Source: a virus
Strand: one strand, 5' to 3'
Length of the DNA stretch: 64,000 nt
Virus record (IMG/VR): IMGVR_UViG_3300029858_000001
Coordinates: 27,123-91,122 of that record
The notes beneath the pieces were generated by a model that was not told the origin of the DNA, did not search any database, and worked only from the letters and a program-made list of their open reading frames with translations. Made by a program: the position numbers and the translations under genes. This document shows, piece after piece, positions 1 through 64,000 of this stretch; position 1 is the stretch's first letter, and every line of letters begins with the position of its first letter.

Positions 1-1
1 A

Positions 2-1179
2 AATGATACTGCTGAAGCTCTTGAAAAAAAGAGTACCGCTATCCCTCTTAAAGGCGAAATCGTTTATGACCAAACTAATCGCAAGATGAAGATTGGTGAT
101 GGCAGTACTGCCTTGGGCGATTTAAAATTTGTTGGCGGTGATGAAGCTCAAAATTTTGAAGCTATTCCAACAGGTGAAGAAACTGACGTTTAGGCTATTA
201 CTCGTGTTGTGGGTTTTGCAGAGCTTCATAATGGCGATACTGCTATTGTAAAACGTGTTATTACTGGCGATAAGACTTCTTACACCGCTTATGTATATGA
301 CGGCGAATGGAAGGCCATGGATGGCAACTATCGTGCTGATAATGTTTATTTTGATGATGATATTACTTATACTGTTGCTATTGGTACTCTTTCTAAGCCA
401 TCTGGCTCTGCTAAGTTCAATGCTAAGGGCAAGAGTGTTGAGCAGGTGCTTTCTAGTCTAATGGCTCAAGAAGCTAATCCGTCTAAGACCAATCCGGCTG
501 TCACTCTTAATGCCCAAAATATTAGCACATATGAGATTGGCACTAAGAAAAACCTAACATATACAGCTTCTCTATCCGCTGGTTCTTATACCTATGGCCC
601 AGCCACTGGTATTACGGCTCAGACTTGGGAAGTTAGCTGCACTGGTGTGACCGAGAAGAAAACAACTGCCACTGGCTCTTTTGAAAATGTTATTGCTGAA
701 GCTACTGCTAAGAAGATTACAGCTAAGGCAACTTACAATGAAGGTTCTATTCCAGTAACCAATTTGGGCAATCCTTATCCTGCGGGTAAAATTGCAGCAG
801 GCTCTGCTTCTAAGGATAGTAATATTCTTCAGGGTGTTCGTTATATGTTCTGGGGTCCTATGACTTCTGATGCTGGACTTAACTCTGCTAATGTTCGTGC
901 TCTTGCTCATAAACAAGCTTAGGGCGCTGGTACATTAGGCACATTCGGTGCTGGAGCTGGTGCAAAGAAAGTTATCGTTGCAGTTCCTGCTGGTCGTAAG
1001 ATTACGAAGGTTCTTATGCCAAGTGCTCTTAATGCTGATGTTACAGCTCTATTTGTTAAACAAGGCACTACTGTTAGTGTTGAAGGTGCTGAAAGCTATG
1101 CTGCAGCTCCTTATGATGTATATGTCTATCAACCTGCTTCTATTGATGCTGGTGAAACATATAGCGTTACGATTGGTTA
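2..1179 (+). CDS. Tail fiber / receptor-binding protein, 5'-truncated by the window edge; read through in-frame TAG at 191 and 920
   Basis: Frame-2 reading is continuous from the window start to TAA at 1177, joining track ORF 209-922 across TAG. It carries a KIGDGSTALGDL module shared with the other fiber genes and Ala/Thr/Gly-rich fiber-like composition. Confidence 0.55.
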
Positions 1180-1203
1180 ATTTTGAAGGAGGAATAATAT
1201 AAT

Positions 1204-3840
1204 ATGGCTACTATTTTAAATAATGCTGCTTATATGGGTTTCCCGCTGTCTATTAAGCGTGGTAATCCTGCTCCTGTTGATACTACCGCTGTATGGTATA
1301 ATAAAACAGAATTAGAAACTTATGCTAAATCTGGCGCTACAGCTTATGTTGGTCAGATTTTAACTTTAGTTGCAGATAGTAAGTGCGAAGCTTACATGAT
1401 CAGTAATGCAGCTGGTACTCTTGTTAAGCTTGCTTCTACTACTGCTTCTGGCGATCTTGCTTCTGATGTTTCTACATTACAAGGTAAAGTCGCTTCTCTT
1501 ATCGAAAAGGTTGGGGCAGCCAAAGAAGGCGAAACAGCAGCAACTGGCTTATACGCATTAATTGAAGCTGCCCAAAAGCAAGCAGATAAGGGTGTTGCTG
1601 ATGCAAAAACTGCTGATGGCAAGGCTGTTGCGGCATAGAAAGATGTAGATGCCCTTGAAACTATTGTTGGTGCTGATGATACTACTGGTCTTCGTAAGCG
1701 TATTAAGACTAATGAAGATGCTATTGATGTTCTGAAAGGCACTGGTGAAGGTTCAGTCGCGAAGGCTGTTAATGATGCTATTGATGCATTTGCTACCAAG
1801 GCTACTGATAATGGTACTATTGATACCTTCAAAGAATTAGTTGATTGGGTCGCAAAGCATCCAGAAGTTGTTAATGGTTTAACTGGCGATATTAATAAAT
1901 TAAAAGCTATTCTTAAAGGATTTGGTACTGCTGAAGGTCAATCTCCTGAAGTAAAGGCTTATATTGATGGCGCTATTAAGGCTCTTAAGATTGAGGATTA
2001 TGCTAAGGCTGCTGATTTAACTACTCTTGCCGGACGTGTTAGTGTAGTTGAAAAACTTCCTGCTGCTGGCATTACTGCTGAAGATATTGCTAACTGGAAT
2101 GCAAAGCAGAATGCTGGTAATTTTGTTGATCAATCTGCTTATGACACTAAGATGGCAGCTCTCGAAAAGGCTGATAGTGATAATACAACTGCTATTGCAG
2201 CTGTAGAAAAGAAAGCTAATGCCGCTGTTGTTGCTAACAAAGACATTACTGCGGGTACGGCTACTAAAGTTACTTATGATGCAAAAGGTCTTGTGACTAA
2301 GGGCGAAAATCTTGCCGTCTCTGATATTCCTACTCTTGGTATTTCCAAGATTGATGGTCTTCAGGATGCTCTTGATGGCAAACAGGGTAATTTAACATTT
2401 GAAGGCACTTATAATGCGGGCACCAACAAGGTTGCTACTGAAAGTACCGTTAATACTGCGGTTGATAATTTACGTCATACTCTTGGTGGCGAAGATGGTA
2501 AGACTGATATTGACACTAAAGATAGTCAAACTATTCATGGTGCTAAGCTCTATGCTGAGGATAAGGCCAACACTGCTCTTGCTTCTGCAAAGACTTATGC
2601 CGATGGTCTTGTTGGTGACACTTCTGCTATTGGTAAGAAAGTTGCCGCTCTTGAAGGTAAGGTTGATGTTGATAGCGTAAGTGGTGCAATTGATACAGCT
2701 AAGACCGAAGCTATTAATACCGCTGGTACTAATGCTGATACTAAAATTGCAACTGCTAAGACCGCTATTCTTGGCGAAGGACATACTGGCACTGTAAAAG
2801 AAGCTTATGAACTTGCTGCTTCCAAGACTACTATGAAAGCAGTCGAAGATAAAGGTTATGCAGTTAAAACTGAAGTCGATACAGCTGTTGCTGATGCAAA
2901 GAAAGCTGGCACCGATGCTCAAACTTCTGTTAATGCATTAAGCGATAAAGTTGGTACTGTTCCAGCAGATAAGACAATTGTTTAGATGATTGCTGATGCC
3001 CAAGCAGCTGCTACTTATAATGATAGTGCTGTTAAGGCAAGTATCAAAGCTAATGCTGACGCCATTACTAAGTTAAATGGTGCTGATACTATTGAAGGCT
3101 CTGTAGCTAAGACAGTCAAGGACGCAGTTGCTGCTGAACAAAAGCGTGCAGAAGGTAAAGAACAAGCAAATGCTACTGCTATTGCTGGTGTTAAATCTCG
3201 TGTTGATACCTTCCTTGCCGCTGCAGATGTTGGTGAAGCCGCTGTTGATACCTTAAAAGAAATTCAGACTTACATCAGTACACATGGCTCTGCTGCCGAT
3301 TAGATGGTTAAGGATATTGCAGCTAATAAGAAAGCAGTTGAAGATGAAGCTGCTCGTGCTAAGGGTGAAGAAACAAAACTTAATACTGCAATTACCGATG
3401 AAACCAATCGTGCAACAGGTATTGAAAGTGGTTTAGCTAATCGTCTTACTACTCTTGAAGGGGCTGACACTGTTGAAGGTTCTGTAGCTAAGACAGTTAA
3501 GGATGCAGTCGATGCTCTTAATATTACTCAGTATGCAAAAGATGCTGATGTTGTCAAGAAAGAAACTGGTAAGAGCTTAATCGCTGATACCAAAATTACT
3601 AAGCTTGATGGTATTGCAGATGGCGCTCAAGTTAACGTAATTGAAAAGATTACAGTTAATGGTACAGAACAGACTCCTACTAAGAAGACAATAGCTCTTG
3701 AAAGCTATAAGGGTGATGGCACTTCTATTGAGAATAATGCTAATCATACTCTTAGTGTAAAGGCAGTTTCTACTGATCTTCTTAAATAGGGTACACTTAC
3801 CCTTGTTCTTAATGGTGGTAACGCTAGTACTTTAATTTAA
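1204..3840 (+). CDS. Long fibrous tail fiber protein (Ala/Lys-rich, repetitive coiled-coil-like); read through TAG at 1636, 2983, 3301 and 3787
   Basis: Strong RBS GGAGGAATAATATAATATG. Frame-1 reading is continuous across four TAGs and joins track ORFs 1204, 2152, 2986 and 3304 up to TAA at 3838. The motif GADTIEGSVAKTVKDAV is repeated. Confidence 0.7.
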
Positions 3841-3888
3841 TAAATTATAAGGGGAGAGAAATCTCCCCTTTCTATTAGGAGGATTGGA

Positions 3889-4230
3889 ATGGCTGATAAA
3901 ACTTTAAATATTCGTATTAAGTCTAAATACGATACACTTGCTAATTGGACTGCAAACAAATCAAAAGTTTTACTTGCCGGTGAAGTGGGATTTTGTTATG
4001 TACCAGCACTTACATCTGGTACAACAACCACAGCTCCTACTGTGTTATTTAAAGTTGGCGATGGTACAACCACATGGGAAAACCTACCTTGGGGTGCAGG
4101 GCTTGGAGCAGATGTTCCGGCGTGGGCTAAGGCACCTACGAAGCCATCTTATACTCTTGATGAAATAGGCGCTAACCCTGATGCCAACTATGTAATTTTT
4201 GATTGCGGTTCTTCAACTGTAAATATATAA
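3889..4230 (+). CDS. Small tail-fiber N-terminal adaptor-module protein (VGDGTTTWENLPW motif)
   Basis: Complete ORF with RBS AGGAGG, double TAA stop and a downstream terminator. It shares the IGDG-T...NLP module with genes at 1, 5311, 22632 and 30239. Confidence 0.6.
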   Translation: MADKTLNIRIKSKYDTLANWTANKSKVLLAGEVGFCYVPALTSGTTTTAPTVLFKVGDGTTTWENLPWGAGLGADVPAWAKAPTKPSYTLDEIGANPDANYVIFDCGSSTVNI

Positions 4231-4233
4231 TAA

Positions 4234-4267
4234 TAAAGACTCCATTTTGGAGTCTTTATTTTTTTTA
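4234..4267 (+). terminator. Rho-independent terminator
   Basis: AAAGACTCCATTTTGGAGTCTTT followed by T9. Confidence 0.8.
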
Positions 4268-4346
4268 TCTGGACTAATTTAAATAATTTAATATTTTTAT
4301 TTTTTATATAATTTTAGAATAGAAACATTGGAAGGAGGAACTTTCA

Positions 4347-5165
4347 TTGGTAGACAAGCAATTAAAATCTTTGCAAATGCCTGGCTTAAAAGATAGATAT
4401 GTAATTTAGCTTACAGTTCAAGAATTAGAAAATTTAATTCAAAAAATAGAGCATGAAGGCGGCATTGCTTATAAACAAAATATTTTTAATGGAGATTACA
4501 ATAAACTAAGTAATAAACCTGATTTATCTATTTATGCTGAAAAAACTGAGATACCTACTAATTTTATTACTTTAGGTTAGTTAAATACTCGTAGCGATGA
4601 AATTAAAAATAATTTAATTGGCACTGATAAGGATACTGAAGCATCTAATACAATTAAAGGAGCTATTAAAGCTGCTCAAAATTTTAGTAATAAAGCATTA
4701 TCTGATGCAAAAGAATATGTTAATCAACAAACTACAAGTGACAAATTACCAAAAGCAACAACTGAAAAATTTGGTGTAGTTAAAGTAGGTCAAGGTCTTA
4801 AAATTAGTGCCACTGGTACATTAATAGCAACTGGCGAAGGGGTCGTAGCAGATGCTGTTGAATGGAACAATGTTATTAATAAACCATAGCCTGATGAAAT
4901 TAAAAATGATCAATATTATTTAACTTTGATTGATACATTAGGCGCTGTTGCTGTATCTAATGATTATAATGATTTAAATAATAAACCTGATTTAAGTAAA
5001 TATGCTGAAAAAAGTGCTATTCCAGATTTATATAAATTACCAACAGCAACTACAGAAACACTTGGTGGTGTAAAAATTGATGGTAAAACAATTACAATAA
5101 AAGATGGAGTTATAAAAGCACAAGACGCAGGCGCCAAAGTTATATGGTGCAAATGGACAGAATAA
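4347..5165 (+). CDS. Tail fiber protein with internal repeats (NDYNDLNNKPDLSKYAEK.. twice); TTG start; read through 3 TAGs
   Basis: RBS GGAAGGAGG 7 nt upstream of TTG at 4347. Frame-0 reading is continuous to TAA at 5163 and includes track ORF 4926-5165. GGVKIDGKTITIKDGVI and GVVKVGQGLKISATG motifs are fiber-tip-like. Confidence 0.55.
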
Positions 5166-5310
5166 GTTTGAAATTGATAACTTATTTATAATAATCTTTA
5201 CTCTTTTGGAAATAGATGATTGAGAAAGATATTTAATATAGGGAAATAAATATCTTGAACTATTTTCAAAATATTTATTTCCCTATATTTTTGTTTAAGG
5301 AGGAAATATA

Positions 5311-5535
5311 ATGGCAAATAAAACATTCCAAGGTCGTATTGTTTAGAAGCATGATACAAAAGCCAATTGGGATAAAGCAACTAATTTTGTTCCTTTAAAA
5401 GGTGAAATTATTATTTACGATGATTTAAAGAAAATAAAAATAGGTGATGGAACTACTAAAGTAACAGATCTTGTTTTTATTAATGATAATATTTCATCTA
5501 CTACAATCATCACTTGGTCTGATGATGGAACTTAA
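5311..5535 (+). CDS. Small adaptor-module protein (KIKIGDGTTKVTDL); one in-frame TAG
   Basis: RBS AAGGAGG, ATG at 5311, TAA at 5533. It shares the module with 3889-4230. Confidence 0.5.
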
Positions 5536-5554
5536 GAAAAAGGAGAGATAAAAT

Positions 5555-5914
5555 ATGGGATTATATTTAGGAAAAGAAAAAATAAATAATATATCAGTTG
5601 GAGAAGCAGCTTTAGGTATCACTGATATTTCTGATGAAACTACTATCAATATTTCAGGAATTTTAAAAGGGGAAAATCATAAAATAGTTTCAGCTACTCC
5701 TGGTGTTGATTATGTTATCCCTAATAGTTTAAATAATTTTATTACTTAGGATGATTTAAAATCAAAAGCTAATATTAATTCCCCTAACTTCACTGGAGCC
5801 CCTTTAGCTCCTACTCCTGATATTAGTATTAATAATACTTAGATAGCAACGACAGAATTTGTTAATCTTTTAATTAATAATAAAATTTCTGCTATTTTAA
5901 ATAAGGCATACTAA
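5555..5914 (+). CDS. Tail fiber repeat protein (NSPNFTGAPLAPTPDISINNTQIATTEFVN motif); read through TAG at 5747 and 5840
   Basis: Track ORF 5555-5749 extends in frame to TAA at 5912. The SP.FTG.P.APTP + IATT.FV motif is the classical phage tail-fibre repeat. Confidence 0.6.
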
Positions 5915-5928
5915 GGGGGGGGAAAATT

Positions 5929-7143
5929 ATGGAAGAAAAAATATATTAGCCTTTAATCCATGGACAATTAATAATTACCCATCAATGCCAGTTAAATTGC
6001 ACTTATTGTTTTGAAAGTTATAAAGATAATAATGTTATGACATTAGATACTTGTAAAAAAATAATAACTTTTTTATCTGAAAATAATATAAATAATGAAC
6101 CGCAAGTTATTAGTTTTTTTGGAGGAGAGCCATTATTACATTTTAATGATATAATGTAGCCAATAATTAATTGGAATAAAAATGAATTACAAAATAAAAA
6201 TATGTATTTTACATTTACAACTAATGGTCTATTATTAACTGAAGATATTTTACAATATTGTAAAGATAATAATGTTAAATTTATGTTATCTATAGATGGA
6301 AATAAAGAAAGTCAAGATGCTACTAGAAAATATAAAAATAACAATAATTCAACATTTGATAAATTATCAGAAAATATTCCAAATATATTAAAATATTTTC
6401 CTAATACTACAGCTAGATTAACTATAGATGTCAATAATATTTCTTATTTAGCTGACTCTATAAAATATTTAGATGAAATTGGTTTTCAAAATTGTCATGT
6501 TATACCAGATGTTTTTTCTTCTTGGTCTTCTGAAATAGAATAGATTTATAAGGATCAATTAAATTAGTTAAATGAATACTTTATAAAAAAATTTACAAAT
6601 TATACAGTTCCTTTAATTCCAGCAACTTGGAAAGAAATGATGATAAAAAAAATTATAAAAGATTATTTAGAAGAAAATAATTTATTTAGAACTGCGGATA
6701 TCTGCCTTCCTCAAAATAGATGTGGTTTTTGTTTTCAAAGAAAAGGATTTTTTGAAACCAATGGAGATATTTATACTTGTGGACATTTAACTAATGAAAG
6801 TAAAGATAGTAATTTTTATTTAGGTAATATTTATGATAATTAGCCAATTGATATAAATAAAATTGAATCTCTCTATTTATTAAATAAAGAAAATAAAATT
6901 TTTAATAAAAATTGTGATAATAATTGTCCATTATTTAATTGCTGCACTGGCGGTTGTTTACCAAATAACTATTTAATTAATAATAATTTATTTAATGCCC
7001 CTGATGCTTATTGTAGCTGGTATAAAAATTTATTTAACTCTGTAGATTCTTTATTACAATATTTTGACAAAGATAAAAAAAATATTTTATTTAAGAATTA
7101 CTTTTATGGAGCAGTAAAAGGAGGATGCCATTATGTCTGCTAA
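5929..7143 (+). CDS. Radical SAM / SPASM-domain peptide-modifying enzyme (rSAM-1)
   Basis: CX3CX2C motif HQCQLNCTYC and FFGGEPLL. The C-terminal SPASM-like Cys clusters are CGFCFQ..YTCGH and NCDNNCPLFNCCTGGC. Frame-1 reading is continuous across 5 TAGs, joining track ORFs 6202 and 6637. Confidence 0.8.
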
Positions 7144-8107
7144 ATTATCTGAATGGCTGTTAGATGGATTAGATATCAATAAAATAGTTCATAATGGAGA
7201 TGGCAATGATTTAGTTTCACCTATATAGGATACTGATAGTGCCACTTATTCTGAATATTCTAAATATTCTAATTATTCTAATACATATTCTAGATATTCT
7301 AGGTATTCTGATTATGATAACTATTATAATTATTCTGTTTATTATAATTATTCTAATTATTCTAATACAATTAGCATTTCTGGATAGCCAGTCAGTCAAA
7401 TTATTACTTATGGTAATAAAGTAACTTTTACTGTTACTTTTTCTAAAACACCTTCATCATATCAATGGTATGTATCTACTGTTTCTTCTGGAGGTGGAAC
7501 AGCTATTTCTGGAGCTACTTCTTCTTCATATTCATTTACTCCTAAACTATCAGACAATGGAAAATATTATTATTGTGTAGCTTCATTAGGCAATACAGTT
7601 ACATCAAATTCAGCTCAATTAACTATAAAATATATTGATAGTTGTAATATTTCTACTAGCATAGGTGAATCTATTAATATATACAGTTATTTACTACCAA
7701 AATCTTCAATAATTAACTCTTATAATTTAGAAGATAATTCCATTGCTACTATTTCTGAAAATACCTTAATTGGTAATAAAGCTGGTAAAACTACTCTTAC
7801 TTTAGTAAGTAGCAATGGATTAAATAAAGCAATAGAAATAAATGTATTTGAAAATAAATTAGAATCAGTCTTATATAATATTGCTTAGGCAATAAAAAAA
7901 TATAATAATTTAAATTAGACTCTTTATCCAAATCAATTTTATAATAGTCTAAAATCTAAAAATATTAGTTCAAAAAATTATAATACTTTAGAAGATTTAT
8001 TTACAGATCTAAGTACAGTAATAAAAGAAATTAAAGGTATTTCTACTTCATTAAAGCCAGAAGAATTTTTTTATAAAATTTTGGAGGGTATAAATTATGA
8101 CAGATAA
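7133..8107 (+). CDS. Tyr-Ser tandem-repeat protein with Ig-like (BIG2-like) domains; candidate rSAM substrate / fiber component
   Basis: RBS GGAGG. The start overlaps the rSAM-1 stop and the gene ends by overlapping the rSAM-2 start. N-terminal region is YSEYSKYSNYSNTYSRYSRYSDYDNYYNYSVYYNYSNYSNT. Downstream beta-rich Ig-like region is IATISENTLIGNKAGKTTLTLVSSNG. Confidence 0.6.
7246..7372 (+). repeat. About 14 tandem copies of a 9-bp unit (TATTCTNAW) encoding (Y-S-x)n
   Basis: Direct reading of tattctgaa tattctaaa tattctaat tattctaat ... aattattct aattattct. It lies inside CDS 7133-8107 and generates spurious poly-Ile/Leu ORFs in other frames. Confidence 0.85.
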
Positions 8108-9296
8108 AGAATTATTTTTATCTTATTATAAAAAATAGAATCCAGATTTAGAAAAAAAAGTACATAATAAAATTTTAGTTTTACTTCATGGCAGTTATAA
8201 ATGTAATTCAAATTGTATTTATTGCGAAAATCATCGTTTAAGAGAAGAATATTTAAATGCTACTGTCTCTAAAAATATATTAGATCAAATTATTAAAAAA
8301 TTAGGTCCAATAATTAGAGAAATTACTTGGCATGGAGGAGAACCTTTACTTTTATCTGAAGATCTATTATCTTATTTAGAATAGCTTAAAAAAGAAAGAG
8401 GATATACTTTCCCTACAACCTTATAGACAAATTCTATATTATTAAATGAAGAAAAGTATAATTTTTTAAATAATTTAAACATTCATTGGGGAACATCATT
8501 TGATGGACTAAAAAATAATTTATCCAGAGGAGAAAAAAGTACTAAAGCAGTATTAGATTTAATATCACGACATAAAAATGAAGTAGGATTTATTTGTGTT
8601 TATTATAATGATACGATAAAAGATATAATTCAAAATTATGAATATTTTAAAAGTTTATAGATAAAAAATGTATAGTCATGTATCGTTCGAGAAAATATAA
8701 TTGAAAATTCTAATGTATATTTAATACATAATGATGATGCTTTAAATTATATGACCAATTACATAGATTATTGGATACATGATATTAATAACCCAATAAA
8801 TGATCATTATATAACACGATAGATTTTACGAGTTTTAAATGTCCCGTCTAATTGTGAAGATGATTATTGTATTGGTGGATGGATTTATATAGATGCTTTT
8901 GGCAATATAGGATTTTGTGGATAGTCTCCTAAAGATACTCCTATATTAAATATTAATGATATAAATAATTACAGTGATTTTTTAAATAATAAAAATTATT
9001 TAAATATTATTGGTAAACAAATAAAATTAGAAGAAAAATGTAGCTTATGTGAATGGCGAAATGTATGTCATGGAGGCTGTATGGGACTTAATTATGAAAC
9101 AAATCATAATTATGAAATTTTAAATCCTCGTCACTGTGAATATACAAAAAATCTTTTGACTAATGTTTATGAATTAATAAAAAACATTGATATTACAAGG
9201 AAAGATATTTATAATCCTATGTTTTTATAGTTATTAGAATCAAATTCTTACAAGACCTTAAATGAGATAAAGGAGCTAAATAAAATAAATGGCTAA
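8097..9296 (+). CDS. Radical SAM / SPASM-domain enzyme (rSAM-2)
   Basis: CX3CX2C motif CNSNCIYC and WHGGEPLL. C-terminal CSLCEWRNVCHGGCMG. Frame-0 reading is continuous across about 8 TAGs. It is translationally coupled to its neighbours. Confidence 0.75.
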
Positions 9297-10251
9297 TATA
9301 GCAATTTTAAATTATTGTAATTTATAGTGTCCATATTGCTTTGCAAATAAATTTATTACTGAAGAAAAGAAACAATTTATAACAGATAAAGAATTAGATG
9401 ATATATTGAATTTTTTAAGTCACAGCACTGATTTCGGAAGAATTGGAATTATAGGAGGAGAACCTACGATACATCCCAAATTTGAAGATGTATTTACTAA
9501 AATTTCAAATTTTGCAGAACAACATAATGTTTCTACAGTTACATTTTCAAATGGAATTGAATTATACAATTATGCTAAATTATTTAATAAACAAAATAAT
9601 GTTTTAATTAATTTAAATCATCCTGATATTATTGGAGAAGAAAAATGGAATAAAATTAATTTGACTTTAAATACGTTTAAAGCATTAAATAATTTAGATC
9701 ATATCACTTTAGGTATAAATTTGTACCCCGATATTATTGATTATTAGTATATAATAAAAATGTCTAAAAAATTTGGATTTCGAATGGTTAGATGCAGCTA
9801 TGTAGCTCCAACTTGTAATTATAATAATATTGATAAAGATGAATATTATTTAAATGCAAAAAATTTATTTCTAAATTTCATAAAAGATTGTGGGAATGAA
9901 CAAATACAAATCCATTTAGACTGTAATAATATACCATTATGTTATTTTTCAGAAGAAGAAAAAATAATATTAAATAAAAATGTGACTGGATGGCATAATT
10001 TATGCAATCCAGTTGTAGATATAACCCCTGATATGAAAGCAACTGCTTGTTTTGGAGCTTATAGTTTAATTGATTTAAAATAGTTTGATAATATTAAAGA
10101 AGCAGAAAATTATTTTTTACTTAAAAAAATGTATCCTAAAAGATTACTAAATAATGGTGGAAAATGCCAAGAATGTAAAAAATTTTTAAATCTTTCATGT
10201 CAAGGAGGATGTTTAGCTTTTACAAAAAATTCAGAGGAGGTAAATAATTAA
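9289..10251 (+). CDS. Radical SAM / SPASM-like enzyme (rSAM-3); its CX3CX2C motif contains a TAG codon
   Basis: MANIAILNYCNL(TAG)CPYCF and IIGGEPTIHP. C-terminal CQECKKFLNLSCQGGCLAF. Frame-1 reading joins track ORFs 9406 and 9760 across TAGs. Confidence 0.75.
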
Positions 10252-10252
10252 A

Positions 10253-11044
10253 ATGTCTTTAATAAGTACATCCAAACAAATAACCTCATTAAAAATAAAT
10301 AAAGTACCATCTGCAGCTGTATATGCTAAAATGGTTGCACAAAATAAAATTAATGATGATGAATTATATTTTGTTCAAGAAACTGAATAGGTCATAAACA
10401 AATTTACATTTACTGCAACAGCAGGATAGTCTACATTTACCATTCCATTCAATTTTGAAGATAGTAGCGCGCTTACAATCTATTATAATGGTATAATGAT
10501 GAAAGAAACAGATAACTATACCATATCTGGCAAAGATATTACTCTTGTAGATTTTACTGCTGAAGCAGGCGATTATCTTACTGTAATGGGTATAGAAGGG
10601 GCTGCAGCTATTGATTTTGGTAAAGAAGCAACAGAGGCAATTGCTCAAATAAATGCGACAAAAGAATCAGCTACCACTGAAATAAACACAGTTAAAACAA
10701 ATGCTATCACAGAAATTAATAATCTAGTTGCTACATTACCATCAGACACTTCTAATATTATGTTTATGAATAAAACTAATACTATGACTGCTGATGGTAA
10801 AATTACTATGAACAATGCTTACAATCCTTTAGCTAATGGAGACGTTGCTACAAAAAAATATGTTGATGATAGTAAGCCTTCGATAGTTGGCACATCTACC
10901 ACTTATCCAATTTACATTGGGTCATCTGCTCCAGCGTCAGGTACAGCCCCCTTACTATGGATTGATACATCTTCATCCGGCACATTTAAATATCGCACAT
11001 CTACAACTGGAACTTGGACCATAGTGCCTGTTGCTTGGAGTTAA
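10253..11044 (+). CDS. Tail fiber protein with conserved C-terminal module (LLWIDTSSSGTFKYRTSTTGTWTIVPVAWS)
   Basis: ATG at 10253 after GGAGG. It reads through TAG at ~10388 and ~10427 into track ORF 10496-11044. The KKYVDDS motif is present. The C-terminal module is paralogous to 14244-14678. Confidence 0.6.
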
Positions 11045-11059
11045 TAAGGAGATTAATAG

Positions 11060-12046
11060 ATGGAAATAAAAAATAGTGAAAAATTATTAGATTCTTTAGT
11101 TATAAATAAAATTCCATCTAAAAAAATTTTTAATTAGATGATTCAAGAAGGGAAAGTAAATAATAATGAAATTTATATGGTATTAGACCATGAAGATTTG
11201 CCATATAAATATACTTTCATCGCGCAAGAAGGAGATACAATATTTACTTTCCCTTTTATTGTTAAAAATCCTGAAGATTTAAATATATTTTTTAATGGTA
11301 TATTAATGACTAAAAACATAAATTATATAATTCAAAATAATAAAATTAAGTTATTAGATTTTGCAGCATCGGCTAATGATAGTATTATTGTTCTTAATAT
11401 TCGAGGAATAGATCCAGAAGATTATCTATCAGATGTAATAAATGATTTATAGATTATAAAAAATGATACTATTTAGGCTATTGATAATAAAATGAGTGAA
11501 TTGCCAGAAGATATGAATGAAATGTTATTAACCTCAAAAAATAATATTATGACAACAGGCAAAATAACTATGAGTAGTTCTTACACACCATCTAGTTCTG
11601 AAGATTTAACTGATAAAAAATATGTTGATTAGTAGATATAGAATAACAAAATTTCTAAAGTAAGTCAATTAACTAATGATGTTGGATATCTTACATCTCA
11701 TTTAGTTAGATCAGTAAATGGAATGACTGGCGATATAAGTATTAAAGGAGCTTATGTTGGAAGTTATATAGGAAATAATGCTTTAACAAAAACTCTTAAT
11801 TTTAATTTTGAACCTGCTTATTTGATGCTATTTATGGTACAAACTAACGCTGGTACTGCTCAAAATTATATGTGTGGCATACAAGGAATGAAATATCCAT
11901 TTCCTAATAATAATGGCACTTATGTTAGTTTTACTTGGAATTCAAAATCAGTTATTATTACTGCTACTAATAGTTATTATACTAATATATTCAATAATAG
12001 CAGTTATACTTATTATTACATGGCAATTCCTAAATTTAATAATTAA
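11060..12046 (+). CDS. Tail fiber protein (KKYVD and LTNDVGYLT motifs); many TAGs including three within 5 codons
   Basis: RBS AAGGAG. Frame-2 reading is continuous from 11060 to TAA at 12044, joining track ORFs 11138 and 11723. The NDxGYxT motif is typical of tail fibers. Confidence 0.55.
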
Positions 12047-12059
12047 AGGAGGCTTTTAA

Positions 12060-12482
12060 ATGTCTAAACCAAAAATTTTAGAATAGATTGAAAATGCAAG
12101 CGGTGTATTTATTGCCACTTATGGAACTACCACTTTTGCCGAAGTCAAAGCAGCTTATGAAGCAGGAAAAATTTTATAGTGTATAGATACATCAGGGGCT
12201 GCTCGCCCAATAGCTTCTTTACTATTAGCTCGTCCCAATGTAGCTTTTGTATTTGGTAATTTTAATAAAACATATTAGATAACCAGTAAAGATGTTTGGC
12301 AAACACAAGATAGTTCTTTAGTCAAAAAATCAGGAAGTACAATGACCGGAGCTTTGGTAGCTTATAATCCTACTGCGATTAATTCAAATAGTGAAATTCA
12401 TAATACAATTATAAGTACGACTGAACCAACAGCATCAGATGGCAATATCGGTGATATTTGGATACAATATGAGGGTGAATAA
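12060..12482 (+). CDS. Hypothetical structural protein; three in-frame TAGs
   Basis: RBS AAAGGAGG, ATG at 12060, frame-0 reading to TAA at 12480. Confidence 0.45.
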
Positions 12483-12495
12483 GGAGTTGATTTAA

Positions 12496-14070
12496 TTGGC
12501 AAAACAAACAATTACTTTAACTAATATGCTTACTAATCCAAGTTTTGAAAATACTGGATGGCAAGCTAACGCTAATTGCTCAGTTGCTTATGATTCTAGC
12601 ATTAAACATTCTGGCTCATATTCTTTAAAAGTTACTTCTACTTCTTCAAGTGAATCATTAATTATTACTACTAATACTTATTCTATAACATAGAATCATA
12701 TTTATTATGTTAGTGTTTGGTTTTATGAAACAGCTAATAATGTAGGATCAATGCAGTGCTATTGGCCAATTGCTGAACCATTAATTGGCACAGCAACAGT
12801 AGATTCAACCAAATTAAATCAATGGCAATAGCTTACTTGGCGTAATACCCGTTCTTCTTGGAGTACTGGAACAGCGCAAGCATTTCGTTTTGATTTTGAA
12901 AGTATGGCATCAGGCAAAATTGCTTATGTAGATGATGCTATGTTAATTGATTTAACCGCAGCTTTTGGAAGTGGTAATGAACCAACACAAGACTGGTGCA
13001 AAAAAAATATTGAATATTTCACTGGTAATACAACTATTCAATATGAAGCTCCTACTATATATGATTTGACTTCTGTAATTCCTAAGATAATTAAAACAGG
13101 TGATATATTAAATTGTCCTTATAGCGGATCTGCTAAATCAATTACTCTTCCAAAAGGATAGTATAAATTAGAATGCTGGGGCGCTTAGGGTGGTACAATG
13201 TCATCATAGGGTTATAATGGTGGCCATGGAGGATATTCAGTAGGCAATATCATTTTAACAAAGAAAGAAACATTATTCTTTTACACAGGAGGAGCAGGTA
13301 CTACTTCAAACACTAATGCTGGATTTAATGGTGGCGGAACAGGTATAAGCAATGGTAGAGGCGGTGGTGGCGCTTCTGATATTCGTATTGGTCAAGATTC
13401 TTTATATGCTAGAGTAATAGTCGCTGGCGGCGGCGGTGGTGCTGGTGTAGGTAGTGCAACTGTAAATCCAGCTGGTTGTGGTGGTGGCTTATATGGCGGT
13501 GATGGATATTATAATAATACCACGGGTCAATATACCTCTGGTACTGCCCGCGATGGTGGAGGCGCTTCACAGACTGCTGGAGGTAAATCTTGGAATACTC
13601 AACCAGCTGGCACTGGAACTTTTGGTAAAGGCGGAAATGCTTCTGGTTATTCTTGTGGTGGAGGAGGCGGCGGCTGGTATGGCGGCGGTGGTGCCTATGA
13701 TAATGACTCAGACTCTGATGGTCGTTGGGGGGGTGGTGGCTCTGGCTATGTATATACTTCATCAACCGCTTCTAATTATCCATCCGGCTGTTTACTTAAT
13801 TCGTCTTATTATTTAACCGATGCTCAAACAATTGCTGGTAATACTGCATTTGCTTCTCCAACAGGAGCAAACGAGATAGGTCATACAGGGAATGGTTATG
13901 TGCGCATTACTGTTATAGAAGCTAAGTCTGGAAATACTTTGATAAAAACTACTTCAAACACTTGGAAAGAATAGAAACAAATGTTTGTAAAAACTACTAC
14001 TACTACTTGGAAACCTATAAAAGGTGTATGGACAAAAATCACATCTGATACTTGGAAACAAACATTATAA
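12496..14070 (+). CDS. Glycine-rich domain protein (putative receptor-binding / fiber protein)
   Basis: RBS AAGGAG then TTG at 12496. Frame-1 reading is continuous across several TAGs and joins track ORF 12904. Gly-rich core YKLECWGA(Q)GGTMSS(Q)GYNGGHGG...GGGGGWYGGGGAYD ends in GNGYVRITVIE. Confidence 0.6.
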
Positions 14071-14163
14071 AATTTGATTTTTAAAAAATTATTTTATATA
14101 ATATAAATGTAAATAAGAAATAAATTTTTTATTTACAGCATTTAACTCACCCCTTTCTTAAAT

Positions 14164-14200
14164 AGGACATAATAATTAAATTATTATGTCCTATTTTTTA
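14164..14200 (+). terminator. Rho-independent terminator
   Basis: AGGACATAATAATTAAATTATTATGTCCT followed by a T-run. Confidence 0.7.
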
Positions 14201-14243
14201 TTTATATAAGAAAATAAAAATAAAATAGGAGGGAGAAAAGTAA

Positions 14244-14678
14244 ATGGCAATAAATTCAAATACTTCTCTTAATGAATTAGTTATACATTAGGTTCCTTCT
14301 AAAACCTTATATAAAACATTAAAAGAAAATGGGTCTATTAGTGGACAAACATTATGCATTATAGATGGTGAACAAGAATAGCGTTTATATAAAGATGAAG
14401 TAAATCAAATGGCTGAAGGCGGCAAAATACAAATGGCTTCATCCTATACTCCAATAGCAGATAACGATGTATGTACAAAGAAATACGCTGATAGTATTAA
14501 TCCAAGTGTTACTCCTACTGTTGGTTTTGATTTAACCAATCAAATTTATATTGGTTCAACTGATCCCGGTTCTAATGCTGCTGCGCTCATATGGGTTGAT
14601 ACTTCTTCATCCGGAGCATTAAAGTATCGCACTTCAAAAACTGATACTTGGAAAATTATTCCTGTCGCTTGGAGTTGA
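14244..14678 (+). CDS. Small tail fiber paralog sharing the C-terminal module of 10253-11044 (LIWVDTSSSGALKYRTSKTDTWKIIPVAWS)
   Basis: RBS GGAGGGAG, ATG at 14244, two TAGs read through into track ORF 14409-14678, TGA stop. Confidence 0.55.
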
Positions 14679-14723
14679 CATTATGAAAAAAATATTATAT
14701 ACTAAATTAAAGGAGATGAAATA

Positions 14724-15449
14724 ATGGCGGAAGATAAACAATATAGTTCAGGTTCGATAGTTGATATAGATAGATTAACTAAATTAAAAGCAAAAGTAAA
14801 AGCTGAATGTTTACGTCGTAAATACACTGGGTCTGTAGAGAATTACGGCGGTTCAACATATGATTTTTCTAATAATCCTATGGTAGGAGGAATTATTAAA
14901 AGAGAATATTATGATAAAAATGCCACTCCTTTAAATGCTATTAATAATAATTTAGTTCCAAAAGCAAATATAACGAACGCTGAAAATGTTGCATTAAATA
15001 ATGAAATATATAATATGGACTATTAGGTTAGTGCTTGGATGACTACTGATAAGGTTAATGATAAACATACTGATTGTGCAAATAGTTGTACAGGTTTATG
15101 TTTAAGCTGTACTGGCTCTTGTACTTCTGGATGTTCAAATACTTGCCGTGCAAATTGTGCAAATGATTGTACTGGTGTTTGCGGTGATGGTTGTACTAAT
15201 TCTTGCAGAGGATGCGGAAGTGGCTGTTCTGGTAGTTGTTATGGCGATTGCGATGGTGGATGTAAAGGCACTTGTACTGTCACTTGCGGTTATCAAGGAT
15301 GCTCTGGAGTATGCTAGGAAGGATGTAAGAGTAACTGCAGCGGCACATGCACTAAAAGTTGTGGGCGTTGTGGAAGTAATAGTTGCTCTGGAGCTTGCAC
15401 TACTTCAAGTACGGGTAATGTCACTGGTAATAGTAGCTCCAACACTTAA
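14724..15449 (+). CDS. Hyper-cysteine-rich CxxxC-repeat protein: about 100-aa N-terminal leader-like region plus about 140-aa Cys-rich region; candidate rSAM/SPASM substrate
   Basis: Track ORFs 14724-15026 and 15039-15317 are in the same frame and joined by TAG. The reading continues past TAG at 15315 to TAA at 15447. The core is CANSCTGLCLSCTGSCTSGCSNTCRANCANDCTGVCGDGC... with about 40 Cys at regular CX3C spacing. Confidence 0.65.
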
Positions 15450-15461
15450 TGAGGATAATAA

Positions 15462-16037
15462 ATGAATGAATTAAAATATAATATATATTTTACCTAGTTA
15501 TTAATAGCCATATAGGAAAATAAAGATATAACAGAATTTTGTAAAAAAATTGATAAAGAATTAAATATTGCAACTGAAGAAGATTGCAAAATAATATTTT
15601 TATCATAGTTTACTAATAATACAATTAAATTATTTAAATTTGATACCATACAAGAAGTAGAAAACTATATTCATAATCTATAGAATTGGTTAAATCAAAT
15701 ACCATGTATAACATCTTTTATTGATGTTTTTCAATATTCTTATATAATTTAGTTTATTATTATGTCAAAAAATTATTATCCTGAAATTGATTTATGTTGC
15801 AAAGATAATATACTTAATTCTATTTTAGATAATTTAGACAAAATTAAAATCAATGCTATTATTTTACCTTTTTTAAATTATTGTTTAAAATTTTATTTAC
15901 AAAAAGGTATTAGTTTAATTTATAAAAATACTTGTGATAAGTTAATTATGAATATAGAAAAATTAATGGAAAATACAAGTATTCGAAATCAAGGTATATT
16001 TAGAATACCATCGTTAGAAAAGGATTTAGAAGAATGA
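15462..16037 (+). CDS. Hypothetical protein, radical-SAM-associated
   Basis: RBS GAGGA then ATG at 15462. It is in frame with track ORF 15762-16037 across 4 TAGs, with no TAA/TGA. TGA stop overlaps the next start. Confidence 0.45.
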
Positions 16038-16303
16038 AGATACAAATTCCAAAAGAACAAAGTAATTATTTAGAAATGCTTACTTATGAAGTACAATGTC
16101 ATCAAGATTTATTAACTTTTATGGCGGCACATGGTATTGATAAAAATATTTCTCAAAATTATTATGAAAAATATCAAGATTATTATATTGAGTTAGCTTT
16201 GGCCAAAGCTCAATTAGAAAGTTATCTAAAAACTCAAATAAATGAACCATTGATTAATTGGTCTTTAGATTTTTTTAGTGCTGAGGTAAGTATAAATGAT
16301 TAA
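16034..16303 (+). CDS. Small rSAM-partner protein (paralog of 38213-38464)
   Basis: Complete track ORF. ATGA overlap with the upstream gene and an overlap with the rSAM-4 start. NYYEKYQDYYIELALAKAQLESYL is similar to NYYLQEYIKAYTDISIFKFQLFKKL in the partner of rSAM-5. Confidence 0.5.
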   Translation: MKIQIPKEQSNYLEMLTYEVQCHQDLLTFMAAHGIDKNISQNYYEKYQDYYIELALAKAQLESYLKTQINEPLINWSLDFFSAEVSIND

Positions 16304-17582
16304 ATTCCCAGGTACTGAAGAATTCACGGATACTTTAGGTCGTTATTTTGGCAGCCCAAATGTTGAAAAAACACGAACTATTACATTTCAAATAACAGAT
16401 GACTGCAATCTATGTTGCTCTTATTGTTATCAAATTAATAAAGGACATCATAAAATGCCTTTTGAGATAGCTAAAACATTAATTGATGAATTACTTTATA
16501 ATGATAAATTAATTGAAAATTATGTAAAATCAAAAAATTCTTTAGGAGTTATATTAGAATTTATTGGTGGTGAACCATTACTTGAAGTAGATTTAATAGA
16601 TTAGATTATTGATTATTTCATAGAATAGTGTATTACTTTGCATCATCCTTGGATTGATAGATTTAGAGTCTCTATTTGTTCTAATGGAGTTTTATATTTT
16701 ACTCCAAAAGTACAAGAATTTATTAAAAAGCATCAAACTCATTTGTCATTTTCAATATCTATTGATGGTAATAAAAAATTGCATGATACTTGTCGTATTT
16801 TTCCAGATGGTACTGGTAGCTATGATTTAGCAATTAAAGCCGCAAAACATTATATGAAGCATTATGATAAAAATTTAGGAAGTAAAATGACTTTATCTAT
16901 AGATAATATTAATTATACTTTCCTTGCATTAGTAAATTTATGGGAAAATGGATATAATTATATTCATGCCAATTGCGTTTATGAAAAAGGCTGGACAATA
17001 GAACATGCACGAGTTTTATATAATGAATTAAAAAAGGTAGCTGATTATCTTCTTAATAATCATTTAGAAAAAATTAAAGGTACTTCTATATTAAATCTTG
17101 ATTTAAGTCAATAGAAAAATATATCAGATCAAAATTTCTGTGGTGGTAATGGTAATATGCTCGCCGTTGATTATAAAGGTGATTTATACCCTTGTTTACG
17201 TTATATGGAAAGTTCAATAGGTAAAAATCAATTACCATATATTATTGGCAATGTTGATGATGGCATTGGATATAACCAATAGACAAAGGATATGATAGCT
17301 GGATTAGATGTAACATATAAATCACAAAGTCCGTAGGACTGTATTGAATGTCCAGTGTCAAGTGAATGCGGTTGGTGTTCTGCTCTTAATTATCAAGAAT
17401 TTGGTACTATTAATAAACGTACTACATATACATGCTTAATGCATAAGGCACGAGTATTAGCAAATTATTATTATCAAAATAAAATGGGCGGTAATTATCC
17501 ATTTTTAATTAATAGACAAGATGCTATAGATATAATCGGTGAAGATGAAACTAACTATTTAATGGAGTTAGCTAATGGATAA
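16296..17582 (+). CDS. Radical SAM / SPASM-domain enzyme (rSAM-4), paralog of rSAM-5
   Basis: ITFQITDDCNLCCSYCYQ (CX3CX2C) and FIGGEPLL. SPASM-like CIECPVSSECGWCSALNY. Frame-0 reading joins track ORFs 16296, 16638 and 17355 across TAGs. Confidence 0.8.
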
Positions 17583-18240
17583 TTTCATTTATGGATGTAT
17601 TGAAGGTTCTTATGCCTAGGGAATGTAGACTGAAAATAGTGATTTAGATATTATTGAAGTATATAATGCCGCAATACATATGGAAAAAGAATTAAAAAAA
17701 GTTAATGATATTAAGTCGAATTGGTCAAATGCTTCTCGGCAAATATTTAGTTCTTAGTCTTTTATATATAACTTATTTTATGAACCAAGTTGTGAGTATT
17801 ATAGATGGCTATTCCCTTATAAGTATTTGAGTGATAATGAATTAACTACTTATATTAAAAAATATAATGAAGATATTATTAAGGAAAATCTTCCTTACTT
17901 ATATCAACGATTAATGCAAGCTCATGATAGTTATATGGTATTAGGACATCAAAATAATAATTATAAATATTATTATAAAAGTTTAGATAAATATGCTTTA
18001 TTAATAGAGTATAAAAAATTTGGAAGTTATCAAGAAAGTTTATTCTGTAAAGATTATAAGCAATTGTTATTAGATATAAAATTAGGTAAATACACTAAAA
18101 AATAGATATTAAATTTTGATAAAGAGTTCAAAAAATAGATTGATGGCTTTTGGTATATGACTAATGAATCTTGTAATATATATCAATAGACTTTAATTAA
18201 TTTAGTAAATGATACTTCTATCTCAGAATTCTATATTTGA
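17575..18240 (+). CDS. Hypothetical protein
   Basis: ATG at 17575 overlaps the rSAM-4 stop. It reads through about 6 TAGs, includes track ORF 17827-18105, and ends at TGA 18238. Confidence 0.4.
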
Positions 18241-18275
18241 AAATTTAAAAAAAATTTTATATAATATATATAGAA
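18236..18275 (+). promoter_or_regulatory. Conserved phage promoter motif (A-rich UP .. TTTATATAATATATATAGAAA) upstream of tRNA-Thr
   Basis: TATAAT at 18258-18263 inside the motif, which recurs more than 15 times in the window. Confidence 0.6.
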
Positions 18276-18305
18276 ATTGAGGGAAAAATAAATTCCCTCT
18301 TAAAT

Positions 18306-18378
18306 GCCGGCATAGCACAGTTGGTAGTGCAGCTGATTTGTAATCAGCAGGTCGGGGGTTCGAATCCGTCTGCCGGCT
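18306..18378 (+). tRNA. tRNA-Thr(UGU)
   Basis: Hand-folded cloverleaf. Acceptor GCCGGCA/TGCCGGC, D-stem GCAC/GTGC, anticodon stem GCTGA/TCAGC with loop TTTGTAA. The T-arm has one mismatch. CCA is not encoded. Confidence 0.6.
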
Positions 18379-18457
18379 CGCTATCATGTGAAAGCCTTCT
18401 CGTGGCGATAGTGTTTTAACTAATTTCACAATTATTTATTAAAGGAGTCATTTAGAT

Positions 18458-19105
18458 ATGGCATACATTTATTAGATAACAAATAATATTAATGGAAAAA
18501 TTTATGTTGGTAAAACAGTAAAAAATAATATTTAGGAACGTTGGAAAGAACACCTTAAAGAGTATAAAAAACCTAGATGTGAAAAACGTCCTTTATATGA
18601 CGCAATGAATAAATATGGTTCAGAAAATTTTTCTATTAAAGAGTTAGAGGAATGTCCATTAGAAGAACTTAATGATAAAGAAGTTTATTGGATTGAAAAA
18701 TTAGGTTCTTTTAAATATGGATATAACGCTACAATTGGCGGAGATGGCAAACAATATATTGACTATGATTTAGTATGCGAAACATATAAGAATTTACAAT
18801 GTATTGTAGATACTGCTAAACAATTAAATATTAGTGAAGATTCAGTTTCTAAAATTTTAAAATTATATAAAATTGATATTATTCCTAATGCTAAAATAGT
18901 TCAAAATAAGTATGGGAAAATAATTAATATGTATGATTTAAATGATAATTATTTAAGGACTTTTCCATCAACAACTGAAGCAGCTAAATTTATGGTAGAA
19001 AATAAATTAACTAATTGTAAAATGACTACTATAAAACAACATATTTCTGAAGTATGCAAAGGTAAACGAAATACAGCTGCTAAGTTTAAATGGAAATATG
19101 CTTAA
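18458..19105 (+). CDS. GIY-YIG homing endonuclease
   Basis: N-terminus MAYIY(Q)ITNNINGKIYVGKTVKNNI(Q)ERWKEH... is the GIY-YIG motif. Two TAGs read through into track ORF 18605-19105. It sits inside the tRNA island. Confidence 0.75.
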
Positions 19106-19118
19106 TTATTATACCATT

Positions 19119-19218
19119 AGCCAAGATTAGATAGTTAATAAAACCGTTTCTAGTTAATAGATTCTAGATGGCCGGGACTCAAAACTGTTGGCAATTCTAA
19201 TCTTGGCTATTTTCTTTT
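19119..19218 (+). terminator. Long imperfect stem-loop (AGCCAAGATTAG ... CTAATCTTGGCT) followed by a T-rich run
   Basis: Inverted repeat read directly downstream of the endonuclease gene. It is unusually long (about 90 nt) and could also be a small structured RNA. Confidence 0.4.
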
Positions 19219-19262
19219 ATTTGAAAAAATTAAAAAAATGATATATAATATATATACAAAAT
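19212..19262 (+). promoter_or_regulatory. Conserved promoter motif (..ATGATATATAATATATATACAAAATAAAGAAA)
   Basis: Same motif family, upstream of 19300-19653. Confidence 0.5.
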
Positions 19263-19299
19263 AAAGAAAAAAATAAATGAGAAAAAGGTGTTAAAAGTT

Positions 19300-19653
19300 A
19301 TGGAATATTCTCTGGATAAGTATAAGTATTATGTCCCCACTAAGGCAGATGGTACACCATATAAGGTTGTTGCAGTTTCTACTTATGCTGGTAGGACTGT
19401 GCGTGGTGTAGCTAAGTGTGATCCGAAGGATACCTTTGATGCTGAAAAGGGTAAGCAGCTTGCTGCAGCACGTTGTCAGGCAAAGGTCAGTTCTCAGCGT
19501 CTGAAGCGTGCTACTAAGAAGCTTGATGAAGCTACTAAGGCACTTGAGAAGGCACAGAAGTATTATGATGATATGACTGTGTATTTCAATGATAGTGCAA
19601 GAGATAAGGAAATGTACGATAGCGTAGTTGAAAGACTTGCTAAGGAAATGTAA
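19300..19653 (+). CDS. Hypothetical protein (TAG-free, higher GC; paralog of 40627-41181)
   Basis: Track ORF with ATG at 19300. It shares the pattern G(T/V)A(R/K)C.P.D...EKG...A.AR with 40627-41181. A terminator follows at 19663-19690. Confidence 0.55.
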   Translation: MEYSLDKYKYYVPTKADGTPYKVVAVSTYAGRTVRGVAKCDPKDTFDAEKGKQLAAARCQAKVSSQRLKRATKKLDEATKALEKAQKYYDDMTVYFNDSARDKEMYDSVVERLAKEM

Positions 19654-19684
19654 TAAATAAGGGTAATTAATTACCCTTTATTAT

Positions 19685-19761
19685 CCGGGTGTAGTTCAGT
19701 TTGGTAGAACGCTTGATTTGGGATCAAGAGGCCGTGAGTTCAAGTCTCGCCACTCGGACCA
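19685..19761 (+). tRNA. tRNA-Pro(UGG)
   Basis: Acceptor CCGGGTG/CACTCGG, anticodon loop TTTGGGA, T-arm GTGAG-TTCAAGT-CTCGC, 3' CCA encoded. Confidence 0.7.
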
Positions 19762-20037
19762 TCAGGGTTCTGTTAAAGATACATAATTGAAAAGGATTGA
19801 TCCCCCTAAGTAAATTAGTATTGGAATGAAAAAATGAGGTCTAGATGACACAGATAACCTCCCCTGAGCCATCCCTTTTGTTAGTAGGTTGTCAGGGTTA
19901 AATAACTAACATTAAAGACACACGCAGCAAATATTAGATAAAATCTATGTGTTATTGGTTCAAGTCCAATATTATCTCTGTTAAGATAATTCGCCCAAAT
20001 GGTAGGGCAATAGCTAATTTATTTAATGTGTCTTGTA

Positions 20038-20085
20038 AATTTGAATTTTAAAAAAAAATATTATATAATATATAAGTAATCAATA
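20038..20085 (+). promoter_or_regulatory. Conserved promoter motif (TTGAATTTTAAAAAAAAATATTATATAATATATAAG) upstream of tRNA-Gln/Tyr
   Basis: TTGAAT, 17-nt spacer, TATAAT. Confidence 0.55.
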
Positions 20086-20110
20086 AGAAATTATTAATTA
20101 CTTATAATTT

Positions 20111-20185
20111 ACTGGTGTCGCCAAGTGGTAAGGCACAGGACTTTGACTCCTGTATTCGTTGGTTCAAATCCAGCCACCAGTGCCA
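20111..20185 (+). tRNA. tRNA-Gln(UUG)
   Basis: Acceptor ACTGGTG/CACCAGT, anticodon stem CAGGA/TCCTG with loop CTTTGAC, discriminator G, CCA. It is very similar to E. coli tRNA-Gln. Confidence 0.7.
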
Positions 20186-20189
20186 ATAT

Positions 20190-20276
20190 AGGTCAGTACA
20201 GTGTAATTGGTATCACCCCTGACTGTAAATCAGGTGCTTAATGCGGTTGTTGGTTCAAGTCCAACCTGGCCTACCA
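20190..20276 (+). tRNA. tRNA-Tyr(GUA), type II with long variable arm
   Basis: Acceptor AGGTCAG/CTGGCCT, anticodon loop CTGTAAA, T-arm GTTGG-TTCAAGT-CCAAC, CCA encoded. Confidence 0.65.
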
Positions 20277-20288
20277 TTTAAAATAAAA

Positions 20289-20330
20289 TTTGAAAATTTA
20301 AAAAAAATATTATATAATATATATATAATA
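20289..20330 (+). promoter_or_regulatory. Conserved promoter motif (TTGAAAATTTAAAAAAAATATTATATAATATATATATAAT) driving the large ncRNA candidate
   Basis: Motif family with -35 TTGAAA and -10 TATAAT. Nothing protein-coding lies downstream for about 1.4 kb. Confidence 0.5.
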
Positions 20331-21720
20331 AATGAACTTTAAAAATTAAATAATAATTTAATTACGGTTATAGTACAACTCAGTGTAGACTTAACACCAT
20401 AAGGCTGAGAAATCGACCCACTCTAGTGGAGATCGTAGAATGAAATATTCAAAGGATACTTTGAAATTATTTCTAAATCTTTTGTAGTGATACATTAGAT
20501 TCACGCATCGAAGGATGTGGCTACGGGGAGATTGTGCTGGAATAATCGCATTTAAGGTCCTGTTCTTCTCGCTTCCATAATAGATAGCATTGTTAATAGC
20601 AATGCCGAATCCTTGTTAGGGTAAGGCTGGTAACCTTGCCAAACCAAGGAAATACCAATAAGGAAGTTGGCAATTGATGTGGCGTAATCCACTATAAGAG
20701 AAGGTCAAGGGTCAAGTAGCCGAAATTTGCCAAGACAGTATATTTTATAGTTAATATTGGTAATTTTAGTTCTGAATGGTCGGTGAAAGATAGAGGTAGT
20801 CAGTCCTCTGTAAGATTTGGCTTAGGCTGGGGCAAGAAGTTATGAAGTCGCTATTCATAGCTCAGACTTGTTTCCTTACTTACCTAATAAAATGAAGATT
20901 ATTAATCAGTAGGGCGAAGGTCCGTAGTATAATTGTAATTAAGTTATTATTTAATAACTTACGATTCCTTTCACAAAGTAATTTTATAACGTATATAACG
21001 GTAAGAAGGTCTATAGGTAGAGAAAACTACAAAGGAATGTGCATATCTTTCCTAATTATTAAAATTACTTTAAAATGAATTATGTAGATGCTAATATAGG
21101 CGGTGGCTTGCATACTACTAATCCCATTGGGTAGCCAATCCCACATCGTTAGGGACCTCTGCGGAACCTGCTCCTATGGCTGTAGGGTTCTTACATAATC
21201 TAATCAAATAAGGTTGACTCGCCTGTTGTCCGGTGAAATGATATATCTGGAAACCGTACTGATACGTATCAGATATTTGATTAGCGTCCTAATCTTGGTT
21301 AATTAGGTAGTGGAACAATACGCTAAACCAGCCAGCTCTCCACTATAAATAAGCTGAATAGGGATGTTTGTGGTTCACATACCAAAAAGCCATTACCAAG
21401 TGCGGAAATAAGATCCTTGGTAGTCTCTCATATAAAGGCGTGGAAAATGAGACGTGATGGACTACGAAAAAGACATATAATAGGTAGAGTTATTATTTAT
21501 TGTGTTAGATTATAGAATGAAAATCCTATTATTAAAAACTGTATATTCTACTTCCTATTGGTAGGTATTATAAGTTTAATGGTAGGTCAAAAATTTAATA
21601 TATTCCAATAGCTAATGAATGAGGTAAGCTGAAGTACTTAGTGGCGTGGGCAGGCATAGAGGCGACCTATAAATGGTTAGTGGCTATGGTGTAGTTTATT
21701 CCTATTGGATATATTAATTT
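20330..21720 (+). ncRNA. Large ORF-free structured ncRNA candidate (GOLLD/ROOL-like phage ornate RNA?)
   Basis: No ORF of 60 aa or more on either strand from 19653 to 22204. Local GC (about 40%) is well above the coding background. It has many G/C-rich short helices, its own promoter, and flanking tRNAs. Class assignment is inference only. Confidence 0.45.
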
Positions 21721-21744
21721 TTGTAAATATATTATACTGAATAA

Positions 21745-21790
21745 TTTGATTTTAAAAAAATTATTTAGTATAATATATTTACAAGATAAA
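21745..21790 (+). promoter_or_regulatory. Conserved promoter motif (TTGATTTTAAAAAAATTATTTAGTATAATATATTTACAAG) upstream of the suppressor tRNA
   Basis: TTGATT, 17-nt spacer, TATAAT. A leader hairpin (AGACAGTTT...AAACTGTCT) lies between the promoter and the tRNA. Confidence 0.55.
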
Positions 21791-21900
21791 GAGAAGTTAG
21801 GATAATTTCTCTAAGACAGTTTCAGCAAATTTTTATTAAAGATAATCATATGTTTTTGGTTCATAAGAAGATACTTTATTAAACTGTCTTGTATATATAT

Positions 21901-21975
21901 TCCGGCTTTGGGTAGCGGTTAGCTCAGCTGACTCTAAATCAGCAAGTCTCAGTTCGACTCTGAGAGCCGGTGCCA
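21901..21975 (+). tRNA. Amber suppressor tRNA, anticodon CUA (reads UAG); identity probably Gln
   Basis: Acceptor 3' strand AGCCGGT pairs with CCGGCT at 21902-21907. Anticodon stem GCTGA/TCAGC with loop CT-CTA-AA (U33 present). T-arm CTCAG-TTCGACT-CTGAG. Discriminator G then CCA. Short variable loop (type I). Confidence 0.7.
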
Positions 21976-22074
21976 GGCGTAAGGCTCACGCAGCAAATTT
22001 ACTTTTGAAAGTTCACCTAAAATGAATTGCTATTTTTCAAAATTGAGTCTTGATTTAATTAATATAGTTTATTT

Positions 22075-22160
22075 GCCGGTGTGGTGGAATGGTAGACACA
22101 AGGGACTTAAAATCCCTCGGTGGCAACACCATGCGGGTTCGAGTCCCGCCACCGGCACCA
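22075..22160 (+). tRNA. tRNA-Leu(UAA), type II
   Basis: Acceptor GCCGGTG/CACCGGC, anticodon loop CTTAAAA, long variable arm, T-arm GCGGG-TTCGAGT-CCCGC, CCA encoded. Confidence 0.7.
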
Positions 22161-22164
22161 TTAA

Positions 22165-22415
22165 ACAATAGTAGCTAACGGCAGTTGAATAGACGGGTCG
22201 GGGCTAACATAGAAAGGTTAGCAGGTAGTGCGGCGGTAGGTAACAAATCCGCAAGTCGAAATGAGTTGGGAAATCCAAATGATACGGCTTAGATGTTTTC
22301 CTCACTTGAGGTTTGGATGGAGATTTTAGGCAAAGGATAACAACCTTTGACTGCCATCCTGTAAAGCGACCATGAAACAGGGTCATAGCTACCATACTAT
22401 TGTTTATTAATACCA
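22165..22415 (+). ncRNA. Second GC-balanced non-coding stretch between tRNA-Leu and tRNA-Gly (small structured RNA candidate)
   Basis: About 250 nt with no credible ORF. The minus-strand track ORF 22204-22416 has no RBS and lies in the tRNA island. Several complementary segments are visible, for example GGTTAGC..GCTAAC and CCAAAT..ATTTGG. Confidence 0.3.
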
Positions 22416-22420
22416 AATAT

Positions 22421-22494
22421 CCAGGATTAGTTTAATGGTAAAACTGGTGATTTCCAATCATCTGTTGGGAGTTCAATTCTCCTATCCTGGTCCA
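22421..22494 (+). tRNA. tRNA-Gly(UCC)
   Basis: Acceptor CCAGGAT/ATCCTGG, D-stem GTTT/AAAC, anticodon stem GGTGA/TCATC with loop TTTCCAA, T-arm GGGAG-TTCAATT-CTCCT, CCA. Confidence 0.65.
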
Positions 22495-22631
22495 CTAAGA
22501 TTCTAATATTGTCATCCTCCTTTTGTTTGTTTGGTGTTTCTTTGGAAAAGATGGGTAAGTTCTAATAATGAACTTACCCATCTTTTTATTATTAGAAGAA
22601 GTATAAAAAGATAAAACGGAGGAGTGAATAT

Positions 22632-25223
22632 ATGAATAGATATATTGTTGTAAATACTAAAGCTAAAAACTCTGCTGTTTGGGAAACTATTGGAGATAAT
22701 TACACTCCTTCTAAAGGAGAAGTGTGTATTATAGTTCCTCCAAGTGATAAAATAGATACCACTAAGGAACCGACTTCAACAGACACAACAAGCTCTAATA
22801 TTATATATACAACAGATGATAATGGAAATTTAACTCTCCATACTGAGACTGCTGATAGAAATAAAGTAGCACCAGTAGCAATAAAAATTGGTGATGGTTC
22901 TACAATATTTAGAAACTTACCAACTTTAACCAGCGGCAACGTTTAGGGAGATTGGACTACAGTTGATCCAACAGATCCAAGTTATATTCATAATAAACCT
23001 ATTATGAATGATGATTTATTCCAATAGAGCGAAGAAAAAACTTTATTAATTCCTTCATCAAGCGTTTATGATGAAAAAAAGCAATTAATAACTATAGGTC
23101 TATTGGATTTGTTTAATATTACTTACGCCGATAAACCTTAGACTAATGACAACACTCTTACTAATGCAGAAAAAGCTGCTTTAAAATATGTCATTGCAGC
23201 AGGTTCTTATGACTTAAAAGATAAAACAAATATAAATACTAAAATATTTACTGAAAATATTTAGAATAGAGTTAATGTTATAACAAAATTAAGAAATTAT
23301 TGTGGTATTAATTCTGACATAACAATTTCTGAAGAAAATTTTGCTTATATGTCAAATCTATTACAAAATGGAACAGCGGAAATTGAATTAAATAAAAAAG
23401 AATTATTATTAACAGAATTAGATAAATTAATTACTCTTGAAAATATTGTTCCCATAATGAATATAACCGTTAAGGATTAGACTAATATAAAAACATTCCA
23501 TCAAGAAGAATATATTAAAATTAGCGATCATTATTTTCATCCTAACGATTTATTAATTTATAACGATAATAACTGGGGCTATTATGAAATACATATGTTT
23601 GGTTAGACAGCTCCATTTTATGCCAATGAAATTCAGTATCTTAGTTATTTAATTAATAATAATTTAACTTATGATACTTATTTAGAATATAATGTTCTTT
23701 TACAAACTTTATTAAAAACAAAAATAAATAATTATATTTCAGAAAGTAAATATAAAAATTATTTATTAACTAAATTATAGAATATTGTTCCTGATGCTTT
23801 TAATAATGTAGACAATATTGATGATAGAATAAAAAATATTAATAGATTAATAGATCAGTACAATCAAAATACTGATAATCCTTTAGATAAATATGATTTA
23901 TCTAATGAAAGTTTAAATACTAAAATAGAATTTATCATTAACTATTTAAATAATAAAACTCCATTAACTACTGATTTATCTTCTGAAGATAAAGAAGCTT
24001 TAGTTAAAGTAATTAATGATAATAATATTAGTAATTTAGAAATAAATAAACAACCTCGTTTTTGGTTCTATAAGTCTAATATCTTGAAAACTAAAGAGAA
24101 ACAAACATTAACATAGATTATTAAAGATAATTTATATATTTATAATAATCGTTTTACTTTAGAAGAATAGGATATTCTTATTAAAGCTATTGAAGGAAAA
24201 AGATTTACAGATAATTAGGTTTTAAAATTAAATTCAGGATTTAATACTCAATTAGCTAATAAAATTCGTTTAAATTCTGATATTACAGTTAATAATGGTA
24301 AAAATTTTTTGATTGAGCGTATTATGCTTAATTATAAACAAGATGAAAATGGTGTTCCTATTTTTGAATATATTTTAAATGGTGATGAAGAAGCTCAATT
24401 ATTAAAGCAAGTATAGATTTCTAAAAATGCTTTAAGTAATAGTTTGGGCGAAACTGAAATAGTAGCAATTACTGAAGAAATTTTAAATGATCTAATTCAA
24501 GAATTATCTTTAGATAAAGACAATACTATCATCGAAGGATTTGAAGGAGAAAATATTTATTATGAAATTAATAATGAAATTATTCTTAATCCAGTAGATA
24601 GAGCAATTTATATGCGATTAGATAGTTTAAAAGGATATTTAAAATAGACTAAAAACTTAGAGATTATATTCCATTATAAAAAACGTAGTTTTAATACAAC
24701 TTATTTATCTGATTTAGCCAGTGACTGGAATGAAAATGATCCTGAAAATCCTGGATATATCGCGCATAGATTTATTTATCAAGATGATCAAGGTCGAGTT
24801 GTTTATGATCCAACCTCTTGGTTTTATAGATGGCTAGTTAATTTAATTAATAATAAGATAGAGGCTTGGTATGAAAAAGAATTAAAAGATCGTTTAAATA
24901 AAATGGAACAAGATATTGATAATTTAAAGAAACGGTGCGATAATCTACAAAAGTAGATTGATGAAATTAAGTTAAATAACCAAGATACTTATATTTTTAA
25001 CCGCTTAAAAAATCTTATTGTATCTCAACCTGAGCGTCCTATTTTATCTAAAGACTTTTTCCCAAAAATTTGGATTTGTACAGATACTCAATCTGGTTAT
25101 GGTCTTATCTATTGGCGTCAAGGCGGAGAAGATGCTGCAGGTCATTATGATGGAACTGCTTCTGATGCAGTTAAATGGACTCCAATTTCTGCAATTTGGT
25201 CGCCTGATACTTTAACTACTTGA
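22632..25223 (+). CDS. Large tail fiber / receptor-binding protein (about 860 aa) with N-terminal IKIGDGSTIFRNLP adaptor module; more than 15 in-frame TAGs
   Basis: RBS GGAGG. Frame-0 reading is continuous from 22632 through track ORF 24444-24647 to TGA at 25221, with no TAA/TGA in between. Confidence 0.6.
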
Positions 25224-25239
25224 AAGGAGGAATTAATTA

Positions 25240-26121
25240 ATGAATAAAAATTACTCATTTCATATAGGTACTTCGACAAAACTAACTTATAATCCAGAAG
25301 CTGATTATAATAAAGCTGGATCTATTTTATTTACTAAAGATACAAATGAATTATTTATTAATATTGATAATGTTTCTTCTGATGCTAAAGAGTATCGTAA
25401 ATAGGTAAACAGCTTATATTCTACGGCTGTAAAAGGAGTAGATAGTGATAATAAGCCTTTAATATTTAATGCTACTACTTTGAATGAAATGTATGGAAAA
25501 ATTAATGACCATACTGAAAAGTTAAATAAGAAAATGAATATGGTAGATCCGCAAGGATCTGGAAATTTCAATTTCGGTCAAAATAATAGTATAAATAGTG
25601 ATTCTACAAATTCAATAGTTGCAGGACAGTTTTTGAATTAGGGATAGAATAATTCTGATAGTATTACTAGCGGACGATATAATGTCTCAGTAAATAATGC
25701 TTTATTAACTATTGGCTCAGGTACTGGCGAGAATAGTAGAAAAAATGCTTTTACTATAATCTCTTCTAATGATTTAAATTGCGGTATTTTTTCTAATGAT
25801 TTGTATATTAATACTGGTGGTAATACAACCAGCAAGCCTAATGATAATTTAAAAGTATTAACTTCTGCTGAAATAGATAAAAAAATTTCTGACGCAAAAA
25901 CAGATTTAGAAAGTCAAATTAATGATTTAAGTCCTAGCCCAATTTATAAATCCGCTTCTGCTCCGGAAGAAAATACATCATTATCTTCTAAAGACCTAGA
26001 AAAAATACATCAACTTTTCTGGCTGAATACTTCTAAGGGTAATGGCGTTTTAAACTATTGGTAGCCCAATACTACAGGAGATAGCGGAAAATGGATAGAA
26101 GTATCTGCTATCTTTACTTAA
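25240..26121 (+). CDS. Tail fiber-associated protein
   Basis: RBS AAAGGAGG and ATG at 25240. It reads through TAG at 25399, ~25641, ~25650 and 26062, includes track ORF 25801-26064, and ends at TAA 26119. Confidence 0.5.
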
Positions 26122-26124
26122 AAT

Positions 26125-26165
26125 TTTACTTTCAAAAAAAAATATTATATAATTTATAAAGAAAT
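26125..26165 (+). promoter_or_regulatory. Conserved promoter motif (..AAAAAAAAATATTATATAATTTATAAAGAAA) followed by a leader hairpin
   Basis: Same motif family. Hairpin AAGGGGAAC..GTTCCCC follows at 26168-26190. Confidence 0.55.
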
Positions 26166-26229
26166 TAAGGGGAACTTAATTGTTCCCCAATTTCTATTTT
26201 TATAAAAGAATCAAAGGAGAAAAAATATT

Positions 26230-27366
26230 ATGAAGAAGTTTATTGCTATTATTATGGCAGTAATTATGGTTATGTCATTTGCTACCATTGCTTTCGCAGC
26301 AAATGGATTTACTGATGTATCCAAAAGTAAGTATGAAACGGCGATTAATGAACTTTATGATCTTGGTATTGTAAATGGATATAGTGCAACTAAGTTTGGT
26401 ACTGATTATACACTTACTCGTGCTGAGGCTTGTGCTATCATTGTTCGTGCGCTTTATGGTGAAAAGACTGTACCTGATGTAATTAATTTTACTGATGTAT
26501 CTTATCGTGATTGGTTCTATGATTATGTTAATACCGCTGTGTATTATGATATTATGCATGGTCATAATGCTACAACTTTTGCTCCTAATGATGAGATTAC
26601 ATATGATCAAATGGCTACTCTTATTCTAAATGCTCTTGGCTATAATGCTCCACGGCTTTCAGGCGAATGGCCTACCAACGTAAGAACTATTACTAATCGT
26701 TTGAATCTTTATACTAATCTTTCTTATTTTATTGATGGATCTGAATATATCACTCGTGGTGAAGCTTGTCAGATGCTTTATAATGCCCTTGATTGTTATG
26801 TAGTTGAATATGTAAATTCTCGAATCGTAGAAACCGATTATACTCTATATGAAAAGATGGGCTTTAGTTATGAACCAGAATATATTTATGTTACTGGCAC
26901 TATTACAGACATCGTTAATGTAAGTGATTATTATCGCACCAATACTTATTATTACCTTATCACATTAAATGATTATAATACTTATTTGGTAAATAGTGAT
27001 ACTAAACTTGATGTTAAGGATTATATCGAAATTTATACTGATAAGAAAACTGCTTATTATAATGATTATCTTTGGGTAGTTTCTTATGTTAGTAAGAATA
27101 TCGCTGATCCCTCATACATTCAAGGAATTGTTGAAAAAGTGGTAATTGATCCTACGACAGATCCTTACGATGATGGAGTTTATATTTGGACTACTTATTT
27201 TGTAACTATCAAAGATAAGGGAACTTTTGTAGTTTATACTTATAACCTTTTCAATGCTGAAGATACTGTTATTTTGACTCCTGTTGTTGGCAGTACTCAT
27301 TATAATTTAACGGTTATTGAAAGAGCTGATTCTGGTATTATTGACCCTGGTTTTCCTGTGGGTTAA
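26230..27366 (+). CDS. Secreted S-layer-homology (SLH) domain protein
   Basis: N-terminal signal peptide MKKFIAIIMAVIMVMSFATIAFA. Repeated SLH-like segments are FTDVSKS..AINELYDLGIVNGY and FTDVSYRDWFYDYV...HGH. It is TAG-free and a terminator follows. Confidence 0.65.
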   Translation: MKKFIAIIMAVIMVMSFATIAFAANGFTDVSKSKYETAINELYDLGIVNGYSATKFGTDYTLTRAEACAIIVRALYGEKTVPDVINFTDVSYRDWFYDYVNTAVYYDIMHGHNATTFAPNDEITYDQMATLILNALGYNAPRLSGEWPTNVRTITNRLNLYTNLSYFIDGSEYITRGEACQMLYNALDCYVVEYVNSRIVETDYTLYEKMGFSYEPEYIYVTGTITDIVNVSDYYRTNTYYYLITLNDYNTYLVNSDTKLDVKDYIEIYTDKKTAYYNDYLWVVSYVSKNIADPSYIQGIVEKVVIDPTTDPYDDGVYIWTTYFVTIKDKGTFVVYTYNLFNAEDTVILTPVVGSTHYNLTVIERADSGIIDPGFPVG

Positions 27367-27374
27367 TTAATCTA

Positions 27375-27412
27375 AAAGGACTGAAGAAATTCAGTCCTTT
27401 ATTTTTTTTTGT
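27375..27412 (+). terminator. Rho-independent terminator
   Basis: AAAGGACTGAAGAAATTCAGTCCTTT followed by a T10 run. Confidence 0.75.
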
Positions 27413-27414
27413 AT

Positions 27415-27455
27415 TTTTATAAAAAAATATATTATAATATATTTATAGAATAAAG
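27415..27455 (+). promoter_or_regulatory. Conserved promoter motif (AAAAAAATATATTATAATATATTTATAGAATAAAGAAGG)
   Basis: Same motif family. Confidence 0.5.
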
Positions 27456-27467
27456 AAGGGAAATAAT

Positions 27468-27704
27468 ATGAAAAAAATCTTAATTGATGCTCCTCTTGAA
27501 TATGTAGCTGGTCATTTACGCTATGGTCATTTAGAAGGAGTTATAGAAATATCTGATGAAGAATTTGAAAAATTTAAAAAAAATCCAATTGATTTCCTTT
27601 ATGATAATGAATACATAGATGAATTGGACCTTTTAATTGATGATTGGAGAGTTGAGGATCGCGGTCCAATTGATAGGGTTGAATGGTCGGAGTGTGAATC
27701 GTAA
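27468..27704 (+). CDS. Hypothetical protein
   Basis: Complete TAG-free track ORF. Confidence 0.5.
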   Translation: MKKILIDAPLEYVAGHLRYGHLEGVIEISDEEFEKFKKNPIDFLYDNEYIDELDLLIDDWRVEDRGPIDRVEWSECES

Positions 27705-28567
27705 TGGCTGTAAATAGATATACTAAAGTTAAAGAAGACTGGTCTGGTGAAAATTTTGGTAATAATTGGACTATAGTTAAAAAATTATCTTGTTCTGAAT
27801 ATCGTAAAATTTATGAAGAAATGACTGGAGATAATACAAAAATAATTAAAAATTCTCATTATCTTTGTCATAATAATAATTGCGGAGTCGATACTTATCT
27901 TGAAAGAACTGTAATTGAAAGAGCGAAAAAAAATGGTATTTTGAGTAAATGTAAAGGGTGTGCTGGTATTGTCACTAGCAATTGTTGGTATAGCACTCTT
28001 TGTAGACAGAAAAATTTAACTAAAGTTCCTGATAGAACAGTAAAAGTCAAAGTTGGAGATACTTTTGGCTTTTGGAAAGTTTTAGAAATTTATAATAGTA
28101 GTGCTTCTACTGATCATCAGATTAGAGCAAAATGTCAATGTAAAAATTGCGGAGAAATTAAGGATATTCGTTTAGATACTCTTCAAAATAAAGATGCTAA
28201 ATGTGAATGTTTTAAAAACCGCAGTACCGGAGAACAATTAGTTAAAGAGTATTTAGATAAAAACAATATAAAATATAAATCTGAATATAAATTTCCTAAT
28301 TTAACAGGATTAGGACATGGTAATTTACGTTATGATTTTGCCATTTTAAACAATGAAAATAAAGTAACAAAATTAATTGAATTTGATGGTGAACAGCATT
28401 TTCAAGAAGCTGGAAGTTATTATAATGAAACTGGTCAAGTTCAAATCCATGATGCAATCAAAGATGAATTTGCAAAAATAAATAATATTCCTTTATTGCG
28501 TATTGCTTATTTTGAAAAAAATGAAATTGATAGTAAGTTAAATGATTTTTTATTTGAAATTTTATAA
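27704..28567 (+). CDS. Putative endonuclease with Cys-rich N-terminus and Vsr/DUF559-like PD-(D/E)XK C-terminal domain
   Basis: C-terminus LRYDFAILNN..KLIEFDGEQHF...IHDAIKDEFAKINNIPLLRIAYFE resembles the Vsr/DUF559 endonuclease fold. TAG-free. Confidence 0.45.
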   Translation: MAVNRYTKVKEDWSGENFGNNWTIVKKLSCSEYRKIYEEMTGDNTKIIKNSHYLCHNNNCGVDTYLERTVIERAKKNGILSKCKGCAGIVTSNCWYSTLCRQKNLTKVPDRTVKVKVGDTFGFWKVLEIYNSSASTDHQIRAKCQCKNCGEIKDIRLDTLQNKDAKCECFKNRSTGEQLVKEYLDKNNIKYKSEYKFPNLTGLGHGNLRYDFAILNNENKVTKLIEFDGEQHFQEAGSYYNETGQVQIHDAIKDEFAKINNIPLLRIAYFEKNEIDSKLNDFLFEIL

Positions 28568-28600
28568 AAAATATAATATAATTTATATAGAAAATAAATG
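28562..28600 (+). promoter_or_regulatory. Conserved promoter motif (AAAAAATATAATATAATTTATATAGAAAATAAATGAG) plus leader hairpin
   Basis: Same motif family. Hairpin TCCTCTTGTCCAAGAGGA follows. Confidence 0.5.
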
Positions 28601-28651
28601 AGAAATTTCCTCTTGTCCAAGAGGAGTCAATGAGAAAAAGGAGATTTAATT

Positions 28652-30190
28652 ATGAATAAATTTATGAATGGTATCAATGCAATGGAAAATACTATTACTA
28701 CTGAAAATGGCGCAACTGCGTATGGTTCTACTCTTACTGCCCTTTATGATATGTTTGCTCTTGGTGGTAGCTATCGTTCCAGAAGTGATGATGATTGTAT
28801 TTTCCTTTTTAAAAAGGCTTTTGAAGAAAATGAACCTTATGCATTGAAGTGCCTTTTCTATCTGCGTGATGTACGTGGCGGCCAGGGTGAACGTAGATTC
28901 TTCCGCGTTTGTATGAAGTGGCTGGCTACTCAGAATATTGATGCGGCAAAGCGCAATTTGAAATATGTTCCTGAATTTGGACGTTGGGATGATTTGTATC
29001 TGTTTGTCGGCACTCCTTGCCAGGATGAAGCATTTAAGTTTATGAAGGAACAGCTTGCATTGGATCTTACTTGTAAAACTCCTTCTCTTCTGGCTAAGTG
29101 GCTGAAGTCTGAAAATACCAGTTCTCAGGAATCTCGTGAACTTGCTTCTAAAACTCGTCGTTATCTGGGTATGACTTCTAAGCAGTATCGTAAAACTCTT
29201 TCTGTTCTGCGTGAACGTATTAACGTTCTTGAACGTCTTATGTCCGCAGGTAAATGGGATGAAATTGAATTTGATAAGATTCCTTCTCGTGCCGGCTTCC
29301 TTTATAAAAATGCTTTTGCCAGACATGATGTTGAACGTGCAAAGGCAGGAGCAAAAACCTATGAAGATTTTGCCAAGGATACTACCACTAAGGTAAATGC
29401 TAAAACTCTTTATCCTTATGAATGTGTAGAAAAGGCTCGTGAAGCAATGGGATGTGGTTATAGCTGGTTCGGCTATAGAACTCCTACTACTAATACTGTT
29501 GATCGTCTGATGGTCAATAAGTATTGGGAAAATCTTGCTGATTATATCAATGGGGCAGCTTTTAATGGTATTGCCATCGTAGATACTTCTGGTTCTATGT
29601 GTGGTAGTGGTTATGGTAATCGTACTGTAGCTCCTATTGATGTTGCCATCTCTATTGGTATGTATTGTGCTGAAAAAAATCGTGGACCTTATGCTGGTCA
29701 TTTCTTGACCTTCAATAGTCAGCCTAAATTCATGAAGGTTGAAGGCATTGATTTCTGTGATAAGGTTAGTCGTATTCTTCAGGCTCCTTGGGGCGGTAGC
29801 ACTAATATCGAAGCAGCATTTGATTTGATTCTACAGATTGCCATTGATAATAATTGTTCTTCTGATGAAATTCCTCAGAATTTGATTGTCATTTCTGATA
29901 TGGAATTTAACAGTTGTGTAACCAGTAATAATTATCGTTTTTCTGCGACTGATGCTTCTTTGTTTGAAAAAATGAGAGCTAAGTGGGAAAGTTATGGTTA
30001 TAAAATGCCTAAGCTGGTATTCTGGAATGTCGATGCTCGTCAGGATAATTTTGCGATGAAGGATGAAAAGAATGTGTCTTATGTCTCTGGCTTCTCTCCT
30101 GTTCTTTTTGAACAGATTATGAAGGGTAAGACAGCACAGGATTTGATGTACGATAAACTTAATGATAAGCGTTACGCTTGTATTAAGTAA
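28652..30190 (+). CDS. TROVE-like + von Willebrand A (MIDAS) domain protein, Ro60/TEP1-like architecture (DUF2828-type)
   Basis: 512-aa TAG-free ORF with higher GC. The N-terminal alpha-helical region carries YLRDVRGGQGERRFFR. The C-terminal vWA domain has MIDAS IAIVDTSGSMCGSG. The TROVE assignment is from family recall and not computed. Confidence 0.55.
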   Translation: MNKFMNGINAMENTITTENGATAYGSTLTALYDMFALGGSYRSRSDDDCIFLFKKAFEENEPYALKCLFYLRDVRGGQGERRFFRVCMKWLATQNIDAAKRNLKYVPEFGRWDDLYLFVGTPCQDEAFKFMKEQLALDLTCKTPSLLAKWLKSENTSSQESRELASKTRRYLGMTSKQYRKTLSVLRERINVLERLMSAGKWDEIEFDKIPSRAGFLYKNAFARHDVERAKAGAKTYEDFAKDTTTKVNAKTLYPYECVEKAREAMGCGYSWFGYRTPTTNTVDRLMVNKYWENLADYINGAAFNGIAIVDTSGSMCGSGYGNRTVAPIDVAISIGMYCAEKNRGPYAGHFLTFNSQPKFMKVEGIDFCDKVSRILQAPWGGSTNIEAAFDLILQIAIDNNCSSDEIPQNLIVISDMEFNSCVTSNNYRFSATDASLFEKMRAKWESYGYKMPKLVFWNVDARQDNFAMKDEKNVSYVSGFSPVLFEQIMKGKTAQDLMYDKLNDKRYACIK

Positions 30191-30195
30191 TTTAT

Positions 30196-30222
30196 AAGGC
30201 GGAGCAATCCGCCTTATTTTTA
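30196..30222 (+). terminator. Rho-independent terminator
   Basis: AAGGCGGAGCAATCCGCCTT followed by ATTTTTAT. Confidence 0.7.
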
Positions 30223-30238
30223 TATAAGGGAGAAAATA

Positions 30239-30550
30239 ATGACATATAATCAAAGATTGCTTTAGCGTAGAGATACATTAGTTAATTGGATAAATAGTAA
30301 TCCTGTTTTATTAGACGGAGAATTGGGTTTTATAGAGATTAATGGAAATTATACATAGATGGTTATTGGAGACGGAAAACGTTCTTTTAATAATCTACCT
30401 AAAATAAAATTAAACTTCGATGAACCTGTGACTAAAATAAAATTAGACTCTGACGAATTTACAATTTGCTCTTACTCAACTAATTCTAGCTCCATTGTAG
30501 CTAACAAAAATTTATTCCCTTGGGTAGAAGATGATTATTTTATTTTTTAA
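30239..30550 (+). CDS. Small adaptor-module protein (VIGDGKRSFNNLPKIK); three in-frame TAGs
   Basis: ATG at 30239, reads through TAGs into track ORF 30359-30550, TAA stop. Confidence 0.4.
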
Positions 30551-30590
30551 TTAAAATTTTATATAATATATATAGAAAATAAAGAAAGGA
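30545..30590 (+). promoter_or_regulatory. Conserved promoter motif (TTTATATAATATATATAGAAAATAAAGAAAGG)
   Basis: Same motif family, directly upstream of a 53-aa ORF and the MVP gene. Confidence 0.55.
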
Positions 30591-30599
30591 ATAATTCTT

Positions 30600-30761
30600 A
30601 TGTCTATTATTTTTGATAAATTTGTTCGTTTTACTAATCCGCGTACTGGTAAGATTGAAATTGGAGAAATTATTTCTTCCAATAGCAAAGCAATTGTTAT
30701 TAAAAGTTATAATCACATTTGTGTTATTCCCACAAACGAAGTTAATAAATATGAGGATTAA
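30600..30761 (+). CDS. Small hypothetical protein (53 aa)
   Basis: ATG 25 nt after the promoter motif. Too short for the ORF track. TAA stop 5 nt before the MVP start. Confidence 0.35.
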   Translation: MSIIFDKFVRFTNPRTGKIEIGEIISSNSKAIVIKSYNHICVIPTNEVNKYED

Positions 30762-30766
30762 AAATT

Positions 30767-39758: not shown

Positions 39759-40568
39759 ATGGCTTGTGATAATGGTGGATGTTCTACCGAATGTTTTAAT
39801 TGCCATAAAGCAGGTGACAATGGCTAGACTGGAGGAGCCGGTAATGGTGGCGCTGGCTGTTCTCAATCTTATTGTATGTCTGGATGTTCTATTTGCTCCA
39901 GTCATTGTGGAGATGGTTGTAAAGGAGGATGCTCGGCTAATTGCGGAGGATGTTCTGGTGGCTGCTCAGGGTGTGATAACAGTTGCTCAGGATGCTCTGG
40001 AACTTGCAGCGGAGGATGTAAAGGAACTTGCACTACTGCTTGTGCTGAACAATGTTCAGGATCTTGTTCCGCAGGGTGTGTTGGCAATTGTAATTATGGG
40101 TGTACAAGTGAAGAAGTTAATAAATTAATAGAAAATTTACATCTTTCTCGTATTGCTGAAAGTGATGATATTAATAACTTAAAAAAGATTATTTTCCGTT
40201 TATTTGAAAATTTAAAAATTAGTACAATATATAAAAATCAAAACTATATTAATGAATTTGGAGATAATACCATAGCTGGATTAGTTAATAATTGGAATGA
40301 AGATGAAGATGGTAAAATGACATTTACCTTGTTATTAAATAAAACATTTGAAACAATTATTACCAATTTAAATAATCTTAATCAAAATCGTACAAATATT
40401 GATTAGAATAAAATGAATCCAATAAAAATTTGGACTGTAGAAATTCCAGATCCAAATGATTTTACTAAAACTAAAACAATTCAATTAAATACAGTAGATA
40501 GAAATGCTGCATTATATTGGATTGAATGTTTAAAAAATATTTATAATTTAGTAGCTCCTGTGAAATAA
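39759..40568 (+). CDS. Cys-rich CxxxC-repeat protein 2 (Cys-rich N-terminal about 115 aa plus non-Cys C-terminal about 150 aa); candidate rSAM substrate
   Basis: RBS GGAAGGAGG. ATG lies 4 nt after the rSAM-5 stop. CSICSSHCGDGCKGGCSANCGGCSGGCSGCDNSCSGCSGTCSGGCKGTC... It reads through TAG at ~39822 and 40404. Confidence 0.65.
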
Positions 40569-40573
40569 AATTG

Positions 40574-40622
40574 ACAATCCTCCTTTTTTATTATATACTA
40601 AAATAAAAAAGGAGGATTTTCT
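40574..40622 (+). terminator. Long hairpin terminator
   Basis: AATCCTCCTTTTTT ... AAAAAAGGAGGATT then TTTCTTTTT. Confidence 0.7.
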
Positions 40623-40626
40623 TTTT

Positions 40627-41181
40627 ATGATAGGAGAACCTATATTTAATTATAATGAACATCGTGGCACAACAACTTGTACGATTTCCGACGGACAAAA
40701 TACTTTTATTGGAACTGCAAGATGTCATCCAGATGATCGGGATTGTATGAGTGAATATACAGGTTGTGAAATTGCTGAAAAACGTGCAAAAATTAAAATT
40801 TTATAGCATATTAAAAACAACCAAATTATTCCTCAAATTCAAGCATATGAACATTTAATTAGCACTATGTTAAATAGTAAACAATTAAATCCTCAATCAT
40901 ATGAATTTAAACGTATTAAAGCGGAATATGATAATCTATTAAATCAATATACTGCCATTAAAAATAAAATTAAATATTCTCAAAGTAAATTAAGAGAATA
41001 TATAACTAATAAAGAATCTGTAAATAAATTTATTAGATTAAGAAAAGCTACGGAAAAAGAAAAATTATTCCAAGATTTAGGAGTCACTCTTACCAATTCT
41101 GATGGAAGCTTTAGGTCTACCGGAGAAATTTTAGAGGACTTGTCCAAAAGTTGGGATAAACAAATGGTCCAGAATAAATAA
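40627..41181 (+). CDS. Hypothetical protein (paralog family of 19300-19653)
   Basis: One TAG read through into track ORF 40867-41181. GTARCHPDDRD is like GVAKCDPKDTFD. Confidence 0.45.
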
Positions 41182-41232
41182 ATATATTATTAAAAAAATT
41201 AATAATAATAGGAATAAAAACCCTCAAAGGAG

Positions 41233-41436
41233 TTGGTTCTTATATTATATTTTATTCTAGGTATTATATTTGCTACTGTTGGATTAACTCTATTAGATTT
41301 TATTACAGCATTAATAGCAAATCTTGCCGAATTGGTCAAAGGCTGGTTTTCTGTTAAAATAGCAGAATATAACAGCCAAATCACAAACTTGACTGAAACT
41401 GATAACACACATGTGATTGGTTTCTCAATACCATAG
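41233..41436 (+). CDS. Small hydrophobic protein (possible membrane/holin-like)
   Basis: Track ORF with a hydrophobic N-terminus. Start/RBS unconvincing. Confidence 0.25.
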   Translation: MVLILYFILGIIFATVGLTLLDFITALIANLAELVKGWFSVKIAEYNSQITNLTETDNTHVIGFSIP

Positions 41437-41452
41437 GAAGACGAGGTTGAAT

Positions 41453-42709
41453 ATGAAGATGATATATAATTTTTATGATACTTGTAGTTTATTAACTAAA
41501 GGAACTTTATTAGAAGATAAAAATGAATAGATTATAATTTCATCTATTACATTAGATGAATTAGAAAATATTAAAACATCAGCTAATAAAGATGCTAATA
41601 TAAAATATACAGCTCGTTAGTTATTAAGAACTTTAAATGATAATCCTGATTTATGTCAAGTAATTATTTATAAAGAAAAAATGATAAAACCCATATAGAA
41701 ATATGATTTATCAATAACTAATGATATGAAAATATTAGCGACCGCATTAAGTTATAATAAATAGAATAAGAATCATCCTATTGATAATTTTATTACTAAT
41801 GATTTAACTCTAAAATGTATAGCTAAATTATTTTTATCAAATGTATCGTCTATAGAAGAGGAACGTCATGATCCCTATACAGGATATATTGAAGTAGCTT
41901 TAAATGAAAATGAAATTACTGAATTATATCAAAATTTAAAAATTAATAAATTTAATTTATTAATTAATCAATATGTTATTATTTATAACCAAGAGAAAGA
42001 AATAATTGATAAAATGGTATGGGATGGCGATACATATAGACCTATTTCTTATGGTAATTTAAATTCTACTTATTTTGGTAATGTAAAACCATTTAAAAAT
42101 GACCCTTATCAAGCTTTAGCAGTTGATAGTTTTTTAAATAATAAGATTACTATGATTAAAGGTCCTGCCGGTTCTGGTAAGACATTTTTATCATTGGCAT
42201 TTTTATTAAATGCCCTTGAAAGAAATAAAATTGATAAAATAATTGTATTTTGTAATACAGTTGCTACTAAAAATTCTGCAAAATTAGGTTTTTATCCAGG
42301 TACTCGTGATGAAAAACTTTTAGATAGCCAAATTGGTAATCTATTAAGCAGTAAACTTGGTGATAAAATGATGGTAGAAAAATTAATTGATGAAAATAAA
42401 TTAGTTTTATTACCATTATCAGACATTCGTGGTTATGATACAACAGGAATGCGTGCAGGTATTTATATTTCAGAAGCATAGAATATGGATATTAGCCTTA
42501 TGAAATTAAGTCTTCAACGTATTGGAGAAGATAGTATCTGCATTATTGACGGTGATTTAAAAACTCAAGTTGATGATATTAATTTTTCTGGATTAAATAA
42601 TGGTATGCGCCGCGCATCAGAAATATTACGAAATAATGATATATATGGTGAAGTTGAATTAAAACAAATTCATCGTTCTAAAATTGCTGAATTAGCAGAA
42701 CAAATGTGA
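41453..42709 (+). CDS. PhoH-like ATPase with N-terminal PIN-like domain
   Basis: Walker A IKGPAGSGKTFLSLAF. C-terminal ICIIDGDLKTQVD. Frame-2 reading is continuous across about 6 TAGs, joining track ORFs 42014 and 42485, with TGA stop. Confidence 0.75.
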
Positions 42710-42737
42710 GAAGAAGGGTAACCTTCTTCTCTTTTTA
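42709..42737 (+). terminator. Rho-independent terminator
   Basis: GAGAAGAAGGGTAACCTTCTTCTC then TTTTTAT. Confidence 0.7.
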
Positions 42738-42759
42738 TATAAGAGAAAGGAGATAAATA

Positions 42760-43827
42760 ATGGCTTTTAAAATGAGAACCACACGACCAGAAGCAGGTAA
42801 TAAATATTATATCACAAGAGCTAATGGCGGTTATTCATATGCTATTAAAGGCAATCCAACAGATAGCAAATGTGATGTATTGTCAAACTGTGTAGGTTAT
42901 GCCTATGGTCGTTTTAATGAAATTGGTAATTGGGGTTATTGTAAATATTTAAGCCCTGTTAATGCTGAACGTTTTATGGAATATAATAATACTGGTATTC
43001 CGGTCGGACAAGTGCCTAAACTTGGAGCTTGCATGGTTTGGCAAGGAGGAGCTACTAAAAAAGGTAGTGATGGTGTTGGCCACGTAGCTATTGTAGAAAA
43101 AGTAATAAGTTCTACTGAAATTATTACATCTGAAAGTGGCTGGGGCAGTAAGAATCCCTTCTGGAATGCAACACGTAAAAAAGGAAATGGCAATTGGGGC
43201 GCTGGTGCTGGTTATAAATTTCTTGGATTTATTTATAATCCGGCAATTAAAGATAGCGATACTGTAGACAATGATCCTACGGCTGGATATGGTTATGGTA
43301 AAACTAATAGTCCATTAGTAAATTATACTAAAATTAGTCCTAACAAGACAAGTCCTCGTAACCATGTAATTGATACTGTTACAATTCACTGTGTAGTTGG
43401 ACAATGTTCTGTTGAAGCTCTTGGAAATGTATTTGCCCCAACATCAAGGCAAGCATCTTCTAATTATGGTATTGGTCCTGATGGTAGAATTGGTATGTAT
43501 GTTGAAGAAAAAGATCGGTCTTGGTGTTCTTCTAATGGGGCTAATGATAATAGAGCAATTACTATTGAAGTAGCTAGTGATACTACTTCACCTTATAAAG
43601 TAACTGATGCAGCATTTAATTCTTTAATTAAATTACTTGTTGATATTTGTAAACGTAATAATATTAAATCATTAAAATGGAAAGCTGATAAAAACTTAAT
43701 CGGTCATCCAGAAGAACAGAATATGACAGTTCATAGATGGTTTGCAAATAAATCTTGTCCTGGTGAATATTTATATAATAAACACTATGAAATTGCCGAA
43801 AAAGTAAACGAATTATTAGGAGTATAG
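42760..43827 (+). CDS. Endolysin: N-terminal CHAP peptidase + C-terminal N-acetylmuramoyl-L-alanine amidase (PGRP/Amidase_2)
   Basis: CHAP Cys/His context (CDVLSNCVGYAYGR ... GHVAIVEKV). Amidase_2 motifs (HCVVGQ, RSWCSSNGANDNRAITIEVAS, CPGEYLY). TAG-free. Confidence 0.75.
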   Translation: MAFKMRTTRPEAGNKYYITRANGGYSYAIKGNPTDSKCDVLSNCVGYAYGRFNEIGNWGYCKYLSPVNAERFMEYNNTGIPVGQVPKLGACMVWQGGATKKGSDGVGHVAIVEKVISSTEIITSESGWGSKNPFWNATRKKGNGNWGAGAGYKFLGFIYNPAIKDSDTVDNDPTAGYGYGKTNSPLVNYTKISPNKTSPRNHVIDTVTIHCVVGQCSVEALGNVFAPTSRQASSNYGIGPDGRIGMYVEEKDRSWCSSNGANDNRAITIEVASDTTSPYKVTDAAFNSLIKLLVDICKRNNIKSLKWKADKNLIGHPEEQNMTVHRWFANKSCPGEYLYNKHYEIAEKVNELLGV

Positions 43828-43842
43828 GAGGAAGATGAAGAT

Positions 43843-44052
43843 ATGACTCAAGAAAGATTTAATGAACTTATGACTAATTATTTAACTGAACTTGCCGCAA
43901 AAGATCCTAGCGCTTGGTCTGCTGATGCACGTACTTGGGCTGAAGGCAATGGTTATATTAAAGGTGACGGTAAAGGTCATACAATGTATAAAAAATTTAT
44001 GACTCGTGAAGAAATGGTTCAAGTTCTTTATCGTATTATGAATGATAAATAA
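43843..44052 (+). CDS. Hypothetical protein
   Basis: Complete TAG-free ORF with RBS GGAGGAAGATG. Confidence 0.45.
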   Translation: MTQERFNELMTNYLTELAAKDPSAWSADARTWAEGNGYIKGDGKGHTMYKKFMTREEMVQVLYRIMNDK

Positions 44053-44072
44053 TCTCCAAAAGGAGAGATAAA

Positions 44073-44531
44073 ATGTATATAAAATAGAGAAAACCAAAAA
44101 GAGAATATTCAAAAGGGTTACTTATTCAAGAATCAGCTCTTATTTGGATAACAAGTCTTTTATATATTGCTCTAGCATTTTTTTGTATAATTCAAGGATA
44201 TACTGGCTCTTTGCCTTGGATAACAGCTTCAGCTTCTCTACCTTGGGCCGCTTATGGAGTTAGTCAGGTATTTTATTATAAAAAAAGTATGCTTGAAAAT
44301 ACAAAAGGCGGTATTAAATATGATACTGTAATGAAAGAATTAGATAGTTAGTTAGAAAAATACTTAAATATGACTGATACTAATAATGCTGATTTTAATG
44401 AAGTCATTAAAGAATTAATTAAAAATAATTAGGCTTCTACTTCTTCATCTAATTCAACTACTACCACTAATTTGACAGTTTATACTGATAGTTAGAATAG
44501 GGAAGAATTAAATATGGATTACGGTATTTGA
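44073..44531 (+). CDS. Putative holin (two transmembrane helices)
   Basis: RBS AGGAGAG. Hydrophobic segments ALIWITSLLYIALAFFCII and LPWITASASLPWAAYGV. It lies just downstream of the endolysin and reads through 4 TAGs. Confidence 0.5.
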
Positions 44532-44588
44532 TTTTTAAAGTATAATATAATAAAATATATTATAAAAGATAAAAAGGAGATATAAACT

Positions 44589-44876
44589 ATGAAGTATTTT
44601 ATTGATATTCCTGCTGAATATCTTAATGAATTAAAGGATAGCTATTTTGAGACTGAAGCTTATAAGGATATTATGGCTGAAGTAATTGTTCGTGATAGAG
44701 ATTGTGATAATGATACATTAACTAAGGTTACTAATCTTTATAAGAATGCACTCATTCGTTATACAAAAGCTAAGGCTGATCTGGAACTTGATTTTGTTCG
44801 TAAAAATTATCCAACAGTTACAAGCTGGACGGCAACGTTTGGCGATGATAAACTTGAAATTAATACTACTGATTAA
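44589..44876 (+). CDS. Hypothetical protein
   Basis: Complete TAG-free track ORF with RBS AAGGAG and a terminator at 44884-44912. Confidence 0.5.
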   Translation: MKYFIDIPAEYLNELKDSYFETEAYKDIMAEVIVRDRDCDNDTLTKVTNLYKNALIRYTKAKADLELDFVRKNYPTVTSWTATFGDDKLEINTTD

Positions 44877-44924
44877 TATAAATGGAGGAGAAATCCTCCA
44901 TTTATTTTTTTTATTTATTTTTTT

Positions 44925-44965
44925 AATAAAATATTATATAATATATATAAGAAAGAATATAGATA
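44925..44965 (+). promoter_or_regulatory. Conserved promoter motif (AATAAAATATTATATAATATATATAAGAAAGAAT)
   Basis: Same motif family. Confidence 0.5.
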
Positions 44966-45251
44966 TTTTCTATACTTAGAATACAAAAAAATTTTAAGAA
45001 AATCAAGGTCAAGATACATTCATTGACTTTAAGAAAAAATTATGGTAAAATACTAATTATGAAGAATATAGATTGTAAAGTATTAAGTAAATAGGATAAA
45101 ATTTTAGTATATATAAATAAAGATGTTCCAGTTGATGAAACAGCATCTATTCATAGATATATGCAAAAAGAATTTCCTGATAATAAAATTATAATTATTC
45201 ATAACTTATTTATAGATGGTATTGATATTTTAAAAGAAAGGACTGAATTTG

Positions 45252-45842
45252 ATGAATTACTTCAACCATTTGAAGACCGTCTTAACTCATAAAAAATGGG
45301 TTAATAGATATTGCAAAATGGCTGGAATTCCTTGGCGGGGAATTAAACATGACTTATCCAAATTCTCAAATATTGAATTTAAAGAAAGTTGCAAATATTG
45401 GACTGGTAATAGAAGTCCAATAGATAACTGCAAAGATGAAAATGGATATAGTAAAGCTTGGCAGCATCATAAAGGCCGCAATACACATCATTGGGAATAC
45501 TGGATTGATAATATCGGTGATGGACACCCTAATGCAATTCTTATGCCTTATAAAGATTGTGTAGAAATGATTTGTGATTATCTTGGAGCAGCCAGAGCTT
45601 ACATGGGTTCTGATTTTACCTATACAAAAGAATATGAATGGTGGCTTGGAAAACGTAAACATGTTCTTATGCATCCTGTCGTTAAAGAATTTGTAGATGT
45701 AGTATTTATTTTTCTTAAAAAATATCATACTAATCCAAAAGCTATCTTAAATGAAGAATTTCTTAGAGGAACTTATAATCAGTTAGTTCGTAAATATCGG
45801 ATGGATAATCCTCATGATTGGCAGAAAGGACCTTCTTTATGA
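45252..45842 (+). CDS. Hypothetical protein (Cys/His/Trp-rich; start uncertain)
   Basis: TAG-free track ORF 45249-45842. Alternative ATG starts at 45252 or 45319. An overlapping TAG-containing small ORF at 45059-45292 is also possible. Confidence 0.4.
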   Translation: MNYFNHLKTVLTHKKWVNRYCKMAGIPWRGIKHDLSKFSNIEFKESCKYWTGNRSPIDNCKDENGYSKAWQHHKGRNTHHWEYWIDNIGDGHPNAILMPYKDCVEMICDYLGAARAYMGSDFTYTKEYEWWLGKRKHVLMHPVVKEFVDVVFIFLKKYHTNPKAILNEEFLRGTYNQLVRKYRMDNPHDWQKGPSL

Positions 45843-46315
45843 TTATTTACACTGATGGAGCTTGTCAAGGTAATGGCAAAGCTAATAGTAAAGGTGGATA
45901 TGGCGTAGTAGTTTGTGATGATAATGGTAAATTAATTGATGCCTATGGTCATTGGGAGACTAATACTACAAATAATATTCAAGAATTAAAAGCTGTTCTT
46001 TATGCTATGATACAATATGGTAATGATCCTAGATCTATTCCTATTGTATATACAGATAGTTCTTATGTGCATCAGACATTCACTAAATGGATGTATGGAT
46101 GGGCGAATAATGGATGGCGCAAAGGGGATAAAAAAATTCCTGAAAACCTTGATTTAATTCAAGCGTATTATAACTTAGTCAAAAAAGGATATAGAATTGA
46201 TTTGCGTAAAGTAGCAGGTCATTCGGGCATTAAAGGTAATGAATTAGCTGATATGATTGCTACTGGTAAAACTGATCCGATTAATTTAAAAAAAGGAGCA
46301 GATATGAATGAGTAA
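45839..46315 (+). CDS. rnhA: Ribonuclease H (RNase HI)
   Basis: IIYTDGACQGNG, VYTDSSYV, KVAGHSGIKGNELAD catalytic DEDD-type motifs. Confidence 0.75.
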   Translation: MIIYTDGACQGNGKANSKGGYGVVVCDDNGKLIDAYGHWETNTTNNIQELKAVLYAMIQYGNDPRSIPIVYTDSSYVHQTFTKWMYGWANNGWRKGDKKIPENLDLIQAYYNLVKKGYRIDLRKVAGHSGIKGNELADMIATGKTDPINLKKGADMNE

Positions 46316-48206
46316 TAAAGTATATACAGAAGATAGTATTCAATCATTAACTCCATTGGAATTTACTCGTCTTAGACCAGGTGTATATTGTGGCTCAACT
46401 GAGTATTCTACTCAATTACTTATTGAAATTGTATCAAATGCAATTGATGAATTTAAAGCAGGTCATGGCGATACTATTAAAGTTGATATTACTAAAGATA
46501 ATGTAATTATTGTTGAAGACAATGGACAAGGTTTTATTCCAAATGCAATGCGAGAAGATGGTAAAACTATTCTTGAAGCATCATTTGGAGTATTAAATAC
46601 TTCAGGTAAATATGATGATAATGGTGTATATGAAGGAACTGCTCTTGGTCTTAATGGCATTGGTAGTAAATTAGCTACATATTTGTCTCATTGGCTTGAA
46701 GTAACTACTCATCGAGGCGGAAAATATGAACATATCTGGTTTAAAGAAGGCGAATTCGTTAAGCGTGAATGCGGAGATTGGAATAATAAAGATAATCCTT
46801 CAGGAACCTTAGTTCAATGGCAGCCTAGTGAAGAATTTTTTACTCATACAGAAGTTAATTTAAATACTATTAAACAGCTATTTAAAGTTCTTGTATGCCT
46901 ATGCCCCGGCTTAAAAATTCTTCTTAATGGTGAAGAATATTATTCAGCCAATGGATTAACTGATTTAGTAAATGATGCAGTTAAAAATACTGAGATTATT
47001 GACAATAGATTAGTTATTAAAAAAGATGAAGGAAAAAATAAATTAGATTTTGAATTAACATATACTGATAGTTATTCATCTATTATTGTTCCTTATGTAA
47101 ATACTGGACTTACTGATAGTGGTCCGCATATTACTTTAATTAAGACTATTCTTACTCGTGAATTAAATAAATTCTTCCGTGAAAAAAAATGGTTAAAAGA
47201 AAAAGAAGAAAATTTATCGGGTGATGATTGTCAAGAAGGCTTATATCTTGTATTTAATCTTACTACTCCTGGAGTAAGTTATGATGCTCAGACTAAGAGT
47301 AGAATTGTAAAATTGGATATGTCTCCATTTACTCCTTGGATTACTGAAAGTATTAGACAATGGCTTGAACTTAATGAAAAATCAATTAAAATTATTGCAG
47401 ACAAAGCTTTAAATGCACGTCGTGCAAGAGAAGCTGCTAGGAAAGCAAGAGAAACTGTTCGTAATCAAAATGAAAAAAAGCAAAAAGCTTTAAAGTTTGA
47501 TAGTAAATTAGCTGATTGTTATAGTAAAAAACGCAATCAATGCGAAATTTATATCACTGAGGGCGATAGTGCTAGTGGTAATTTGAAAGATGCTCGTAAT
47601 AATGAATTCCAAGCAGTTTTACCCGTTCGAGGTAAAATTCTTAATACTCAAAAAGCAAGCCTTGATAAAATTCAAAAGAATGCAGAAATTATGACTATGA
47701 TTCAAGCATTTGGCTTAACTATTGATCCTAAAAATATGAAAATTACATATCATCCAGAAGATTTACGATATGGTAAAATTATTATTATGAGTGATGCAGA
47801 CGTTGATGGTGCTCATATTAAAAATCTATTTTATACTTTTATTTGGAATTTTTGTCCTGAGTTAATTAAAGATGGATATGTATATGCTGGTGTACCGCCA
47901 CTTTATAAAATTACTATTGGTAAAAAATATAAATATCTTAAAAATGATGAAGCTCTTGAAACATTCCGTAAAGAAAATCCTGATAAAAAGTATATTGTCA
48001 ATCGTATGAAGGGTCTTGGCGAAATGGATGTTGATGAAACAGAAGAAACTTTAACTGATCCAGAAAATCGTATTATTAAACAAATTACTGTAGAAGATGT
48101 AGAAGCTACTGATAAATTGTTTGAAGATTTAATGGGTCAAGGAGTTAATGCTAGAAAAGCCTATATTAAAGAACATTCAAAGGAGGCAACTTACAATGCT
48201 GAATAA
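46308..48206 (+). CDS. Type II DNA topoisomerase, ATPase/TOPRIM subunit (GyrB/T4 gp39-like)
   Basis: GHKL ATPase N-terminus (EIVSNAIDE, VEDNGQGF) and TOPRIM YITEGDSASG. 632 aa, TAG-free. Confidence 0.75.
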   Translation: MSNKVYTEDSIQSLTPLEFTRLRPGVYCGSTEYSTQLLIEIVSNAIDEFKAGHGDTIKVDITKDNVIIVEDNGQGFIPNAMREDGKTILEASFGVLNTSGKYDDNGVYEGTALGLNGIGSKLATYLSHWLEVTTHRGGKYEHIWFKEGEFVKRECGDWNNKDNPSGTLVQWQPSEEFFTHTEVNLNTIKQLFKVLVCLCPGLKILLNGEEYYSANGLTDLVNDAVKNTEIIDNRLVIKKDEGKNKLDFELTYTDSYSSIIVPYVNTGLTDSGPHITLIKTILTRELNKFFREKKWLKEKEENLSGDDCQEGLYLVFNLTTPGVSYDAQTKSRIVKLDMSPFTPWITESIRQWLELNEKSIKIIADKALNARRAREAARKARETVRNQNEKKQKALKFDSKLADCYSKKRNQCEIYITEGDSASGNLKDARNNEFQAVLPVRGKILNTQKASLDKIQKNAEIMTMIQAFGLTIDPKNMKITYHPEDLRYGKIIIMSDADVDGAHIKNLFYTFIWNFCPELIKDGYVYAGVPPLYKITIGKKYKYLKNDEALETFRKENPDKKYIVNRMKGLGEMDVDETEETLTDPENRIIKQITVEDVEATDKLFEDLMGQGVNARKAYIKEHSKEATYNAE

Positions 48207-50529
48207 CGATGTATTACATGAATTAGGCACTAATTTTATTGAATATGCCGTAGCAGTTAATACTGATAGAGCTATTCCAAATGCCACTGATGGATTAAAA
48301 CCAGTAGCAAAAAGAATATTGTATGGAACATATGATTGTGGTTTTAAGAATGATAAACCTCATGTCAAATGCGCTAATATCGTTGGTAACGTAATGGCTG
48401 ATTGGCATCCTCATGGAGATAGTTCTATTTATGGCGCTCTTATTAGATTAAGCCAGAATTGGGTTATGCGCTATCCATTAATTGATTTCCACGGCGCAAA
48501 TGGTAATATTGGCGGTGACCCTCCTGCAGCTCAACGTTATACAGAAGCTCGTTTAGCTAAAATTACTGAAGAAGGAATGTTATCTTCTATTAAAAAGAAT
48601 AGCGTTGATTTTATTCCTAATTATTCAGAAACTAAGCAAGAGCCTGTTGAATTACCTTCTATTTTTCCTAATTTATTATGTAATCCAAATTCTGGTATTG
48701 GTGTTGCAATGGCTTGTTCTTGGGCACCTCATAATTTAAAAGAAGTTGCTCAAGCTATTTATGATTATATGGATGGTAAAGAACCAACTCTTCCTGGTCC
48801 TGATTTTCCTACTGGTGGTATAATTATCAATAAAAATGATATTCCAGCGATTATGAAATCAGGTCATGGTTCTGTAAAAATTAGAGGTAAATATCAATTT
48901 GAAAATAATAATATTGTATTTACTGAAATGCCCTATGGAATTACTACTGAAGATTTAATGACTCAAATTGGTGAGTTATGTGATGCTGGGGATATTACTG
49001 GAATTGAAGATATTCGTAATGAAAGTAATAGAAAGCAAGGCTTCCGTCTTGTTATTGAATGTGAAAAAAACGCTCCTATTAAATCAGTTTTAAGTAAATT
49101 ATTTGCTAAAACTAATCTTCAAACAACATTTTCTTATAATCAAGTAGCTCTTGTAAATAAAACCCCTACAGAATTAAATCTTAAAGATTGTATCAAACTT
49201 TATATTGATTTTAATTCTAATTGTATTATTAGAGAATGTAAATTTGATATTAATAAAGCTGAAAATAGATTACATATTATCGTAGGACTTTTAAAAGCAT
49301 TAGATATGATTGATAAAATTATTGCAATGATTAAGCAATCTGAATCATCTAGTGCAGCAAAACAAACATTAATTTCTTGGGGATTTACTGATATTCAAGC
49401 TCAGGCAATTCTTGATATGAAATTATCTAAATTATCTAAATTGGATAAAATGGATTTGGAAAAAGAAAAAGCTGAACTTGAAGCATTAATTATTAAACTT
49501 AAAGCTATTTGTGAAAATCCTATTCCTGAGTTGCGTTCTCGCCTTAAAAATTTAGTTGATAAATATGGTGATGACCGTAGAACTGAATTAACACAAATTG
49601 TAGAAGAAAAAGCTGAAAAAGAAATTATTAATGTAGAACCTGAAAAATGTGTAGTCATAATGACTGAAGGCGGAACTATTAAACGTATTCCTATTACCAG
49701 TTTTAAAACCCAAAAGAAAAATGGTAAAGGAATAAAATCGCAAGAAGATATTACTTATTGTGTATTAAGAACTAATACTATTGATAATCTTATGCTATTT
49801 ACTAATAAAGGACAAATGTATCGTCTATTAGTAAATGATATTCCAGTAGGAACAAATGTAAGTGCGGGAACTCCTATTTCAGCATTAATTACAATGGAAT
49901 CTGGCGAAAAAGTTACTACAATGTATTCTATCTATAGAGATACAAATGCCGAATTTGTTTTATTTGCCTCTAAGAATGGTTTAATTAAAAAGACTACTCT
50001 TGAAGAATATATTAAAACGAAAAAGAAAACTGGTATGTCTGCTGTTATTATTAGAGAGAATGATGCATTAGCAAATGTGTCTTTAATTAAAGATGAACAA
50101 TTAATTATTCTTACAAAGAATGGTTATGCAATTAGATTTAATAGTAGTGAAATTGGATCTACTTCTCGAAACAGTAGCGGGGTAAAAGGTATTAACTTAG
50201 TAGATGATGAGATTGTCTGTGTCTTGCCATTAAGAGATAATAATGATTATTTAGGATTATTTACTCAAAATGGATTTGCTAAAAAAGTTAAATTAAGTGA
50301 ATTGCCTATTCAAAAACGTAGTGGCCGCGGCATTAATCTGTATAAGGTAGATAAAATGACTGGCCCTATTGTTGGCGGTTCTTTAATTAATGATACAGAT
50401 AATTTATTTATCGGTGGCGATAAGCATAATATTTGTATTTCTGCTAAAGATATTACATTAGGTTCTAAATATGCTATTGGTTCTTCAGTAATTAAAAATA
50501 GCAGAGTAAAGTCAATTACCAAAATTTAA
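48196..50529 (+). CDS. Type II DNA topoisomerase, breakage-reunion subunit (GyrA/T4 gp52-like)
   Basis: RBS AGGAGG 9 nt before ATG 48196. AIPNATDGLKPVAKRILY and HPHGD motifs. 12-nt overlap with the upstream stop. Confidence 0.75.
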   Translation: MLNNDVLHELGTNFIEYAVAVNTDRAIPNATDGLKPVAKRILYGTYDCGFKNDKPHVKCANIVGNVMADWHPHGDSSIYGALIRLSQNWVMRYPLIDFHGANGNIGGDPPAAQRYTEARLAKITEEGMLSSIKKNSVDFIPNYSETKQEPVELPSIFPNLLCNPNSGIGVAMACSWAPHNLKEVAQAIYDYMDGKEPTLPGPDFPTGGIIINKNDIPAIMKSGHGSVKIRGKYQFENNNIVFTEMPYGITTEDLMTQIGELCDAGDITGIEDIRNESNRKQGFRLVIECEKNAPIKSVLSKLFAKTNLQTTFSYNQVALVNKTPTELNLKDCIKLYIDFNSNCIIRECKFDINKAENRLHIIVGLLKALDMIDKIIAMIKQSESSSAAKQTLISWGFTDIQAQAILDMKLSKLSKLDKMDLEKEKAELEALIIKLKAICENPIPELRSRLKNLVDKYGDDRRTELTQIVEEKAEKEIINVEPEKCVVIMTEGGTIKRIPITSFKTQKKNGKGIKSQEDITYCVLRTNTIDNLMLFTNKGQMYRLLVNDIPVGTNVSAGTPISALITMESGEKVTTMYSIYRDTNAEFVLFASKNGLIKKTTLEEYIKTKKKTGMSAVIIRENDALANVSLIKDEQLIILTKNGYAIRFNSSEIGSTSRNSSGVKGINLVDDEIVCVLPLRDNNDYLGLFTQNGFAKKVKLSELPIQKRSGRGINLYKVDKMTGPIVGGSLINDTDNLFIGGDKHNICISAKDITLGSKYAIGSSVIKNSRVKSITKI

Positions 50530-50547
50530 GAGAAGATTATACTTAAA

Positions 50548-50847
50548 ATGAAAAGAATAAAAATTATTTATAAAAATTATGATTTTAGGCATTTTTGTGA
50601 TGATTATGAATATAAATATTCAGAAAGTTATAAAAATGATGTTGAATTTTTAAATGTAAAGAATTATTTAGGCAGAGAAGAAATAGTATCTATTGAACCT
50701 TGGTCAATATGTTGGTATGATAATAATGAAAGACAAATCTTGTTTGAATCCCCTGACAAGCAGGATGTTTTTGTTAATTGTTCTAAATCTACTTTTGGAA
50801 AATATATTGCAGAATGTTTAGATAATTTAATGCAATTTAAAATTTGA
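50548..50847 (+). CDS. Hypothetical protein
   Basis: Complete TAG-free track ORF. Confidence 0.45.
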   Translation: MKRIKIIYKNYDFRHFCDDYEYKYSESYKNDVEFLNVKNYLGREEIVSIEPWSICWYDNNERQILFESPDKQDVFVNCSKSTFGKYIAECLDNLMQFKI

Positions 50848-50890
50848 TTTGCATTTCAAAAAATTTTTTAATATAATATAAATAAAGAAA
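50845..50890 (+). promoter_or_regulatory. Conserved promoter motif (TTGATTTGCATTTCAAAAAATTTTTTAATATAATATAAATAAAGAAAGG)
   Basis: TTGATT .. TATAAT. Confidence 0.5.
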
Positions 50891-50902
50891 GGGACATAAA
50901 TT

Positions 50903-52111
50903 ATGTCTTTCTCTCAAGAACTTATTGATAAATATGCTCCTGAAGCCGAGTGTATTCAAGCAATGAAAATTTGGAAACTTCCTGATGGAAAAGAAAATAT
51001 GTTTCCAGAAATGTGTATTAATGGGAATTATTTTGCCGAATTAAAAAAAGATGGATATTGGTATGAGTTTGAAAAAACTAATAATCATATGTATCTTTTC
51101 AGTAGGAATGTCAGTAAAAATACTGGTATTCTTACTGAAAAATTAGCAAATGTTCCTCATATCAAAGAAGCTTTGCAAGTTGTCCCAAAAGGAACAATAT
51201 TAATTGGTGAAATTTATTATCCAGGTAAAACGTCTAAAGACGTAACACGAGTAATGGGTTGTTTAGCTGATGAAGCTATTAACCGCCAAAAAGATAATCC
51301 AGTTCATTTTTATTTACATGATGTAATTAAATATAATGGAATAGATTTACAATCTTATGGCGCGTTAACTCGTTATAAGATTTTACGAAAAATTTGGGAA
51401 AAATTTAATTTTAGTCAATATTCTTTTATGGAATTAGCTGAAGCAGTATATGAAGATATTTATGATTTTACTGCACAAGCTCTTAAAGACGGAGAAGAAG
51501 GCGTTGTTCTTAAATTAAAAACAGCTCAATATGCTCCTGATAAAAGACCAGCTTGGTCGTCTATTAAAATTAAAAAAATTGATTATCTTGATGCGATTCT
51601 TATTGGTTTTGATGATGCGACTAAAGAATATGAAGGTAAAGAAATTCAGAGTTGGCAATATTGGGAAGTAAAAGAACCAAGTTTTTATGATTGTTTTGAA
51701 GAAGATCATTGTTTTGCTGGTTGGGTTAATCCTCAATTATTAAGTGGTAATTATTATTATAAATATACTCAAAATCGTAGTAATACGAATTGGGGACCTC
51801 AATTAGTAAATGATGATGAAAGATATTATACACCAGTTACTAAAGGATATTTTTATGGATGGAAAACTGCAATTCATATTGGAGCTTATAATGACAATGG
51901 TGAAATTGTAAAAATTGGAACAGTTTCTTCAGGATTAACTGATGAATTACGCGATGATTTTGCAAAACATCCTGAAAAGTATCTTAATAGAGTAGTTTCT
52001 TTACAATGTATGGAAAAAGACAGTAAGGAACATACATTACGTCATGCTTTCTTTAAGGGATTTCGTGATGATAAAAATCCACAGGATTGTTTATTGAATA
52101 CAATATTTTGA
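50903..52111 (+). CDS. ATP-dependent DNA (or RNA) ligase, nucleotidyltransferase superfamily
   Basis: Motif I AELKKDGYW (KxDG), motif IV GEEGVVLK, motif V SIKIKK. The deviant residue after KxDG leaves DNA versus RNA ligase open. Confidence 0.6.
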   Translation: MSFSQELIDKYAPEAECIQAMKIWKLPDGKENMFPEMCINGNYFAELKKDGYWYEFEKTNNHMYLFSRNVSKNTGILTEKLANVPHIKEALQVVPKGTILIGEIYYPGKTSKDVTRVMGCLADEAINRQKDNPVHFYLHDVIKYNGIDLQSYGALTRYKILRKIWEKFNFSQYSFMELAEAVYEDIYDFTAQALKDGEEGVVLKLKTAQYAPDKRPAWSSIKIKKIDYLDAILIGFDDATKEYEGKEIQSWQYWEVKEPSFYDCFEEDHCFAGWVNPQLLSGNYYYKYTQNRSNTNWGPQLVNDDERYYTPVTKGYFYGWKTAIHIGAYNDNGEIVKIGTVSSGLTDELRDDFAKHPEKYLNRVVSLQCMEKDSKEHTLRHAFFKGFRDDKNPQDCLLNTIF

Positions 52112-52155
52112 CAAAGTTCAAAAAAAATAATATAATATATTCGTAAATAAGGAAG
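52112..52155 (+). promoter_or_regulatory. Conserved promoter motif (TTGACAAAGTTCAAAAAAAATAATATAATATATTCG)
   Basis: TTGACA, 17 nt, TATAAT. Confidence 0.55.
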
Positions 52156-52169
52156 AAAAATTTTTCTAT

Positions 52170-52361
52170 ATGAAAAGAAAAGAGCTAAAAAATTTAGCTA
52201 ATAAAATTGCTAAATTAGAATAGATAATTTAGCGTAATGAAGACCCGAAGCAAGTTCAGCAAGCAAAAGATGAAATTATGAAACTTTCAGGCCATGTAGA
52301 TAGTTTGGAAGATATTATGCTTATGGATGAACTTATTTAGGATATTCTAAAAAATTCTTGA
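52170..52361 (+). CDS. Small hypothetical protein (63 aa, four TAGs)
   Basis: ATG lies about 25 nt after the promoter motif and the frame is open to TGA. A second promoter motif follows at 52362-52400. Confidence 0.3.
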
Positions 52362-52462
52362 TTTTAAAAAAATTTTTTAGTAGAATATTTACATAAGCTA
52401 AATGCTTAAAAAAGAAAAAACAATAAAAATAAAAAAAATATTTAAGGAGATTATTATTTATT

Positions 52463-52729
52463 ATGATGAAGGAAAATACTAAGAAAGTTTTTAGTTATCT
52501 AAAGAGTGTTAATGGTGAATAGGTCACCGCTGCTGATGTTGCTGAGGCTCTCGGTCTTGAGAAGCGTACTGTTGATGGCATCTTTACTTCTGCTATTCAG
52601 CGCAAGGGCTTTGGCGTTCGTACCCCTGCTGAGGTTGAACTTGATGATGGCACCCATAAGGCTGTAAAGTTCCTCTCTCTTACTGAAGCTGGTCTTGCTC
52701 TTGACCTTGACGCAGAAGACGCTGAGTAA
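52463..52729 (+). CDS. Putative DNA-binding protein (winged helix), GC-richer
   Basis: RBS AAGGAG. One TAG. VTAADVAEALGLEKRTVDGIFTSAIQRKGF is an HTH-like segment. Confidence 0.4.
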
Positions 52730-52781
52730 TTTAATATAAAATTTAAAAGGACAAAGTAATTTGCCCTTTTTCTTTTTAGAT

Positions 52782-53780
52782 ATGACTGTAATTTATTGCG
52801 TAATATGTTTTCTTCTTGGTGCTGGTCTTTTATATTTAGGACTGCGTAATAAATTAAAAGCCACAATTGAATTAGATACTCAAACAAGAGAAGAAAACAC
52901 AAAAATCATTGAAGAAAGTCGAAGACTCCTTCAAGCTCAAAATTAGTTAAATGAAAAAATCTCTAATTTAAATAATGATTATAATTCATTAATAAAAGAA
53001 ATAGATTTTTTAAAAGATAAAAAGAAAATTCTCGATGATAATTATTAGCAAGCAAGTTTAAATGCTGAAATGTATTGCCAAAAGGCTAATGAATTAGCTT
53101 CTGAAAAACTCGCTTAGTCCGCTGAATAGATGGCATAGAAATACCAATAGGCAGAAGATAATTATCAACAAGAGTATTTGAAAGCTATTGAAGAAAGCAC
53201 AAAAGAATATACTAATTTAATTATTCAAAAATAGGAAGAATTAAATAAAATATCTCAAGAATTAGTAGAAGCAAAAGCAAAACAAAATGCTATTGTTGAA
53301 GCTAATAAACGTGCTGAAGAAGTAAAACAAAAAGAATAGTTTTATAAACTTAATTTAAGTGAAATTGATATTGAAGAAATTAAAAAACTTCGTTCAATTA
53401 TTCCTTATTTAAGAAGTGCTGAACCAATTAATAAAGTTATTTGGAAAGTTTATTATGAAAAATCTTATACTGATTTAATTGGTCGAGTAATTGGTCAAGG
53501 TATCCATACTGGTATTTATAAAATTACTAATATAGAAAATCAAAAATGCTATATAGGTTAGGCAGTTAATATTGCTGACCGTTGGAAACAACATATAAAG
53601 CGTGGAGTTGGCGCAGAAGCACCAACTCGTAATAAACTTTATCCGGCTATGTATGAATTAGGACCGGAACAATTTACTTTTGAAATTCTTGAAGAATGTG
53701 ATAAATCTCTTTTAGATAGTCGAGAAGATTATTGGTAGGAATTTTATCAAGCAAAAGAATTTGGTTATAGTATTAAATAA
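52782..53780 (+). CDS. Membrane-anchored coiled-coil protein with C-terminal GIY-YIG nuclease domain
   Basis: N-terminal TM helix (VIYCVICFLLGAGLLYLGL) and a coiled-coil middle. C-terminal GIYKITNIENQKCYIG(Q)AVNIADRWKQH...LYPAMYELG. Frame-0 reading is continuous across about 12 TAGs. Confidence 0.55.
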
Positions 53781-53790
53781 GGAGAATAAA

Positions 53791-54072
53791 ATGTATAGAG
53801 TTATTGATAAACGTGGCTCTGGCAAAACAGGTAGATTATTTTTGATTGCTAAAGACACAGGAGCAACTATCGTATGTTCTAACCCTGCTATGATGTAGGA
53901 TAAAGCATTAAGATATGGATTTAAAGATTTAAATTTTATATCTTATGCTGATTTTGTTAATTGCTACAAAGGACGCGGCTATAGTCAGAAGTTTTTAATT
54001 GATGAAATTGAATTACTTGTTAAATGTCTTGGAAATGTAATTGGCTATTCTTTATCGGAGGATGAAAACTAA
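53791..54072 (+). CDS. Hypothetical protein
   Basis: RBS GGAGAATAAAATG. One TAG. TAA overlaps the next ATG. Confidence 0.4.
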
Positions 54073-54716
54073 TGACTATTGTAAGTAATGTTTGTATTTA
54101 TGATTTAGATAAATCAATTATTGCTGCTGGCTATCCTATGTCAGTAGACATTGAAAGCCAATAGGACAGAGATTTAAATGAAAATGATTTTAAACGTTGT
54201 AATACTCTTATTAATGCTTGTATAAAAGATAATCAAGCACATGGATAGTTTTTGACTGGTATTCGAGTTAATTTTGATTTAACTTGTTCTAATAAAATGT
54301 GGGTTGAAGCAGAGCGTTATAGATTCTTAGAATTTGTAAGTTCTCAATCCACAATGCATAGAATTACTAAATTTAATCTTGATGAAGCATACAATGAATA
54401 TGTTGATGATAGAATTATCAAGATTATGAAAGAAAAAGTTGATTATTATAATACTCAAGTAGCATTAAAAGAAAAATATGTTAAAGAGAATAAACCAGTT
54501 GAAGCCACAAGAATATCTGAATTATTAAAAAAGTTATATCTTGAGATTCTTTATTCTAATCCTGCTGGATTTACTTTAACGGCGCGTATGACAACAAATT
54601 ATCGTTGTTTAAGAAATATTTATAAACAGCGTAAAAATCATCGTCTCCCTGAATGGCGTGAATTCTGTAAGTGGATTGAAACACTCCCTTATGCACAAGA
54701 GTTATTGATTAATTAA
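54072..54716 (+). CDS. Hypothetical protein
   Basis: Reads through 2 TAGs into track ORF 54252-54716. Confidence 0.4.
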
Positions 54717-54721
54717 TTACT

Positions 54722-54770
54722 TTGAAAATTTATATAAAATATGATATAATATTTATATAAAAGAGTAGAA
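54722..54770 (+). promoter_or_regulatory. Conserved promoter motif (TTTGAAAATTTATATAAAATATGATATAATATTTATATAAAAGAG)
   Basis: Same motif family. Confidence 0.5.
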
Positions 54771-54788
54771 AGTGAGATTAAATAAAAA

Positions 54789-55151
54789 ATGAATAGAAAA
54801 CAAGCGTTTATTGATTTTGTAAATGACTTGATTAAAAATTGTAAATCTCCAATAGGAATGAGTGAAGATGCTGAATTCTATTGGAATTACCTTAAAAATA
54901 GTAATGATGATGAAATTAAAAGTCCTTTATTTACTGAAAATGGAAAACGTCTTTTGATTTGTCTCCAAGAGCATCCAGAAAAAGAAGCATGGAAGGCACG
55001 TGAAGTAGCTGATGAACTTGGTATTAGTTCTCGTAGTGTTTCTGGCGGAATGCGTAAATTAGTAAATGATGGATTTGTAGAAAAATTGAATGATAATCCA
55101 GTTGTTTATGCTATTACTAATAAAGGAAAAGAAATTACAATTGAAGAATAA
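54789..55151 (+). CDS. Winged-helix transcriptional regulator (MarR-like)
   Basis: AREVADELGISSRSVSGGMRKLVNDGFVEK. TAG-free. Confidence 0.5.
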   Translation: MNRKQAFIDFVNDLIKNCKSPIGMSEDAEFYWNYLKNSNDDEIKSPLFTENGKRLLICLQEHPEKEAWKAREVADELGISSRSVSGGMRKLVNDGFVEKLNDNPVVYAITNKGKEITIEE

Positions 55152-55170
55152 TTAAGGAGAAAAATATTAA

Positions 55171-56118
55171 ATGAAATTTGTTAATGAAACACATATTGAA
55201 GGTTATCTATATGAGCATAATCTGGAAATGAAGGAAAGCGGTCCTAATTCAAAAAACCCTGGTACTCCTTTTATTAGTGGTACTATTAGCATTGTTACTG
55301 ATAATGCTTTGACAAATGTACTGTAGGTTCATTTCACTTATGTAACTGAAACTACATCTAAGGGTAAAACTAATGCTACATTTACTACTCTTCGTAAGAT
55401 TATTGATGGTGAATATAACACAGTGATGGGCGATGGAGTTGAAAATGCAACTCGTATTCGTGTCGATTCTACTGTTGGTCTTAATGAGTTTTATGCTGAA
55501 CGCGATGGCAAGGAAGAGCTTGTAAGTATTAAGCGCAATGAGGGTGGATTCGTTCATGTCATGGTGAATGAACCATTTAATGAAAAAGAAATCGAACGTT
55601 GTAAGTTTAAGACTACAATGCTTATTACTAAAGCTGTCCGTACTGAAGCTAATCCTGAAAAGGAAACTCCTGAAAAAGTAACTATTAGTGGTTATGCTTT
55701 TGACTTCCGTAAAGCTCTTCTTCCTGTTTCTTATACAGTCCTCAATGAAGGCGGTATGAATTATTTTGAAGGCCTTGAAGCTTCTGAAAAGAATCCTGTC
55801 CTTACAGAAGTTTGGGGTAAGCAAGTTTCTAGAACTGTCGTAAAAAAGGTTACTAAAGAAAGTTCTTGGGGCGATGCTGAAGTTCAAGAATTTAAGAATA
55901 CTTATAAGGATTATGTAATTACTGGTTCTCAGAAAGAGCCTTTCGTATTTGATATGGAAGATACTTATACTTCTGAGGAACTTACTAAGGCAATTGCTGA
56001 TCGTGAGACTTATCTTGCTACTATTAAGCAGCGTAGAGATGAATATCTTGCTACTAAGAATAACGGTGGCACAAAACAGGCTACAGCTTCTAATGGAAAT
56101 GCAGGATTTAACTTCTAA
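55171..56118 (+). CDS. Hypothetical protein (possible ssDNA-binding protein)
   Basis: RBS AAGGAGA. One TAG (~55324) read through into track ORF 55423-56118. The function is a guess from its position beside the Sak4-like ATPase. Confidence 0.35.
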
Positions 56119-56269
56119 TAAATAGCCAAATAATGATGACCTCATTAGAGGTCATCGAGCTAAACTAAATATATATGATGACAGTTTATTAAATCAAGAA
56201 GAAATAAATGAAATTTTAAATAAATATTTTGAACAATTTGATTTAGAAAAAAAAGGAGAAAATTAAATA

Positions 56270-57253
56270 ATGGCTATTGACCTTTTAAAAATTTAGCCTC
56301 ATAAGGTTAGTAAAGATTTAGGCGGATATATTACTTTTATTTATGGTAAACCTAAGACTGGTAAGACTACTTTAGCTACTTAGATGCCTAAGTCCCTTTT
56401 GTTAGCATTTGAACAAGGTTATAACTGCTTACCCGGTGTAATGGCGGCAGATATTACTTCTTGGACTGAAATGAAGCAGGTTTATCGTGATCTTAAGCGT
56501 CCAGAAGTAAAGGAAGCCTATGATGCAATTATTGTTGATACTATTGATGAAGCAGCAAAATATTGTGAAAAATATATTTGTAATCAAAATGGTATTGAAT
56601 CTTTGGGTGACCTGGGTTATGGCAAGGGTTGGATTAAATTTAAGGATGAATTCAATGAAGTATTCCGTGGCTTAACTCGTCTTGGTTATGCTGTTTTCTT
56701 CTTAGGCCATGAGAAGGAACAAACTATTAATCGTCCTGATGGAACTGAAGCAAATATTATTAGACCTAGTTTGTCTCAGTCTACTCGAACTGTTATTACT
56801 GGTATGGCTGATATTTATGGTTATGCTCATCAAAAGGGTCCAGGCCAAATGTCAGTATTGACTCTTCGTTCTGGCACTGATGCTATTGATTGTGGTGGCC
56901 GTTTTAAATATATTGAGCCTGAAATTCCTATGAGTTATGAAAACCTCGTAAATGCTATTCATACTGCTATTGACAAGGAAGCTGAAGAAACTAAGGGTAA
57001 ATTTGTCACTGATGAAAAAATGACAGTTGCTCCTGAAGCTCCTACTTATGATTATGAGGGTCTTATGAATGAGTTCCAGCAAATTGCAAGCGAACTCATG
57101 GCGAAGAATTCTGAATATTATGCTCCACGTGTTACTAAGATTGTTGAAAAGTATCTTGGTAAAGGTAAGAAGATTTCGGAAACTTCTATTGACCAAGCTG
57201 AATTTGTAAGCCTTATTATTGATGATATTAAGGATGAACTTATGAATAAATAA
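56270..57253 (+). CDS. RecA-fold AAA_24/Sak4-like recombination ATPase
   Basis: Walker A GKPKTGKTTLA and Walker B AIIVDTIDE. Two TAGs read through into track ORF 56384-57253. Confidence 0.6.
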
Positions 57254-57258
57254 TTATT

Positions 57259-57289
57259 AACCCAGAGGAAACTCTGGGTTGATTTTTTA
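57259..57289 (+). terminator. Rho-independent terminator
   Basis: AACCCAGAGGAAACTCTGGGTT then GATTTTTTAT. Confidence 0.75.
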
Positions 57290-57337
57290 TCTATTTTTTA
57301 GTATAATATTTATAGAAATTATAATGTTTGGTGGTGA

Positions 57338-57859
57338 GAACCAATAGCACATAATGTAAAGTGTTTATATTGTGGAAAAACTTTTGATAGAGATAAATAT
57401 CCGTTTGTTCAAGTAAGTTCTAAACGTTATGCTCATCCTGAATGTGCAGAGCATAAAGAAGAAGTAATGAATAAAGAGGATTTAGATAAAATGAAATTAG
57501 AATAGTATATTAATCAATTATTTCATACTGATTATGTAGACCCTCGTATTCAAAAACAAATTAAAAATTATATTAAAGAATATAATTTTACTTATAGTGG
57601 AATTTTAAAATCGTTAGTTTATTTCTATGAAGTAAAACAAAATCCAGTAGAGAAATCAAATGATGGTATTGGTATAGTGCCTTGGGTTTATAAGCAAGCA
57701 TTTAATTATTATTACGCTATTTGGTTGGCTCAACAAAAAAATACTAATAAAACAGTTGAGAATTATATTCCAAAAGAAACAGAAATAGTAATACCACGGC
57801 CTAAACCTAAGCCTTATCGAAAACATCTGTTTTCTTTTTTGGATGATAGGGAGGATTAA
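57338..57859 (+). CDS. Zn-finger-like hypothetical protein; 5' end unresolved (no in-frame ATG/GTG/TTG; possible frameshift from ATG 57324)
   Basis: Frame-2 reading is open from 57338 (KCLYCGKTFDRDKYPF...HPECAEH) into track ORF 57677-57859. The promoter-proximal ATG at 57324 is in frame 0 and hits TAA after 11 codons. Confidence 0.35.
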
Positions 57860-59391
57860 TGGCTTCAAAATATATTGATACAACAGCCATTATTTAGACA
57901 ATTGGTTGTGTATATAACAATCCTAAATTATTAGATTATACTGATAAATATATTATTACTGAAGATGATTTTGATAATGATTTTCATAAGATAGTATATG
58001 GATCAATATATAAACTACATGAACTCGGCGCAGAAAGTATCACTTTAGATGCGATTGGAGATTTTTTAAGCACTCGACCAAAATATCAAGCTATTTATGA
58101 AGCTCAAAAAGGGAATAAATGGATTCAAGAAGCTAGCTTGCATAGTGATAATACCACATTCGATTATTATTATGGTCGTCTAAAAAAAATGTCATTACTT
58201 AGAGCTTATGATAGATATGGTTTTGATGTAAGCGATATTTATGATCCTGACAATATTTTAGACACTAAAAAACGACAGCTTCAAGAAGAATGGCTAGATA
58301 ATGCTTCACTAGAAAAAATTGCTCAACGTATTGATGATAAAATTGAAGAAATTAAATATCAATATGTCGCTGAAATGGAAAATGATGCTTATTAGGCCGG
58401 CAATAATATTGATGAATTAATTGACAATCTTTTAGAACATCCTGAAGTTGGTGCTCCATTATTTGGTCCATTAATTAATACAGTTACTCGTGGTGCAAGA
58501 TTAAATAAATTTTATCTACGTTCAGCAGCAACTGGTGTAGGTAAATCTCGTAGTATGATTGCTGATGCTTGTTATCTTTCTTGTGAAAAATATTATCAAG
58601 AAGGAATTGGATGGATTAAATCTGGCGGCGGAGGAGAACCTGTTTTATTTATTTCTACTGAGCAAACTAAAGATGAAATTCAAACTATGATGTTAGCATT
58701 TTTATCTAATGTAAATGAAGACCATATTCTAAATGGTAAATATGTTGGTGATGAATTAGCCCGAGTAAGAGAAGCTGCACAGTATCTTCGTAAAGCTAAT
58801 TTATTTGTTGTTGAAATGCCAGATTTTTCTTTACGCGACGTAGAAAATGTTATTAAGAAAAATATCCGTGATCATGGAGTTAAATATGTATTCCATGATT
58901 ATATTCATACAAGTATGAAAATTCTTGAAGAAATTAGTAAGCGTAGTGGTGGTGTAAAATTAAGAGAAGATAATATTCTTTTTATGCTTTCTACTCGTTT
59001 AAAAGATATTTGTAATCAATACGGTATTTTTATTATGTCTGCTACATAGCTAAATGCTGATTATCAGTATAGTGAAACGCCAGATCAAAATGTTCTACGT
59101 GGATCAAAAGCAATTGCTGATAAAATTGATGTAGGTATGCTTCTTCTTCAAGCTCGTGATAATGATTATCAATCATTAGAAAAAATACTTGAAACAAATA
59201 CATTTGAACGTCCAACAATAAAATTATCAGTATATAAAAATCGTCGAGGAAAATATAAAGGAATTTATCTTTGGTGTAAAGCTGATTTAGGTTGTTGTCG
59301 TATTATTCCAATCTTCTGTACTGATTGGAGTTATGAATTAGTAGATATGGAAAATGTAAAAATTAGAATTGCTGAAGACAGCGCATTTTAA
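57859..59391 (+). CDS. Replicative DNA helicase (DnaB-like, SF4)
   Basis: Walker A AATGVGKS, FISTEQT. Frame-1 reading joins track ORFs 58138, 58555 and 59137 across 3 TAGs. Confidence 0.7.
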
Positions 59392-59403
59392 GGAGATTAA
59401 ATT

Positions 59404-59586
59404 ATGTTTGAAAAAAAGATTATGAATGGAACTATTGAATATAAAATGCCAAAAGAAATGGCAGCAATGTATTTAAAAACTGCTAAAGGAGACTTTGCAA
59501 AGAAACATCCAAGAGAATATCTTATTAAAGTAGTTAATGAAGAATTTGGTGTTAAAGGCACTTGTGTCAATGTAATTACATTCTAA
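59404..59586 (+). CDS. Hypothetical protein
   Basis: RBS AAGGAGA. Complete ORF. Confidence 0.45.
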   Translation: MFEKKIMNGTIEYKMPKEMAAMYLKTAKGDFAKKHPREYLIKVVNEEFGVKGTCVNVITF

Positions 59587-59771
59587 TGAAAGATATAGTT
59601 ATTTGTAAAAATCCAATTACTGGTAAATTTGTAAGTGGATATAAAGTTATTATAAGAGCTAAAGATTTTAAAGCAATTTATGGAAAATCTAATGTTCCAT
59701 TTATATTTACTTATGAACCAAATTATATTGATAAAAATTTTTTTAATGCACTAATTTATGGCATAAAATGA
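59586..59771 (+). CDS. Hypothetical protein
   Basis: ATG overlaps the upstream TAA (TAATG). Confidence 0.4.
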   Translation: MKDIVICKNPITGKFVSGYKVIIRAKDFKAIYGKSNVPFIFTYEPNYIDKNFFNALIYGIK

Positions 59772-60871
59772 TTAACTATGATAAAACAGAAATAAAAAAT
59801 AATTTAACTTTAGACAATATTTTTGAATTACTAAATATTTGGGGCGGCAATCCTGAATATAGTGAATTTGGTATTCTTTCTGAAACTATTTGTCATAATG
59901 AACCAGGAGTAGGAAGTAAAAAACTTTATTACTATTCAAATAGTCAATTATTTAAATGCTATACTGGCTGTGATGATATATTTGATATATTTGAATTAGT
60001 AATTAAAGTAGCTTATATCCAATCTAATAAAGAATATGACTTAAATGATGCAGTTCGTTGGATAGCTAATTATTTTGGAATCGCCGGTTCAGTTGAAGAA
60101 GATGCTGAAAAGCTAGGATTAGAAGACTGGAAAATTTTAGCTAATTATGATAAAAATAATATAGAAGAAAATTTAAATGCTAAAGTTGAATTAAAAATTT
60201 ATGATAGCCAAATTTTAAGTAGATTTAATTATAATATAAAATTAACTCCGTGGTTAAAAGAAGGAATAAGCCAAGAGGCAATAGACCAAGCAATGATTGG
60301 TTATTACCCTGGCGGTGATGCAATTACAATCCCTCATTTTAGCATAGATGGAGATTTTATAGGTCTAAGAGGAAGAGTGTTGGGAAAAGAAGAAGCATTA
60401 TTATATGGTAAATATAGACCATTAAAAATTAATAAGATTCTTTATTCTCATCCTCTTGGCATGAATTTATATAATTTAAATAATAGTAAAGCAAATATAA
60501 ACAGAACAGGAAAAGCAATAATAGTAGAAGGAGAAAAAAGCTGTCTACAATTTTAGAGCTACTTCGGGTTTGAAAATGATATAACAGTAGCTTGTTGTGG
60601 TAGTAGTGTATCAGCACAACAAATGAAATTGTTAGAACAAGTCGGTGCGAAAGATATTATTATTGCTTTTGATAGACAATTTCAAAAAATAGGTGATGAA
60701 GAATTTTATCATTTAAAAAATAACTTATTAAAAATAAAAGCTAAGTATGGAAATTACTTTAATATATCTTTTATTTTTGATAAAAATATGCTTACTAATT
60801 ATAAGGATAGTCCAACTGATAAAGGACCAGAATTATTTCTTAAATTATATAAAGAACGAATAATTATATAA
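59768..60871 (+). CDS. DNA primase (CHC2 zinc finger + TOPRIM, DnaG-like)
   Basis: CHNEPGVGSKKLYYY..FKCYTGC zinc finger. TOPRIM AIIVEGEKSCLQF .. IIIAFDRQ. One TAG (60554) joins track ORFs 59768 and 60623. Confidence 0.7.
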
Positions 60872-60882
60872 GGAGTAAGTAT

Positions 60883-62625
60883 ATGAATTATAAATTAATT
60901 AATGATACACAAAAAACTCCATTAGAAACAATAATGAATAACCGTGGGATTAAGACTGAAGATATTTAGCATTTTCTTAATCCCACTCAATCCGATGTAT
61001 ATCCTAACAAGTTATTAAATAACATGGAATAGGGAATTAAGTTATTATTAAAACATATTAAATAGAATAATAAAATTTTTATTTAGGTCGATGCTGATTG
61101 TGATGGTTATACATCCTCGGCATTATTAATTAATTATCTATATAATTTATTTCCTTATTATGTATCTAATAATGTTTATTATAGAGTTCACACGCAGAAA
61201 ACTCATGGTATTATTTTAGATACTATTCCAGAAGATACCAAGTTGGTAATAATCCCTGATGCTGGAAGTAATTAGTATAATGAACATAAGGCACTTTATG
61301 ATAAGGGTATTGATATATTAATTTTAGACCATCACGAAGTAGATAAAATATCTCCTTATGCTTGTACAATTAATAATCAATTAGATAATTACCCTAATAA
61401 AGCGTTATCAGGCGTTGCAATAGTATATAAATTTTGTAATGCTATTGATGAAATTATAAATACTAATTACTCAAATAAATATTTAGATTTAGTGGCTCTT
61501 GGATTAATCGGAGATATGATGGATAGTAGACCTTATGAAACTCGTTATTTTATCAATCAAGGTTTAAAAAATCCTCAAAATCCTTATATTAAAGGCATGA
61601 TGGAAAAAAATAAATTTAAATTAAAAGAAACTTTAACTCCTATGGGCGTCGCTTTCTATATTGCTCCACTTATTAACGCAGTAACACGTGTTGGAGAAAC
61701 TGATGAACGACAAGTTGTATTTTAGAGTATGTTGGATTTTCTTGCTTATGATTTAATTCCATCAACTAAAAGAGGATGTAAAGGATAGGCAGAAACTATC
61801 GTAGAACAAGCATGCCGAATAAGTGGTAATGTAAAAACGCGATAGACTAAGATTCGTGATACTAACGTTGAAATAATTGAAAAATTAATCGAAGAACAAG
61901 GTTTATTAAATGATTAGATTTTAGTTGTTTAGTTGGAGAAAAAGTATGAGGTAAATAAAAATTTAACTGGATTAATTGCAAATGAATTTGCAAATAGATT
62001 TTAGAAGCCAACTCTTATACTTAATGAAGTAATTGAAAATGGAATTAAATACTGGGAAGGATCAGGTCGTGGGTATGAATTTTTTGAACCTATAAAAGAT
62101 TTTAAGGCTTATCTTAACTCTACTGGATATTTTGAATTTGCAGAAGGTCATTAGGGAGCTTTTGGTGCAAAAATTGCAGATAGTAATATAAGAAAATTTA
62201 TAACAGATACAAATAGTAAATTGTATGGCTATGATGGTTAGCCAGTTTATTTAGCTGATTATATTTTTGATAGTAATAATATTGATATAAATACTATATT
62301 AGAAATACCAGAATTTGAACCTTTATGGGGATAGAATTTTAAAGAACCATATGTAGTTATTAAAAATTTAAAACTTACAAATAATAATGTAATCTATTAT
62401 CCTAAAGAGACTACTGGAACGTTAAAGATTAAATTGCCGAATGATTTGGATTTAATTAAATTTAATGTTAATCAAGAAGAGTATAATAATTTACATAGTG
62501 ATACAGGATGTATTATTATTGATATTATAGGTACTTGTAAAATAAATGAATTTTTAGGAAAAACTAACCCAGAAATTTTTATTACTGATTATCATATTAC
62601 TAAAAATGTAAAATATTATTTTTAA
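60883..62625 (+). CDS. RecJ-like DHH-family ssDNA exonuclease
   Basis: DHH motifs VDADCDGYTSSAL and ILDHHE. Frame-1 reading is continuous across about 14 TAGs, joining track ORFs 61492 and 62434. Confidence 0.65.
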
Positions 62626-62642
62626 TAGATAGAGAGAAAAAT

Positions 62643-64000: not shown

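Follow-up and report, generated by a model that had tools for sequence, protein, structure and literature searches.

Fiber-type proteins probably built from interchangeable modules in the TAG-recoded late region of an uncultivated gut phage

Introduction

Are phage fiber-like genes that share short motifs at their two ends assembled from common modules, and are these modules exchanged between phages? The question is raised by one end of a 64,000-nucleotide stretch of viral DNA (IMG/VR record IMGVR_UViG_3300029858_000001, positions 27,123 to 91,122), the whole of which we call the window. A preliminary description held that positions 1-26121 are an arsenal of at least 12 fiber-like genes, which share an N-terminal adaptor (IGDG) and a C-terminal module and were diversified by modular recombination. 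We think it probable that this TAG-recoded late region encodes about a dozen fiber/RBP-type proteins built from interchangeable modules, and that these are exchanged between relatives.

Genetic code and genomic setting

The window comes from an uncultivated gut phage of roughly 170-190 kb, and positions 1-26 kb are its TAG-recoded late region. The phage reads TAG as glutamine (genetic code 15). Once TAG is recoded, ORF coverage of the plus strand rises from 41.7 to 59.9 kb; genes end in TAA (52) or TGA (14) and never in TAG. Conserved genes contain in-frame TAGs, 69 of 110 of which align to TAG in relatives, and 23 of the 41 changes are to CAA or CAG. The phage also encodes a tRNA(CUA), without which the TAG-containing fiber genes could not be translated:

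21901-21975, plus strand: suppressor tRNA with anticodon CTA, found by ARAGORN

The coordinates of the preliminary description correspond to open reading frames only when TAG is treated as sense. Gut phages that use code 15 (TAG to Gln) and carry suppressor tRNAs have been described (bioRxiv 10.1101/2021.08.26.457843; PMC9523058), and the present phage has in common with them that in-frame TAG is commonest in the late/structural block and that the tRNA(CUA) is phage-encoded. This likeness is context for the fiber genes rather than the subject of the finding.

No close relative was found in GenBank, where megablast matched tRNAs only, tblastn with g10253 returned no match and the topoisomerase subunit found matches below 40%. 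A scan of IMG/VR with g10253 gave a single locus, L001, located at a contig end. The lineage is low-GC and TAG-recoded, and GC is uneven across the fiber genes (0.22-0.42).

Gene content of the region

The 26-kb span is not the contiguous fiber arsenal that had been described: four of its genes are of the radical SAM type, one encodes a CXXX-repeat target protein and another a homing endonuclease, and the amber suppressor lies there in a cluster of tRNAs. Radical SAM/SPASM maturases lie within the locus at 5929-10251 and 16296-17582; on a rather unlikely reading taken up below, g7133, a Tyr/Ser-repeat protein, and g14724, a CXXX-repeat protein, might be their substrates. Besides these clearly non-fiber genes, 1-26121 holds 13 fiber candidates, about 11 of which have some positive evidence, against the at least 12 proposed. 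Five of the candidates are listed here, and the others with the modules that they carry:

g1204, 1204-3840, plus strand: 878-aa Ala-rich protein, probably a coiled-coil shaft; fiber status uncertain
g4377, 4377-5165, plus strand: fiber-repeat protein with two copies each of DYN[DK]LxNKPDLS and ATTExxGxxK
g5555, 5555-5914, plus strand: 119-aa protein with the classical tail-fiber motif SPNFTGAP…IATTEFV
g12060, 12060-12482, plus strand: 140-aa conserved neighbour; fiber status uncertain
g12526, 12526-14070, plus strand: CBM_4_9 and ALK/LTK-type glycine-rich domain, in a variable cassette position

Of these, g5555 matches over 10 PHROGs for tail fibers, with E values as low as 1e-10; its N-terminal 30-56 residues are common to a 108-aa protein in L006 and a 288-aa protein in L007, and the remainder diverges. 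The PHROG matches of g4377 are weak (hyaluronidase among them), and its relatives are 85-89% identical in L005 and L007 and partial in L006 and L002. In g12526 the two domains match Pfam at E=1e-47 and 5e-7; the same slot holds a 964-aa Laminin_G_3 protein in L002 and is mosaic in L005-L007. Family annotation is absent for four of the supposed fiber genes, namely g1204, g12060, g22632 and g25240. For g1204 (GC 0.40, 64% identity to its L002 ortholog, internal repeat 3065-3135 / 3446-3516) there is no Pfam match, and the PHROG match, phrog_33094, is of unknown function. Orthologs of g12060, 36-41% identical, hold the same position in L002 and L005-L007; it matches no Pfam or PHROG family, and its ending ‘GDIWIQYEGE’, tried as a C-terminal module, found nothing.

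The N-terminal module

With TAG read as glutamine the IGDG module recurs in five copies, as had been proposed, four of them robust (g2, g3889, g5311 and g30239) and that of g22632 weak:

g2, 2-1180, plus strand: fiber-like protein cut by the window start; Mtd_N-like N-module 2-151 (Pfam E=6e-5)
g3889, 3889-4230, plus strand: stand-alone 113-aa Mtd_N protein; N-module 3889-4113
g5311, 5311-5535, plus strand: stand-alone 74-aa Mtd_N-only protein; N-module 5311-5499
g22632, 22632-25223, plus strand: 863-aa protein with 13 in-frame TAGs; Mtd_N-like N-module 22674-22946, split by an insertion of about 55 aa
g30239, 30239-30550, plus strand: stand-alone 103-aa Mtd_N-like protein outside the fiber block; N-module 30239-30424

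By BLASTP, g2 and g5311 share 43% identity over 44 aa (E=5e-8), g3889 matches g5311 at 1e-5, and g30239 matches g3889 at 8e-7 and g5311 at 4e-4. A profile from the four robust modules has one further match, g22632 (E=0.003, confined to the second half), against at least 1.3 in reversed-sequence controls; when copies from relatives are included, g22632 reaches E=7.5e-4 with an envelope of aa 15-105 that spans the insertion of about 55 aa. In the L011 ortholog of g22632 (1182 aa) the insertion is larger, and the body is 70% identical in DNA between flanks of 96-99%. All five copies begin within 15 residues of the protein N-terminus. The g2 protein has 78% identity to a 407-aa ortholog in L002 that has 13 extra N-terminal residues, and it matches phrog_35541 (7e-39) and the tail fiber family phrog_6049 (0.0035).

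Judged by sequence, the module appears to be the known Pfam domain Mtd_N (PF18454), an identity that the preliminary description overlooked. Against the gathering threshold of 26.3 bits, g5311 scores 33.6, and g3889 (24.6), g2 (23.4) and g30239 (22.9) fall just below (E=2e-5 to 8e-5); g22632 has no Pfam Mtd_N match. Curation places Mtd_N among the structural domains at the N-terminus of RBPs (PMC9230537), and by analogy with this role the N-module would act as an adaptor.

The stand-alone small ORFs that had been described are confirmed for g3889, g5311 and g30239; the fourth, 22632-22946, stops at a TAG that is read through and forms the start of the 863-aa protein. Exactly such an artefact of reading TAG as a stop lends some colour to the idea that the small Mtd_N ORFs are not functional adaptors but scars of recombination, fragments of pseudogenes or TAG artefacts, and since the g5311 N-terminus is part of a 400-aa fusion gene in L002, g5311 could be a leftover. 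We nevertheless consider this very unlikely. The g5311 gene has its own Shine-Dalgarno sequence and ATG, orthologs of 70-74 aa are widespread on hundreds of contigs (P0372 alone on 725), and its N-terminal 59 residues are kept in L006 and L007, with the last 17 also present in L006; g3889 persists as a stand-alone 112-aa ORF in L002 (84% identity) and g30239 as a 103-aa gene in L009-L011 (97% identity). The small Mtd_N genes are thus real. Joining of g5311 to g5555 by programmed frameshift or splicing was rejected, as each has a separate RBS and ATG and other genes lie between them in L005.

Three paralogs and a T7-like anchor

A second group of proteins begins with a different peptide of about 45 aa, ‘LxINKVPS…ELY’:

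g10253, 10253-11044, plus strand: N-peptide 10253-10387; T7 gp17-like anchor 10394-10597; coiled coil; KKYVD linker 10760-10870; C-module 10916-11041
g11060, 11060-12046, plus strand: g10253 paralog with N-peptide, anchor at about 11201-11407, coil and KKYVD linker 11528-11647; different distal domain of about 130 aa
g14244, 14244-14678, plus strand: minimal 144-aa protein with N-peptide 14244-14378, KKYAD linker 14385-14498 and C-module 14550-14675

The first two are 34% identical over 205 aa (E=2e-34; linker profile 3e-7). Orthologs of g14244 are strictly 144-148 aa long, and a promoter-like motif lies upstream at 14065-14126. Recurrence of KKY(V/A)D, one of two motifs that had been singled out, is real (three occurrences against 0.05 expected) and confined to these paralogs; the other, NDxGYxT, occurs once in the window, at 11675, and so does not recur.

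Also overlooked by the preliminary description is a T7 gp17-type anchor domain, predicted by fold in g10253 and by homology in g11060. The model of g10253 matches the fold of the T7 gp17-type anchoring beta-domain; neither protein has a Pfam match, and the Phage_T7_tail sequence model (PF03906) does not detect them. The anchor starts at about aa 48 in g10253 and as far in as about aa 430 in relatives such as P0186, and this internal position makes for a poor fit to the standard N-terminal-anchor model.

Structurally, g10253 is matched best by the anchors of tail fibers and tailspikes within portal-tail complexes. The placement of the fibers on tail, neck or head is something that we infer, and the proteins could instead be fibers of the neck, collar or head, as fibritin-like whiskers or decoration, whose modules serve assembly and not tropism. 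Against this speak the structural matches just named, the many tail-fiber PHROGs matched by g5555, the curation of Mtd_N, CBM_4_9 and Phage_fiber_2 as RBP domains (PMC9230537), and a C-module profile that matches neither the fibritin foldon nor anything else in the PDB; we regard a neck or head location as unlikely.

The C-terminal module

The C-terminal module (LWIDT…KYR…W…PVAWS) is common to g10253 and g14244, as had been claimed, with 52.6% identity over 97 aa (E=3e-31, clean controls); their DNA is 74.8% identical over 139 nt. A further protein ends in a third copy, which has diverged:

g25240, 25240-26121, plus strand: 293-aa protein; diverged C-module 25984-26118

The direct match of this copy has E=0.015, and the L011 ortholog of g25240 (35% identity, E=3e-45) carries a canonical copy (E=1e-9). 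Elsewhere the module ends diverse fiber-like proteins on other contigs: of the best 150 representative clusters, about 45 have it at the extreme C-terminus, and the lengths of these proteins range from 85 to 938 aa. Neither Pfam nor PHROGs nor the sequences of the PDB contain a match to the module. An identity with the fibritin foldon or another solved domain was rejected, since profile A3 found no fibritin among all PDB sequences and scored best, at E=0.2, against an unrelated BNR repeat. The impression by eye that g22632 also ends in this module was not upheld (E at least 3 even with a broadened profile), nor was a relation between N-module and C-module (hhalign probability 0.35%).

The module comprises about 42 aa and is predicted to be all-beta from a single model (pLDDT about 81); the monomer AF2 model of the g14244 family was unusable (pLDDT 49). 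Fold searches used whole models, in which the anchor and helix dominate the matches rather than the C-module. Together with the anchor it is the most conserved segment of its family (0.32 bits vs 0.75 for the coiled coil), and it is therefore unlikely to be a specificity-determining tip.

Mosaicism among relatives

Related contigs of about 185-200 kb keep the gene order of the locus and swap its content. DNA homology to them breaks sharply at 5462/10403, 10371/10395, about 11390 and 22741…26092; the part of g11060 downstream of about 11390, for instance, is replaced in L005 and L006. The g10253 body with its C-module occurs in relatives behind alternative N-termini: the Mtd_N of g5311 (fused in L002, P0077 and P0089), the LKINKVPS peptide, or that peptide with an insert of about 180 aa. 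In P0198 the architecture is Mtd_N, a short shaft and the C-module. The same modules thus appear in different combinations, and this swapping within a constant gene order, with breakpoints on module boundaries and adaptor-body fusions in relatives, supports the modular recombination that had been proposed.

Could old tandem duplication and divergence within one genome, without exchange between phages, have produced the modules? The genes g10253, g11060 and g14244 are adjacent paralogs, gene order is kept in all relatives, and the copies are only 72-75% identical in DNA, as expected of ancient duplications. Intragenomic module copies in general share about 70-88% DNA identity over at most 140 nt; so low an identity points to old duplications and makes exchange within one genome unlikely. 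Duplication accounts for the origin of the paralogs, but not for the mosaic: one body carries different N-termini across relatives, at module borders the homology to each relative switches abruptly from about 90% to none or back, the matching blocks differ from relative to relative, and GC jumps between neighbouring genes. As the whole explanation we find it quite improbable.

Diversification by a diversity-generating retroelement (DGR), as in Bordetella phage Mtd, is suggested solely by the name of the Pfam domain and is extremely improbable. Positions 1-33.3 kb hold no template/variable repeat pair, their one long direct repeat being the C-module (74% identity); the proteins scanned with Pfam include neither a C-type lectin nor a reverse-transcriptase family, and relatives differ by cassette replacement rather than by point hypermutation.

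Proposed mechanism and significance

Exchange of modules between relatives, the reading we favour, would involve five kinds of module: Mtd_N, which appears to head five proteins, three of them hardly more than Mtd_N itself; the N-peptide; the T7 gp17-type anchor beta-domain; a coiled coil of variable length with a ‘GKITM…TKKYVD’ linker; and the C-terminal end module of about 42 aa. We propose that the N-modules and the anchor fasten each fiber, as a trimer, either to the virion or to a second fiber, and that the C-module is a structural end-cap (for trimerisation, folding or docking) rather than a determinant of specificity. The conserved DNA that encodes the modules may provide the crossover sites between co-infecting relatives, and the swapped shafts and distal domains would change adsorption specificity. 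This effect on host range is an inference.

A bolder proposal is a plug-and-socket kit, in which the Mtd_N-only proteins of 70-113 aa and the C-module are universal connectors, the fibers are partly double-ended, each virion bears a combinatorial branched set, and the radical SAM/SPASM maturases might modify or cross-link virion proteins post-translationally. That some fibers are double-ended would follow from the internal position of the T7-like anchor. We consider the proposal as a whole rather unlikely.

The swapping of end modules between related phages is a familiar mode of phage variation; the finding is largely ordinary in this respect and leaves the understanding of phage host-range evolution unchanged. 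In an abundant uncultivated TAG-recoded gut lineage, represented by hundreds of related contigs, it does provide a clean and well-sampled instance of fiber modules exchanged in nature. What is new is a widespread C-terminal end module absent from Pfam, PHROGs and PDB, and the demonstration that Mtd_N-only miniproteins are conserved genes. The modules can help to annotate the RBPs of recoded phages, which standard gene callers split, and to pick junctions in chimeric fiber engineering.

Comparison with known systems

RBPs are known to be modular and horizontally exchanged, with an N-terminal structural domain and exchangeable distal domains (PMC9230537). The proteins described here follow this pattern: their N-terminal modules (Mtd_N and a T7-tail-like anchor) are conserved, their shafts and distal domains can be exchanged, and the mosaic among relatives breaks at domain borders. 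They differ in that the C-terminus is conserved and not variable, the anchor fold is internal, and several adaptor domains are separate proteins of 70-113 aa.

Clustered RBP-like genes are shared with the branched multi-RBP phages CBA120 (TSP1-4) and Klebsiella K64-1 and RaK2, and by fold the predicted anchor of g10253 matches the N-terminus of CBA120 TSP4 as well as K64-1 and RaK2 proteins. In contrast to these phages, a Pfam scan finds here no depolymerase, pectate-lyase, beta-helix or tailspike families, only the CBM_4_9 and glycine-rich domain of g12526, and the present phage is TAG-recoded, low in GC and without a close GenBank relative.

The Mtd protein of Bordetella phage BPP-1, the source of Pfam Mtd_N, has the same N-terminal domain of about 40 aa with the signature GE…KIGDG…W..L; its C-type lectin variable domain is absent from the proteins scanned here, and a DGR repeat from 1-33.3 kb. 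T7 gp17, finally, shares with g10253 and g11060 the predicted fold of a virion-anchoring N-terminal domain followed by an alpha-helical coiled coil, but here the domain is preceded by 45 to about 430 aa, and the C-terminal end is a different module of 42 aa.

Reading frame and gene content

Translated with the bacterial code, the region falls into short ORFs; with TAG read as sense, plus-strand ORF coverage rises from 41.7 to 59.9 kb of the 64 kb, in long, tightly packed genes. Gene stops are TAA (52) or TGA (14) and never TAG, and at in-frame TAGs compared with relatives the codon is kept in 69 of 110 cases, with CAA or CAG in 23 of the 41 changes. Because this exchange and the lack of TAG gene ends coincide with a CTA tRNA, TAG is evidently a Gln codon in this phage, as it is in the known code-15 gut phages. 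The coordinates of the preliminary description are sensible only under this reading. By per-gene counts across 1-64000, TAG usage is patchy: the fiber block, g52782 (10; genes are named by start coordinate) and the RecJ-like g60883 (14) are rich in it, and topoisomerase, ligase and most genes of 26-37 kb lack it; recoding is therefore not strictly limited to structural genes.

Features of the window other than fiber genes
5929-10251, three radical SAM genes around g7133 (g5929, PapB-like/SPASM; g8097, SPASM; g9289)
14724-17582, CXXX-repeat Cys-rich target protein (g14724) and radical SAM maturase (g16296), copy 1, in the late TAG-rich block
38406-40568, CXXX-repeat target (g39759) and maturase (g38406, 38% identical to g16296), copy 2
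18306-22494, seven tRNAs (Thr, Pro, Gln, Tyr, Sup-CTA, Leu, Gly), with about 3 kb without protein genes
21901-21975, suppressor tRNA of this cluster, anticodon CTA
18458-19105, GIY-YIG/NUMOD1 homing-endonuclease-like gene adjoining the tRNA cluster
52782-53780, g52782, whose C-terminal GIY-YIG domain is related to that of 18458-19105 (41% over 88 aa)
26230-27366, secreted SLH-domain (S-layer homology) protein
28652-30190, 30767-33256, 36977-38047 and 19300-19653, TAG-free genes, GC 0.38-0.43, with Gln as CAG, not CAA
14065, 18228, 19212, 20032, 20281, 21741, 26116, 27405, 28545 and 30530, copies of the motif TTTGAA…TATAATATAT

At least 12 fiber-like genes had been proposed for 1-26121. Thirteen candidates are found there, and radical SAM/SPASM, CXXX-repeat and GIY-YIG genes and the tRNA cluster lie inside the same block. 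A classical tail-fiber motif is present in g5555, and g12526 consists of CBM_4_9 and a glycine-rich domain. Ig-like domains and a Tyr/Ser-rich 9-nt tandem repeat (7221-7375) characterise g7133, and the cassette that it forms with the radical SAM genes lies within the fiber locus in the window and in two loci of related contigs (L004, L005), the site being without it in L002, L006 and L007. A CXXX-repeat target and a radical SAM maturase are a known pair; here g16296 scores 421 bits against TIGR04115 (cutoff 350), and the target in relatives is PF27846.

The intergenic motif TTTGAA…(A/T-rich)…TATAATATAT resembles a phage sigma-70-type promoter, and one copy stands immediately upstream of g14244. 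The TAG-free, CAG-using genes (DUF2828/DUF7788; major-vault-protein-like, MVP_shoulder; Band_7/flotillin; Rv2632c-like) resemble islands with foreign codon usage, and the Mtd_N-like g30239 is located between the DUF2828/DUF7788 and MVP_shoulder genes. The SLH-domain protein hints at a Gram-positive (Bacillota) host.

Shared modules

When the recoded proteins are compared all-vs-all by BLASTP, the IGDG domains at the N-termini of g2, g3889, g5311 and g30239 are linked (E 5e-8 to 4e-4), and a profile built from them finds g22632 as its sole further match in six frames (E=0.003; reversed-sequence controls, E >=1.3). The recurrence first described holds robustly for four genes and weakly for g22632. 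With relatives' copies included, the envelope covers aa 15-105 of g22632, where both domain halves are present around an insertion of about 55 aa. By profile score the module is recognisably the Pfam domain Mtd_N (33.6 bits for g5311, 22.9-24.6 for g3889, g2 and g30239; cutoff 26.3), which is listed (PMC9230537) among the curated N-terminal structural domains of receptor-binding proteins. A relation to the C-terminal module was rejected (hhalign probability 0.35%).

Stand-alone adaptor ORFs could be scars or artefacts, and this holds only for 22632-22946, which is the stretch of an 863-aa gene up to its first TAG. The others (g3889, g5311, g30239) are, to judge from their conservation, genes: both g5311 and g5555 possess a Shine-Dalgarno sequence and an ATG, g3889 (84% identity) and g30239 (97%) are kept at unchanged ORF length in related contigs, and g5311 orthologs of 70-74 aa are widespread, one protein cluster (P0372) occurring on 725 contigs. 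Longer g5311 versions in L006 and L007 keep the N-terminal 59 aa, and that in L006 also the last 17.

The C-terminal module, an end unit of about 42 aa (LWIDT…KY…W…PVAW), is indeed common to g10253 and g14244 (BLASTP, 52.6% identity over 97 aa, E=3e-31; DNA, 74.8% over 139 nt; controls clean). The end of g25240 is a third, diverged copy: its direct match is borderline (E=0.015), and its L011 ortholog (35% identity along the full length) ends in a canonical module (E=1e-9). No match was found among Pfam, PHROG or PDB sequences. In an exhaustive profile search the module stands at the extreme C-terminus in about 45 of the best 150 representative clusters, on proteins of 85-938 aa with diverse bodies; one of them, P0198 (228 aa), is Mtd_N, shaft and C-terminal module.

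An AlphaFold model of g10253 (from 32 aligned sequences headed by P0001, which shares 99% identity with g10253; pLDDT 72) has a disordered N-peptide, a beta-domain (aa 50-113; the T7 gp17-like anchor), a long helix (aa 122-161) and a small C-terminal beta unit. Within the family conservation is highest in the anchor (0.26 bits) and the C-terminal module (0.32 bits) and lowest in the coiled coil (0.75 bits, rich in indels) and linker. Because it is among the most conserved segments, the C-terminal module more probably serves as a structural end-cap or for docking than as a specificity tip. Its likeness to the fibritin foldon would be one of position only, and a sequence test (profile against PDB) failed. 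As for the short motifs said to recur, KKY[VA]D occurs three times, only within a 'GKITM…TKKYVD' stretch common to three paralogs (g10253, g11060 and g14244), but NDxGYxT occurs once in the window, relatives carrying it within inserted segments.

Exchange among relatives

There are 408 detectable homologs of g10253, on contigs of 185-201 kb; the g14244 family is strictly 144-148 aa long. One 168-kb contig (L009) is 100% identical to window 18652-33300, and no close relative was found among annotated GenBank phages. In relatives the g10253 body and C-terminal module follow three types of N-terminus: the LKINKVPS peptide, this peptide with an insert of about 180 aa, or an Mtd_N adaptor near-identical to the stand-alone g5311. 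Compared gene by gene with L002, L005, L006, L007 and L011, order is conserved and cassettes are swapped, nucleotide homology being interrupted at module borders.

Breakpoints of homology with related loci
L002, homology stops at 5462 (Mtd_N module end) and restarts at 10403 (anchor start)
L006, 560-bp insert at the N-peptide/anchor junction (10371|10395)
L005 and L006, homology stops at about 11390, the end of the g11060 anchor
L011, flanks 96-99% identical, g22632 70%, g25240 mostly unalignable

The left block, 1-4483 (GC about 0.41), is found only in L002- and L001-type genomes, and L005-L007 have a 2118-aa Mtd_N+DUF6273 protein at its position. In L004-L007 the place upstream of the g4377 ortholog, which in the window is filled by g2, g1204 and g3889, holds a giant fiber-like protein of this type together with an Mtd_N protein of 648 aa, so the arsenal reaches past the window's left edge.

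The comparison thus bears out modular recombination, as the preliminary description had read it: at sequence level, homologous modules are shown to be recombined into varied architectures among relatives, with breakpoints at module borders. Duplication alone accounts for the paralogs and explains only these, leaving the mosaic unexplained, and a diversity-generating retroelement (DGR) is excluded by a repeat scan for the 1-33.3 kb of the window that it covered. Under recombination, co-infecting relatives may cross over in conserved module-coding DNA; the copies inside one genome are too diverged for this (70-88% DNA identity over at most 140 nt). The T7-like anchor, like Mtd_N and the N-peptide, would join trimeric fibers to the virion or to one another, and exchanged shafts and distal domains could alter adsorption and, as the preliminary description proposed, might diversify host range. 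The fibers might sit on neck or head, with which the layout and some PHROG labels agree, but the best structural neighbours of the modelled fold are tail-fiber anchors.

Modular, horizontally exchanged fiber genes are a well-known phenomenon; modestly new here are the uncurated C-terminal module, the conserved Mtd_N-only miniproteins and the internally placed T7-like anchor.

Follow-up and report, generated by a model that had tools for sequence, protein, structure and literature searches.

A conserved phage cassette of three radical SAM enzymes around a tyrosine-repeat protein and its putative role in tyrosine crosslinking

Why would a phage place three radical SAM enzymes around a protein with a long tyrosine repeat, amid its tail-fiber genes? 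We analyzed this locus within a window of 64,000 nt, the whole stretch of viral DNA studied here. A first-pass annotation, made from the sequence alone, had suggested that the enzymes modify the repeat protein and that the product is a structural component of the virion.

Gene structure and conservation of the cassette

With TAG read through, nt 5929–10251 contain genes for rSAM-1, a Tyr-x-x repeat/Ig-domain protein, rSAM-2 and rSAM-3, with the exact boundaries that the first-pass annotation had given all four (Table 1). Under translation table 11, the same region appears broken into fragments. The four ORFs contain 20 in-frame stops, every one of them TAG, and each ORF terminates with TAA. 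ARAGORN detected a suppressor tRNA with anticodon CUA in the window, near a phage tRNA-Tyr(GUA). Moreover, TAG positions align with invariant Gln residues of standard-code homologues, in the segments TTLQTNS and MQSCIV of rSAM-2 and NYCNLQCPYCF of rSAM-3. Together, these observations justify reading TAG as Gln. Neighboring genes overlap by 11, 11 and 8 nt, in gene order, and each ATG is preceded by an AGGAGG-like Shine–Dalgarno motif.

Table 1. Features of the cassette and related features of the window
Feature	Position (nt)	Strand	Remarks
rSAM-1, radical SAM/SPASM enzyme	5929–7143	+	404 aa; 5 TAG codons; C20/C24/C27
Tyr-x-x repeat/Ig-domain protein	7133–8107	+	324 aa; 4 TAG codons; presumed substrate
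N-terminal segment, residues 1–38	7133–7246	+	conserved MSxxLSxWLL(D/E)GID motif, then variable linker
Tyr-x-x tract, residues 39–78	7247–7366	+	YSE YSK YSN YSN T YSR YSR YSD YDN YYN YSV YYN YSN YSN T
Two β-sandwich domains: Ig/I-set-like (residues 80–170) and Big_2-like (173–239)	7370–7849	+	AF2 pLDDT > 90
C-terminal four-helix domain, residues 242–318	7856–8086	+	helices 242–258, 266–275, 286–301, 309–318; AF2 pLDDT > 90
rSAM-2, radical SAM/SPASM enzyme, anSME/daropeptide-maturase-like	8097–9296	+	399 aa; 8 TAG codons; C36/C40/C43
rSAM-3, compact radical SAM enzyme	9289–10251	+	320 aa; 3 TAG codons; C10/C14/C17
Cys-repeat (CXXX) protein near rSAM-4	14724–15449
rSAM-4	16296–17582		TIGR04115, 421 bits (above cutoff of 350)
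Phage tRNA-Tyr(GUA)	20190–20276		near suppressor tRNA
Suppressor tRNA, anticodon CUA	21901–21975	+	needed for translating all four cassette genes
rSAM-5	38406–39755		TIGR04115, 345 bits (cutoff 350)
CXXX target adjoining rSAM-5	39759–40568

The same gene order is kept in five independent loci of relatives (L001/2, L003, L004/5, L006 and L007), which include standard-code and TAG-recoded Clostridia-type phages (35–50% identity), with protein identities between cassettes of 25–55% across the five loci. The overlap of rSAM-1 with the start of the repeat gene, seen at first pass, persists in these relatives, as does the rSAM-2/rSAM-3 overlap, despite differing genetic codes. Conservation of order and overlaps supports the initial view that the three enzyme genes and the Tyr-repeat gene form one functional unit. 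A search of deposited phage genomes returned no match to the cassette.

In these phages the cassette lies between baseplate/fiber genes and the endolysin gene. The proposed tail-fiber neighborhood is supported by PHROG tail-fiber matches at 3889–4230 and 5555–5914 in the window and by baseplate genes upstream in relatives. At six loci, no protease, transporter or immunity gene was found in or beside the cassette. The suggestion of a structural rather than a secreted product agrees with this placement in a baseplate/fiber-to-lysis module and with the lack of a protease or exporter.

Relation of the enzymes to known radical SAM systems

As first described, all three enzymes carry an N-terminal CX3CX2C motif and C-terminal Cys clusters. 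All pass the Pfam Radical_SAM cutoff (PF04055; 57, 48.6 and 46.5 bits for rSAM-1, -2 and -3 versus 29.5), and homologues keep both the C-terminal clusters and, with the exception of rSAM-1 in L003, the N-terminal motif. The C-terminal pattern is CX10GX4C...CX3CX5CX3C...C in rSAM-1 and CX10GX4C...CX2CX5CX3C...C in rSAM-2, which places them with the seven-Cys SPASM/twitch auxiliary-cluster enzymes (TIGR04085; CX9-15GX4C...CX2CX5CX3C...C); rSAM-2 scores 34.8 bits on this model, above the cutoff of 27. rSAM-3 has eight conserved Cys downstream of its radical SAM motif, including CX2CX7CX3C. Pfam and NCBIfam profiles detected no RRE/PqqD domain in any of the three.

Profile searches against SPASM subfamilies placed none of the enzymes, as no triceptide, anSME, ranthipeptide or CXXX cutoff was passed. 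The 3-CyFE models scored were TIGR04496 (XyeB), TIGR04261 (GrrM/OscB), TIGR04269 (FxsB), NF041707 (YhhB) and NF041718 (AmcB). rSAM-1 reached 91.6 bits on YhhB (cutoff 445), 60 on GrrM (310), 60 on FxsB (370) and 53 on AmcB (425). Scores for rSAM-2 were likewise below cutoff (YhhB 62, AmcB 60, GrrM 39.5, XyeB 37), and the best 25 of the 28 NCBIfam matches of rSAM-3, all under 50 bits, included no 3-CyFE model. The first-pass reading of a triceptide system is supported by the substrate pattern, with its Y-x-x units, but not by the enzyme scores. Triceptide motifs take the form aromatic-X2-X3, with a YSK cyclophane among the documented cases (PMC12912966). The Y-(S/Y/N)-(N/D/V/R/K) tract fits this form, and three-residue cyclophane chemistry in the tract is plausible, though putative. 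Yet the known systems (XyeB, GrrM/OscB, FxsB, YhhB, ChlB, MicB) use one enzyme on a short leader–core peptide, typically with fewer units, whereas here three enzymes accompany a folded Ig-domain protein of 324 aa with ∼13 units (a variable number) and no leader-removing protease.

rSAM-1 is closest to thioether-forming enzymes. Its best NCBIfam match is PapB (176 bits versus 340), and among PDB sequences CteB is nearest (94.8 bits). Yet the tract is devoid of Cys; the repeat protein has only Cys148 and Cys171. We therefore rejected a PapB-type ranthipeptide/SCIFF maturase (NF047865, TIGR03974), with SCIFF at 122 bits versus 425. A CXXX-repeat maturase (TIGR04115) was also rejected, since the three enzymes score at most 113 bits (rSAM-1) against a cutoff of 350. 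QhpD is a radical SAM/SPASM enzyme that puts several intra-protein crosslinks into a structural subunit. rSAM-1 scores 110 bits on the QhpD model, but the QhpD crosslinks are Cys thioethers, and its target is a subunit of a bacterial enzyme. The rSAM-1 family is narrow and confined to this cassette (∼16 clusters at ≥37% identity on cassette contigs). In L003, the orthologue lacks both CX3CX2C and GGEP; this relative can do without rSAM-1 as a catalyst, and three catalytic steps are not universally required. The first-pass annotation had not recognized this.

Two other systems share features with the cassette. Like the His-Xaa-Ser system (HxsB/HxsC), it combines several radical SAM/SPASM enzymes with a target whose tripeptide repeat is built on one aromatic or heteroaromatic residue. 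However, scores on the HxsB model are 89 and 50 bits versus 370, and the His-Xaa-Ser system is found in bacteria and targets a small peptide, with His rather than Tyr in the repeat. The darobactin/dynobactin maturases (DarE, DynA, DarW) also lack an RRE; these SPASM enzymes form aromatic C–C and C–O–C crosslinks and reportedly have a common origin with 3-CyFEs (PMC12912966). DynA is the top NCBIfam match of rSAM-2, but at 85 bits versus a cutoff of 450; the cassette substrate has no W-x-W type motif; and those systems, unlike the cassette, yield secreted antibiotics and include exporters.

rSAM-2 is ∼50% identical in L001, L003 and L004, with every Cys kept. Its family profile aligns over full length with anSME (4k36, 144 bits), which is its best PDB sequence match. 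The anaerobic sulfatase maturases anSME/AtsB are, similarly, RRE-less SPASM enzymes that act on a full-length protein, not a peptide. That the enzymes might be anSME-type and act on a sulfatase had been raised at first pass. The first part has some basis, as rSAM-2 is nearest to anSME by profile; the second does not. No sulfatase domain was found among the proteins scanned, the repeat protein contains no (C/S)xPxR or [CS]x[PA]xR motif, and scores on the anSME models (TIGR03942/NF010308/NF010321) are 108, 83.5 (rSAM-2) and 24.9 bits versus 349, the latter two on TIGR03942. We rejected this assignment.

The tyrosine tract and its association with rSAM-3

We aligned the repeat-protein family (P0001–P0025) and modeled its structure. 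At 35% overall identity, S6, W8 and L9 of the N-terminal motif are almost invariant. AlphaFold predicts residues 1–38 to be disordered except for a short helix (15–20), and this segment resembles a leader or docking element. The Y-S-x repeat quoted at first pass is correct. In the DNA, it forms a degenerate 9-nt array, TTATTCTAA x13, at 7246–7366 (TRF). The ∼13 units are contiguous, and in all six frames of the window this is the only tract with five or more Y-x-x units. Across the family, Y64, Y67, Y70, N72, Y73, N75, Y76, S77 and N78 never vary; the Tyr-x-x tract and its closing NYSNYSN(T/S) vary little or not at all, in contrast to the diverging flanks. Conservation in homologues from genomes of 38–41% GC indicates that the tract is no artifact of composition. 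Among 301 family units, X2 is S>Y>N (Ser in 142) and X3 is N in 131, D in 42, V in 31, R in 28 and K in 12; Y-S-N, Y-S-D and Y-S-R are the commonest units. The tract itself is modeled with pLDDT < 50.

Ig-like domains after the repeat, as first proposed, appear with high confidence in the AlphaFold model, and Pfam gives weak matches to Ig_3 and Ig_7. Foldseek relates the folded part to phage Ig-like tail and decoration proteins, including the capsid decoration chains 9e99_J/K of phage N4. The C-terminal helical domain, with conserved N249, A253, Y283 and P309, is a possible virion-attachment module. Gene position and fold, together with the richness of all four genes in TAG codons, are consistent with a putative virion-surface location. 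Position and fold bear also on the idea that the protein is a multi-core RiPP precursor, whose modified tract would be excised as small bioactive cyclic peptides with the Ig and helical domains as carrier or follower. Such precursors are known, SPASM enzymes dominate RiPP maturation, and the arrangement of the protein, with its conserved motif at the N-terminus ahead of repetitive units, recalls a leader–core layout; the motif could indeed act like a leader. But the units adjoin one another with no cleavage sites between them, 245 of the 324 residues form a conserved C-terminal fold resembling decoration proteins, and the cassette, in a structural module, offers neither RRE nor protease, transporter or immunity gene. 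General RiPP criteria do not describe this protein, and we regard excision as very unlikely.

rSAM-3 provides a separate line of evidence. Its family comprises 607 clusters at 50% identity, none of which carries a name. We scored adjacent ORFs with at least 9 Tyr per 30 aa, defining the core clade as rSAM-3 homologues of ≥36% identity. Such a neighbor was present for 19 of 32 informative core clusters, versus 1 of 45 control rSAM loci (Fisher p=1e-8) and 3 of 29 in a distant branch. Inspection added two more positives (L032 and L038). These neighbors belong to at least four unrelated scaffolds, with repeat periods of 3, 4, 8 or 11 or irregular hyper-Tyr tails, and lie either upstream or downstream of rSAM-3; one genome has 56% GC. 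Diversity of scaffold, period and position argues for a functional link rather than shared descent. Because Tyr-repeat ORFs are so much commoner beside this family than beside control rSAM loci, the Tyr tract is the likely substrate of the cassette enzymes, and rSAM-3 the likely core enzyme and signature of a large phage family tied to such ORFs. That rSAM-3 is so widespread had escaped the first-pass annotation.

Not every locus conforms. The automated test found no tract within 3.5 kb for ∼40% of core-clade clusters, and L033/L034, which keep rSAM-2 and rSAM-3 at 53–58% identity, have none within 7 kb. The latter loci would suit a scheme in which the tract is a flexible linker, possibly glycosylated (at an N-Y-S sequon or as a Tyr-O-glycan), and the enzymes act on another fiber protein, a cofactor or nucleic acid. 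The tract has four N-x-S sequons, including N-Y-S; other rSAMs in the window are paired with Cys-repeat proteins; and distant rSAM-3 loci L031 and L032 have a GT8 glycosyltransferase two genes downstream, GT8 being the family of glycogenin, which glucosylates Tyr. We nonetheless consider this scheme quite unlikely: neither the window cassette nor L001–L007 contains a glycosyltransferase, relatives retain the tight overlap between rSAM-1 and the start of the repeat gene, and an unmodified or glycosylated linker would hardly explain the association of rSAM-3 with Tyr tracts on unrelated scaffolds.

A further alternative accepts the tract as substrate but not the three-residue cyclophane. The enzymes might oxidize Ser in Y-S-x, as anSME does, to formylglycine aldehydes that then condense; or they might staple subunits through intermolecular Tyr–Tyr or Tyr–X bonds, an anaerobic counterpart to dityrosine or a reinforcement akin to chainmail. 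The anSME alignment of rSAM-2 and the prevalence of Ser at X2 fit the former. In its predicted fold, rSAM-3 is as close to anSME, a joint best structural match, as to the cyclophane synthase ChlB, and the varied periods of distant tracts imply no strict i/i+2 unit across the family. However, the anSME cutoff is far off, the (C/S)xPxR motif is absent, and the residue invariant across scaffolds is Tyr, not Ser; for stapling, the evidence fits intra-chain and inter-chain links alike. On the whole, we think a different chemistry unlikely, if less so than the linker scheme.

A candidate maturation pathway and its implications

On balance we favor the reading that the cassette is a phage-encoded system for crosslinking Tyr side chains in its own structural, virion-surface protein. 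The gene structure, enzyme motifs, synteny and tract conservation are established here, as is the statistical link of rSAM-3 to Tyr-repeat ORFs, whereas modification of the tract, the type of bond, the division of labor and incorporation into virions are proposed. In the pathway that we infer, the repeat protein would be produced late, alongside three radical SAM enzymes bearing auxiliary Fe–S clusters, which would dock on its short conserved N-terminal motif. 5′-Deoxyadenosyl radicals would pull hydrogen atoms from the tract, leading to covalent side-chain crosslinks that involve tyrosines. The most likely bond would run from the Tyr ring to Cβ/Cγ at position i+2, so that the tract would become a chain of three-residue cyclophanes. 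A floppy, Tyr-rich linker open to chymotrypsin-type cleavage might thus become, on the virion surface, a rigid rod that resists proteases. rSAM-3 would be the core Tyr-tract enzyme; rSAM-2, a frequent partner, might add a second link type or serve a subset of units; and rSAM-1 would be a lineage-specific accessory, maybe mainly a scaffold or chaperone.

A conserved cassette that sets three radical SAM enzymes around a Tyr-repeat, Ig-fold tail-module protein in a TAG-reassigned gut phage points to a probable, previously undescribed way in which phages chemically modify structural proteins of their own. More tentatively, hundreds of gut and rumen phage lineages (standard-code, TAG- or TGA-recoded) may use the unnamed rSAM-3 family, often with partners, to make Tyr-based crosslinks in Tyr tracts on their virion surface. 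If so, such 'structural RiPP' chemistry, working anaerobically, would produce rigid, protease-proof rods or staples between subunits. It would give SPASM enzymes a new class of substrate and be the first case known of a radical crosslink put into a virus particle by an enzyme. Covalent strengthening of virions has a precedent in the HK97 chainmail, but its isopeptide bonds are autocatalytic and not installed by enzymatic radical chemistry. The first-pass annotation knew of no phage fiber modified by rSAM enzymes; nor did we find such a precedent, or a paper describing such a cassette, in the searchable literature.

The window also encodes two CXXX-repeat rSAM systems (TIGR04115), overlooked at first pass, within and near the fiber module (Table 1). 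As in the cassette, a SPASM maturase is encoded beside a protein whose long repeat has a short period. Unlike the cassette, however, each of them has a single enzyme and a repeat built on Cys, from which thioethers presumably form.

A TAG-recoded cassette and its relatives

Under the standard bacterial code, positions 5929–10251 contain only short ORFs. All in-frame stops in the four cassette reading frames are TAG (20/20), and the terminal stop is TAA in each; most long plus-strand ORFs of the window are likewise TAG-interrupted. The window encodes a tRNA with anticodon CUA, and alignments place TAG at conserved glutamines of standard-code homologues (e.g. TTLQTNS, MQSCIV, NYCNLQCPYCF), which together justify reading TAG as Gln. 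These glutamines, the tRNA and the all-TAG internal stops also rule out fragmented pseudogenes. With read-through, Pfam matches and alignments, the four genes, their coordinates, overlaps and Cys motifs hold exactly as the first-pass annotation gave them (see table). The three gene junctions are overlaps of 11, 11 and 8 nt, and every ATG has a Shine–Dalgarno-like motif ahead of it.

Features of the window and of homologous loci in other contigs (L-numbers)
Location	Feature	Remarks
Window 5929–7143	rSAM-1	404 aa
Window 7133–8107	Repeat protein	324 aa
Window 8097–9296	rSAM-2	399 aa
Window 9289–10251	rSAM-3	320 aa
Window 10253–11044	Fibre-like protein	
Window 11060–12046	Fibre-like protein	
Window 12526–14070	Fibre-module protein	N-terminal CBM_4_9; ALK/LTK-type glycine-rich domain (PF12810, 164 bits)
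Window 14244–14678	Fibre-like protein	
Window 14724–15449	Cys-repeat protein	241 aa; long C-terminal Cys-x-x-x repeat (CANSCTGLCLSCTGSC...)
Window 15462–16037	Unannotated ORF	
Window 16296–17582	Fourth rSAM/SPASM gene (rSAM-4)	TIGR04115, 421 bits (cutoff 350)
Window 18306–22494	tRNA cluster	Includes tRNA-Gln(UUG)
Window 20190–20276	tRNA-Tyr(GUA)	
Window 21901–21975	Suppressor tRNA(CUA)	
Window 26230–38047	Nearly TAG-free block	
Window 26230–27366	SLH-domain protein	Signal-like N-terminus
Window 28652–30190	DUF2828/DUF7788 protein	
Window 30767–33256	Major-vault-protein-like protein	Vault_3 and MVP_shoulder domains
Window 36977–38047	SPFH/flotillin protein	
Window 38406–39755	Fifth rSAM	TIGR04115, 345 bits, slightly under cutoff
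Window 39759–40568	CXXX-repeat protein	269 aa; repeat spans N-terminal 115 residues
L003 910–2037	rSAM-1 orthologue	
L031 8001–10691	rSAM-3 homologue, unknown protein, GT8 glycosyltransferase	Unknown protein conserved with L032, 212–227 aa
L032 3554–5974	As L031 8001–10691	
L031 14996–16948	rSAM-4 homologue	50% identity; 781-aa product
L056 7001–9946	Truncated rSAM-3-like and rSAM-1-like genes, then 288-aa protein	Also in L048
L057 924–4958	Fibre protein	1344 aa

The suppressor tRNA shows no obvious derivation from the neighbouring tRNA-Gln. The phage tRNA-Tyr of the same region could aid translation of Tyr-rich genes.

The cassette recurs with unchanged gene order at L001/L002, L003 and L004/L005, which use the standard code, and at L006/L007, which are TAG-recoded and binned in Clostridium sp. 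MAGs. These relatives keep the 11-nt rSAM-1/repeat-protein overlap and the rSAM-2/rSAM-3 overlap. Identity across cassette loci is ∼50% for rSAM-2 and rSAM-3, 25–40% for rSAM-1 and ∼37% for the repeat protein. In L001 (ENA ERZ28436057 NODE_121, cassette genes at 8797–13173; L004 is ERZ28436111 NODE_188), genes for gpV, gp25 and baseplate J and several unannotated genes precede the cassette, and a collagen-like protein and an Amidase_2 endolysin follow it. The lysins of L003 and L004 are of the CHAP or M15 type, with a recombinase or integrase close by, and in the window PHROG tail-fibre matches lie upstream of the cassette. A human-gut contig (L113; ERZ1035037 NODE-1, 185,021 bp, coverage ∼1215) encodes an rSAM-3 98% identical to that of the window, and is probably the full genome of the window's phage or of a near relative.

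A scan of genome contigs yielded two true cassette loci, both binned in Clostridium sp. MAGs, and 23 further matches, which were unrelated Ig-domain proteins. Against 50,697 deposited phage genomes, tblastn with the repeat protein, rSAM-3 and rSAM-2 gave nothing or remote rSAM matches only, and rSAM-1 gave matches of ≤28% identity only, for example a gene annotated as hypothetical in the code-15 phage Phass-1. Pattern scans of IMG/VR with single cassette proteins found no match; IMG/VR matches came only with an rSAM-3 alignment as query.

The enzymes and the repeat protein

All three enzymes passed the Pfam Radical_SAM threshold, and each has an N-terminal CX3CX2C motif and at least seven conserved C-terminal cysteines. 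Against the NCBIfam families, each stayed below the curated cutoff; the comparison with SPASM subfamilies proposed in the first pass placed no enzyme among triceptide, anSME (anaerobic sulfatase-maturating enzyme) or thioether families. rSAM-1 scores best on models of thioether-forming maturases, first PapB (176 bits; cutoff 340) and after it SCIFF, QhpD and CXXX; its nearest PDB sequence is CteB. rSAM-2 passed the generic SPASM model and is closest to DynA (85 bits) and anSME (83.5 bits), with further matches to DarW, YhhB and AmcB; its family profile aligned with anSME over the full length at 144 bits. rSAM-3 matches core-domain models only (MoaA, viperin) and has structural likeness to ChlB. 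On these HMM scores, none of the three was counted as a member of the triceptide, daropeptide, Hxs or CXXX families.

The rSAM-1 family is narrow and restricted to cassette contigs. In the standard-code relative L003, CX3CX2C and GGEP are gone from the rSAM-1 orthologue, yet the gene is retained, probably as a pseudo-enzyme with a non-catalytic role. Its SPASM-region cysteines and a conserved C-terminal 'LF(K/R)DYFYGxVK' tail are kept. Enzyme–substrate fusions were sought in long homologues of rSAM-3 (P0157, P0158) and rSAM-1 (P0301), whose extensions proved not to be Tyr-rich.

Residues 39–78 of the repeat protein read YSE YSK YSN YSN T YSR YSR YSD YDN YYN YSV YYN YSN YSN T, encoded by a degenerate 9-nt array. 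A Tyr-x-x tract, variable in length and ending almost invariantly in NYSNYSN(T/S), is present in all but one of 25 homologues (identity 94% down to ∼35%), as is conservation of an N-terminal 'LSxWLL(D/E)GID' across the family. Over the family's 301 Tyr-x-x units, Ser, Tyr and Asn predominate at X2, and Asn, Asp, Val and Arg at X3. The tract lies in a region of 23% GC; a composition artefact was rejected, as conservation of the tract extends to genomes with 38–56% GC.

An AlphaFold model, made on a homologue of equal length and 94% identity (P0001), predicts disorder for residues 1–76, then two β-sandwich domains (80–170, 173–239) and a four-helix C-terminal domain (242–318), all with pLDDT >90. 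The tract sequence and these sandwiches bear out the earlier description of a Y-S-x repeat followed by Ig-like domains. The structured part is similar to Ig-like tail and decoration proteins of phages, its best PDB match being the capsid decoration protein of phage N4. Neither of the protein's two cysteines lies inside the tract, and thioether (sacti/ranthi) chemistry on it was rejected for that reason.

Three fibre-like proteins of the window (10253–11044, 11060–12046, 14244–14678) have a common N-terminal 'L.(I/V)(N/H)(K/Q)(V/I)PS' module, to which 'LLDGLDINKIV' of the repeat protein bears partial likeness. The first and third also have in common a C-terminal '(Y)IGS..P......(L)(L/I)W(I/V)DTSSSG..KYRTS..(G/D)TW.I(V/I)PVAWS'.

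Tyrosine repeats beside rSAM-3 relatives

rSAM-3 has 967 word-indexed homologues, forming 607 clusters at 50% identity (E ≤ 1e-30); essentially none bears a name, and no family member was found among the 50,697 deposited phage genomes. Distant homologues in jumbo-phage contigs, alone or with an rSAM-2-like gene, adjoin Tyr-repeat ORFs. The repeats take the form of hyper-Tyr C-terminal tails with up to 26–28% Tyr (L031, L032, L035, L036, L037, L043), a period-4 'YSSQYNGQ' or 'YSTRYGTC' (L038, L040), 'YRDYDDTP' (L057) and an 11-residue 'GYxxYSDHTNT' unit (L045, L046). These neighbours belong to at least four unrelated homology groups and occur on either side of the enzyme gene, upstream in some loci and downstream in others; one such genome has 56% GC.

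We quantified this association with an ORF-based test on pooled IMG/VR, ENA and JGI loci collapsed at 85% identity. For rSAM-3 homologues of ≥36% identity, a neighbouring ORF had ≥9 Tyr per 30 aa in 19/32 clusters and ≥12 in 14/32. At control loci around other rSAM genes, the corresponding counts were 1/45 and 0/45 (Fisher's exact p = 1e-8). In the rSAM-3 branch below 36% identity, ≥9 Tyr per 30 aa occurred in 3/29 clusters. The counts are conservative because the test misses two known positives, miscalling the genetic code of L032 and overlooking the period-4 tract of L038. A true exception is L033/L034 (JGI Ga0310690_10000062, 232 kb), with no Tyr tract within 7 kb. There, rSAM-2 and rSAM-3 homologues (53–58% identical) lie behind three fibre-like genes in a TGA-recoded phage, in which in-frame TGA aligns with conserved Trp. 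The rSAM-2/rSAM-3 pair is found across three genetic codes.

We conclude that the phage rSAM maturation cassette is real and conserved and had not been described before. Its substrate is probably the Tyr tract and its core enzyme rSAM-3, since the coupling of the genes is conserved, the tract is selectively conserved and the rSAM-3 family recurs with Tyr repeats on unrelated scaffolds. The cassette holds no RRE (the leader-peptide-binding domain of RiPP enzymes), protease or exporter; this, the conserved Ig-like folds, the position in a structural module and the TAG-richness of all four genes favour maturation of a structural protein over production of a secreted peptide, as first proposed. 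TAG-rich genes of recoded phages are reportedly late genes as a rule.

As to chemistry, the Y-(S)-(N/D/R/K) units fit the triceptide pattern aromatic-X2-X3, and a cyclophane with the sequence YSK is documented (PMC12912966). A common origin of the darobactin/dynobactin maturases and the three-residue cyclophane enzymes (3-CyFE) is reported there, in keeping with the DynA, DarW, YhhB and AmcB matches of rSAM-2 and the likeness of rSAM-3 to ChlB. Yet every 3-CyFE model scores far below cutoff and Tyr spacing varies among distant tracts, so we liken the cassette to a system that crosslinks Tyr at multiple sites and do not class it as a triceptide. Of the original interpretation, the substrate link and structural context are supported, and triceptide chemistry stands as a candidate. 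The tract may instead undergo anSME-like Ser oxidation, or form inter-chain Tyr links. An anSME acting on a sulfatase, the counter-reading raised at the outset, was rejected on HMM scores, with the anSME cutoff missed, and on the absence of a sulfatase-type motif from the repeat protein.

Read as a multi-site crosslinking system, the cassette has the same motif logic as triceptide maturases, and, like the His-Xaa-Ser system, combines several rSAMs with a tripeptide repeat. Its SPASM enzymes would act on proteins, as anSME and QhpD do; the CXXX-repeat system (TIGR04115) is also among the closest known designs. It differs in its unnamed enzyme families, in its putative substrate class (Ig-fold phage proteins that bear Tyr repeats) and in its setting, a virion structural module in standard-code, TAG-recoded and TGA-recoded phages. 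In line with the first-pass statement that a phage fibre modified by rSAM enzymes has no known precedent, our literature search, outside which many subscription papers lie, found no rSAM-modified phage structural protein or Tyr-repeat rSAM target.

Confirmation would extend the reach of radical SAM peptide chemistry from secreted natural products to virus-particle architecture, with anaerobic phages reinforcing or functionalising exposed proteins through enzymatic C–C crosslinks; resistance to gut proteases that cut after Tyr is a plausible benefit. An unnamed family of >600 sequence clusters would gain a function, and one class of low-complexity tracts in the fibre and decoration proteins of phages would find an explanation. 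Protein engineering would gain attractive new enzymes, processive on simple Tyr-x-x repeats that are joined to folded domains.

Further rSAM/repeat systems and neighbouring genes

In the distant loci L031 and L032, the conserved unknown protein and a GT8 glycosyltransferase come after the rSAM-3 homologue. The GT8 family includes glycogenin, an enzyme that glucosylates Tyr, which suggests that Tyr-O-glycosylation may go along with rSAM modification of the hyper-Tyr tails. The 288-aa protein of L048 and L056 has a Cys/Gly-rich segment and a C-terminus that by eye resembles a tail-fibre/tail-spike intramolecular chaperone domain; these loci look like a further variant pairing rSAMs with a fibre protein.

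The fibre module of the window contains a second rSAM/repeat-protein system, in which the Cys-repeat gene lies ∼850 nt upstream of rSAM-4, a true TIGR04115 member, with the unannotated ORF between them. The fifth rSAM and the CXXX-repeat protein directly after it are a third such system within the 64 kb. The rSAM-4 homologue of L031 is apparently intein-interrupted (Pfam Intein_splicing). The fibre protein of L057 ends in a Gly-rich segment similar to that of the window's CBM_4_9 protein, and the DUF2828-type and major-vault-protein-like pair of the TAG-poor block is also found in the distant jumbo-phage locus L032.

Follow-up and report, generated by a model that had tools for sequence, protein, structure and literature searches.

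The window analysed here, i.e. the whole 64,000-nucleotide stretch of IMG/VR virus record IMGVR_UViG_3300029858_000001, contains a tail-fibre/baseplate block with fibre-like genes at 10253-14678, among them one for a fibre protein with a CBM and Gly-rich sequence. These genes are followed by a five-gene cassette at 14724-18240, which includes a cysteine-array protein (Cys1) and a radical SAM (rSAM) enzyme (rSAM-4). The features of this region, together with the tRNA relevant to its decoding, are as follows.

14244-14678, + strand: fibre-like protein of 144 aa directly 5' of Cys1, with the end ...LIWVDTSSSGALKYRTS..W.IIPVAWS, a motif shared with other loci
14724-15449, + strand: Cys1, 241 aa, a conserved helical N-domain followed by a CxxxC array; candidate rSAM substrate, open reading frame with TAG as sense
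14724-15071, + strand: N-domain of Cys1 (aa 1-116), with the conserved motif LKAKVKAECLRRKYTGSV..YGG..YD...PLNAIN
15024-15026, + strand: in-frame TAG at codon 101 of Cys1, a sense codon that is probably Gln, as close homologs in protein databases carry Q here
15072-15401, + strand: Cys array of Cys1 (aa 117-226), 28 Cys with a spacing of 4 in 22 of 27 cases, evaluated by shuffling
15315-15317, + strand: in-frame TAG at codon 198, within the Cys array
15462-16037, + strand: h190, a protein of 191 aa with 5 TAG codons; optional cassette member with homologs at the same position in other loci
16034-16303, + strand: small partner of 89 aa, remote homolog of TIGR04116 'CXXX repeat peptide modification system protein' (hhalign 92.7%)
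16296-17582, + strand: rSAM-4, radical SAM/SPASM maturase of 428 aa with 5 TAG codons; TIGR04115 member (421 bits, cutoff 350), phrog_1802
17575-18240, + strand: nucleotidyltransferase-like protein of 221 aa with 6 TAG codons; recurrent optional neighbour with weak Pfam matches to Polbeta and NTP_transf_2, phrog_388
21901-21975, + strand: suppressor tRNA with anticodon CTA, permitting TAG read-through

As the first-pass annotation had recognised, the gene at 14724-15449 is visible only when TAG is read as sense, in which case it is a single open reading frame of 241 codons, two of which (101 and 198) are TAG. The five cassette genes contain 18 in-frame TAG codons and the replication genes contain none; the module at 1-18.3 kb has 12 TAG per 1000 codons and the region at 44.6-52.2 kb has 0. 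For the two TAG positions of rSAM-4 that align best, standard-code homologs have Gln in 36 of 57 and 22 of 57 cases, and from such homolog alignments TAG probably specifies Gln. The suppressor tRNA is at best 63% similar to any of the phage's own tRNAs (tRNA-Thr). In recoded phages in-frame TAG is a mark of late genes for structural and lysis proteins (bioRxiv 10.1101/2021.08.26.457843), and the cassette has this late-gene codon usage. The gene coordinates assigned in the first-pass annotation were confirmed, although its description of the genes as all overlapping was not: a gap of 12 nt lies between Cys1 and the 191-aa gene, and only the three junctions after it are overlaps, of 4, 8 and 8 nt. 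A Shine-Dalgarno-like sequence is present upstream of the 191-aa, 89-aa, rSAM-4 and 221-aa genes.

Residues 1-116 of Cys1, of ordinary sequence, contain only one Cys (position 29) and form a folded helical domain of about 100-115 aa. All 28 array cysteines fall within residues 118-225, where successive spacings are 4 (22 cases), 3 (three cases) and 5 (two cases). When the array segment was shuffled 100,000 times the maximum number of spacings of 4 was 11, and no shuffle reached the observed 22; thus, the reported occurrence of Cys at nearly every fourth position is borne out. The spacers (S/T/G/N/A/D) are also as first described. Of the earlier outline, an ordinary N-terminal domain followed by an array of about 140 aa, the order holds and the length does not, the array being about 110 aa long and followed by a 16-aa S/T/N tail. 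An AF2 model of the array built with 47 sequences gave pLDDT values of 31-41, so no fold is predicted for this segment. Pfam and NCBIfam scans with E values up to 10 returned nothing usable for the N-domain, which is unlike any known fibre or baseplate domain. A signal peptide is absent from Cys1 and its family; the proteins start with the helical N-domain.

A word-indexed search yielded more than 225 Cys1 homologs, and an exhaustive search identified at least 158 clusters, at 50% identity, of proteins combining the N-domain with a Cys array. The N-domain and small-partner HMMs were built from domain-trimmed sequences that excluded fusion proteins and Cys repeats. Cys1 homologs carry the precomputed Pfam assignment PF27846 (tSAM_targ_Cxxx_rpt), and Cys1 itself has a weak direct HMM match to TIGR04117 (E 0.003). 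PF27846 was considered as a model of the N-domain and rejected, as it describes the Cys repeat itself. Family members contain 13-69 Cys (median 30), so that the scale of the Cys1 array, at first thought unusual, is typical. CxxxC units dominate across the family (1510 versus 600 CxxC). In these 1510 units the positions between cysteines are mostly S/G/T, Asp and Glu together account for 3-7%, position i+4 is Cys, and no conserved acceptor residue was found between the cysteines. The junction preceding the first Cys is semi-conserved, reading ...(S/T)(G/D)C.

rSAM-4 matches NCBIfam TIGR04115, 'radical SAM peptide maturase, CXXX-repeat target family', with 421 bits against a cutoff of 350, and the match spans the whole profile (positions 1-359 of 359). 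Its radical SAM motif CX3CX2C lies at residues 37-44, and the SPASM Cys set is complete (C282...G...C300, C349xxC352x5C358xxC361, C380). The closest solved structure is CteB (5WGG), with an E value of 8e-21 over residues 26-388. This match begins at CteB residue 96, i.e. rSAM-4 does not have the N-terminal RRE domain of about 95 aa found in CteB. After TIGR04115 the closest named maturase is PapB, whose models gave 174-182 bits, below the NF047865 cutoff of 340; the SCIFF maturase (117 bits) and QhpD (104 bits) followed, and anSME matched weakly (62 bits). Judging from these matches, the closest characterised relatives of rSAM-4 (CteB, PapB, the SCIFF maturase and QhpD) are all Cys-thioether synthases.

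The 89-aa protein, with an HMM score of 22.8 bits, gave nothing usable in Pfam and NCBIfam scans at E values up to 10. TIGR04116 was not detected in it by hmmscan, the phage partner being too diverged for that HMM. However, a profile of 23 diverse phage partners aligned end to end over 85 columns with a bona fide TIGR04116 protein, which itself scores 104.6 bits, with an hhalign probability of 92.7% and an E value of 4.3e-7. The small partner was found in 86 of 95 loci. It is joined to the N-terminus of the rSAM enzyme in 11 ORFs from at least five groups of loci (L014, twice; L017; L022; L047/57/58; L052-54; L060), and in P0334 it is fused to the C-terminus of the substrate (72.7 bits). This homology and the fusions to the rSAM N-terminus mark the 89-aa protein as a genuine partner of rSAM-4. 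The first-pass annotation had suggested that the small proteins might be RRE-like. We took as the mark of an RRE a winged helix in which a three-stranded sheet is followed by three helices, and similarity to PqqD in sequence or structure; the 89-aa partner, for which the AF2 model has a pLDDT of 94, differs from RRE/PqqD in both fold and sequence, and this identity was rejected.

Of the two proteins first described as small partners, the one of 191 aa is not especially small; it has no detectable family and is optional across loci. It had no match in Pfam, NCBIfam (E up to 10 for both) or PHROG. Its homologs occupy the same position in L001, L008-L011, L016, L020, L021 and L025, as well as in most of the genome-derived loci. 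Of the 95 viral loci, 10 have a homolog of the nucleotidyltransferase-like protein next to the cassette, as do 2 of the 13 genome loci.

Having defined the components, we considered their linkage. In about 100 loci, which come from a wide range of tailed phages and prophages with anaerobic Clostridia as hosts, a Cys1 homolog adjoins an rSAM gene and a small partner wherever the contig permits. For 80 viral loci picked by N-domain similarity alone, an rSAM gene was present within about 2 kb in all but four, and those four are cut by the end of the contig. The same linkage was observed in 12 of 13 loci from bacterial genomes, which were found with a narrower N-domain alignment than the broad family one, and in five distant members. 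The full-length, above-cutoff match of rSAM-4 to TIGR04115 and this pairing in essentially every related locus uncut by a contig end support the proposed connection between the Cys-X3 array and the rSAM/SPASM enzyme.

Wherever neighbouring genes are annotated, the cassettes lie in baseplate/tail-fibre modules: after Baseplate_J/Tail_P2_I in L008, after Sheath_initiator/Wedge1/Phage_tail_fib in L013 and after the tape-measure protein in L015. The phage structural context noted from the start is real and is the rule for the Cys1 family rather than an exception. An ORF with the C-terminal motif LWID...G.LKY...W..VPV.Y(S/T) is present in 56 of 95 loci and in 54 of these ends just upstream of the cassette; the L013 protein with this motif carries Pfam Phage_tail_fib. 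In addition, P0206 has an N-domain and Cys array fused to a CBM-like N-terminus equivalent to that of the fibre protein at 12496-14070 in the window (E 6e-16). The hosts are strict anaerobes (Flavonifractor, Oscillospiraceae, Christensenella and Clostridium), which fits both an oxygen-sensitive enzyme and a need for redox-independent crosslinks.

A paralogous second cassette was identified at 38213-40568, outside the tail-fibre block, and a third homolog of the small partner lies further downstream.

38213-38464, + strand: ORF of about 83 aa in the second cassette, weak homolog of the small partner (14 bits against the small-partner HMM)
38406-39755, + strand: rSAM-5, paralog of rSAM-4 (38% identity; BLASTP E 3e-96 versus rSAM-4) in the second cassette; TIGR04115 score 344.6 bits, just below the cutoff of 350
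39759-40568, + strand: Cys2, 269 aa, an N-terminal Cys array and an unrelated C-terminal domain in the second cassette; kept in sibling phages
44589-44876, + strand: third small-partner homolog, 95 aa, without an adjacent rSAM gene (38.3 bits, E 1.6e-11 against the small-partner HMM)

The equivalent ORFs of sibling phages (77-81 aa) scored 11-15 bits against the small-partner HMM. The Cys2 array has 26 Cys in residues 3-115, with a spacing of 4 in 17 of 25 cases. Pfam and NCBIfam scans of Cys2 (E up to 10) gave nothing usable, and homology between its C-terminal domain and the Cys1 N-domain was rejected (0.8 bits). In all, this gut phage has five rSAM genes, this second Cys-array cassette and also an array with Tyr at every third position.

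Because rSAM-4 passes the TIGR04115 cutoff and the 89-aa protein is homologous to TIGR04116, the cassette is a phage version of the CXXX-repeat family already defined in curated model libraries (TIGR04114-TIGR04119; PF27846). This system reportedly stems from Haft's in-silico rSAM work. Our literature search found no biochemical or experimental study of the CXXX-repeat/TIGR04115 system and no report of it in phages, and searches combining rSAM with tail fiber, baseplate or prophage, or ranthipeptide with phage, returned nothing relevant. The phage and bacterial versions share a TIGR04115 maturase, an S/G/T-rich target with Cys at every fourth position and a TIGR04116-type partner. In the bacterial example L002 the array, the rSAM gene and genes for accessory proteins follow one another in one operon. 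The L002 target has a Tat signal and begins MNNKIQSRREFFK..., whereas the phage target has instead a helical N-domain of about 100 aa, or a C-terminal domain in the case of Cys2. L002 also has TIGR04119, the SPASM-only 'CXXX repeat peptide maturase', which is absent from the window; a phmmer search of the window's TAG-recoded ORFs with the L002 protein gave no match. As the bacterial system has the Tat signal and TIGR04119 and the phage system neither, the two may differ in function. The phage branch is further distinguished by its setting in tail modules and by the optional 191-aa and nucleotidyltransferase-like genes.

Among characterised systems, the first-pass annotation had pointed to the C-X3-D repeats of freyrasin. 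PapB, which installs Cys-S to Asp C-beta thioethers in this ranthipeptide, is likewise an rSAM/SPASM enzyme acting on a short-period repeat substrate with Cys donors. However, PapB requires an Asp/Glu acceptor C-terminal to the Cys and an RRE-bound leader (PMC12373016), whereas in the Cys1 family position i+4 is Cys and acidic residues are rare, and rSAM-4 has no fused RRE. The analogy therefore fails in detail and the PapB-type Cys-to-Asp rule is inapplicable to Cys1; for an array without the acidic residues on which PapB depends, rSAM-4 probably follows a new acceptor rule or uses new chemistry. CteB, the SCIFF synthase, shares the rSAM core and two-cluster SPASM domain of rSAM-4; its N-terminal RRE (residues 1-95) is absent, and the small partner takes that position with a different fold. 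SCIFF has six Cys, compared to 28 in the Cys1 array. QhpD, an rSAM/SPASM enzyme that makes Cys-Asp/Glu thioethers inside QhpC, the small subunit of quinohemoprotein amine dehydrogenase, is a precedent for a stapled protein that acts structurally within a larger assembly and not as a free peptide, although rSAM-4 scores far under the cutoff of the QhpD model TIGR03906 (104 versus 453 bits). QhpC is a periplasmic enzyme subunit with few crosslinks and defined acidic acceptors. The isopeptide chainmail of the HK97 capsid, in which virion proteins are covalently reinforced by autocatalytic or spontaneous crosslinks, resembles the present case in its proposed purpose, a hardened virion component; here, however, the crosslinks would be the work of a dedicated radical enzyme whose gene adjoins that of the substrate.

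We consider it probable that this is a late phage cassette in which rSAM-4 and its partner crosslink the Cys1 array, by thioether-type bonds, into a stapled element of the tail fibre or baseplate. Genes 14724-18240 would be expressed late, and rSAM-4, together with the 89-aa partner in the N-terminal position that the substrate-docking (RRE) domain has in CteB-type maturases, would modify the array post-translationally. The likeliest modification would be many intramolecular thioether-type crosslinks (Cys-S to carbon), introduced in the host cytoplasm, which is reducing and anoxic and thus does not allow disulfides. The helical N-domain would be retained as a handle recognised by the enzyme complex and/or a tail-fibre partner, and the product would be a covalently stapled, reduction- and protease-resistant piece of the tail-fibre/baseplate apparatus. 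Thioether chemistry on Cys1 is suggested by the nearest characterised relatives (CteB, PapB and QhpD) and is an extrapolation, since we found no biochemically characterised TIGR04115 member. We infer the presence of Cys1 in the virion, as well as the roles of the N-domain and of the 191-aa and nucleotidyltransferase-like proteins. This reading is favoured by the result that neither a C39-type processing peptidase nor an ABC exporter was found among Pfam-annotated cassette neighbours in five distant loci. Points against it are the array's want of a conserved acceptor residue and of a predicted fold, the N-domain's dissimilarity to known fibre and baseplate domains, the location of the second cassette away from the tail-fibre block, and the Tat signal and TIGR04119 protein that set the bacterial counterpart apart.

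Cys1 could also be the precursor of a phage RiPP, its N-domain being a leader that is cleaved and its modified Cys core being freed at lysis as a bacteriocin, a signal or an anti-competitor/anti-defence agent rather than built into the virion. The leader-like layout, in which the N-domain is conserved and the core hypervariable (13-69 Cys), the semi-conserved junction before the first Cys and the position of rSAM-4 in a RiPP-maturase clade are compatible with such a product, and lysis would make an exporter needless. We nevertheless consider it unlikely. The cassette neither contains nor adjoins a protease gene, the Cys1-type gene is found within baseplate/tail-fibre modules of unrelated phage types, and the P0206 protein joins the array to a CBM-like fibre N-terminus. 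Moreover, the N-domain is a folded helical domain of about 100 aa and not a short leader, and in Cys2 the order is reversed, with the array N-terminal and the globular domain C-terminal.

Two further possibilities concern the chemistry. That rSAM-4 acts on Cys1 by other means, such as anSME-like conversion of Cys to formylglycine, C-methylation or formation of another reactive residue, giving a reactive tail element, strikes us as improbable: the thioether synthases match far better (PapB 174 bits, SCIFF maturase 117 bits, CteB E 8e-21) than anSME, and the NCBIfam models for Cys-rich targets are named peptide maturases, of which the characterised ones matched here (SCIFF maturase and PapB) make thioethers. 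Still, SPASM enzymes do include anSME, to which rSAM-4 has its weak 62-bit match, the array has no conserved acceptor residue and the TIGR04115 family is uncharacterised. It is very unlikely that the array is a metal- or Fe-S-binding domain (metallothionein- or ferredoxin-like), or a plain disulfide domain, with the rSAM gene adjacent for some other reason. This explanation draws on the very high Cys density of the array, on relatives such as P0094 with CxxCxxCxxxCP strings identical to a ferredoxin motif, and on the Tat signal of the bacterial homolog, which is typical of exported proteins bearing cofactors. Near-obligate linkage to the rSAM enzyme and partner in about 100 loci, and the fusions, are hard to explain except by an enzyme-substrate relation; ferredoxin-like spacing is not kept across the family, as the predominance of CxxxC indicates, and disulfides would neither form in the cytoplasm nor last in the anoxic gut.

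Returning to the crosslinked tail element, the family-wide data add several new findings on the CXXX-repeat system, namely the family of proteins with an N-domain and Cys array, its linkage in about 100 loci, the tail-module setting, the partner-rSAM fusions and the second cassette. In our literature search no product, chemistry or biological role was found for the CXXX-repeat rSAM family; the phage branch gives it a concrete setting in tail modules, late expression and anaerobic hosts. The Cys1 family also offers a large set of natural sequence variants (13-69 Cys), gene fusions that delimit the complex of enzyme, partner and substrate, and candidate cultured hosts, among them isolate D16-76 and the Flavonifractor and Oscillospiraceae strains with the cassette (L096-L104). 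More tentatively, we think it possible that, in many phages infecting strictly anaerobic gut Clostridia, tail-fibre or receptor-binding parts are built from a Cys-repeat protein that a phage rSAM enzyme staples before assembly with dozens of non-reducible crosslinks, and that the same phage may do so several times. We know of no earlier case in which a radical enzyme crosslinks a virion protein post-translationally; such crosslinks, if confirmed, would be the first as far as is known, and an oxygen-independent substitute for disulfides. RiPP-type radical chemistry would then extend from small secreted peptides to viral structural proteins, and this would explain how phages of anaerobes stabilise their extracellular parts without disulfides.

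The Cys-rich gene encoding Cys1 opens a cassette of five genes.

14724-15449, Cys1, 241 aa, with TAG at codons 101 and 198
15462-16037, 191-aa protein, with a Shine-Dalgarno-like sequence
16034-16303, small partner, 89 aa, with a Shine-Dalgarno-like sequence
16296-17582, radical SAM/SPASM enzyme rSAM-4, 428 aa, with a Shine-Dalgarno-like sequence
17575-18240, nucleotidyltransferase-like protein, 221 aa, with a Shine-Dalgarno-like sequence

The first-pass annotation had described 14724-15449 as an ORF with TAG read through and a regular Cys-X3 array, which was right apart from details. The array is present but is about 110 aa long rather than 140, and of the gene overlaps proposed throughout, the last three exist while the Cys1/191-aa gene junction is a 12-nt gap. 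Residues 118-225 of Cys1 contain 28 Cys, and their 27 successive spacings are 4 (22 times), 3 (three times) or 5 (twice); the maximum in 100,000 shuffles of this segment was 11 spacings of 4. AF2 prediction with 47 homologs yielded a helical N-terminal domain (N-domain) with moderate confidence (block-mean pLDDT 64-88, residues 11-110), whereas the Cys array was given no fold (pLDDT 31-41).

A word-indexed search identified more than 225 Cys1 homologs, and an exhaustive search with the first 100 residues gave 158 clusters at 50% identity. All homologs share an N-domain motif, LKAKVKAECLRRKYTGSV..YGG..YD...PLNAIN, within about 100 conserved residues; the array behind it is hypervariable and has 13-69 Cys (median 30). 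Among 63 unique family proteins there were 1510 CxxxC and 600 CxxC units, with S, G and T dominating the spacers. The precomputed Pfam match on Cys1 homologs, PF27846 (tSAM_targ_Cxxx_rpt), is the Cys repeat itself. Eighty viral loci were fetched by N-domain similarity alone and annotated with local HMMs. A TIGR04115-type rSAM gene lay within about 2 kb in all of them save four that ended at a contig edge. Gene order was variable, with the rSAM gene preceding the Cys gene in about 45 loci and following it in about 40. Thirteen loci from bacterial genomes or MAGs (Flavonifractor, Oscillospiraceae, Christensenella, Clostridium and isolate "Bacterium D16-76", all strict anaerobes) contained the full cassette in 12 cases and a truncated one in the other. 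The nucleotidyltransferase-like protein is minimal (GS...G...DLD motif, phrog_388) and recurs at the cassette 3' end in about 12 loci; its gene adjoins the cassette in the window and in L008, L012, L014, L016, L022, L046, L098 and L103.

rSAM-4 matched NCBIfam model TIGR04115, "radical SAM peptide maturase, CXXX-repeat target family", from end to end (421 bits versus a curated cutoff of 350), and contains CX3CX2C at residues 37-44 as well as the complete SPASM cysteine set. The runner-up models, all far below cutoff, were without exception thioether-forming maturases (PapB, 174 bits; SCIFF maturase, 117; QhpD, 104). The nearest solved structure was CteB (5WGG, E 8e-21). As the alignment starts at CteB residue 96, we conclude that rSAM-4 lacks the N-terminal RRE domain that is present in CteB.

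The small partner had been proposed to be RRE-like. The proposal fails for its fold but may still be right about its role. The small partner sits where CteB-type enzymes carry their RRE. TIGR04116 was not recognised by hmmscan with the phage 89-aa protein. A profile that combined 23 diverse homologs from phages and left out L002 aligned end to end with the TIGR04116 protein of L002 (hhalign probability 92.7%, E 4.3e-7, 85 columns), and HMM comparison with this protein gave 22.8 bits. The small partner was found in 86 of 95 annotated loci. Eleven ORFs, which come from five or more groups of loci (L014 twice, L017, L022, L047/57/58, L052-54 and L060), have it fused to the rSAM N-terminus, and in homolog P0334 it is joined to the substrate C-terminus (72.7 bits). 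As the fusions, the RRE-equivalent position and the obligate linkage occur together, an enzyme-adaptor-substrate relation of rSAM, small partner and Cys protein is the only economical reading. On L014, a 195-kb TAG-recoded contig, two tandem partner-rSAM fusion genes are followed by one N-domain plus Cys-array gene (4797-8579). Duplicated rSAMs or two substrate genes were observed in L042, L066 and L072.

L002, a contig submitted as phage whose genes are nevertheless bacterial, carries the canonical CXXX-repeat system: a 32-Cys protein with a Tat signal, a TIGR04115-type rSAM, TIGR04119 ("CXXX repeat peptide maturase", NCBIfam) and a 91-aa TIGR04116 protein, then TatA/TatC. Judged by the TIGR04115 match of rSAM-4 and the TIGR04116 alignment of the small partner, the window cassette is the phage form of a family that the model libraries define. 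As curated models cover it, the family is no categorical novelty. Four features set the phage branch apart from the bacterial system: the target architecture, the genomic setting, a partner that has diverged from TIGR04116 and is sometimes fused, and the lack of the TIGR04119 protein, no homolog of which was found in the window. UniProt/BFVD homologs are unnamed or auto-named, and no account of TIGR04115 family biochemistry or of the phage branch was found in the searchable literature.

The window (GC 30.5%) is phage DNA in which TAG is a sense codon, and its long ORFs emerge only under TAG read-through. Its tRNA genes include a suppressor.

18306-22494, cluster of seven tRNAs including the CTA suppressor
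21901-21975, suppressor tRNA, anticodon CTA

In-frame TAGs, which in recoded phages mark late structural and lysis genes (bioRxiv 10.1101/2021.08.26.457843), number 12 per 1000 codons in the structural block at 1-18.3 kb, and the 44.6-52.2 kb block has none; the five cassette genes contain 18 in total. Gln was commonest in standard-code homologs at the two best-aligned rSAM TAG sites (36/57 and 22/57), which fits code 15, as demonstrated experimentally in gut phages (PMC9523058). The suppressor is 51% identical to the phage tRNA-Gln, such that derivation from it is not clear; its nearest window match is tRNA-Thr (63%). Two short Clostridium sp. MAG contigs (L105 and L106, GC 27-29%) order their cassette genes as the window does, and they appear to be TAG-recoded since their rSAM is fragmented under the standard code. 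Their binning with Clostridium sp. genomes is a weak hint that the window phage infects Clostridium sp.

Among distant relatives, the tail genes ahead of the cassette vary: they are GpU/gp25/Baseplate_J/Tail_P2_I in a P2-like myophage (L008), Sheath_initiator/Wedge1/Phage_tail_fib in L013 and, on the siphophage-like contig L015, a tape-measure protein. An ORF with a terminal LWID...GGLKY...W..VPV.Y(S/T) motif was found in 56 loci and ends directly upstream of the cassette in 54 of them. Two fibre-like proteins of the window share this ending, in the form LWID...G.LKY...W..VPV.Y(S/T); a further tail-fibre-like gene is listed with them.

14244-14678, LWID-motif ORF directly upstream of the cassette
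10253-11044, second LWID-motif ORF
12496-14070, tail-fibre-like, with N-terminal CBM_4_9 and an ALK/LTK-type glycine-rich domain (PF12810, E 1e-47)

The upstream LWID-motif proteins are candidate docking partners of the N-domain. In homolog P0206, a CBM-like domain homologous to the N-terminus of 12496-14070 (E 6e-16) is joined to the N-domain and array, suggesting that distal modules can be exchanged. From synteny and fusions alone, we infer that Cys1 is part of the virion.

Further rSAM and partner genes occur elsewhere in the window.

38213-38464, second cassette, small-partner homolog (weak)
38406-39755, second cassette, rSAM-5, 38% identity to rSAM-4, TIGR04115 344.6 bits
39759-40568, second cassette, Cys2, Cys array N-terminal, C-terminal domain unrelated
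44589-44876, third small-partner homolog, 95 aa, 38 bits, no adjoining rSAM or Cys-rich gene
5929-7143, 8097-9296 and 9289-10251, three more rSAM genes, flanking the Tyr-array protein
7133-8107, Tyr-array protein, 324 aa, Tyr every third residue (YSEYSKYSNYSNTYSRYSRYSDYDNYYNYSVYYNYSNYSN), spacings mostly 3

The second cassette is conserved only in sibling phages, which are about 100-190 kb in size (L003-L007, L109-L114). It lies outside the tail-fibre block, beside a 459-aa gene (36668-38047). The Tyr array is followed by weak, sub-threshold Ig-like domain matches, and the best matches of rSAM 8097-9296 were the cyclophane/ether-forming maturases DynA, DarW, YhhB and AmcB. The product of 7133-8107 may be a second rSAM-crosslinked tail protein, triceptide-like in kind, and radical crosslinking in this phage may extend to several tail proteins.

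We propose that rSAM-4 and the small partner bind Cys1, probably via the conserved N-domain, and that the complex would then add many crosslinks to the Cys array late in infection. Our best guess, with about an even chance of being correct, is that these are thioethers, because every characterised close relative forms Cys-S-to-carbon bonds. PapB depends on an Asp/Glu acceptor on the C-terminal side of Cys (PMC12373016), whereas in CxxxC arrays position i+4 is Cys and acidic residues are rare. Thus, the acceptors would be Ser/Thr/Gly/Asn carbons, or the chemistry is different; we consider the same substrate with chemistry other than thioether formation unlikely. The first-pass annotation had already treated array and rSAM-SPASM enzyme as one system, which the TIGR04115 match and the linkage bear out; its comparison with freyrasin C-X3-D repeats fails in detail, on the scarcity of acidic residues. 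That the array is instead a metal, Fe-S or disulfide domain with no connection to the rSAM is very improbable. The Pfam-annotated cassette neighbours included neither a C39-type processing peptidase nor an ABC exporter. We regard a RiPP released at lysis, with its leader cleaved off, as unlikely, to the same degree as the alternative chemistry. The proposed crosslinking of a virion protein has an appealing logic: virions are put together in the reducing cytoplasm and, with these hosts, remain in the anoxic gut, where disulfides are of no use; non-reducible staples would make a rigid element resistant to proteases.

Follow-up and report, generated by a model that had tools for sequence, protein, structure and literature searches.

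TAG is probably read as glutamine through a phage-borne tRNA(CUA) in an SPbeta-related phage

Introduction

A tRNA with the anticodon CUA lies at positions 21901-21975 of a 64,000-nucleotide stretch of viral DNA (IMG/VR record IMGVR_UViG_3300029858_000001, positions 27,123 to 91,122; hereafter the window). This locus raises the question of whether the virus reads the amber codon TAG as sense, which amino acid the codon then stands for, and why part of the genes do without it. We analysed the window together with related viral contigs (L numbers below). The explanation at which we arrived, and to which we give a probability of about 0.9, is that a large phage related to SPbeta reads TAG as glutamine by means of its own tRNA(CUA), with the codon as a probable timer.

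Table 1. Positions of the features discussed, numbered from the first nucleotide of the window
Feature	Position	Strand	Basis
Fibre-like protein, 878 aa, 4 TAGs; continuous only if TAGs are read through	1204..3840	+	ORF list
Radical SAM enzyme rSAM-3, TAG at 9325 in CxxxCxxC cluster motif	9289..10251	+	Pfam, sequence
rSAM-4, paralogue of rSAM-5	16296-17582		Alignment
tRNA/ncRNA island	18306..22494	+	ARAGORN, Rfam
tRNA-Gln(UUG), reads CAA	20111..20185	+	ARAGORN; Rfam (65.4 bits); codon counts
Promoter-like TTGATT-17-TATAAT	21746..21774	+	Consensus scan; 127 nt upstream of tRNA(CUA)
Leader with inverted-repeat arms AAGACAGTTT / AAACTGTCTT	21813..21890	+	Read from sequence
Amber suppressor tRNA(CUA), type A	21901..21975	+	ARAGORN, Rfam RF00005, acceptor-end analysis, near-identical IMG/VR copies
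Mostly TAG-free block	26230..38047	+	Pfam, codon statistics
Radical SAM/SPASM-like rSAM-5, 6 TAGs	38406..39755	+	Pfam, alignment
PIN + PhoH protein, 5 TAGs; TAG 42479 on Gln of DEAQN (3b85)	41453..42709	+	Pfam, PDB alignment
Small hydrophobic protein, 4 TAGs (57% of Gln codons)	44073..44531	+	Codon counts, position
TAG-free block: RNase H, GyrB, GyrA, ATP-dependent DNA ligase	45839..52111	+	Pfam, codon counts
GIY-YIG endonuclease, 10 TAGs (37% of Gln codons)	52782..53780	+	Pfam, codon counts
RecJ-like exonuclease, SPbeta yorK homologue, 14 TAGs	60883..62625	+	Homologues, SPbeta synteny

Results

TAG behaves as a sense codon

Coverage of the + strand by open frames of at least 100 codons was compared under alternative codes. 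The results showed that coverage rose from 0.638 under code 11 to 0.888 with TAG as sense, the gain in coding density that the original prediction had named as a check. Reassignment of TGA brought no gain (0.655) and was discarded. TAA as sense raised coverage on both strands alike, an artefact of AT-rich DNA, and TAA reassignment was likewise rejected. In-frame TAGs occurred in 43 of the 68 + strand ORFs, as expected if many genes are continuous only when TAG is translated; they numbered 156 in all, and 151 remained once two spurious ORFs over tRNAs were removed. The 66 retained ORFs all ended in TAA (51) or TGA (15); since ORFs were delimited by these two codons, an occasional true TAG stop with a short extension is compatible with the counts. 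TAGs were not gathered at gene 3' ends and were fewest in the last decile. The Gln-assigned codons of the recoded genes comprised 151 TAG, 33 CAG and 264 CAA, and CAG stood at 2.7 per mille in TAG-containing genes versus 13.0 in TAG-free genes.

Individual genes agreed with this pattern. The fibre gene spans its TAGs as described (878 residues plus the stop), and the motif C-N-L-TAG-C-P-Y-C reported for rSAM-3 is present. These results support the decoding of TAG as a sense codon by the phage, and the presence of TAG at conserved functional positions supports the claim that the recoding is obligatory (translation table 15). The small hydrophobic protein is encoded just after a CHAP+amidase endolysin and, from its position and sequence, is possibly a holin. 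Among the replication genes, DnaB, YorJ, Sak4 and especially RecJ contain TAG, so a simple early-versus-late split fails. An ORF at 54072-54716 looked ThyX-like by eye and had no Pfam hit, and no function is claimed for it.

TAG aligns to glutamine

The original prediction had proposed reading the encoded amino acid from homologues, and alignment of the TAG positions returned Gln in standard-code homologues. In syntenic genes, TAG columns aligned to Gln in 13 of 35 cases in L001 and 9 of 21 in the cultured phage SPbeta, over a Gln background of 3-4%, and these residues are encoded by CAA or CAG in the standard-code relatives. The window's ordinary Gln codons were conserved at 41% against L001, and the self-match expected of a TAG that stood for E, K, W, Y or L is 48-70%; E and K, the commonest non-Gln residues at TAG columns, reached 14% each. 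Gln was the top residue in every comparison, with an 8- to 12-fold enrichment, and the ~60% of TAG columns that align to non-Gln residues in homologues are expected at variable sites, with some noise.

The RecJ-like gene gave the densest set of comparisons. Across ~115 homologues, six of the 14 TAG columns were Gln in 102-115 of 115 sequences and four in at least 114, against a Gln background of 3.7%; at 61084 (aa 68) and 61843 (aa 321), TAG occupies Gln columns that are invariant or near-invariant. Those six columns are CAA or CAG codons in the standard-code relative L001/L002, L005 (96% identical) has CAA where the window has TAG, and in the independently recoded L003 five of seven TAGs fall on CAA/CAG of L001. 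Similarly, in TAG-free RecJ genes, isolate prophages included, Gln made up 24.5% of residues at TAG columns versus a background of 3.1%, and column 321 was Gln in 15 of 15 homologues, with CAA/CAG codons. Additionally, a TAG of the PhoH gene aligned to Gln in a solved structure (Table 1).

The glutamine call had initially been drawn from one position between two radical SAM paralogues, where FTPKV-CAA(16713)-EFIKK of rSAM-4 stands opposite FTDKV-TAG(38874)-KYIKK of rSAM-5. The alignment at that position holds, but it is weak on its own for this purpose: the paralogues are too divergent (40% identity) to assign an amino acid alone, and TAG also stands opposite E, R, K, N and Y between them. A TAG is common to both paralogues (38760 in rSAM-5, 16602 in rSAM-4). 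Alignment of the radical SAM sequences to CteB was uninformative, with the TAGs falling on variable positions (K, Q, I, Y). The comparison with standard-code homologues bears the call out, and the alignments make Gln a well-supported reading of TAG in the recoded genes.

The tRNA(CUA) carries acceptor-end features of glutamine tRNAs

ARAGORN called a CTA-anticodon tRNA on the + strand that spans exactly 21901-21975, and the Rfam tRNA model RF00005, whose gathering score is 29, gave it 49.1 bits, so that it passed the covariance-model test. The predicted cloverleaf with anticodon CUA, U33, discriminator G and encoded CCA was confirmed by both programs and by the sequence: the anticodon loop reads C-U-CUA-A-A, with A37 and A38 present, pairs 2-7 are intact, the discriminator is G73, and the 1:72 pair is marked non-standard by the Rfam model, leaving U1-U72 unpaired. 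The cloverleaf was judged by the covariance model rather than by the minimum free energy (MFE) fold; computed from the single sequence, the latter differs from a cloverleaf and does not stand out from shuffles (z = -1.03, not significant), and the near-identical copies in IMG/VR contigs yield no covariation.

A weak or broken 1:72 pair belongs to GlnRS recognition, and the presumed Gln-identity determinants U35, G73, unpaired 1:72 and U1 were all found in the type A tRNA(CUA). Among 580 reference phage tRNAs, U1 was typical of two isotypes only, Gln (90%) and Asn (78%), and reached at most 24% in the others; Gln is the sole U1-typical isotype among those one anticodon mutation from CUA. The GlnRS of E. 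coli charges CUA derivatives of the G73 tRNA-Trp, and its LysRS charges amber suppressors with A73/G1-C72 (PMC2965240). With its unpaired 1:72, G73, CCA and U35, the tRNA(CUA) is a likely substrate of the host's glutamine-charging machinery. The rest of the molecule pointed to no one isotype: with the anticodon masked, nearest-neighbour similarity scored Arg, Asn, Met, Gln and Thr alike. The anticodon stem was tried as a clue to ancestry and set aside as generic, because the same stem occurs in viral contigs with Lys, Tyr, Thr, Asn, Arg, Met and other tRNAs.

The tRNA/ncRNA island and its relatives

The suppressor is one of seven tRNAs in an island that contains tRNA-Thr, Pro, Gln and Tyr, a ROOL RNA, tRNA(CUA), tRNA-Leu, a RAGATH-33 RNA and tRNA-Gly, an architecture common to L209, L212 and L213. 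CAA, read by the tRNA-Gln(UUG), is the dominant standard Gln codon in the window. Sensitive blastn of the island returned no deposited-phage match beyond generic tRNA segments. The promoter claimed for tRNA(CUA) exists as a sequence, and the site is kept in L212 and L209 within the shared upstream flank (first hexamer TTGAAA there), but it is statistically undistinctive and counts as weak evidence, because such matches are common in AT-rich DNA (34 observed in the window versus 23 expected). The inverted-repeat leader stops 10 nt before the tRNA 5' end and is kept in both type A and type B contexts; from its sequence, it is a possible processing or regulatory hairpin.

A CUA tRNA stood at the same position in five of five recoded island relatives; all island relatives retrieved (n = 5) were recoded, which makes this co-occurrence comparison one-sided. 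At this one locus we found three unrelated CUA tRNA sequence types (A, B and C), all with an unpaired 1:72, G73 and CCA. Types B and C fold as cloverleaves, and the body of type B (L209) resembled Gln first, by a narrow margin. The RecJ-centred loci carried no tRNAs save one tRNA-Gln(UUG) in L034, which makes them unusable for correlating suppressor with code. Recoding was patchy among close relatives, with code-11 and code-15 genomes intermixed, and the same TAG pattern recurred in independent assemblies from different samples. Several relatives were found mislabelled inside bacterial MAG bins.

Part of the genes are free of TAG

TAG was distributed non-randomly among genes. TAG-free ORFs numbered 25, took up 6,380 of 18,748 codons (~1/3 of coding capacity) and were arranged in blocks; the probability of all these codons being TAG-free at the overall rate is ~1e-22. 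Recoding had been described as genome-wide, which is too strong given that RNase H, GyrB, GyrA, the ligase and the vault-like cluster lack TAG. Apart from this overstatement, every test named in advance as able to refute recoding, whether run or approximated, came out in its favour.

The two main blocks differed in codon usage. RNase H, GyrB, GyrA and the ligase have native codon bias (GC3 0.12-0.18, CAA far above CAG) and 0 TAG among 60 Gln codons; the three large genes GyrB, GyrA and ligase, also of native usage, have 0 among 55, with probabilities of zero TAG of 6e-3, 2e-3 and 4e-2 for the three. The block at 26230..38047 encodes an SLH protein, DUF2828/DUF7788, a major-vault-protein (MVP)-like protein, NADAR, phosphoesterases, GNAT and SPFH/flotillin. 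Its DUF2828, MVP-like and SPFH genes showed a GC3 of 0.28-0.32 with Gln nearly all CAG (13:0, 27:1 and 17:6, respectively), and for these three genes of foreign-looking codon usage recent acquisition may explain the missing TAG better than timing.

The relatives revealed a comparable division. DNA polymerase III alpha had 0 TAG and 56 CAA/CAG in L005, and 1 TAG and 43 CAA/CAG in L003, while the adjoining RecJ had 13 and 7 TAGs, respectively. Within genes of the relatives, TAG was skewed toward the 5' part compared with CAA/CAG (0.42 versus 0.50, p = 4e-5). Pfam scans, which covered ~16,100 of the ~18,750 translated residues of the window, showed no release factor, aminoacyl-tRNA synthetase or anti-RF1 function.

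Discussion

Proposed mechanism and rival explanations

We propose that about two thirds of the genes use TAG as a Gln codon (table 15), with TAA and TGA as sole terminators. The phage tRNA(CUA) would decode UAG by anticodon pairing, would be charged with Gln by the host GlnRS through its acceptor end and U35, and would compete with RF1; TAG would largely replace CAG as the second Gln codon in recoded genes, and the phage tRNA-Gln(UUG) would serve CAA. Genes needed under the host's standard code would then be those without TAG (RNase H, GyrB, GyrA and ligase, and polymerase III alpha in the relatives), and the structural, radical SAM, PhoH, RecJ, homing endonuclease and possible holin genes would stay incomplete until the suppressor is active. 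The coexistence of TAG-free genes for the host code and suppressor-dependent genes suggests that TAG probably works as a translational timer.

It is highly improbable that TAG is sense for some other residue, be it Lys, Glu, Trp, Tyr, Leu or pyrrolysine. ARAGORN labels the tRNA 'Pyl', as it does any CUA tRNA, homologues show K, E, D or R opposite TAG at variable columns, and E. coli amber suppressors can receive Lys (PMC2965240); yet the frequency of Gln at TAG equals the self-conservation of ordinary Gln codons, no alternative comes near the match expected of it, and the invariant Gln columns under TAG are CAA/CAG in code-11 genomes. In the tRNA, whose cloverleaf is of canonical type I, the discriminator is G73 and not the A73 favoured by LysRS, and the short variable arm rules out bacterial Tyr, Leu and Ser bodies. 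A pyrrolysine system was rejected in particular: the tRNA fits the general model, the TAG columns are Gln, and Pfam scans of ~16,100 of the ~18,750 translated residues of the window gave no Pyl biosynthesis or PylS domain. An extremely improbable alternative is that TAG is still a stop, with the interrupted genes being pseudogenes, assembly errors or cases of rare leaky readthrough. Genes are indeed fragmented under code 11 and the host presumably has RF1, but the ORFs with ~150 in-frame TAGs hold no in-frame TAA or TGA, similarity runs full length across every TAG in RecJ, PhoH and the radical SAM enzymes, the pattern repeats between assemblies made independently from different samples, C-termini show no concentration of TAGs, and the locus has kept a dedicated CUA tRNA. 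Moreover, a gene holding 13-14 TAGs would need suppression of ~90% or more per codon to yield more than negligible product.

Two further explanations accept glutamine. The TAG distribution could be historical, with neutral CAG-to-TAG change under AT pressure and with TAG-free genes as recent acquisitions. The higher GC3 and CAG-dominated Gln that set the DUF2828, MVP-like and SPFH genes apart within the window would fit this account. So would the patchiness of recoding among close relatives, and the 42 kb of SPbeta examined likewise showed no gyrase, ligase, vault-like or SPFH gene. We nevertheless consider it somewhat unlikely: GyrB, GyrA, ligase and RNase H lack TAG despite a codon bias that is fully native; of two adjacent core genes in two recoded lineages, polymerase III alpha contains 0 or 1 TAG and RecJ 13 and 7; and the 5' skew is not predicted by neutral CAG-to-TAG drift. 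The other explanation is that tRNA(CUA) is insufficient, and that phage functions outside the window (RF2, an RF1 antagonist, a modifying or charging enzyme, more suppressors) contribute. RF2 is carried by some of the TAG-recoded Lak and Agate phages, and Jade phages have a 'code-change module' (Borges et al., bioRxiv 10.1101/2021.08.26.457843); phAss-1 has three suppressor copies (PMC10607447). The window, too, is 64 kb of a genome of probably 105-190 kb. This remains an unlikely option, since the Pfam scans of ~16,100 residues of the window found no such helper genes and amber suppression in E. coli needs no more than a single supE-type tRNA. Helper genes of this kind are also missing from most of the recoded phages known to date (Borges et al.).

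A broader joint reading, which we offer tentatively and at less than even odds, combines a suppressor that is an exchangeable cassette with converged Gln-capturing features and a TAG codon under selection as a translational gate. As a cassette, three unrelated tRNA bodies would have been swapped into one slot, with recombination junctions at the tRNA ends, and U35/CUA, unpaired 1:72, G73 and CCA would suffice to recruit the glutamine-charging enzyme of the host. As a gate, TAG would be 5'-biased and concentrated in RecJ, in homing endonuclease, radical SAM and structural genes and in the possible holin gene, and it would be kept out of polymerase, gyrase and ligase. If true, cassette and gate together would show how a private codon can be gained, kept and replaced by a phage with almost no dedicated machinery.

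Significance

The genome and many relatives need table 15 annotation, since table 11 splits genes and loses about a quarter of the coding sequence. With the window, the TAG-to-Gln phages gain an SPbeta-like lineage that probably infects Firmicutes. Standard-code, lightly and heavily recoded genomes within ~50% protein identity form a natural series for codon capture; the three interchangeable suppressors with their shared acceptor-end signature, the RecJ-versus-polymerase contrast and the 5' TAG bias bear on the purpose of recoding and on how a suppressor acquires glutamine identity.

Comparison with known systems

TAG-to-Gln recoding is known from crAss-like, Lak, Garnet, Amethyst, Agate and Topaz gut phages (Borges et al.), with proteomic validation (Peters et al. 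2022, PMC9523058), and the window is a well-supported fresh example of it. Like those code-15 phages, it has in-frame TAG on Gln, a phage tRNA(CUA) and low GC, its recoding is partial, favours structural, lysis and homing-endonuclease genes and varies among replication genes, and code-11 and code-15 genomes are mixed among its close relatives. Unlike those described, its gene order is SPbeta-like (yorF to yorK), the searches of deposited genomes brought up no close one, and RecJ, a replication/recombination gene, is among its most strongly recoded genes. The Agate clade (about 127-154 kb, Firmicutes hosts, mixed codes; Borges et al.) offers a circumstantial likeness, in that related contigs of 105-190 kb fall in Firmicutes bins, have mixed codes and carry recoded homing endonucleases; membership in such a named clade is plausible, the clades being defined on TerL, which the window lacks. 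The gut virome genome phAss-1 (~136 kb, proposed Phassvirus) has TAG in 41 ORFs and Gln-type suppressor tRNA-CTA genes with no dedicated synthetase (Babkin et al. 2023, PMC10607447), but it has three suppressor copies and 36 tRNAs, against one suppressor among seven tRNAs here. Megablast of 10.6 kb of the window gave no deposited-phage match, and on nucleotide similarity of the segments tested the window does not appear to belong to the phAss-1 group.

The affinity to Bacillus phage SPbeta (Spbetavirus) lies in the collinear genes yorF, yorG(Sak4), yorH, yorI(DnaB), yorJ and yorK(RecJ), with a yorL-type polymerase following yorK in the relatives. The order agrees with SPBc2, the relatives' Pfam calls include YorF, YorH, AAA_24, DnaB and DHH, and the best tblastn hits of RecJ are SPbeta-group yorK (39% identity), a synteny that shows the two to be distantly related without placing the window in the genus. 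SPbeta itself is a standard-code phage with ordinary codons at the window's TAG columns; no gyrase, vault-like or SPFH counterpart was found in the 42-kb region examined. The SLH domain, this synteny and the MAG-bin labels of the relatives indicate that the host is probably a gut Firmicute.

The tRNA(CUA) resembles the E. coli suppressors supE (tRNA-Gln CUA) and su7 (tRNA-Trp CUA) in combining a CUA anticodon (U35) with G73. Those suppressors are single-mutation laboratory or host tRNAs of partial efficiency in a standard-code genome, whereas here ~150 sense TAGs occur in 64 kb and, in the relatives, three unrelated tRNA bodies fill the role.

Recoding of TAG as a sense codon

We measured coverage as the share of the + strand lying in open frames 100 or more codons long. 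The results showed a + strand coverage of 0.638 with standard stops, 0.888 with TAG as sense and 0.655 with TGA as sense, while the gain with TAA as sense was alike on both strands, as expected because the DNA has 31% GC. With only TAA and TGA as stops, 68 + strand ORFs made up 88% of the window; in-frame TAG occurred in 43 of the 68, and no 3′-end build-up of TAGs was seen in the ORFs. With two spurious ORFs over tRNAs left out, the TAG-containing genes held 151 TAGs in 12,368 codons, and every ORF terminated at TAA (51) or TGA (15). The original prediction that TAG is recoded was thus borne out, as were its particulars: a fibre-like ORF that is continuous once TAG is read (878 aa), a radical SAM enzyme with TAG inside the motif C-N-L-TAG-C-P-Y-C, and a radical SAM paralogue pair in which CAA at 16713 lies opposite TAG at 38874.

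Gene identities were taken from Pfam and the precomputed annotations of relatives. A megablast search with 10.6 kb of the window returned no close deposited phage, and the best annotated relatives were SPbeta-group phages at 39% identity. TAG-containing genes encode fibre-like proteins, five radical SAM/SPASM-like enzymes (closest solved structure CteB, 5wgg), two GIY-YIG endonucleases, a PIN+PhoH protein, a CHAP+amidase endolysin, and yorF, yorG, yorH, yorI (DnaB), yorJ and yorK (RecJ), a replication module collinear with that of Bacillus phage SPbeta. TAG-free genes encode an SLH-domain protein, DUF2828/DUF7788, major-vault-protein-like, NADAR, phosphoesterase, GNAT and SPFH/flotillin proteins, RNase H, GyrB, GyrA and an ATP-dependent ligase. 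The five radical SAM/SPASM-like genes are interspersed with fibre-like genes and adjoined by two Cys-rich repeat proteins, suggesting that structural or secreted proteins are modified post-translationally.

Coordinates of features in the window and in fetched relatives (L numbers)
Feature	Locus	Position	Remarks
Fibre-like ORF	window	1204-3840	
Radical SAM/SPASM-like genes	window	5929-17582; 38406-40568	five genes
TAG of C-N-L-TAG-C-P-Y-C	window	9325	
Cys-rich repeat proteins	window	14724-15449; 39759-40568	
Promoter-like site, ROOL	window	20290-20318	TTGAAA-17-TATAAT
ROOL RNA	window	20355-20942	RF03087, 320 bits
Promoter-like site, tRNA(CUA)	window	21746-21774	TTGATT-17-TATAAT, consensus match
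Leader	window	21813-21890	
tRNA, anticodon CTA	window	21901-21975	+ strand, ARAGORN; type A, 1:72 U-U
tRNA(CUA)	L212	8369-8443	type A, 1:72 U-U
tRNA(CUA)	L209	8541-8615	type B, 1:72 G-A
tRNA(CUA)	L210	1393-1467	type C, 1:72 U-C
tRNA(CUA)	L213	8521-8595	type C, 1:72 U-C
RAGATH-33 RNA	window	22174-22286	RF03102, 138 bits
Phage-borne cluster	window	28652-33256; 36977-38047	
PhoH TAG	window	42479	
RecJ	window	60883-62625	14 TAGs
RecJ	L005	10001-11743	13 TAGs
RecJ	L003	10001-11734	7 TAGs
DNA polymerase III alpha	L005	15079-18906	0 TAG, 56 CAA/CAG
DNA polymerase III alpha	L003	15062-18892	1 TAG, 43 CAA/CAG
yorJ-like gene	L001	8863-9984	

Identity of the amino acid at TAG

The RecJ-like protein had thousands of full-length homologues, and about 115 at ~50% identity were compared. 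Six of its TAG columns were Gln in 102-115 of the 115 homologues (four of the six in at least 114), and over the TAG columns together Gln accounted for 45% of cells versus a background of 3.7%. Some database contigs had evidently been translated with table 15; to guard against circularity, we checked the codons of RecJ relatives at the DNA level. The RecJ gene of relative L001/L002 had no in-frame TAG and had CAA or CAG at each of the six Gln columns; the 96%-identical L005 had CAA in place of a window TAG; and in the independently recoded L003, 5 of 7 TAGs fell on CAA/CAG of L001. L001 is effectively standard-code, with a coverage of 0.945 under code 11 versus 0.946 with TAG as sense and one TAG in 6,231 codons. 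The sole in-frame TAG of its 22 called genes lies in a yorJ-like gene, five codons before the annotated end, and is probably a genuine stop that the database's gene caller overran.

We also assembled 15 TAG-free RecJ genes from SPbeta, prophages of cultured Terribacillus, Alkalihalobacillus, Roseburia and Hominimerdicola isolates, and metagenomic relatives. Gln was again the top residue at TAG columns (24.5% vs 3.1% background), and column 321 was Gln in all 15 (CAA in nine, CAG in six). Across all syntenic genes, Gln stood opposite window TAG in 13 of 35 columns for L001 and in 9 of 21 for SPbeta; relative to L001, conservation of the window's ordinary Gln codons was 41%. Glu and Lys, the commonest alternatives, reached 14% each at TAG columns, and the self-match of Glu, Lys, Trp, Tyr and Leu was 48-70%. 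In PhoH, a family independent of RecJ, TAG lies opposite Gln in the ILDEAQNTT segment of a solved structure (3b85). Codon usage showed a five-fold depletion of CAG, from 13.0 per mille in TAG-free genes to 2.7 in TAG-containing genes, where the Gln codons comprised 151 TAG (about one third), 264 CAA and 33 CAG. Together, the RecJ, syntenic-gene and PhoH alignments and the CAG depletion indicate that TAG is a Gln codon, as had been predicted.

The suppressor tRNA and its locus

ARAGORN identified seven tRNA genes on the + strand of the window. The phage tRNA(CUA) of the original prediction was recovered at exactly its coordinates, with U33, discriminator G and encoded CCA, and scored 49.1 bits with the Rfam tRNA covariance model (gathering score 29), the 1:72 pair being flagged as non-standard. 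Its acceptor stem (UCCGGCU / AGCCGGU) has pairs 2-7 intact with U1 and U72 unpaired, its anticodon loop reads C-U-CUA-A-A, and G73 precedes the CCA. As to the further claim that it has its own promoter, a promoter-like site is present, but it is weak evidence, because such matches are common in AT-rich DNA (34 observed vs 23 expected). The leader contains a 10-nt inverted repeat (AAGACAGTTT ... AAACTGTCTT) that ends 10 nt 5′ of the tRNA and may form a processing or regulatory hairpin; the repeat is kept upstream of type A and of type B tRNAs alike.

Through the 863-aa protein flanking the tRNA island we fetched five IMG/VR contigs, each of them recoded. All five carried a CUA tRNA in the same slot, after ROOL and before tRNA-Leu, RAGATH-33 and tRNA-Gly. 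The results revealed three unrelated CUA tRNA sequence types, identical at 35-41 of 75 positions: type A (window, L212 and L007), type B, whose D-arm resembles tRNA-Gln, and type C, with a non-canonical T-loop (GGCAGCA), which scores 38.9 bits with Rfam and is missed by ARAGORN. Types B and C fold as cloverleaves, and all three types share paired 2-7, unpaired 1:72, G73, encoded CCA, A37 and A38. In the locus alignment, types A and B have the upstream promoter-like region and the leader in common as far as tRNA base 1, and the flank common to types A and C is the downstream one, starting just past CCA; flanking-protein similarity does not predict which type a contig carries. This pattern looks like cassette-style replacement of the suppressor tRNA, converging on one acceptor-end signature. 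Within the island, the full-length ROOL RNA, preceded by a promoter-like site, is kept in L209, L212 and L213, and a full-length RAGATH-33 RNA between tRNA-Leu and tRNA-Gly occurs likewise in L210, L212 and L213.

We compared type A with a reference set drawn from the fetched loci, comprising 580 predicted phage tRNAs. Whole-body similarity to this set singled out no isotype, and the short variable arm ruled out bacterial Tyr, Leu and Ser bodies. The acceptor end, unlike the whole body, points to an isotype: U1 occurred in 90% of Gln and 78% of Asn tRNAs (other isotypes each ≤24%), and among the isotypes whose anticodon is a single mutation away from CUA (Gln, Lys, Glu, Trp, Tyr, Leu, Ser) it was typical of Gln alone. 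U1 with G73 occurred in 69% of Asn and 30% of Gln tRNAs (others each ≤8%), and position 1:72 was non-paired in ≤10% of each isotype except Met. In E. coli, GlnRS charges CUA derivatives of G73 tRNA-Trp, and LysRS tends to charge amber suppressors that carry A73 and G1-C72 (PMC2965240); by this analogy, G73 fits Gln identity.

Distribution of TAG among and within genes

Codon usage separated the TAG-free genes into foreign-looking and native-looking kinds. The DUF2828, MVP-like and SPFH genes have a higher GC3 (0.28-0.32) and nearly all-CAG Gln usage (CAG:CAA 13:0, 27:1 and 17:6), whereas Gln is encoded by CAA elsewhere in the window; these genes may be recent acquisitions. They lie in a phage-borne cluster of DUF2828/DUF7788, major-vault-protein-like (Vault_3 + MVP_shoulder) and SPFH/flotillin genes, with NADAR, phosphoesterase and GNAT genes in between. 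RNase H, GyrB, GyrA and ligase show the genome's own bias (GC3 0.12-0.18, CAA >> CAG), with TAG at 0 of 60 Gln codons.

RecJ was strongly enriched in TAG in each of two lineages that were recoded independently (13-14 in the window and L005, 7 in L003), in contrast to the adjoining DNA polymerase III alpha of L005 and L003 (~1,275 aa), with 0 or 1 TAG. TAG reached its highest shares of Gln codons in the window in one of the radical SAM genes (0.73), in RecJ (0.58) and in the gene for a small hydrophobic post-endolysin protein (0.57). Within window genes, TAG lay nearer the 5′ end than CAA/CAG (mean relative position 0.43 vs 0.52, P = 0.001). Nine other recoded loci (L010-L012, L016-L020, L031) gave 0.42 vs 0.50 (P = 4e-5, a value that ignores kinship, the loci being homologous and not fully independent). 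The skew remained with the first 15 codons left out.

Relatives and genetic code

A RecJ profile was run against genome assemblies of bacteria and archaea. The results revealed many contigs of ~145-176 kb with a RecJ match, in Firmicutes "MAGs" from animal guts; one 96%-identical contig sits in a bin labelled Mollicutes. L009, L012 (CAMELE010000010.1, CAMELE010000001.1) and other scan loci, at 145-176 kb, look like complete phage genomes of this family deposited in MAG bins, with labels such as 'uncultured Mollicutes', Acutalibacteraceae, Clostridium sp., Lachnospiraceae and Bacilli. These contigs probably represent phage genomes placed in the wrong bin, or prophages, and the bin labels are therefore unreliable for host assignment. 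Among the replication modules of 30 relatives, about 10 had a TAG-sense signature, about 20 were standard and none was TGA-recoded.

Proposed mechanism and comparison with known recoded phages

We propose that the tRNA(CUA), expressed from the promoter-like site, would be charged with Gln by host GlnRS, or by GluRS plus GatCAB, and would outcompete RF1 at TAG. TAG could then keep a defined set of genes from being translated before the suppressor becomes active, the delay model of Borges et al. (bioRxiv 10.1101/2021.08.26.457843). The TAG-free genes, the RecJ/polymerase contrast and the 5′ skew fit this model, and the gene set concerned here is not simply the "late" genes.

TAG-to-Gln recoding with a phage tRNA(CUA), used in part of the genome, is established, as is the intermixing of code-11 and code-15 genomes among close relatives (bioRxiv 10.1101/2021.08.26.457843; PMC9523058; PMC10607447). 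Our limited literature search found no description of suppressor-cassette turnover with a common acceptor-end signature, the RecJ-versus-polymerase contrast or the 5′ bias, which are additions to this picture. The window phage may belong to the Agate clade. A pyrrolysine system was rejected; the window has each of the testable defining features of the known TAG-to-Gln phages and is a solid further case of this recoding.
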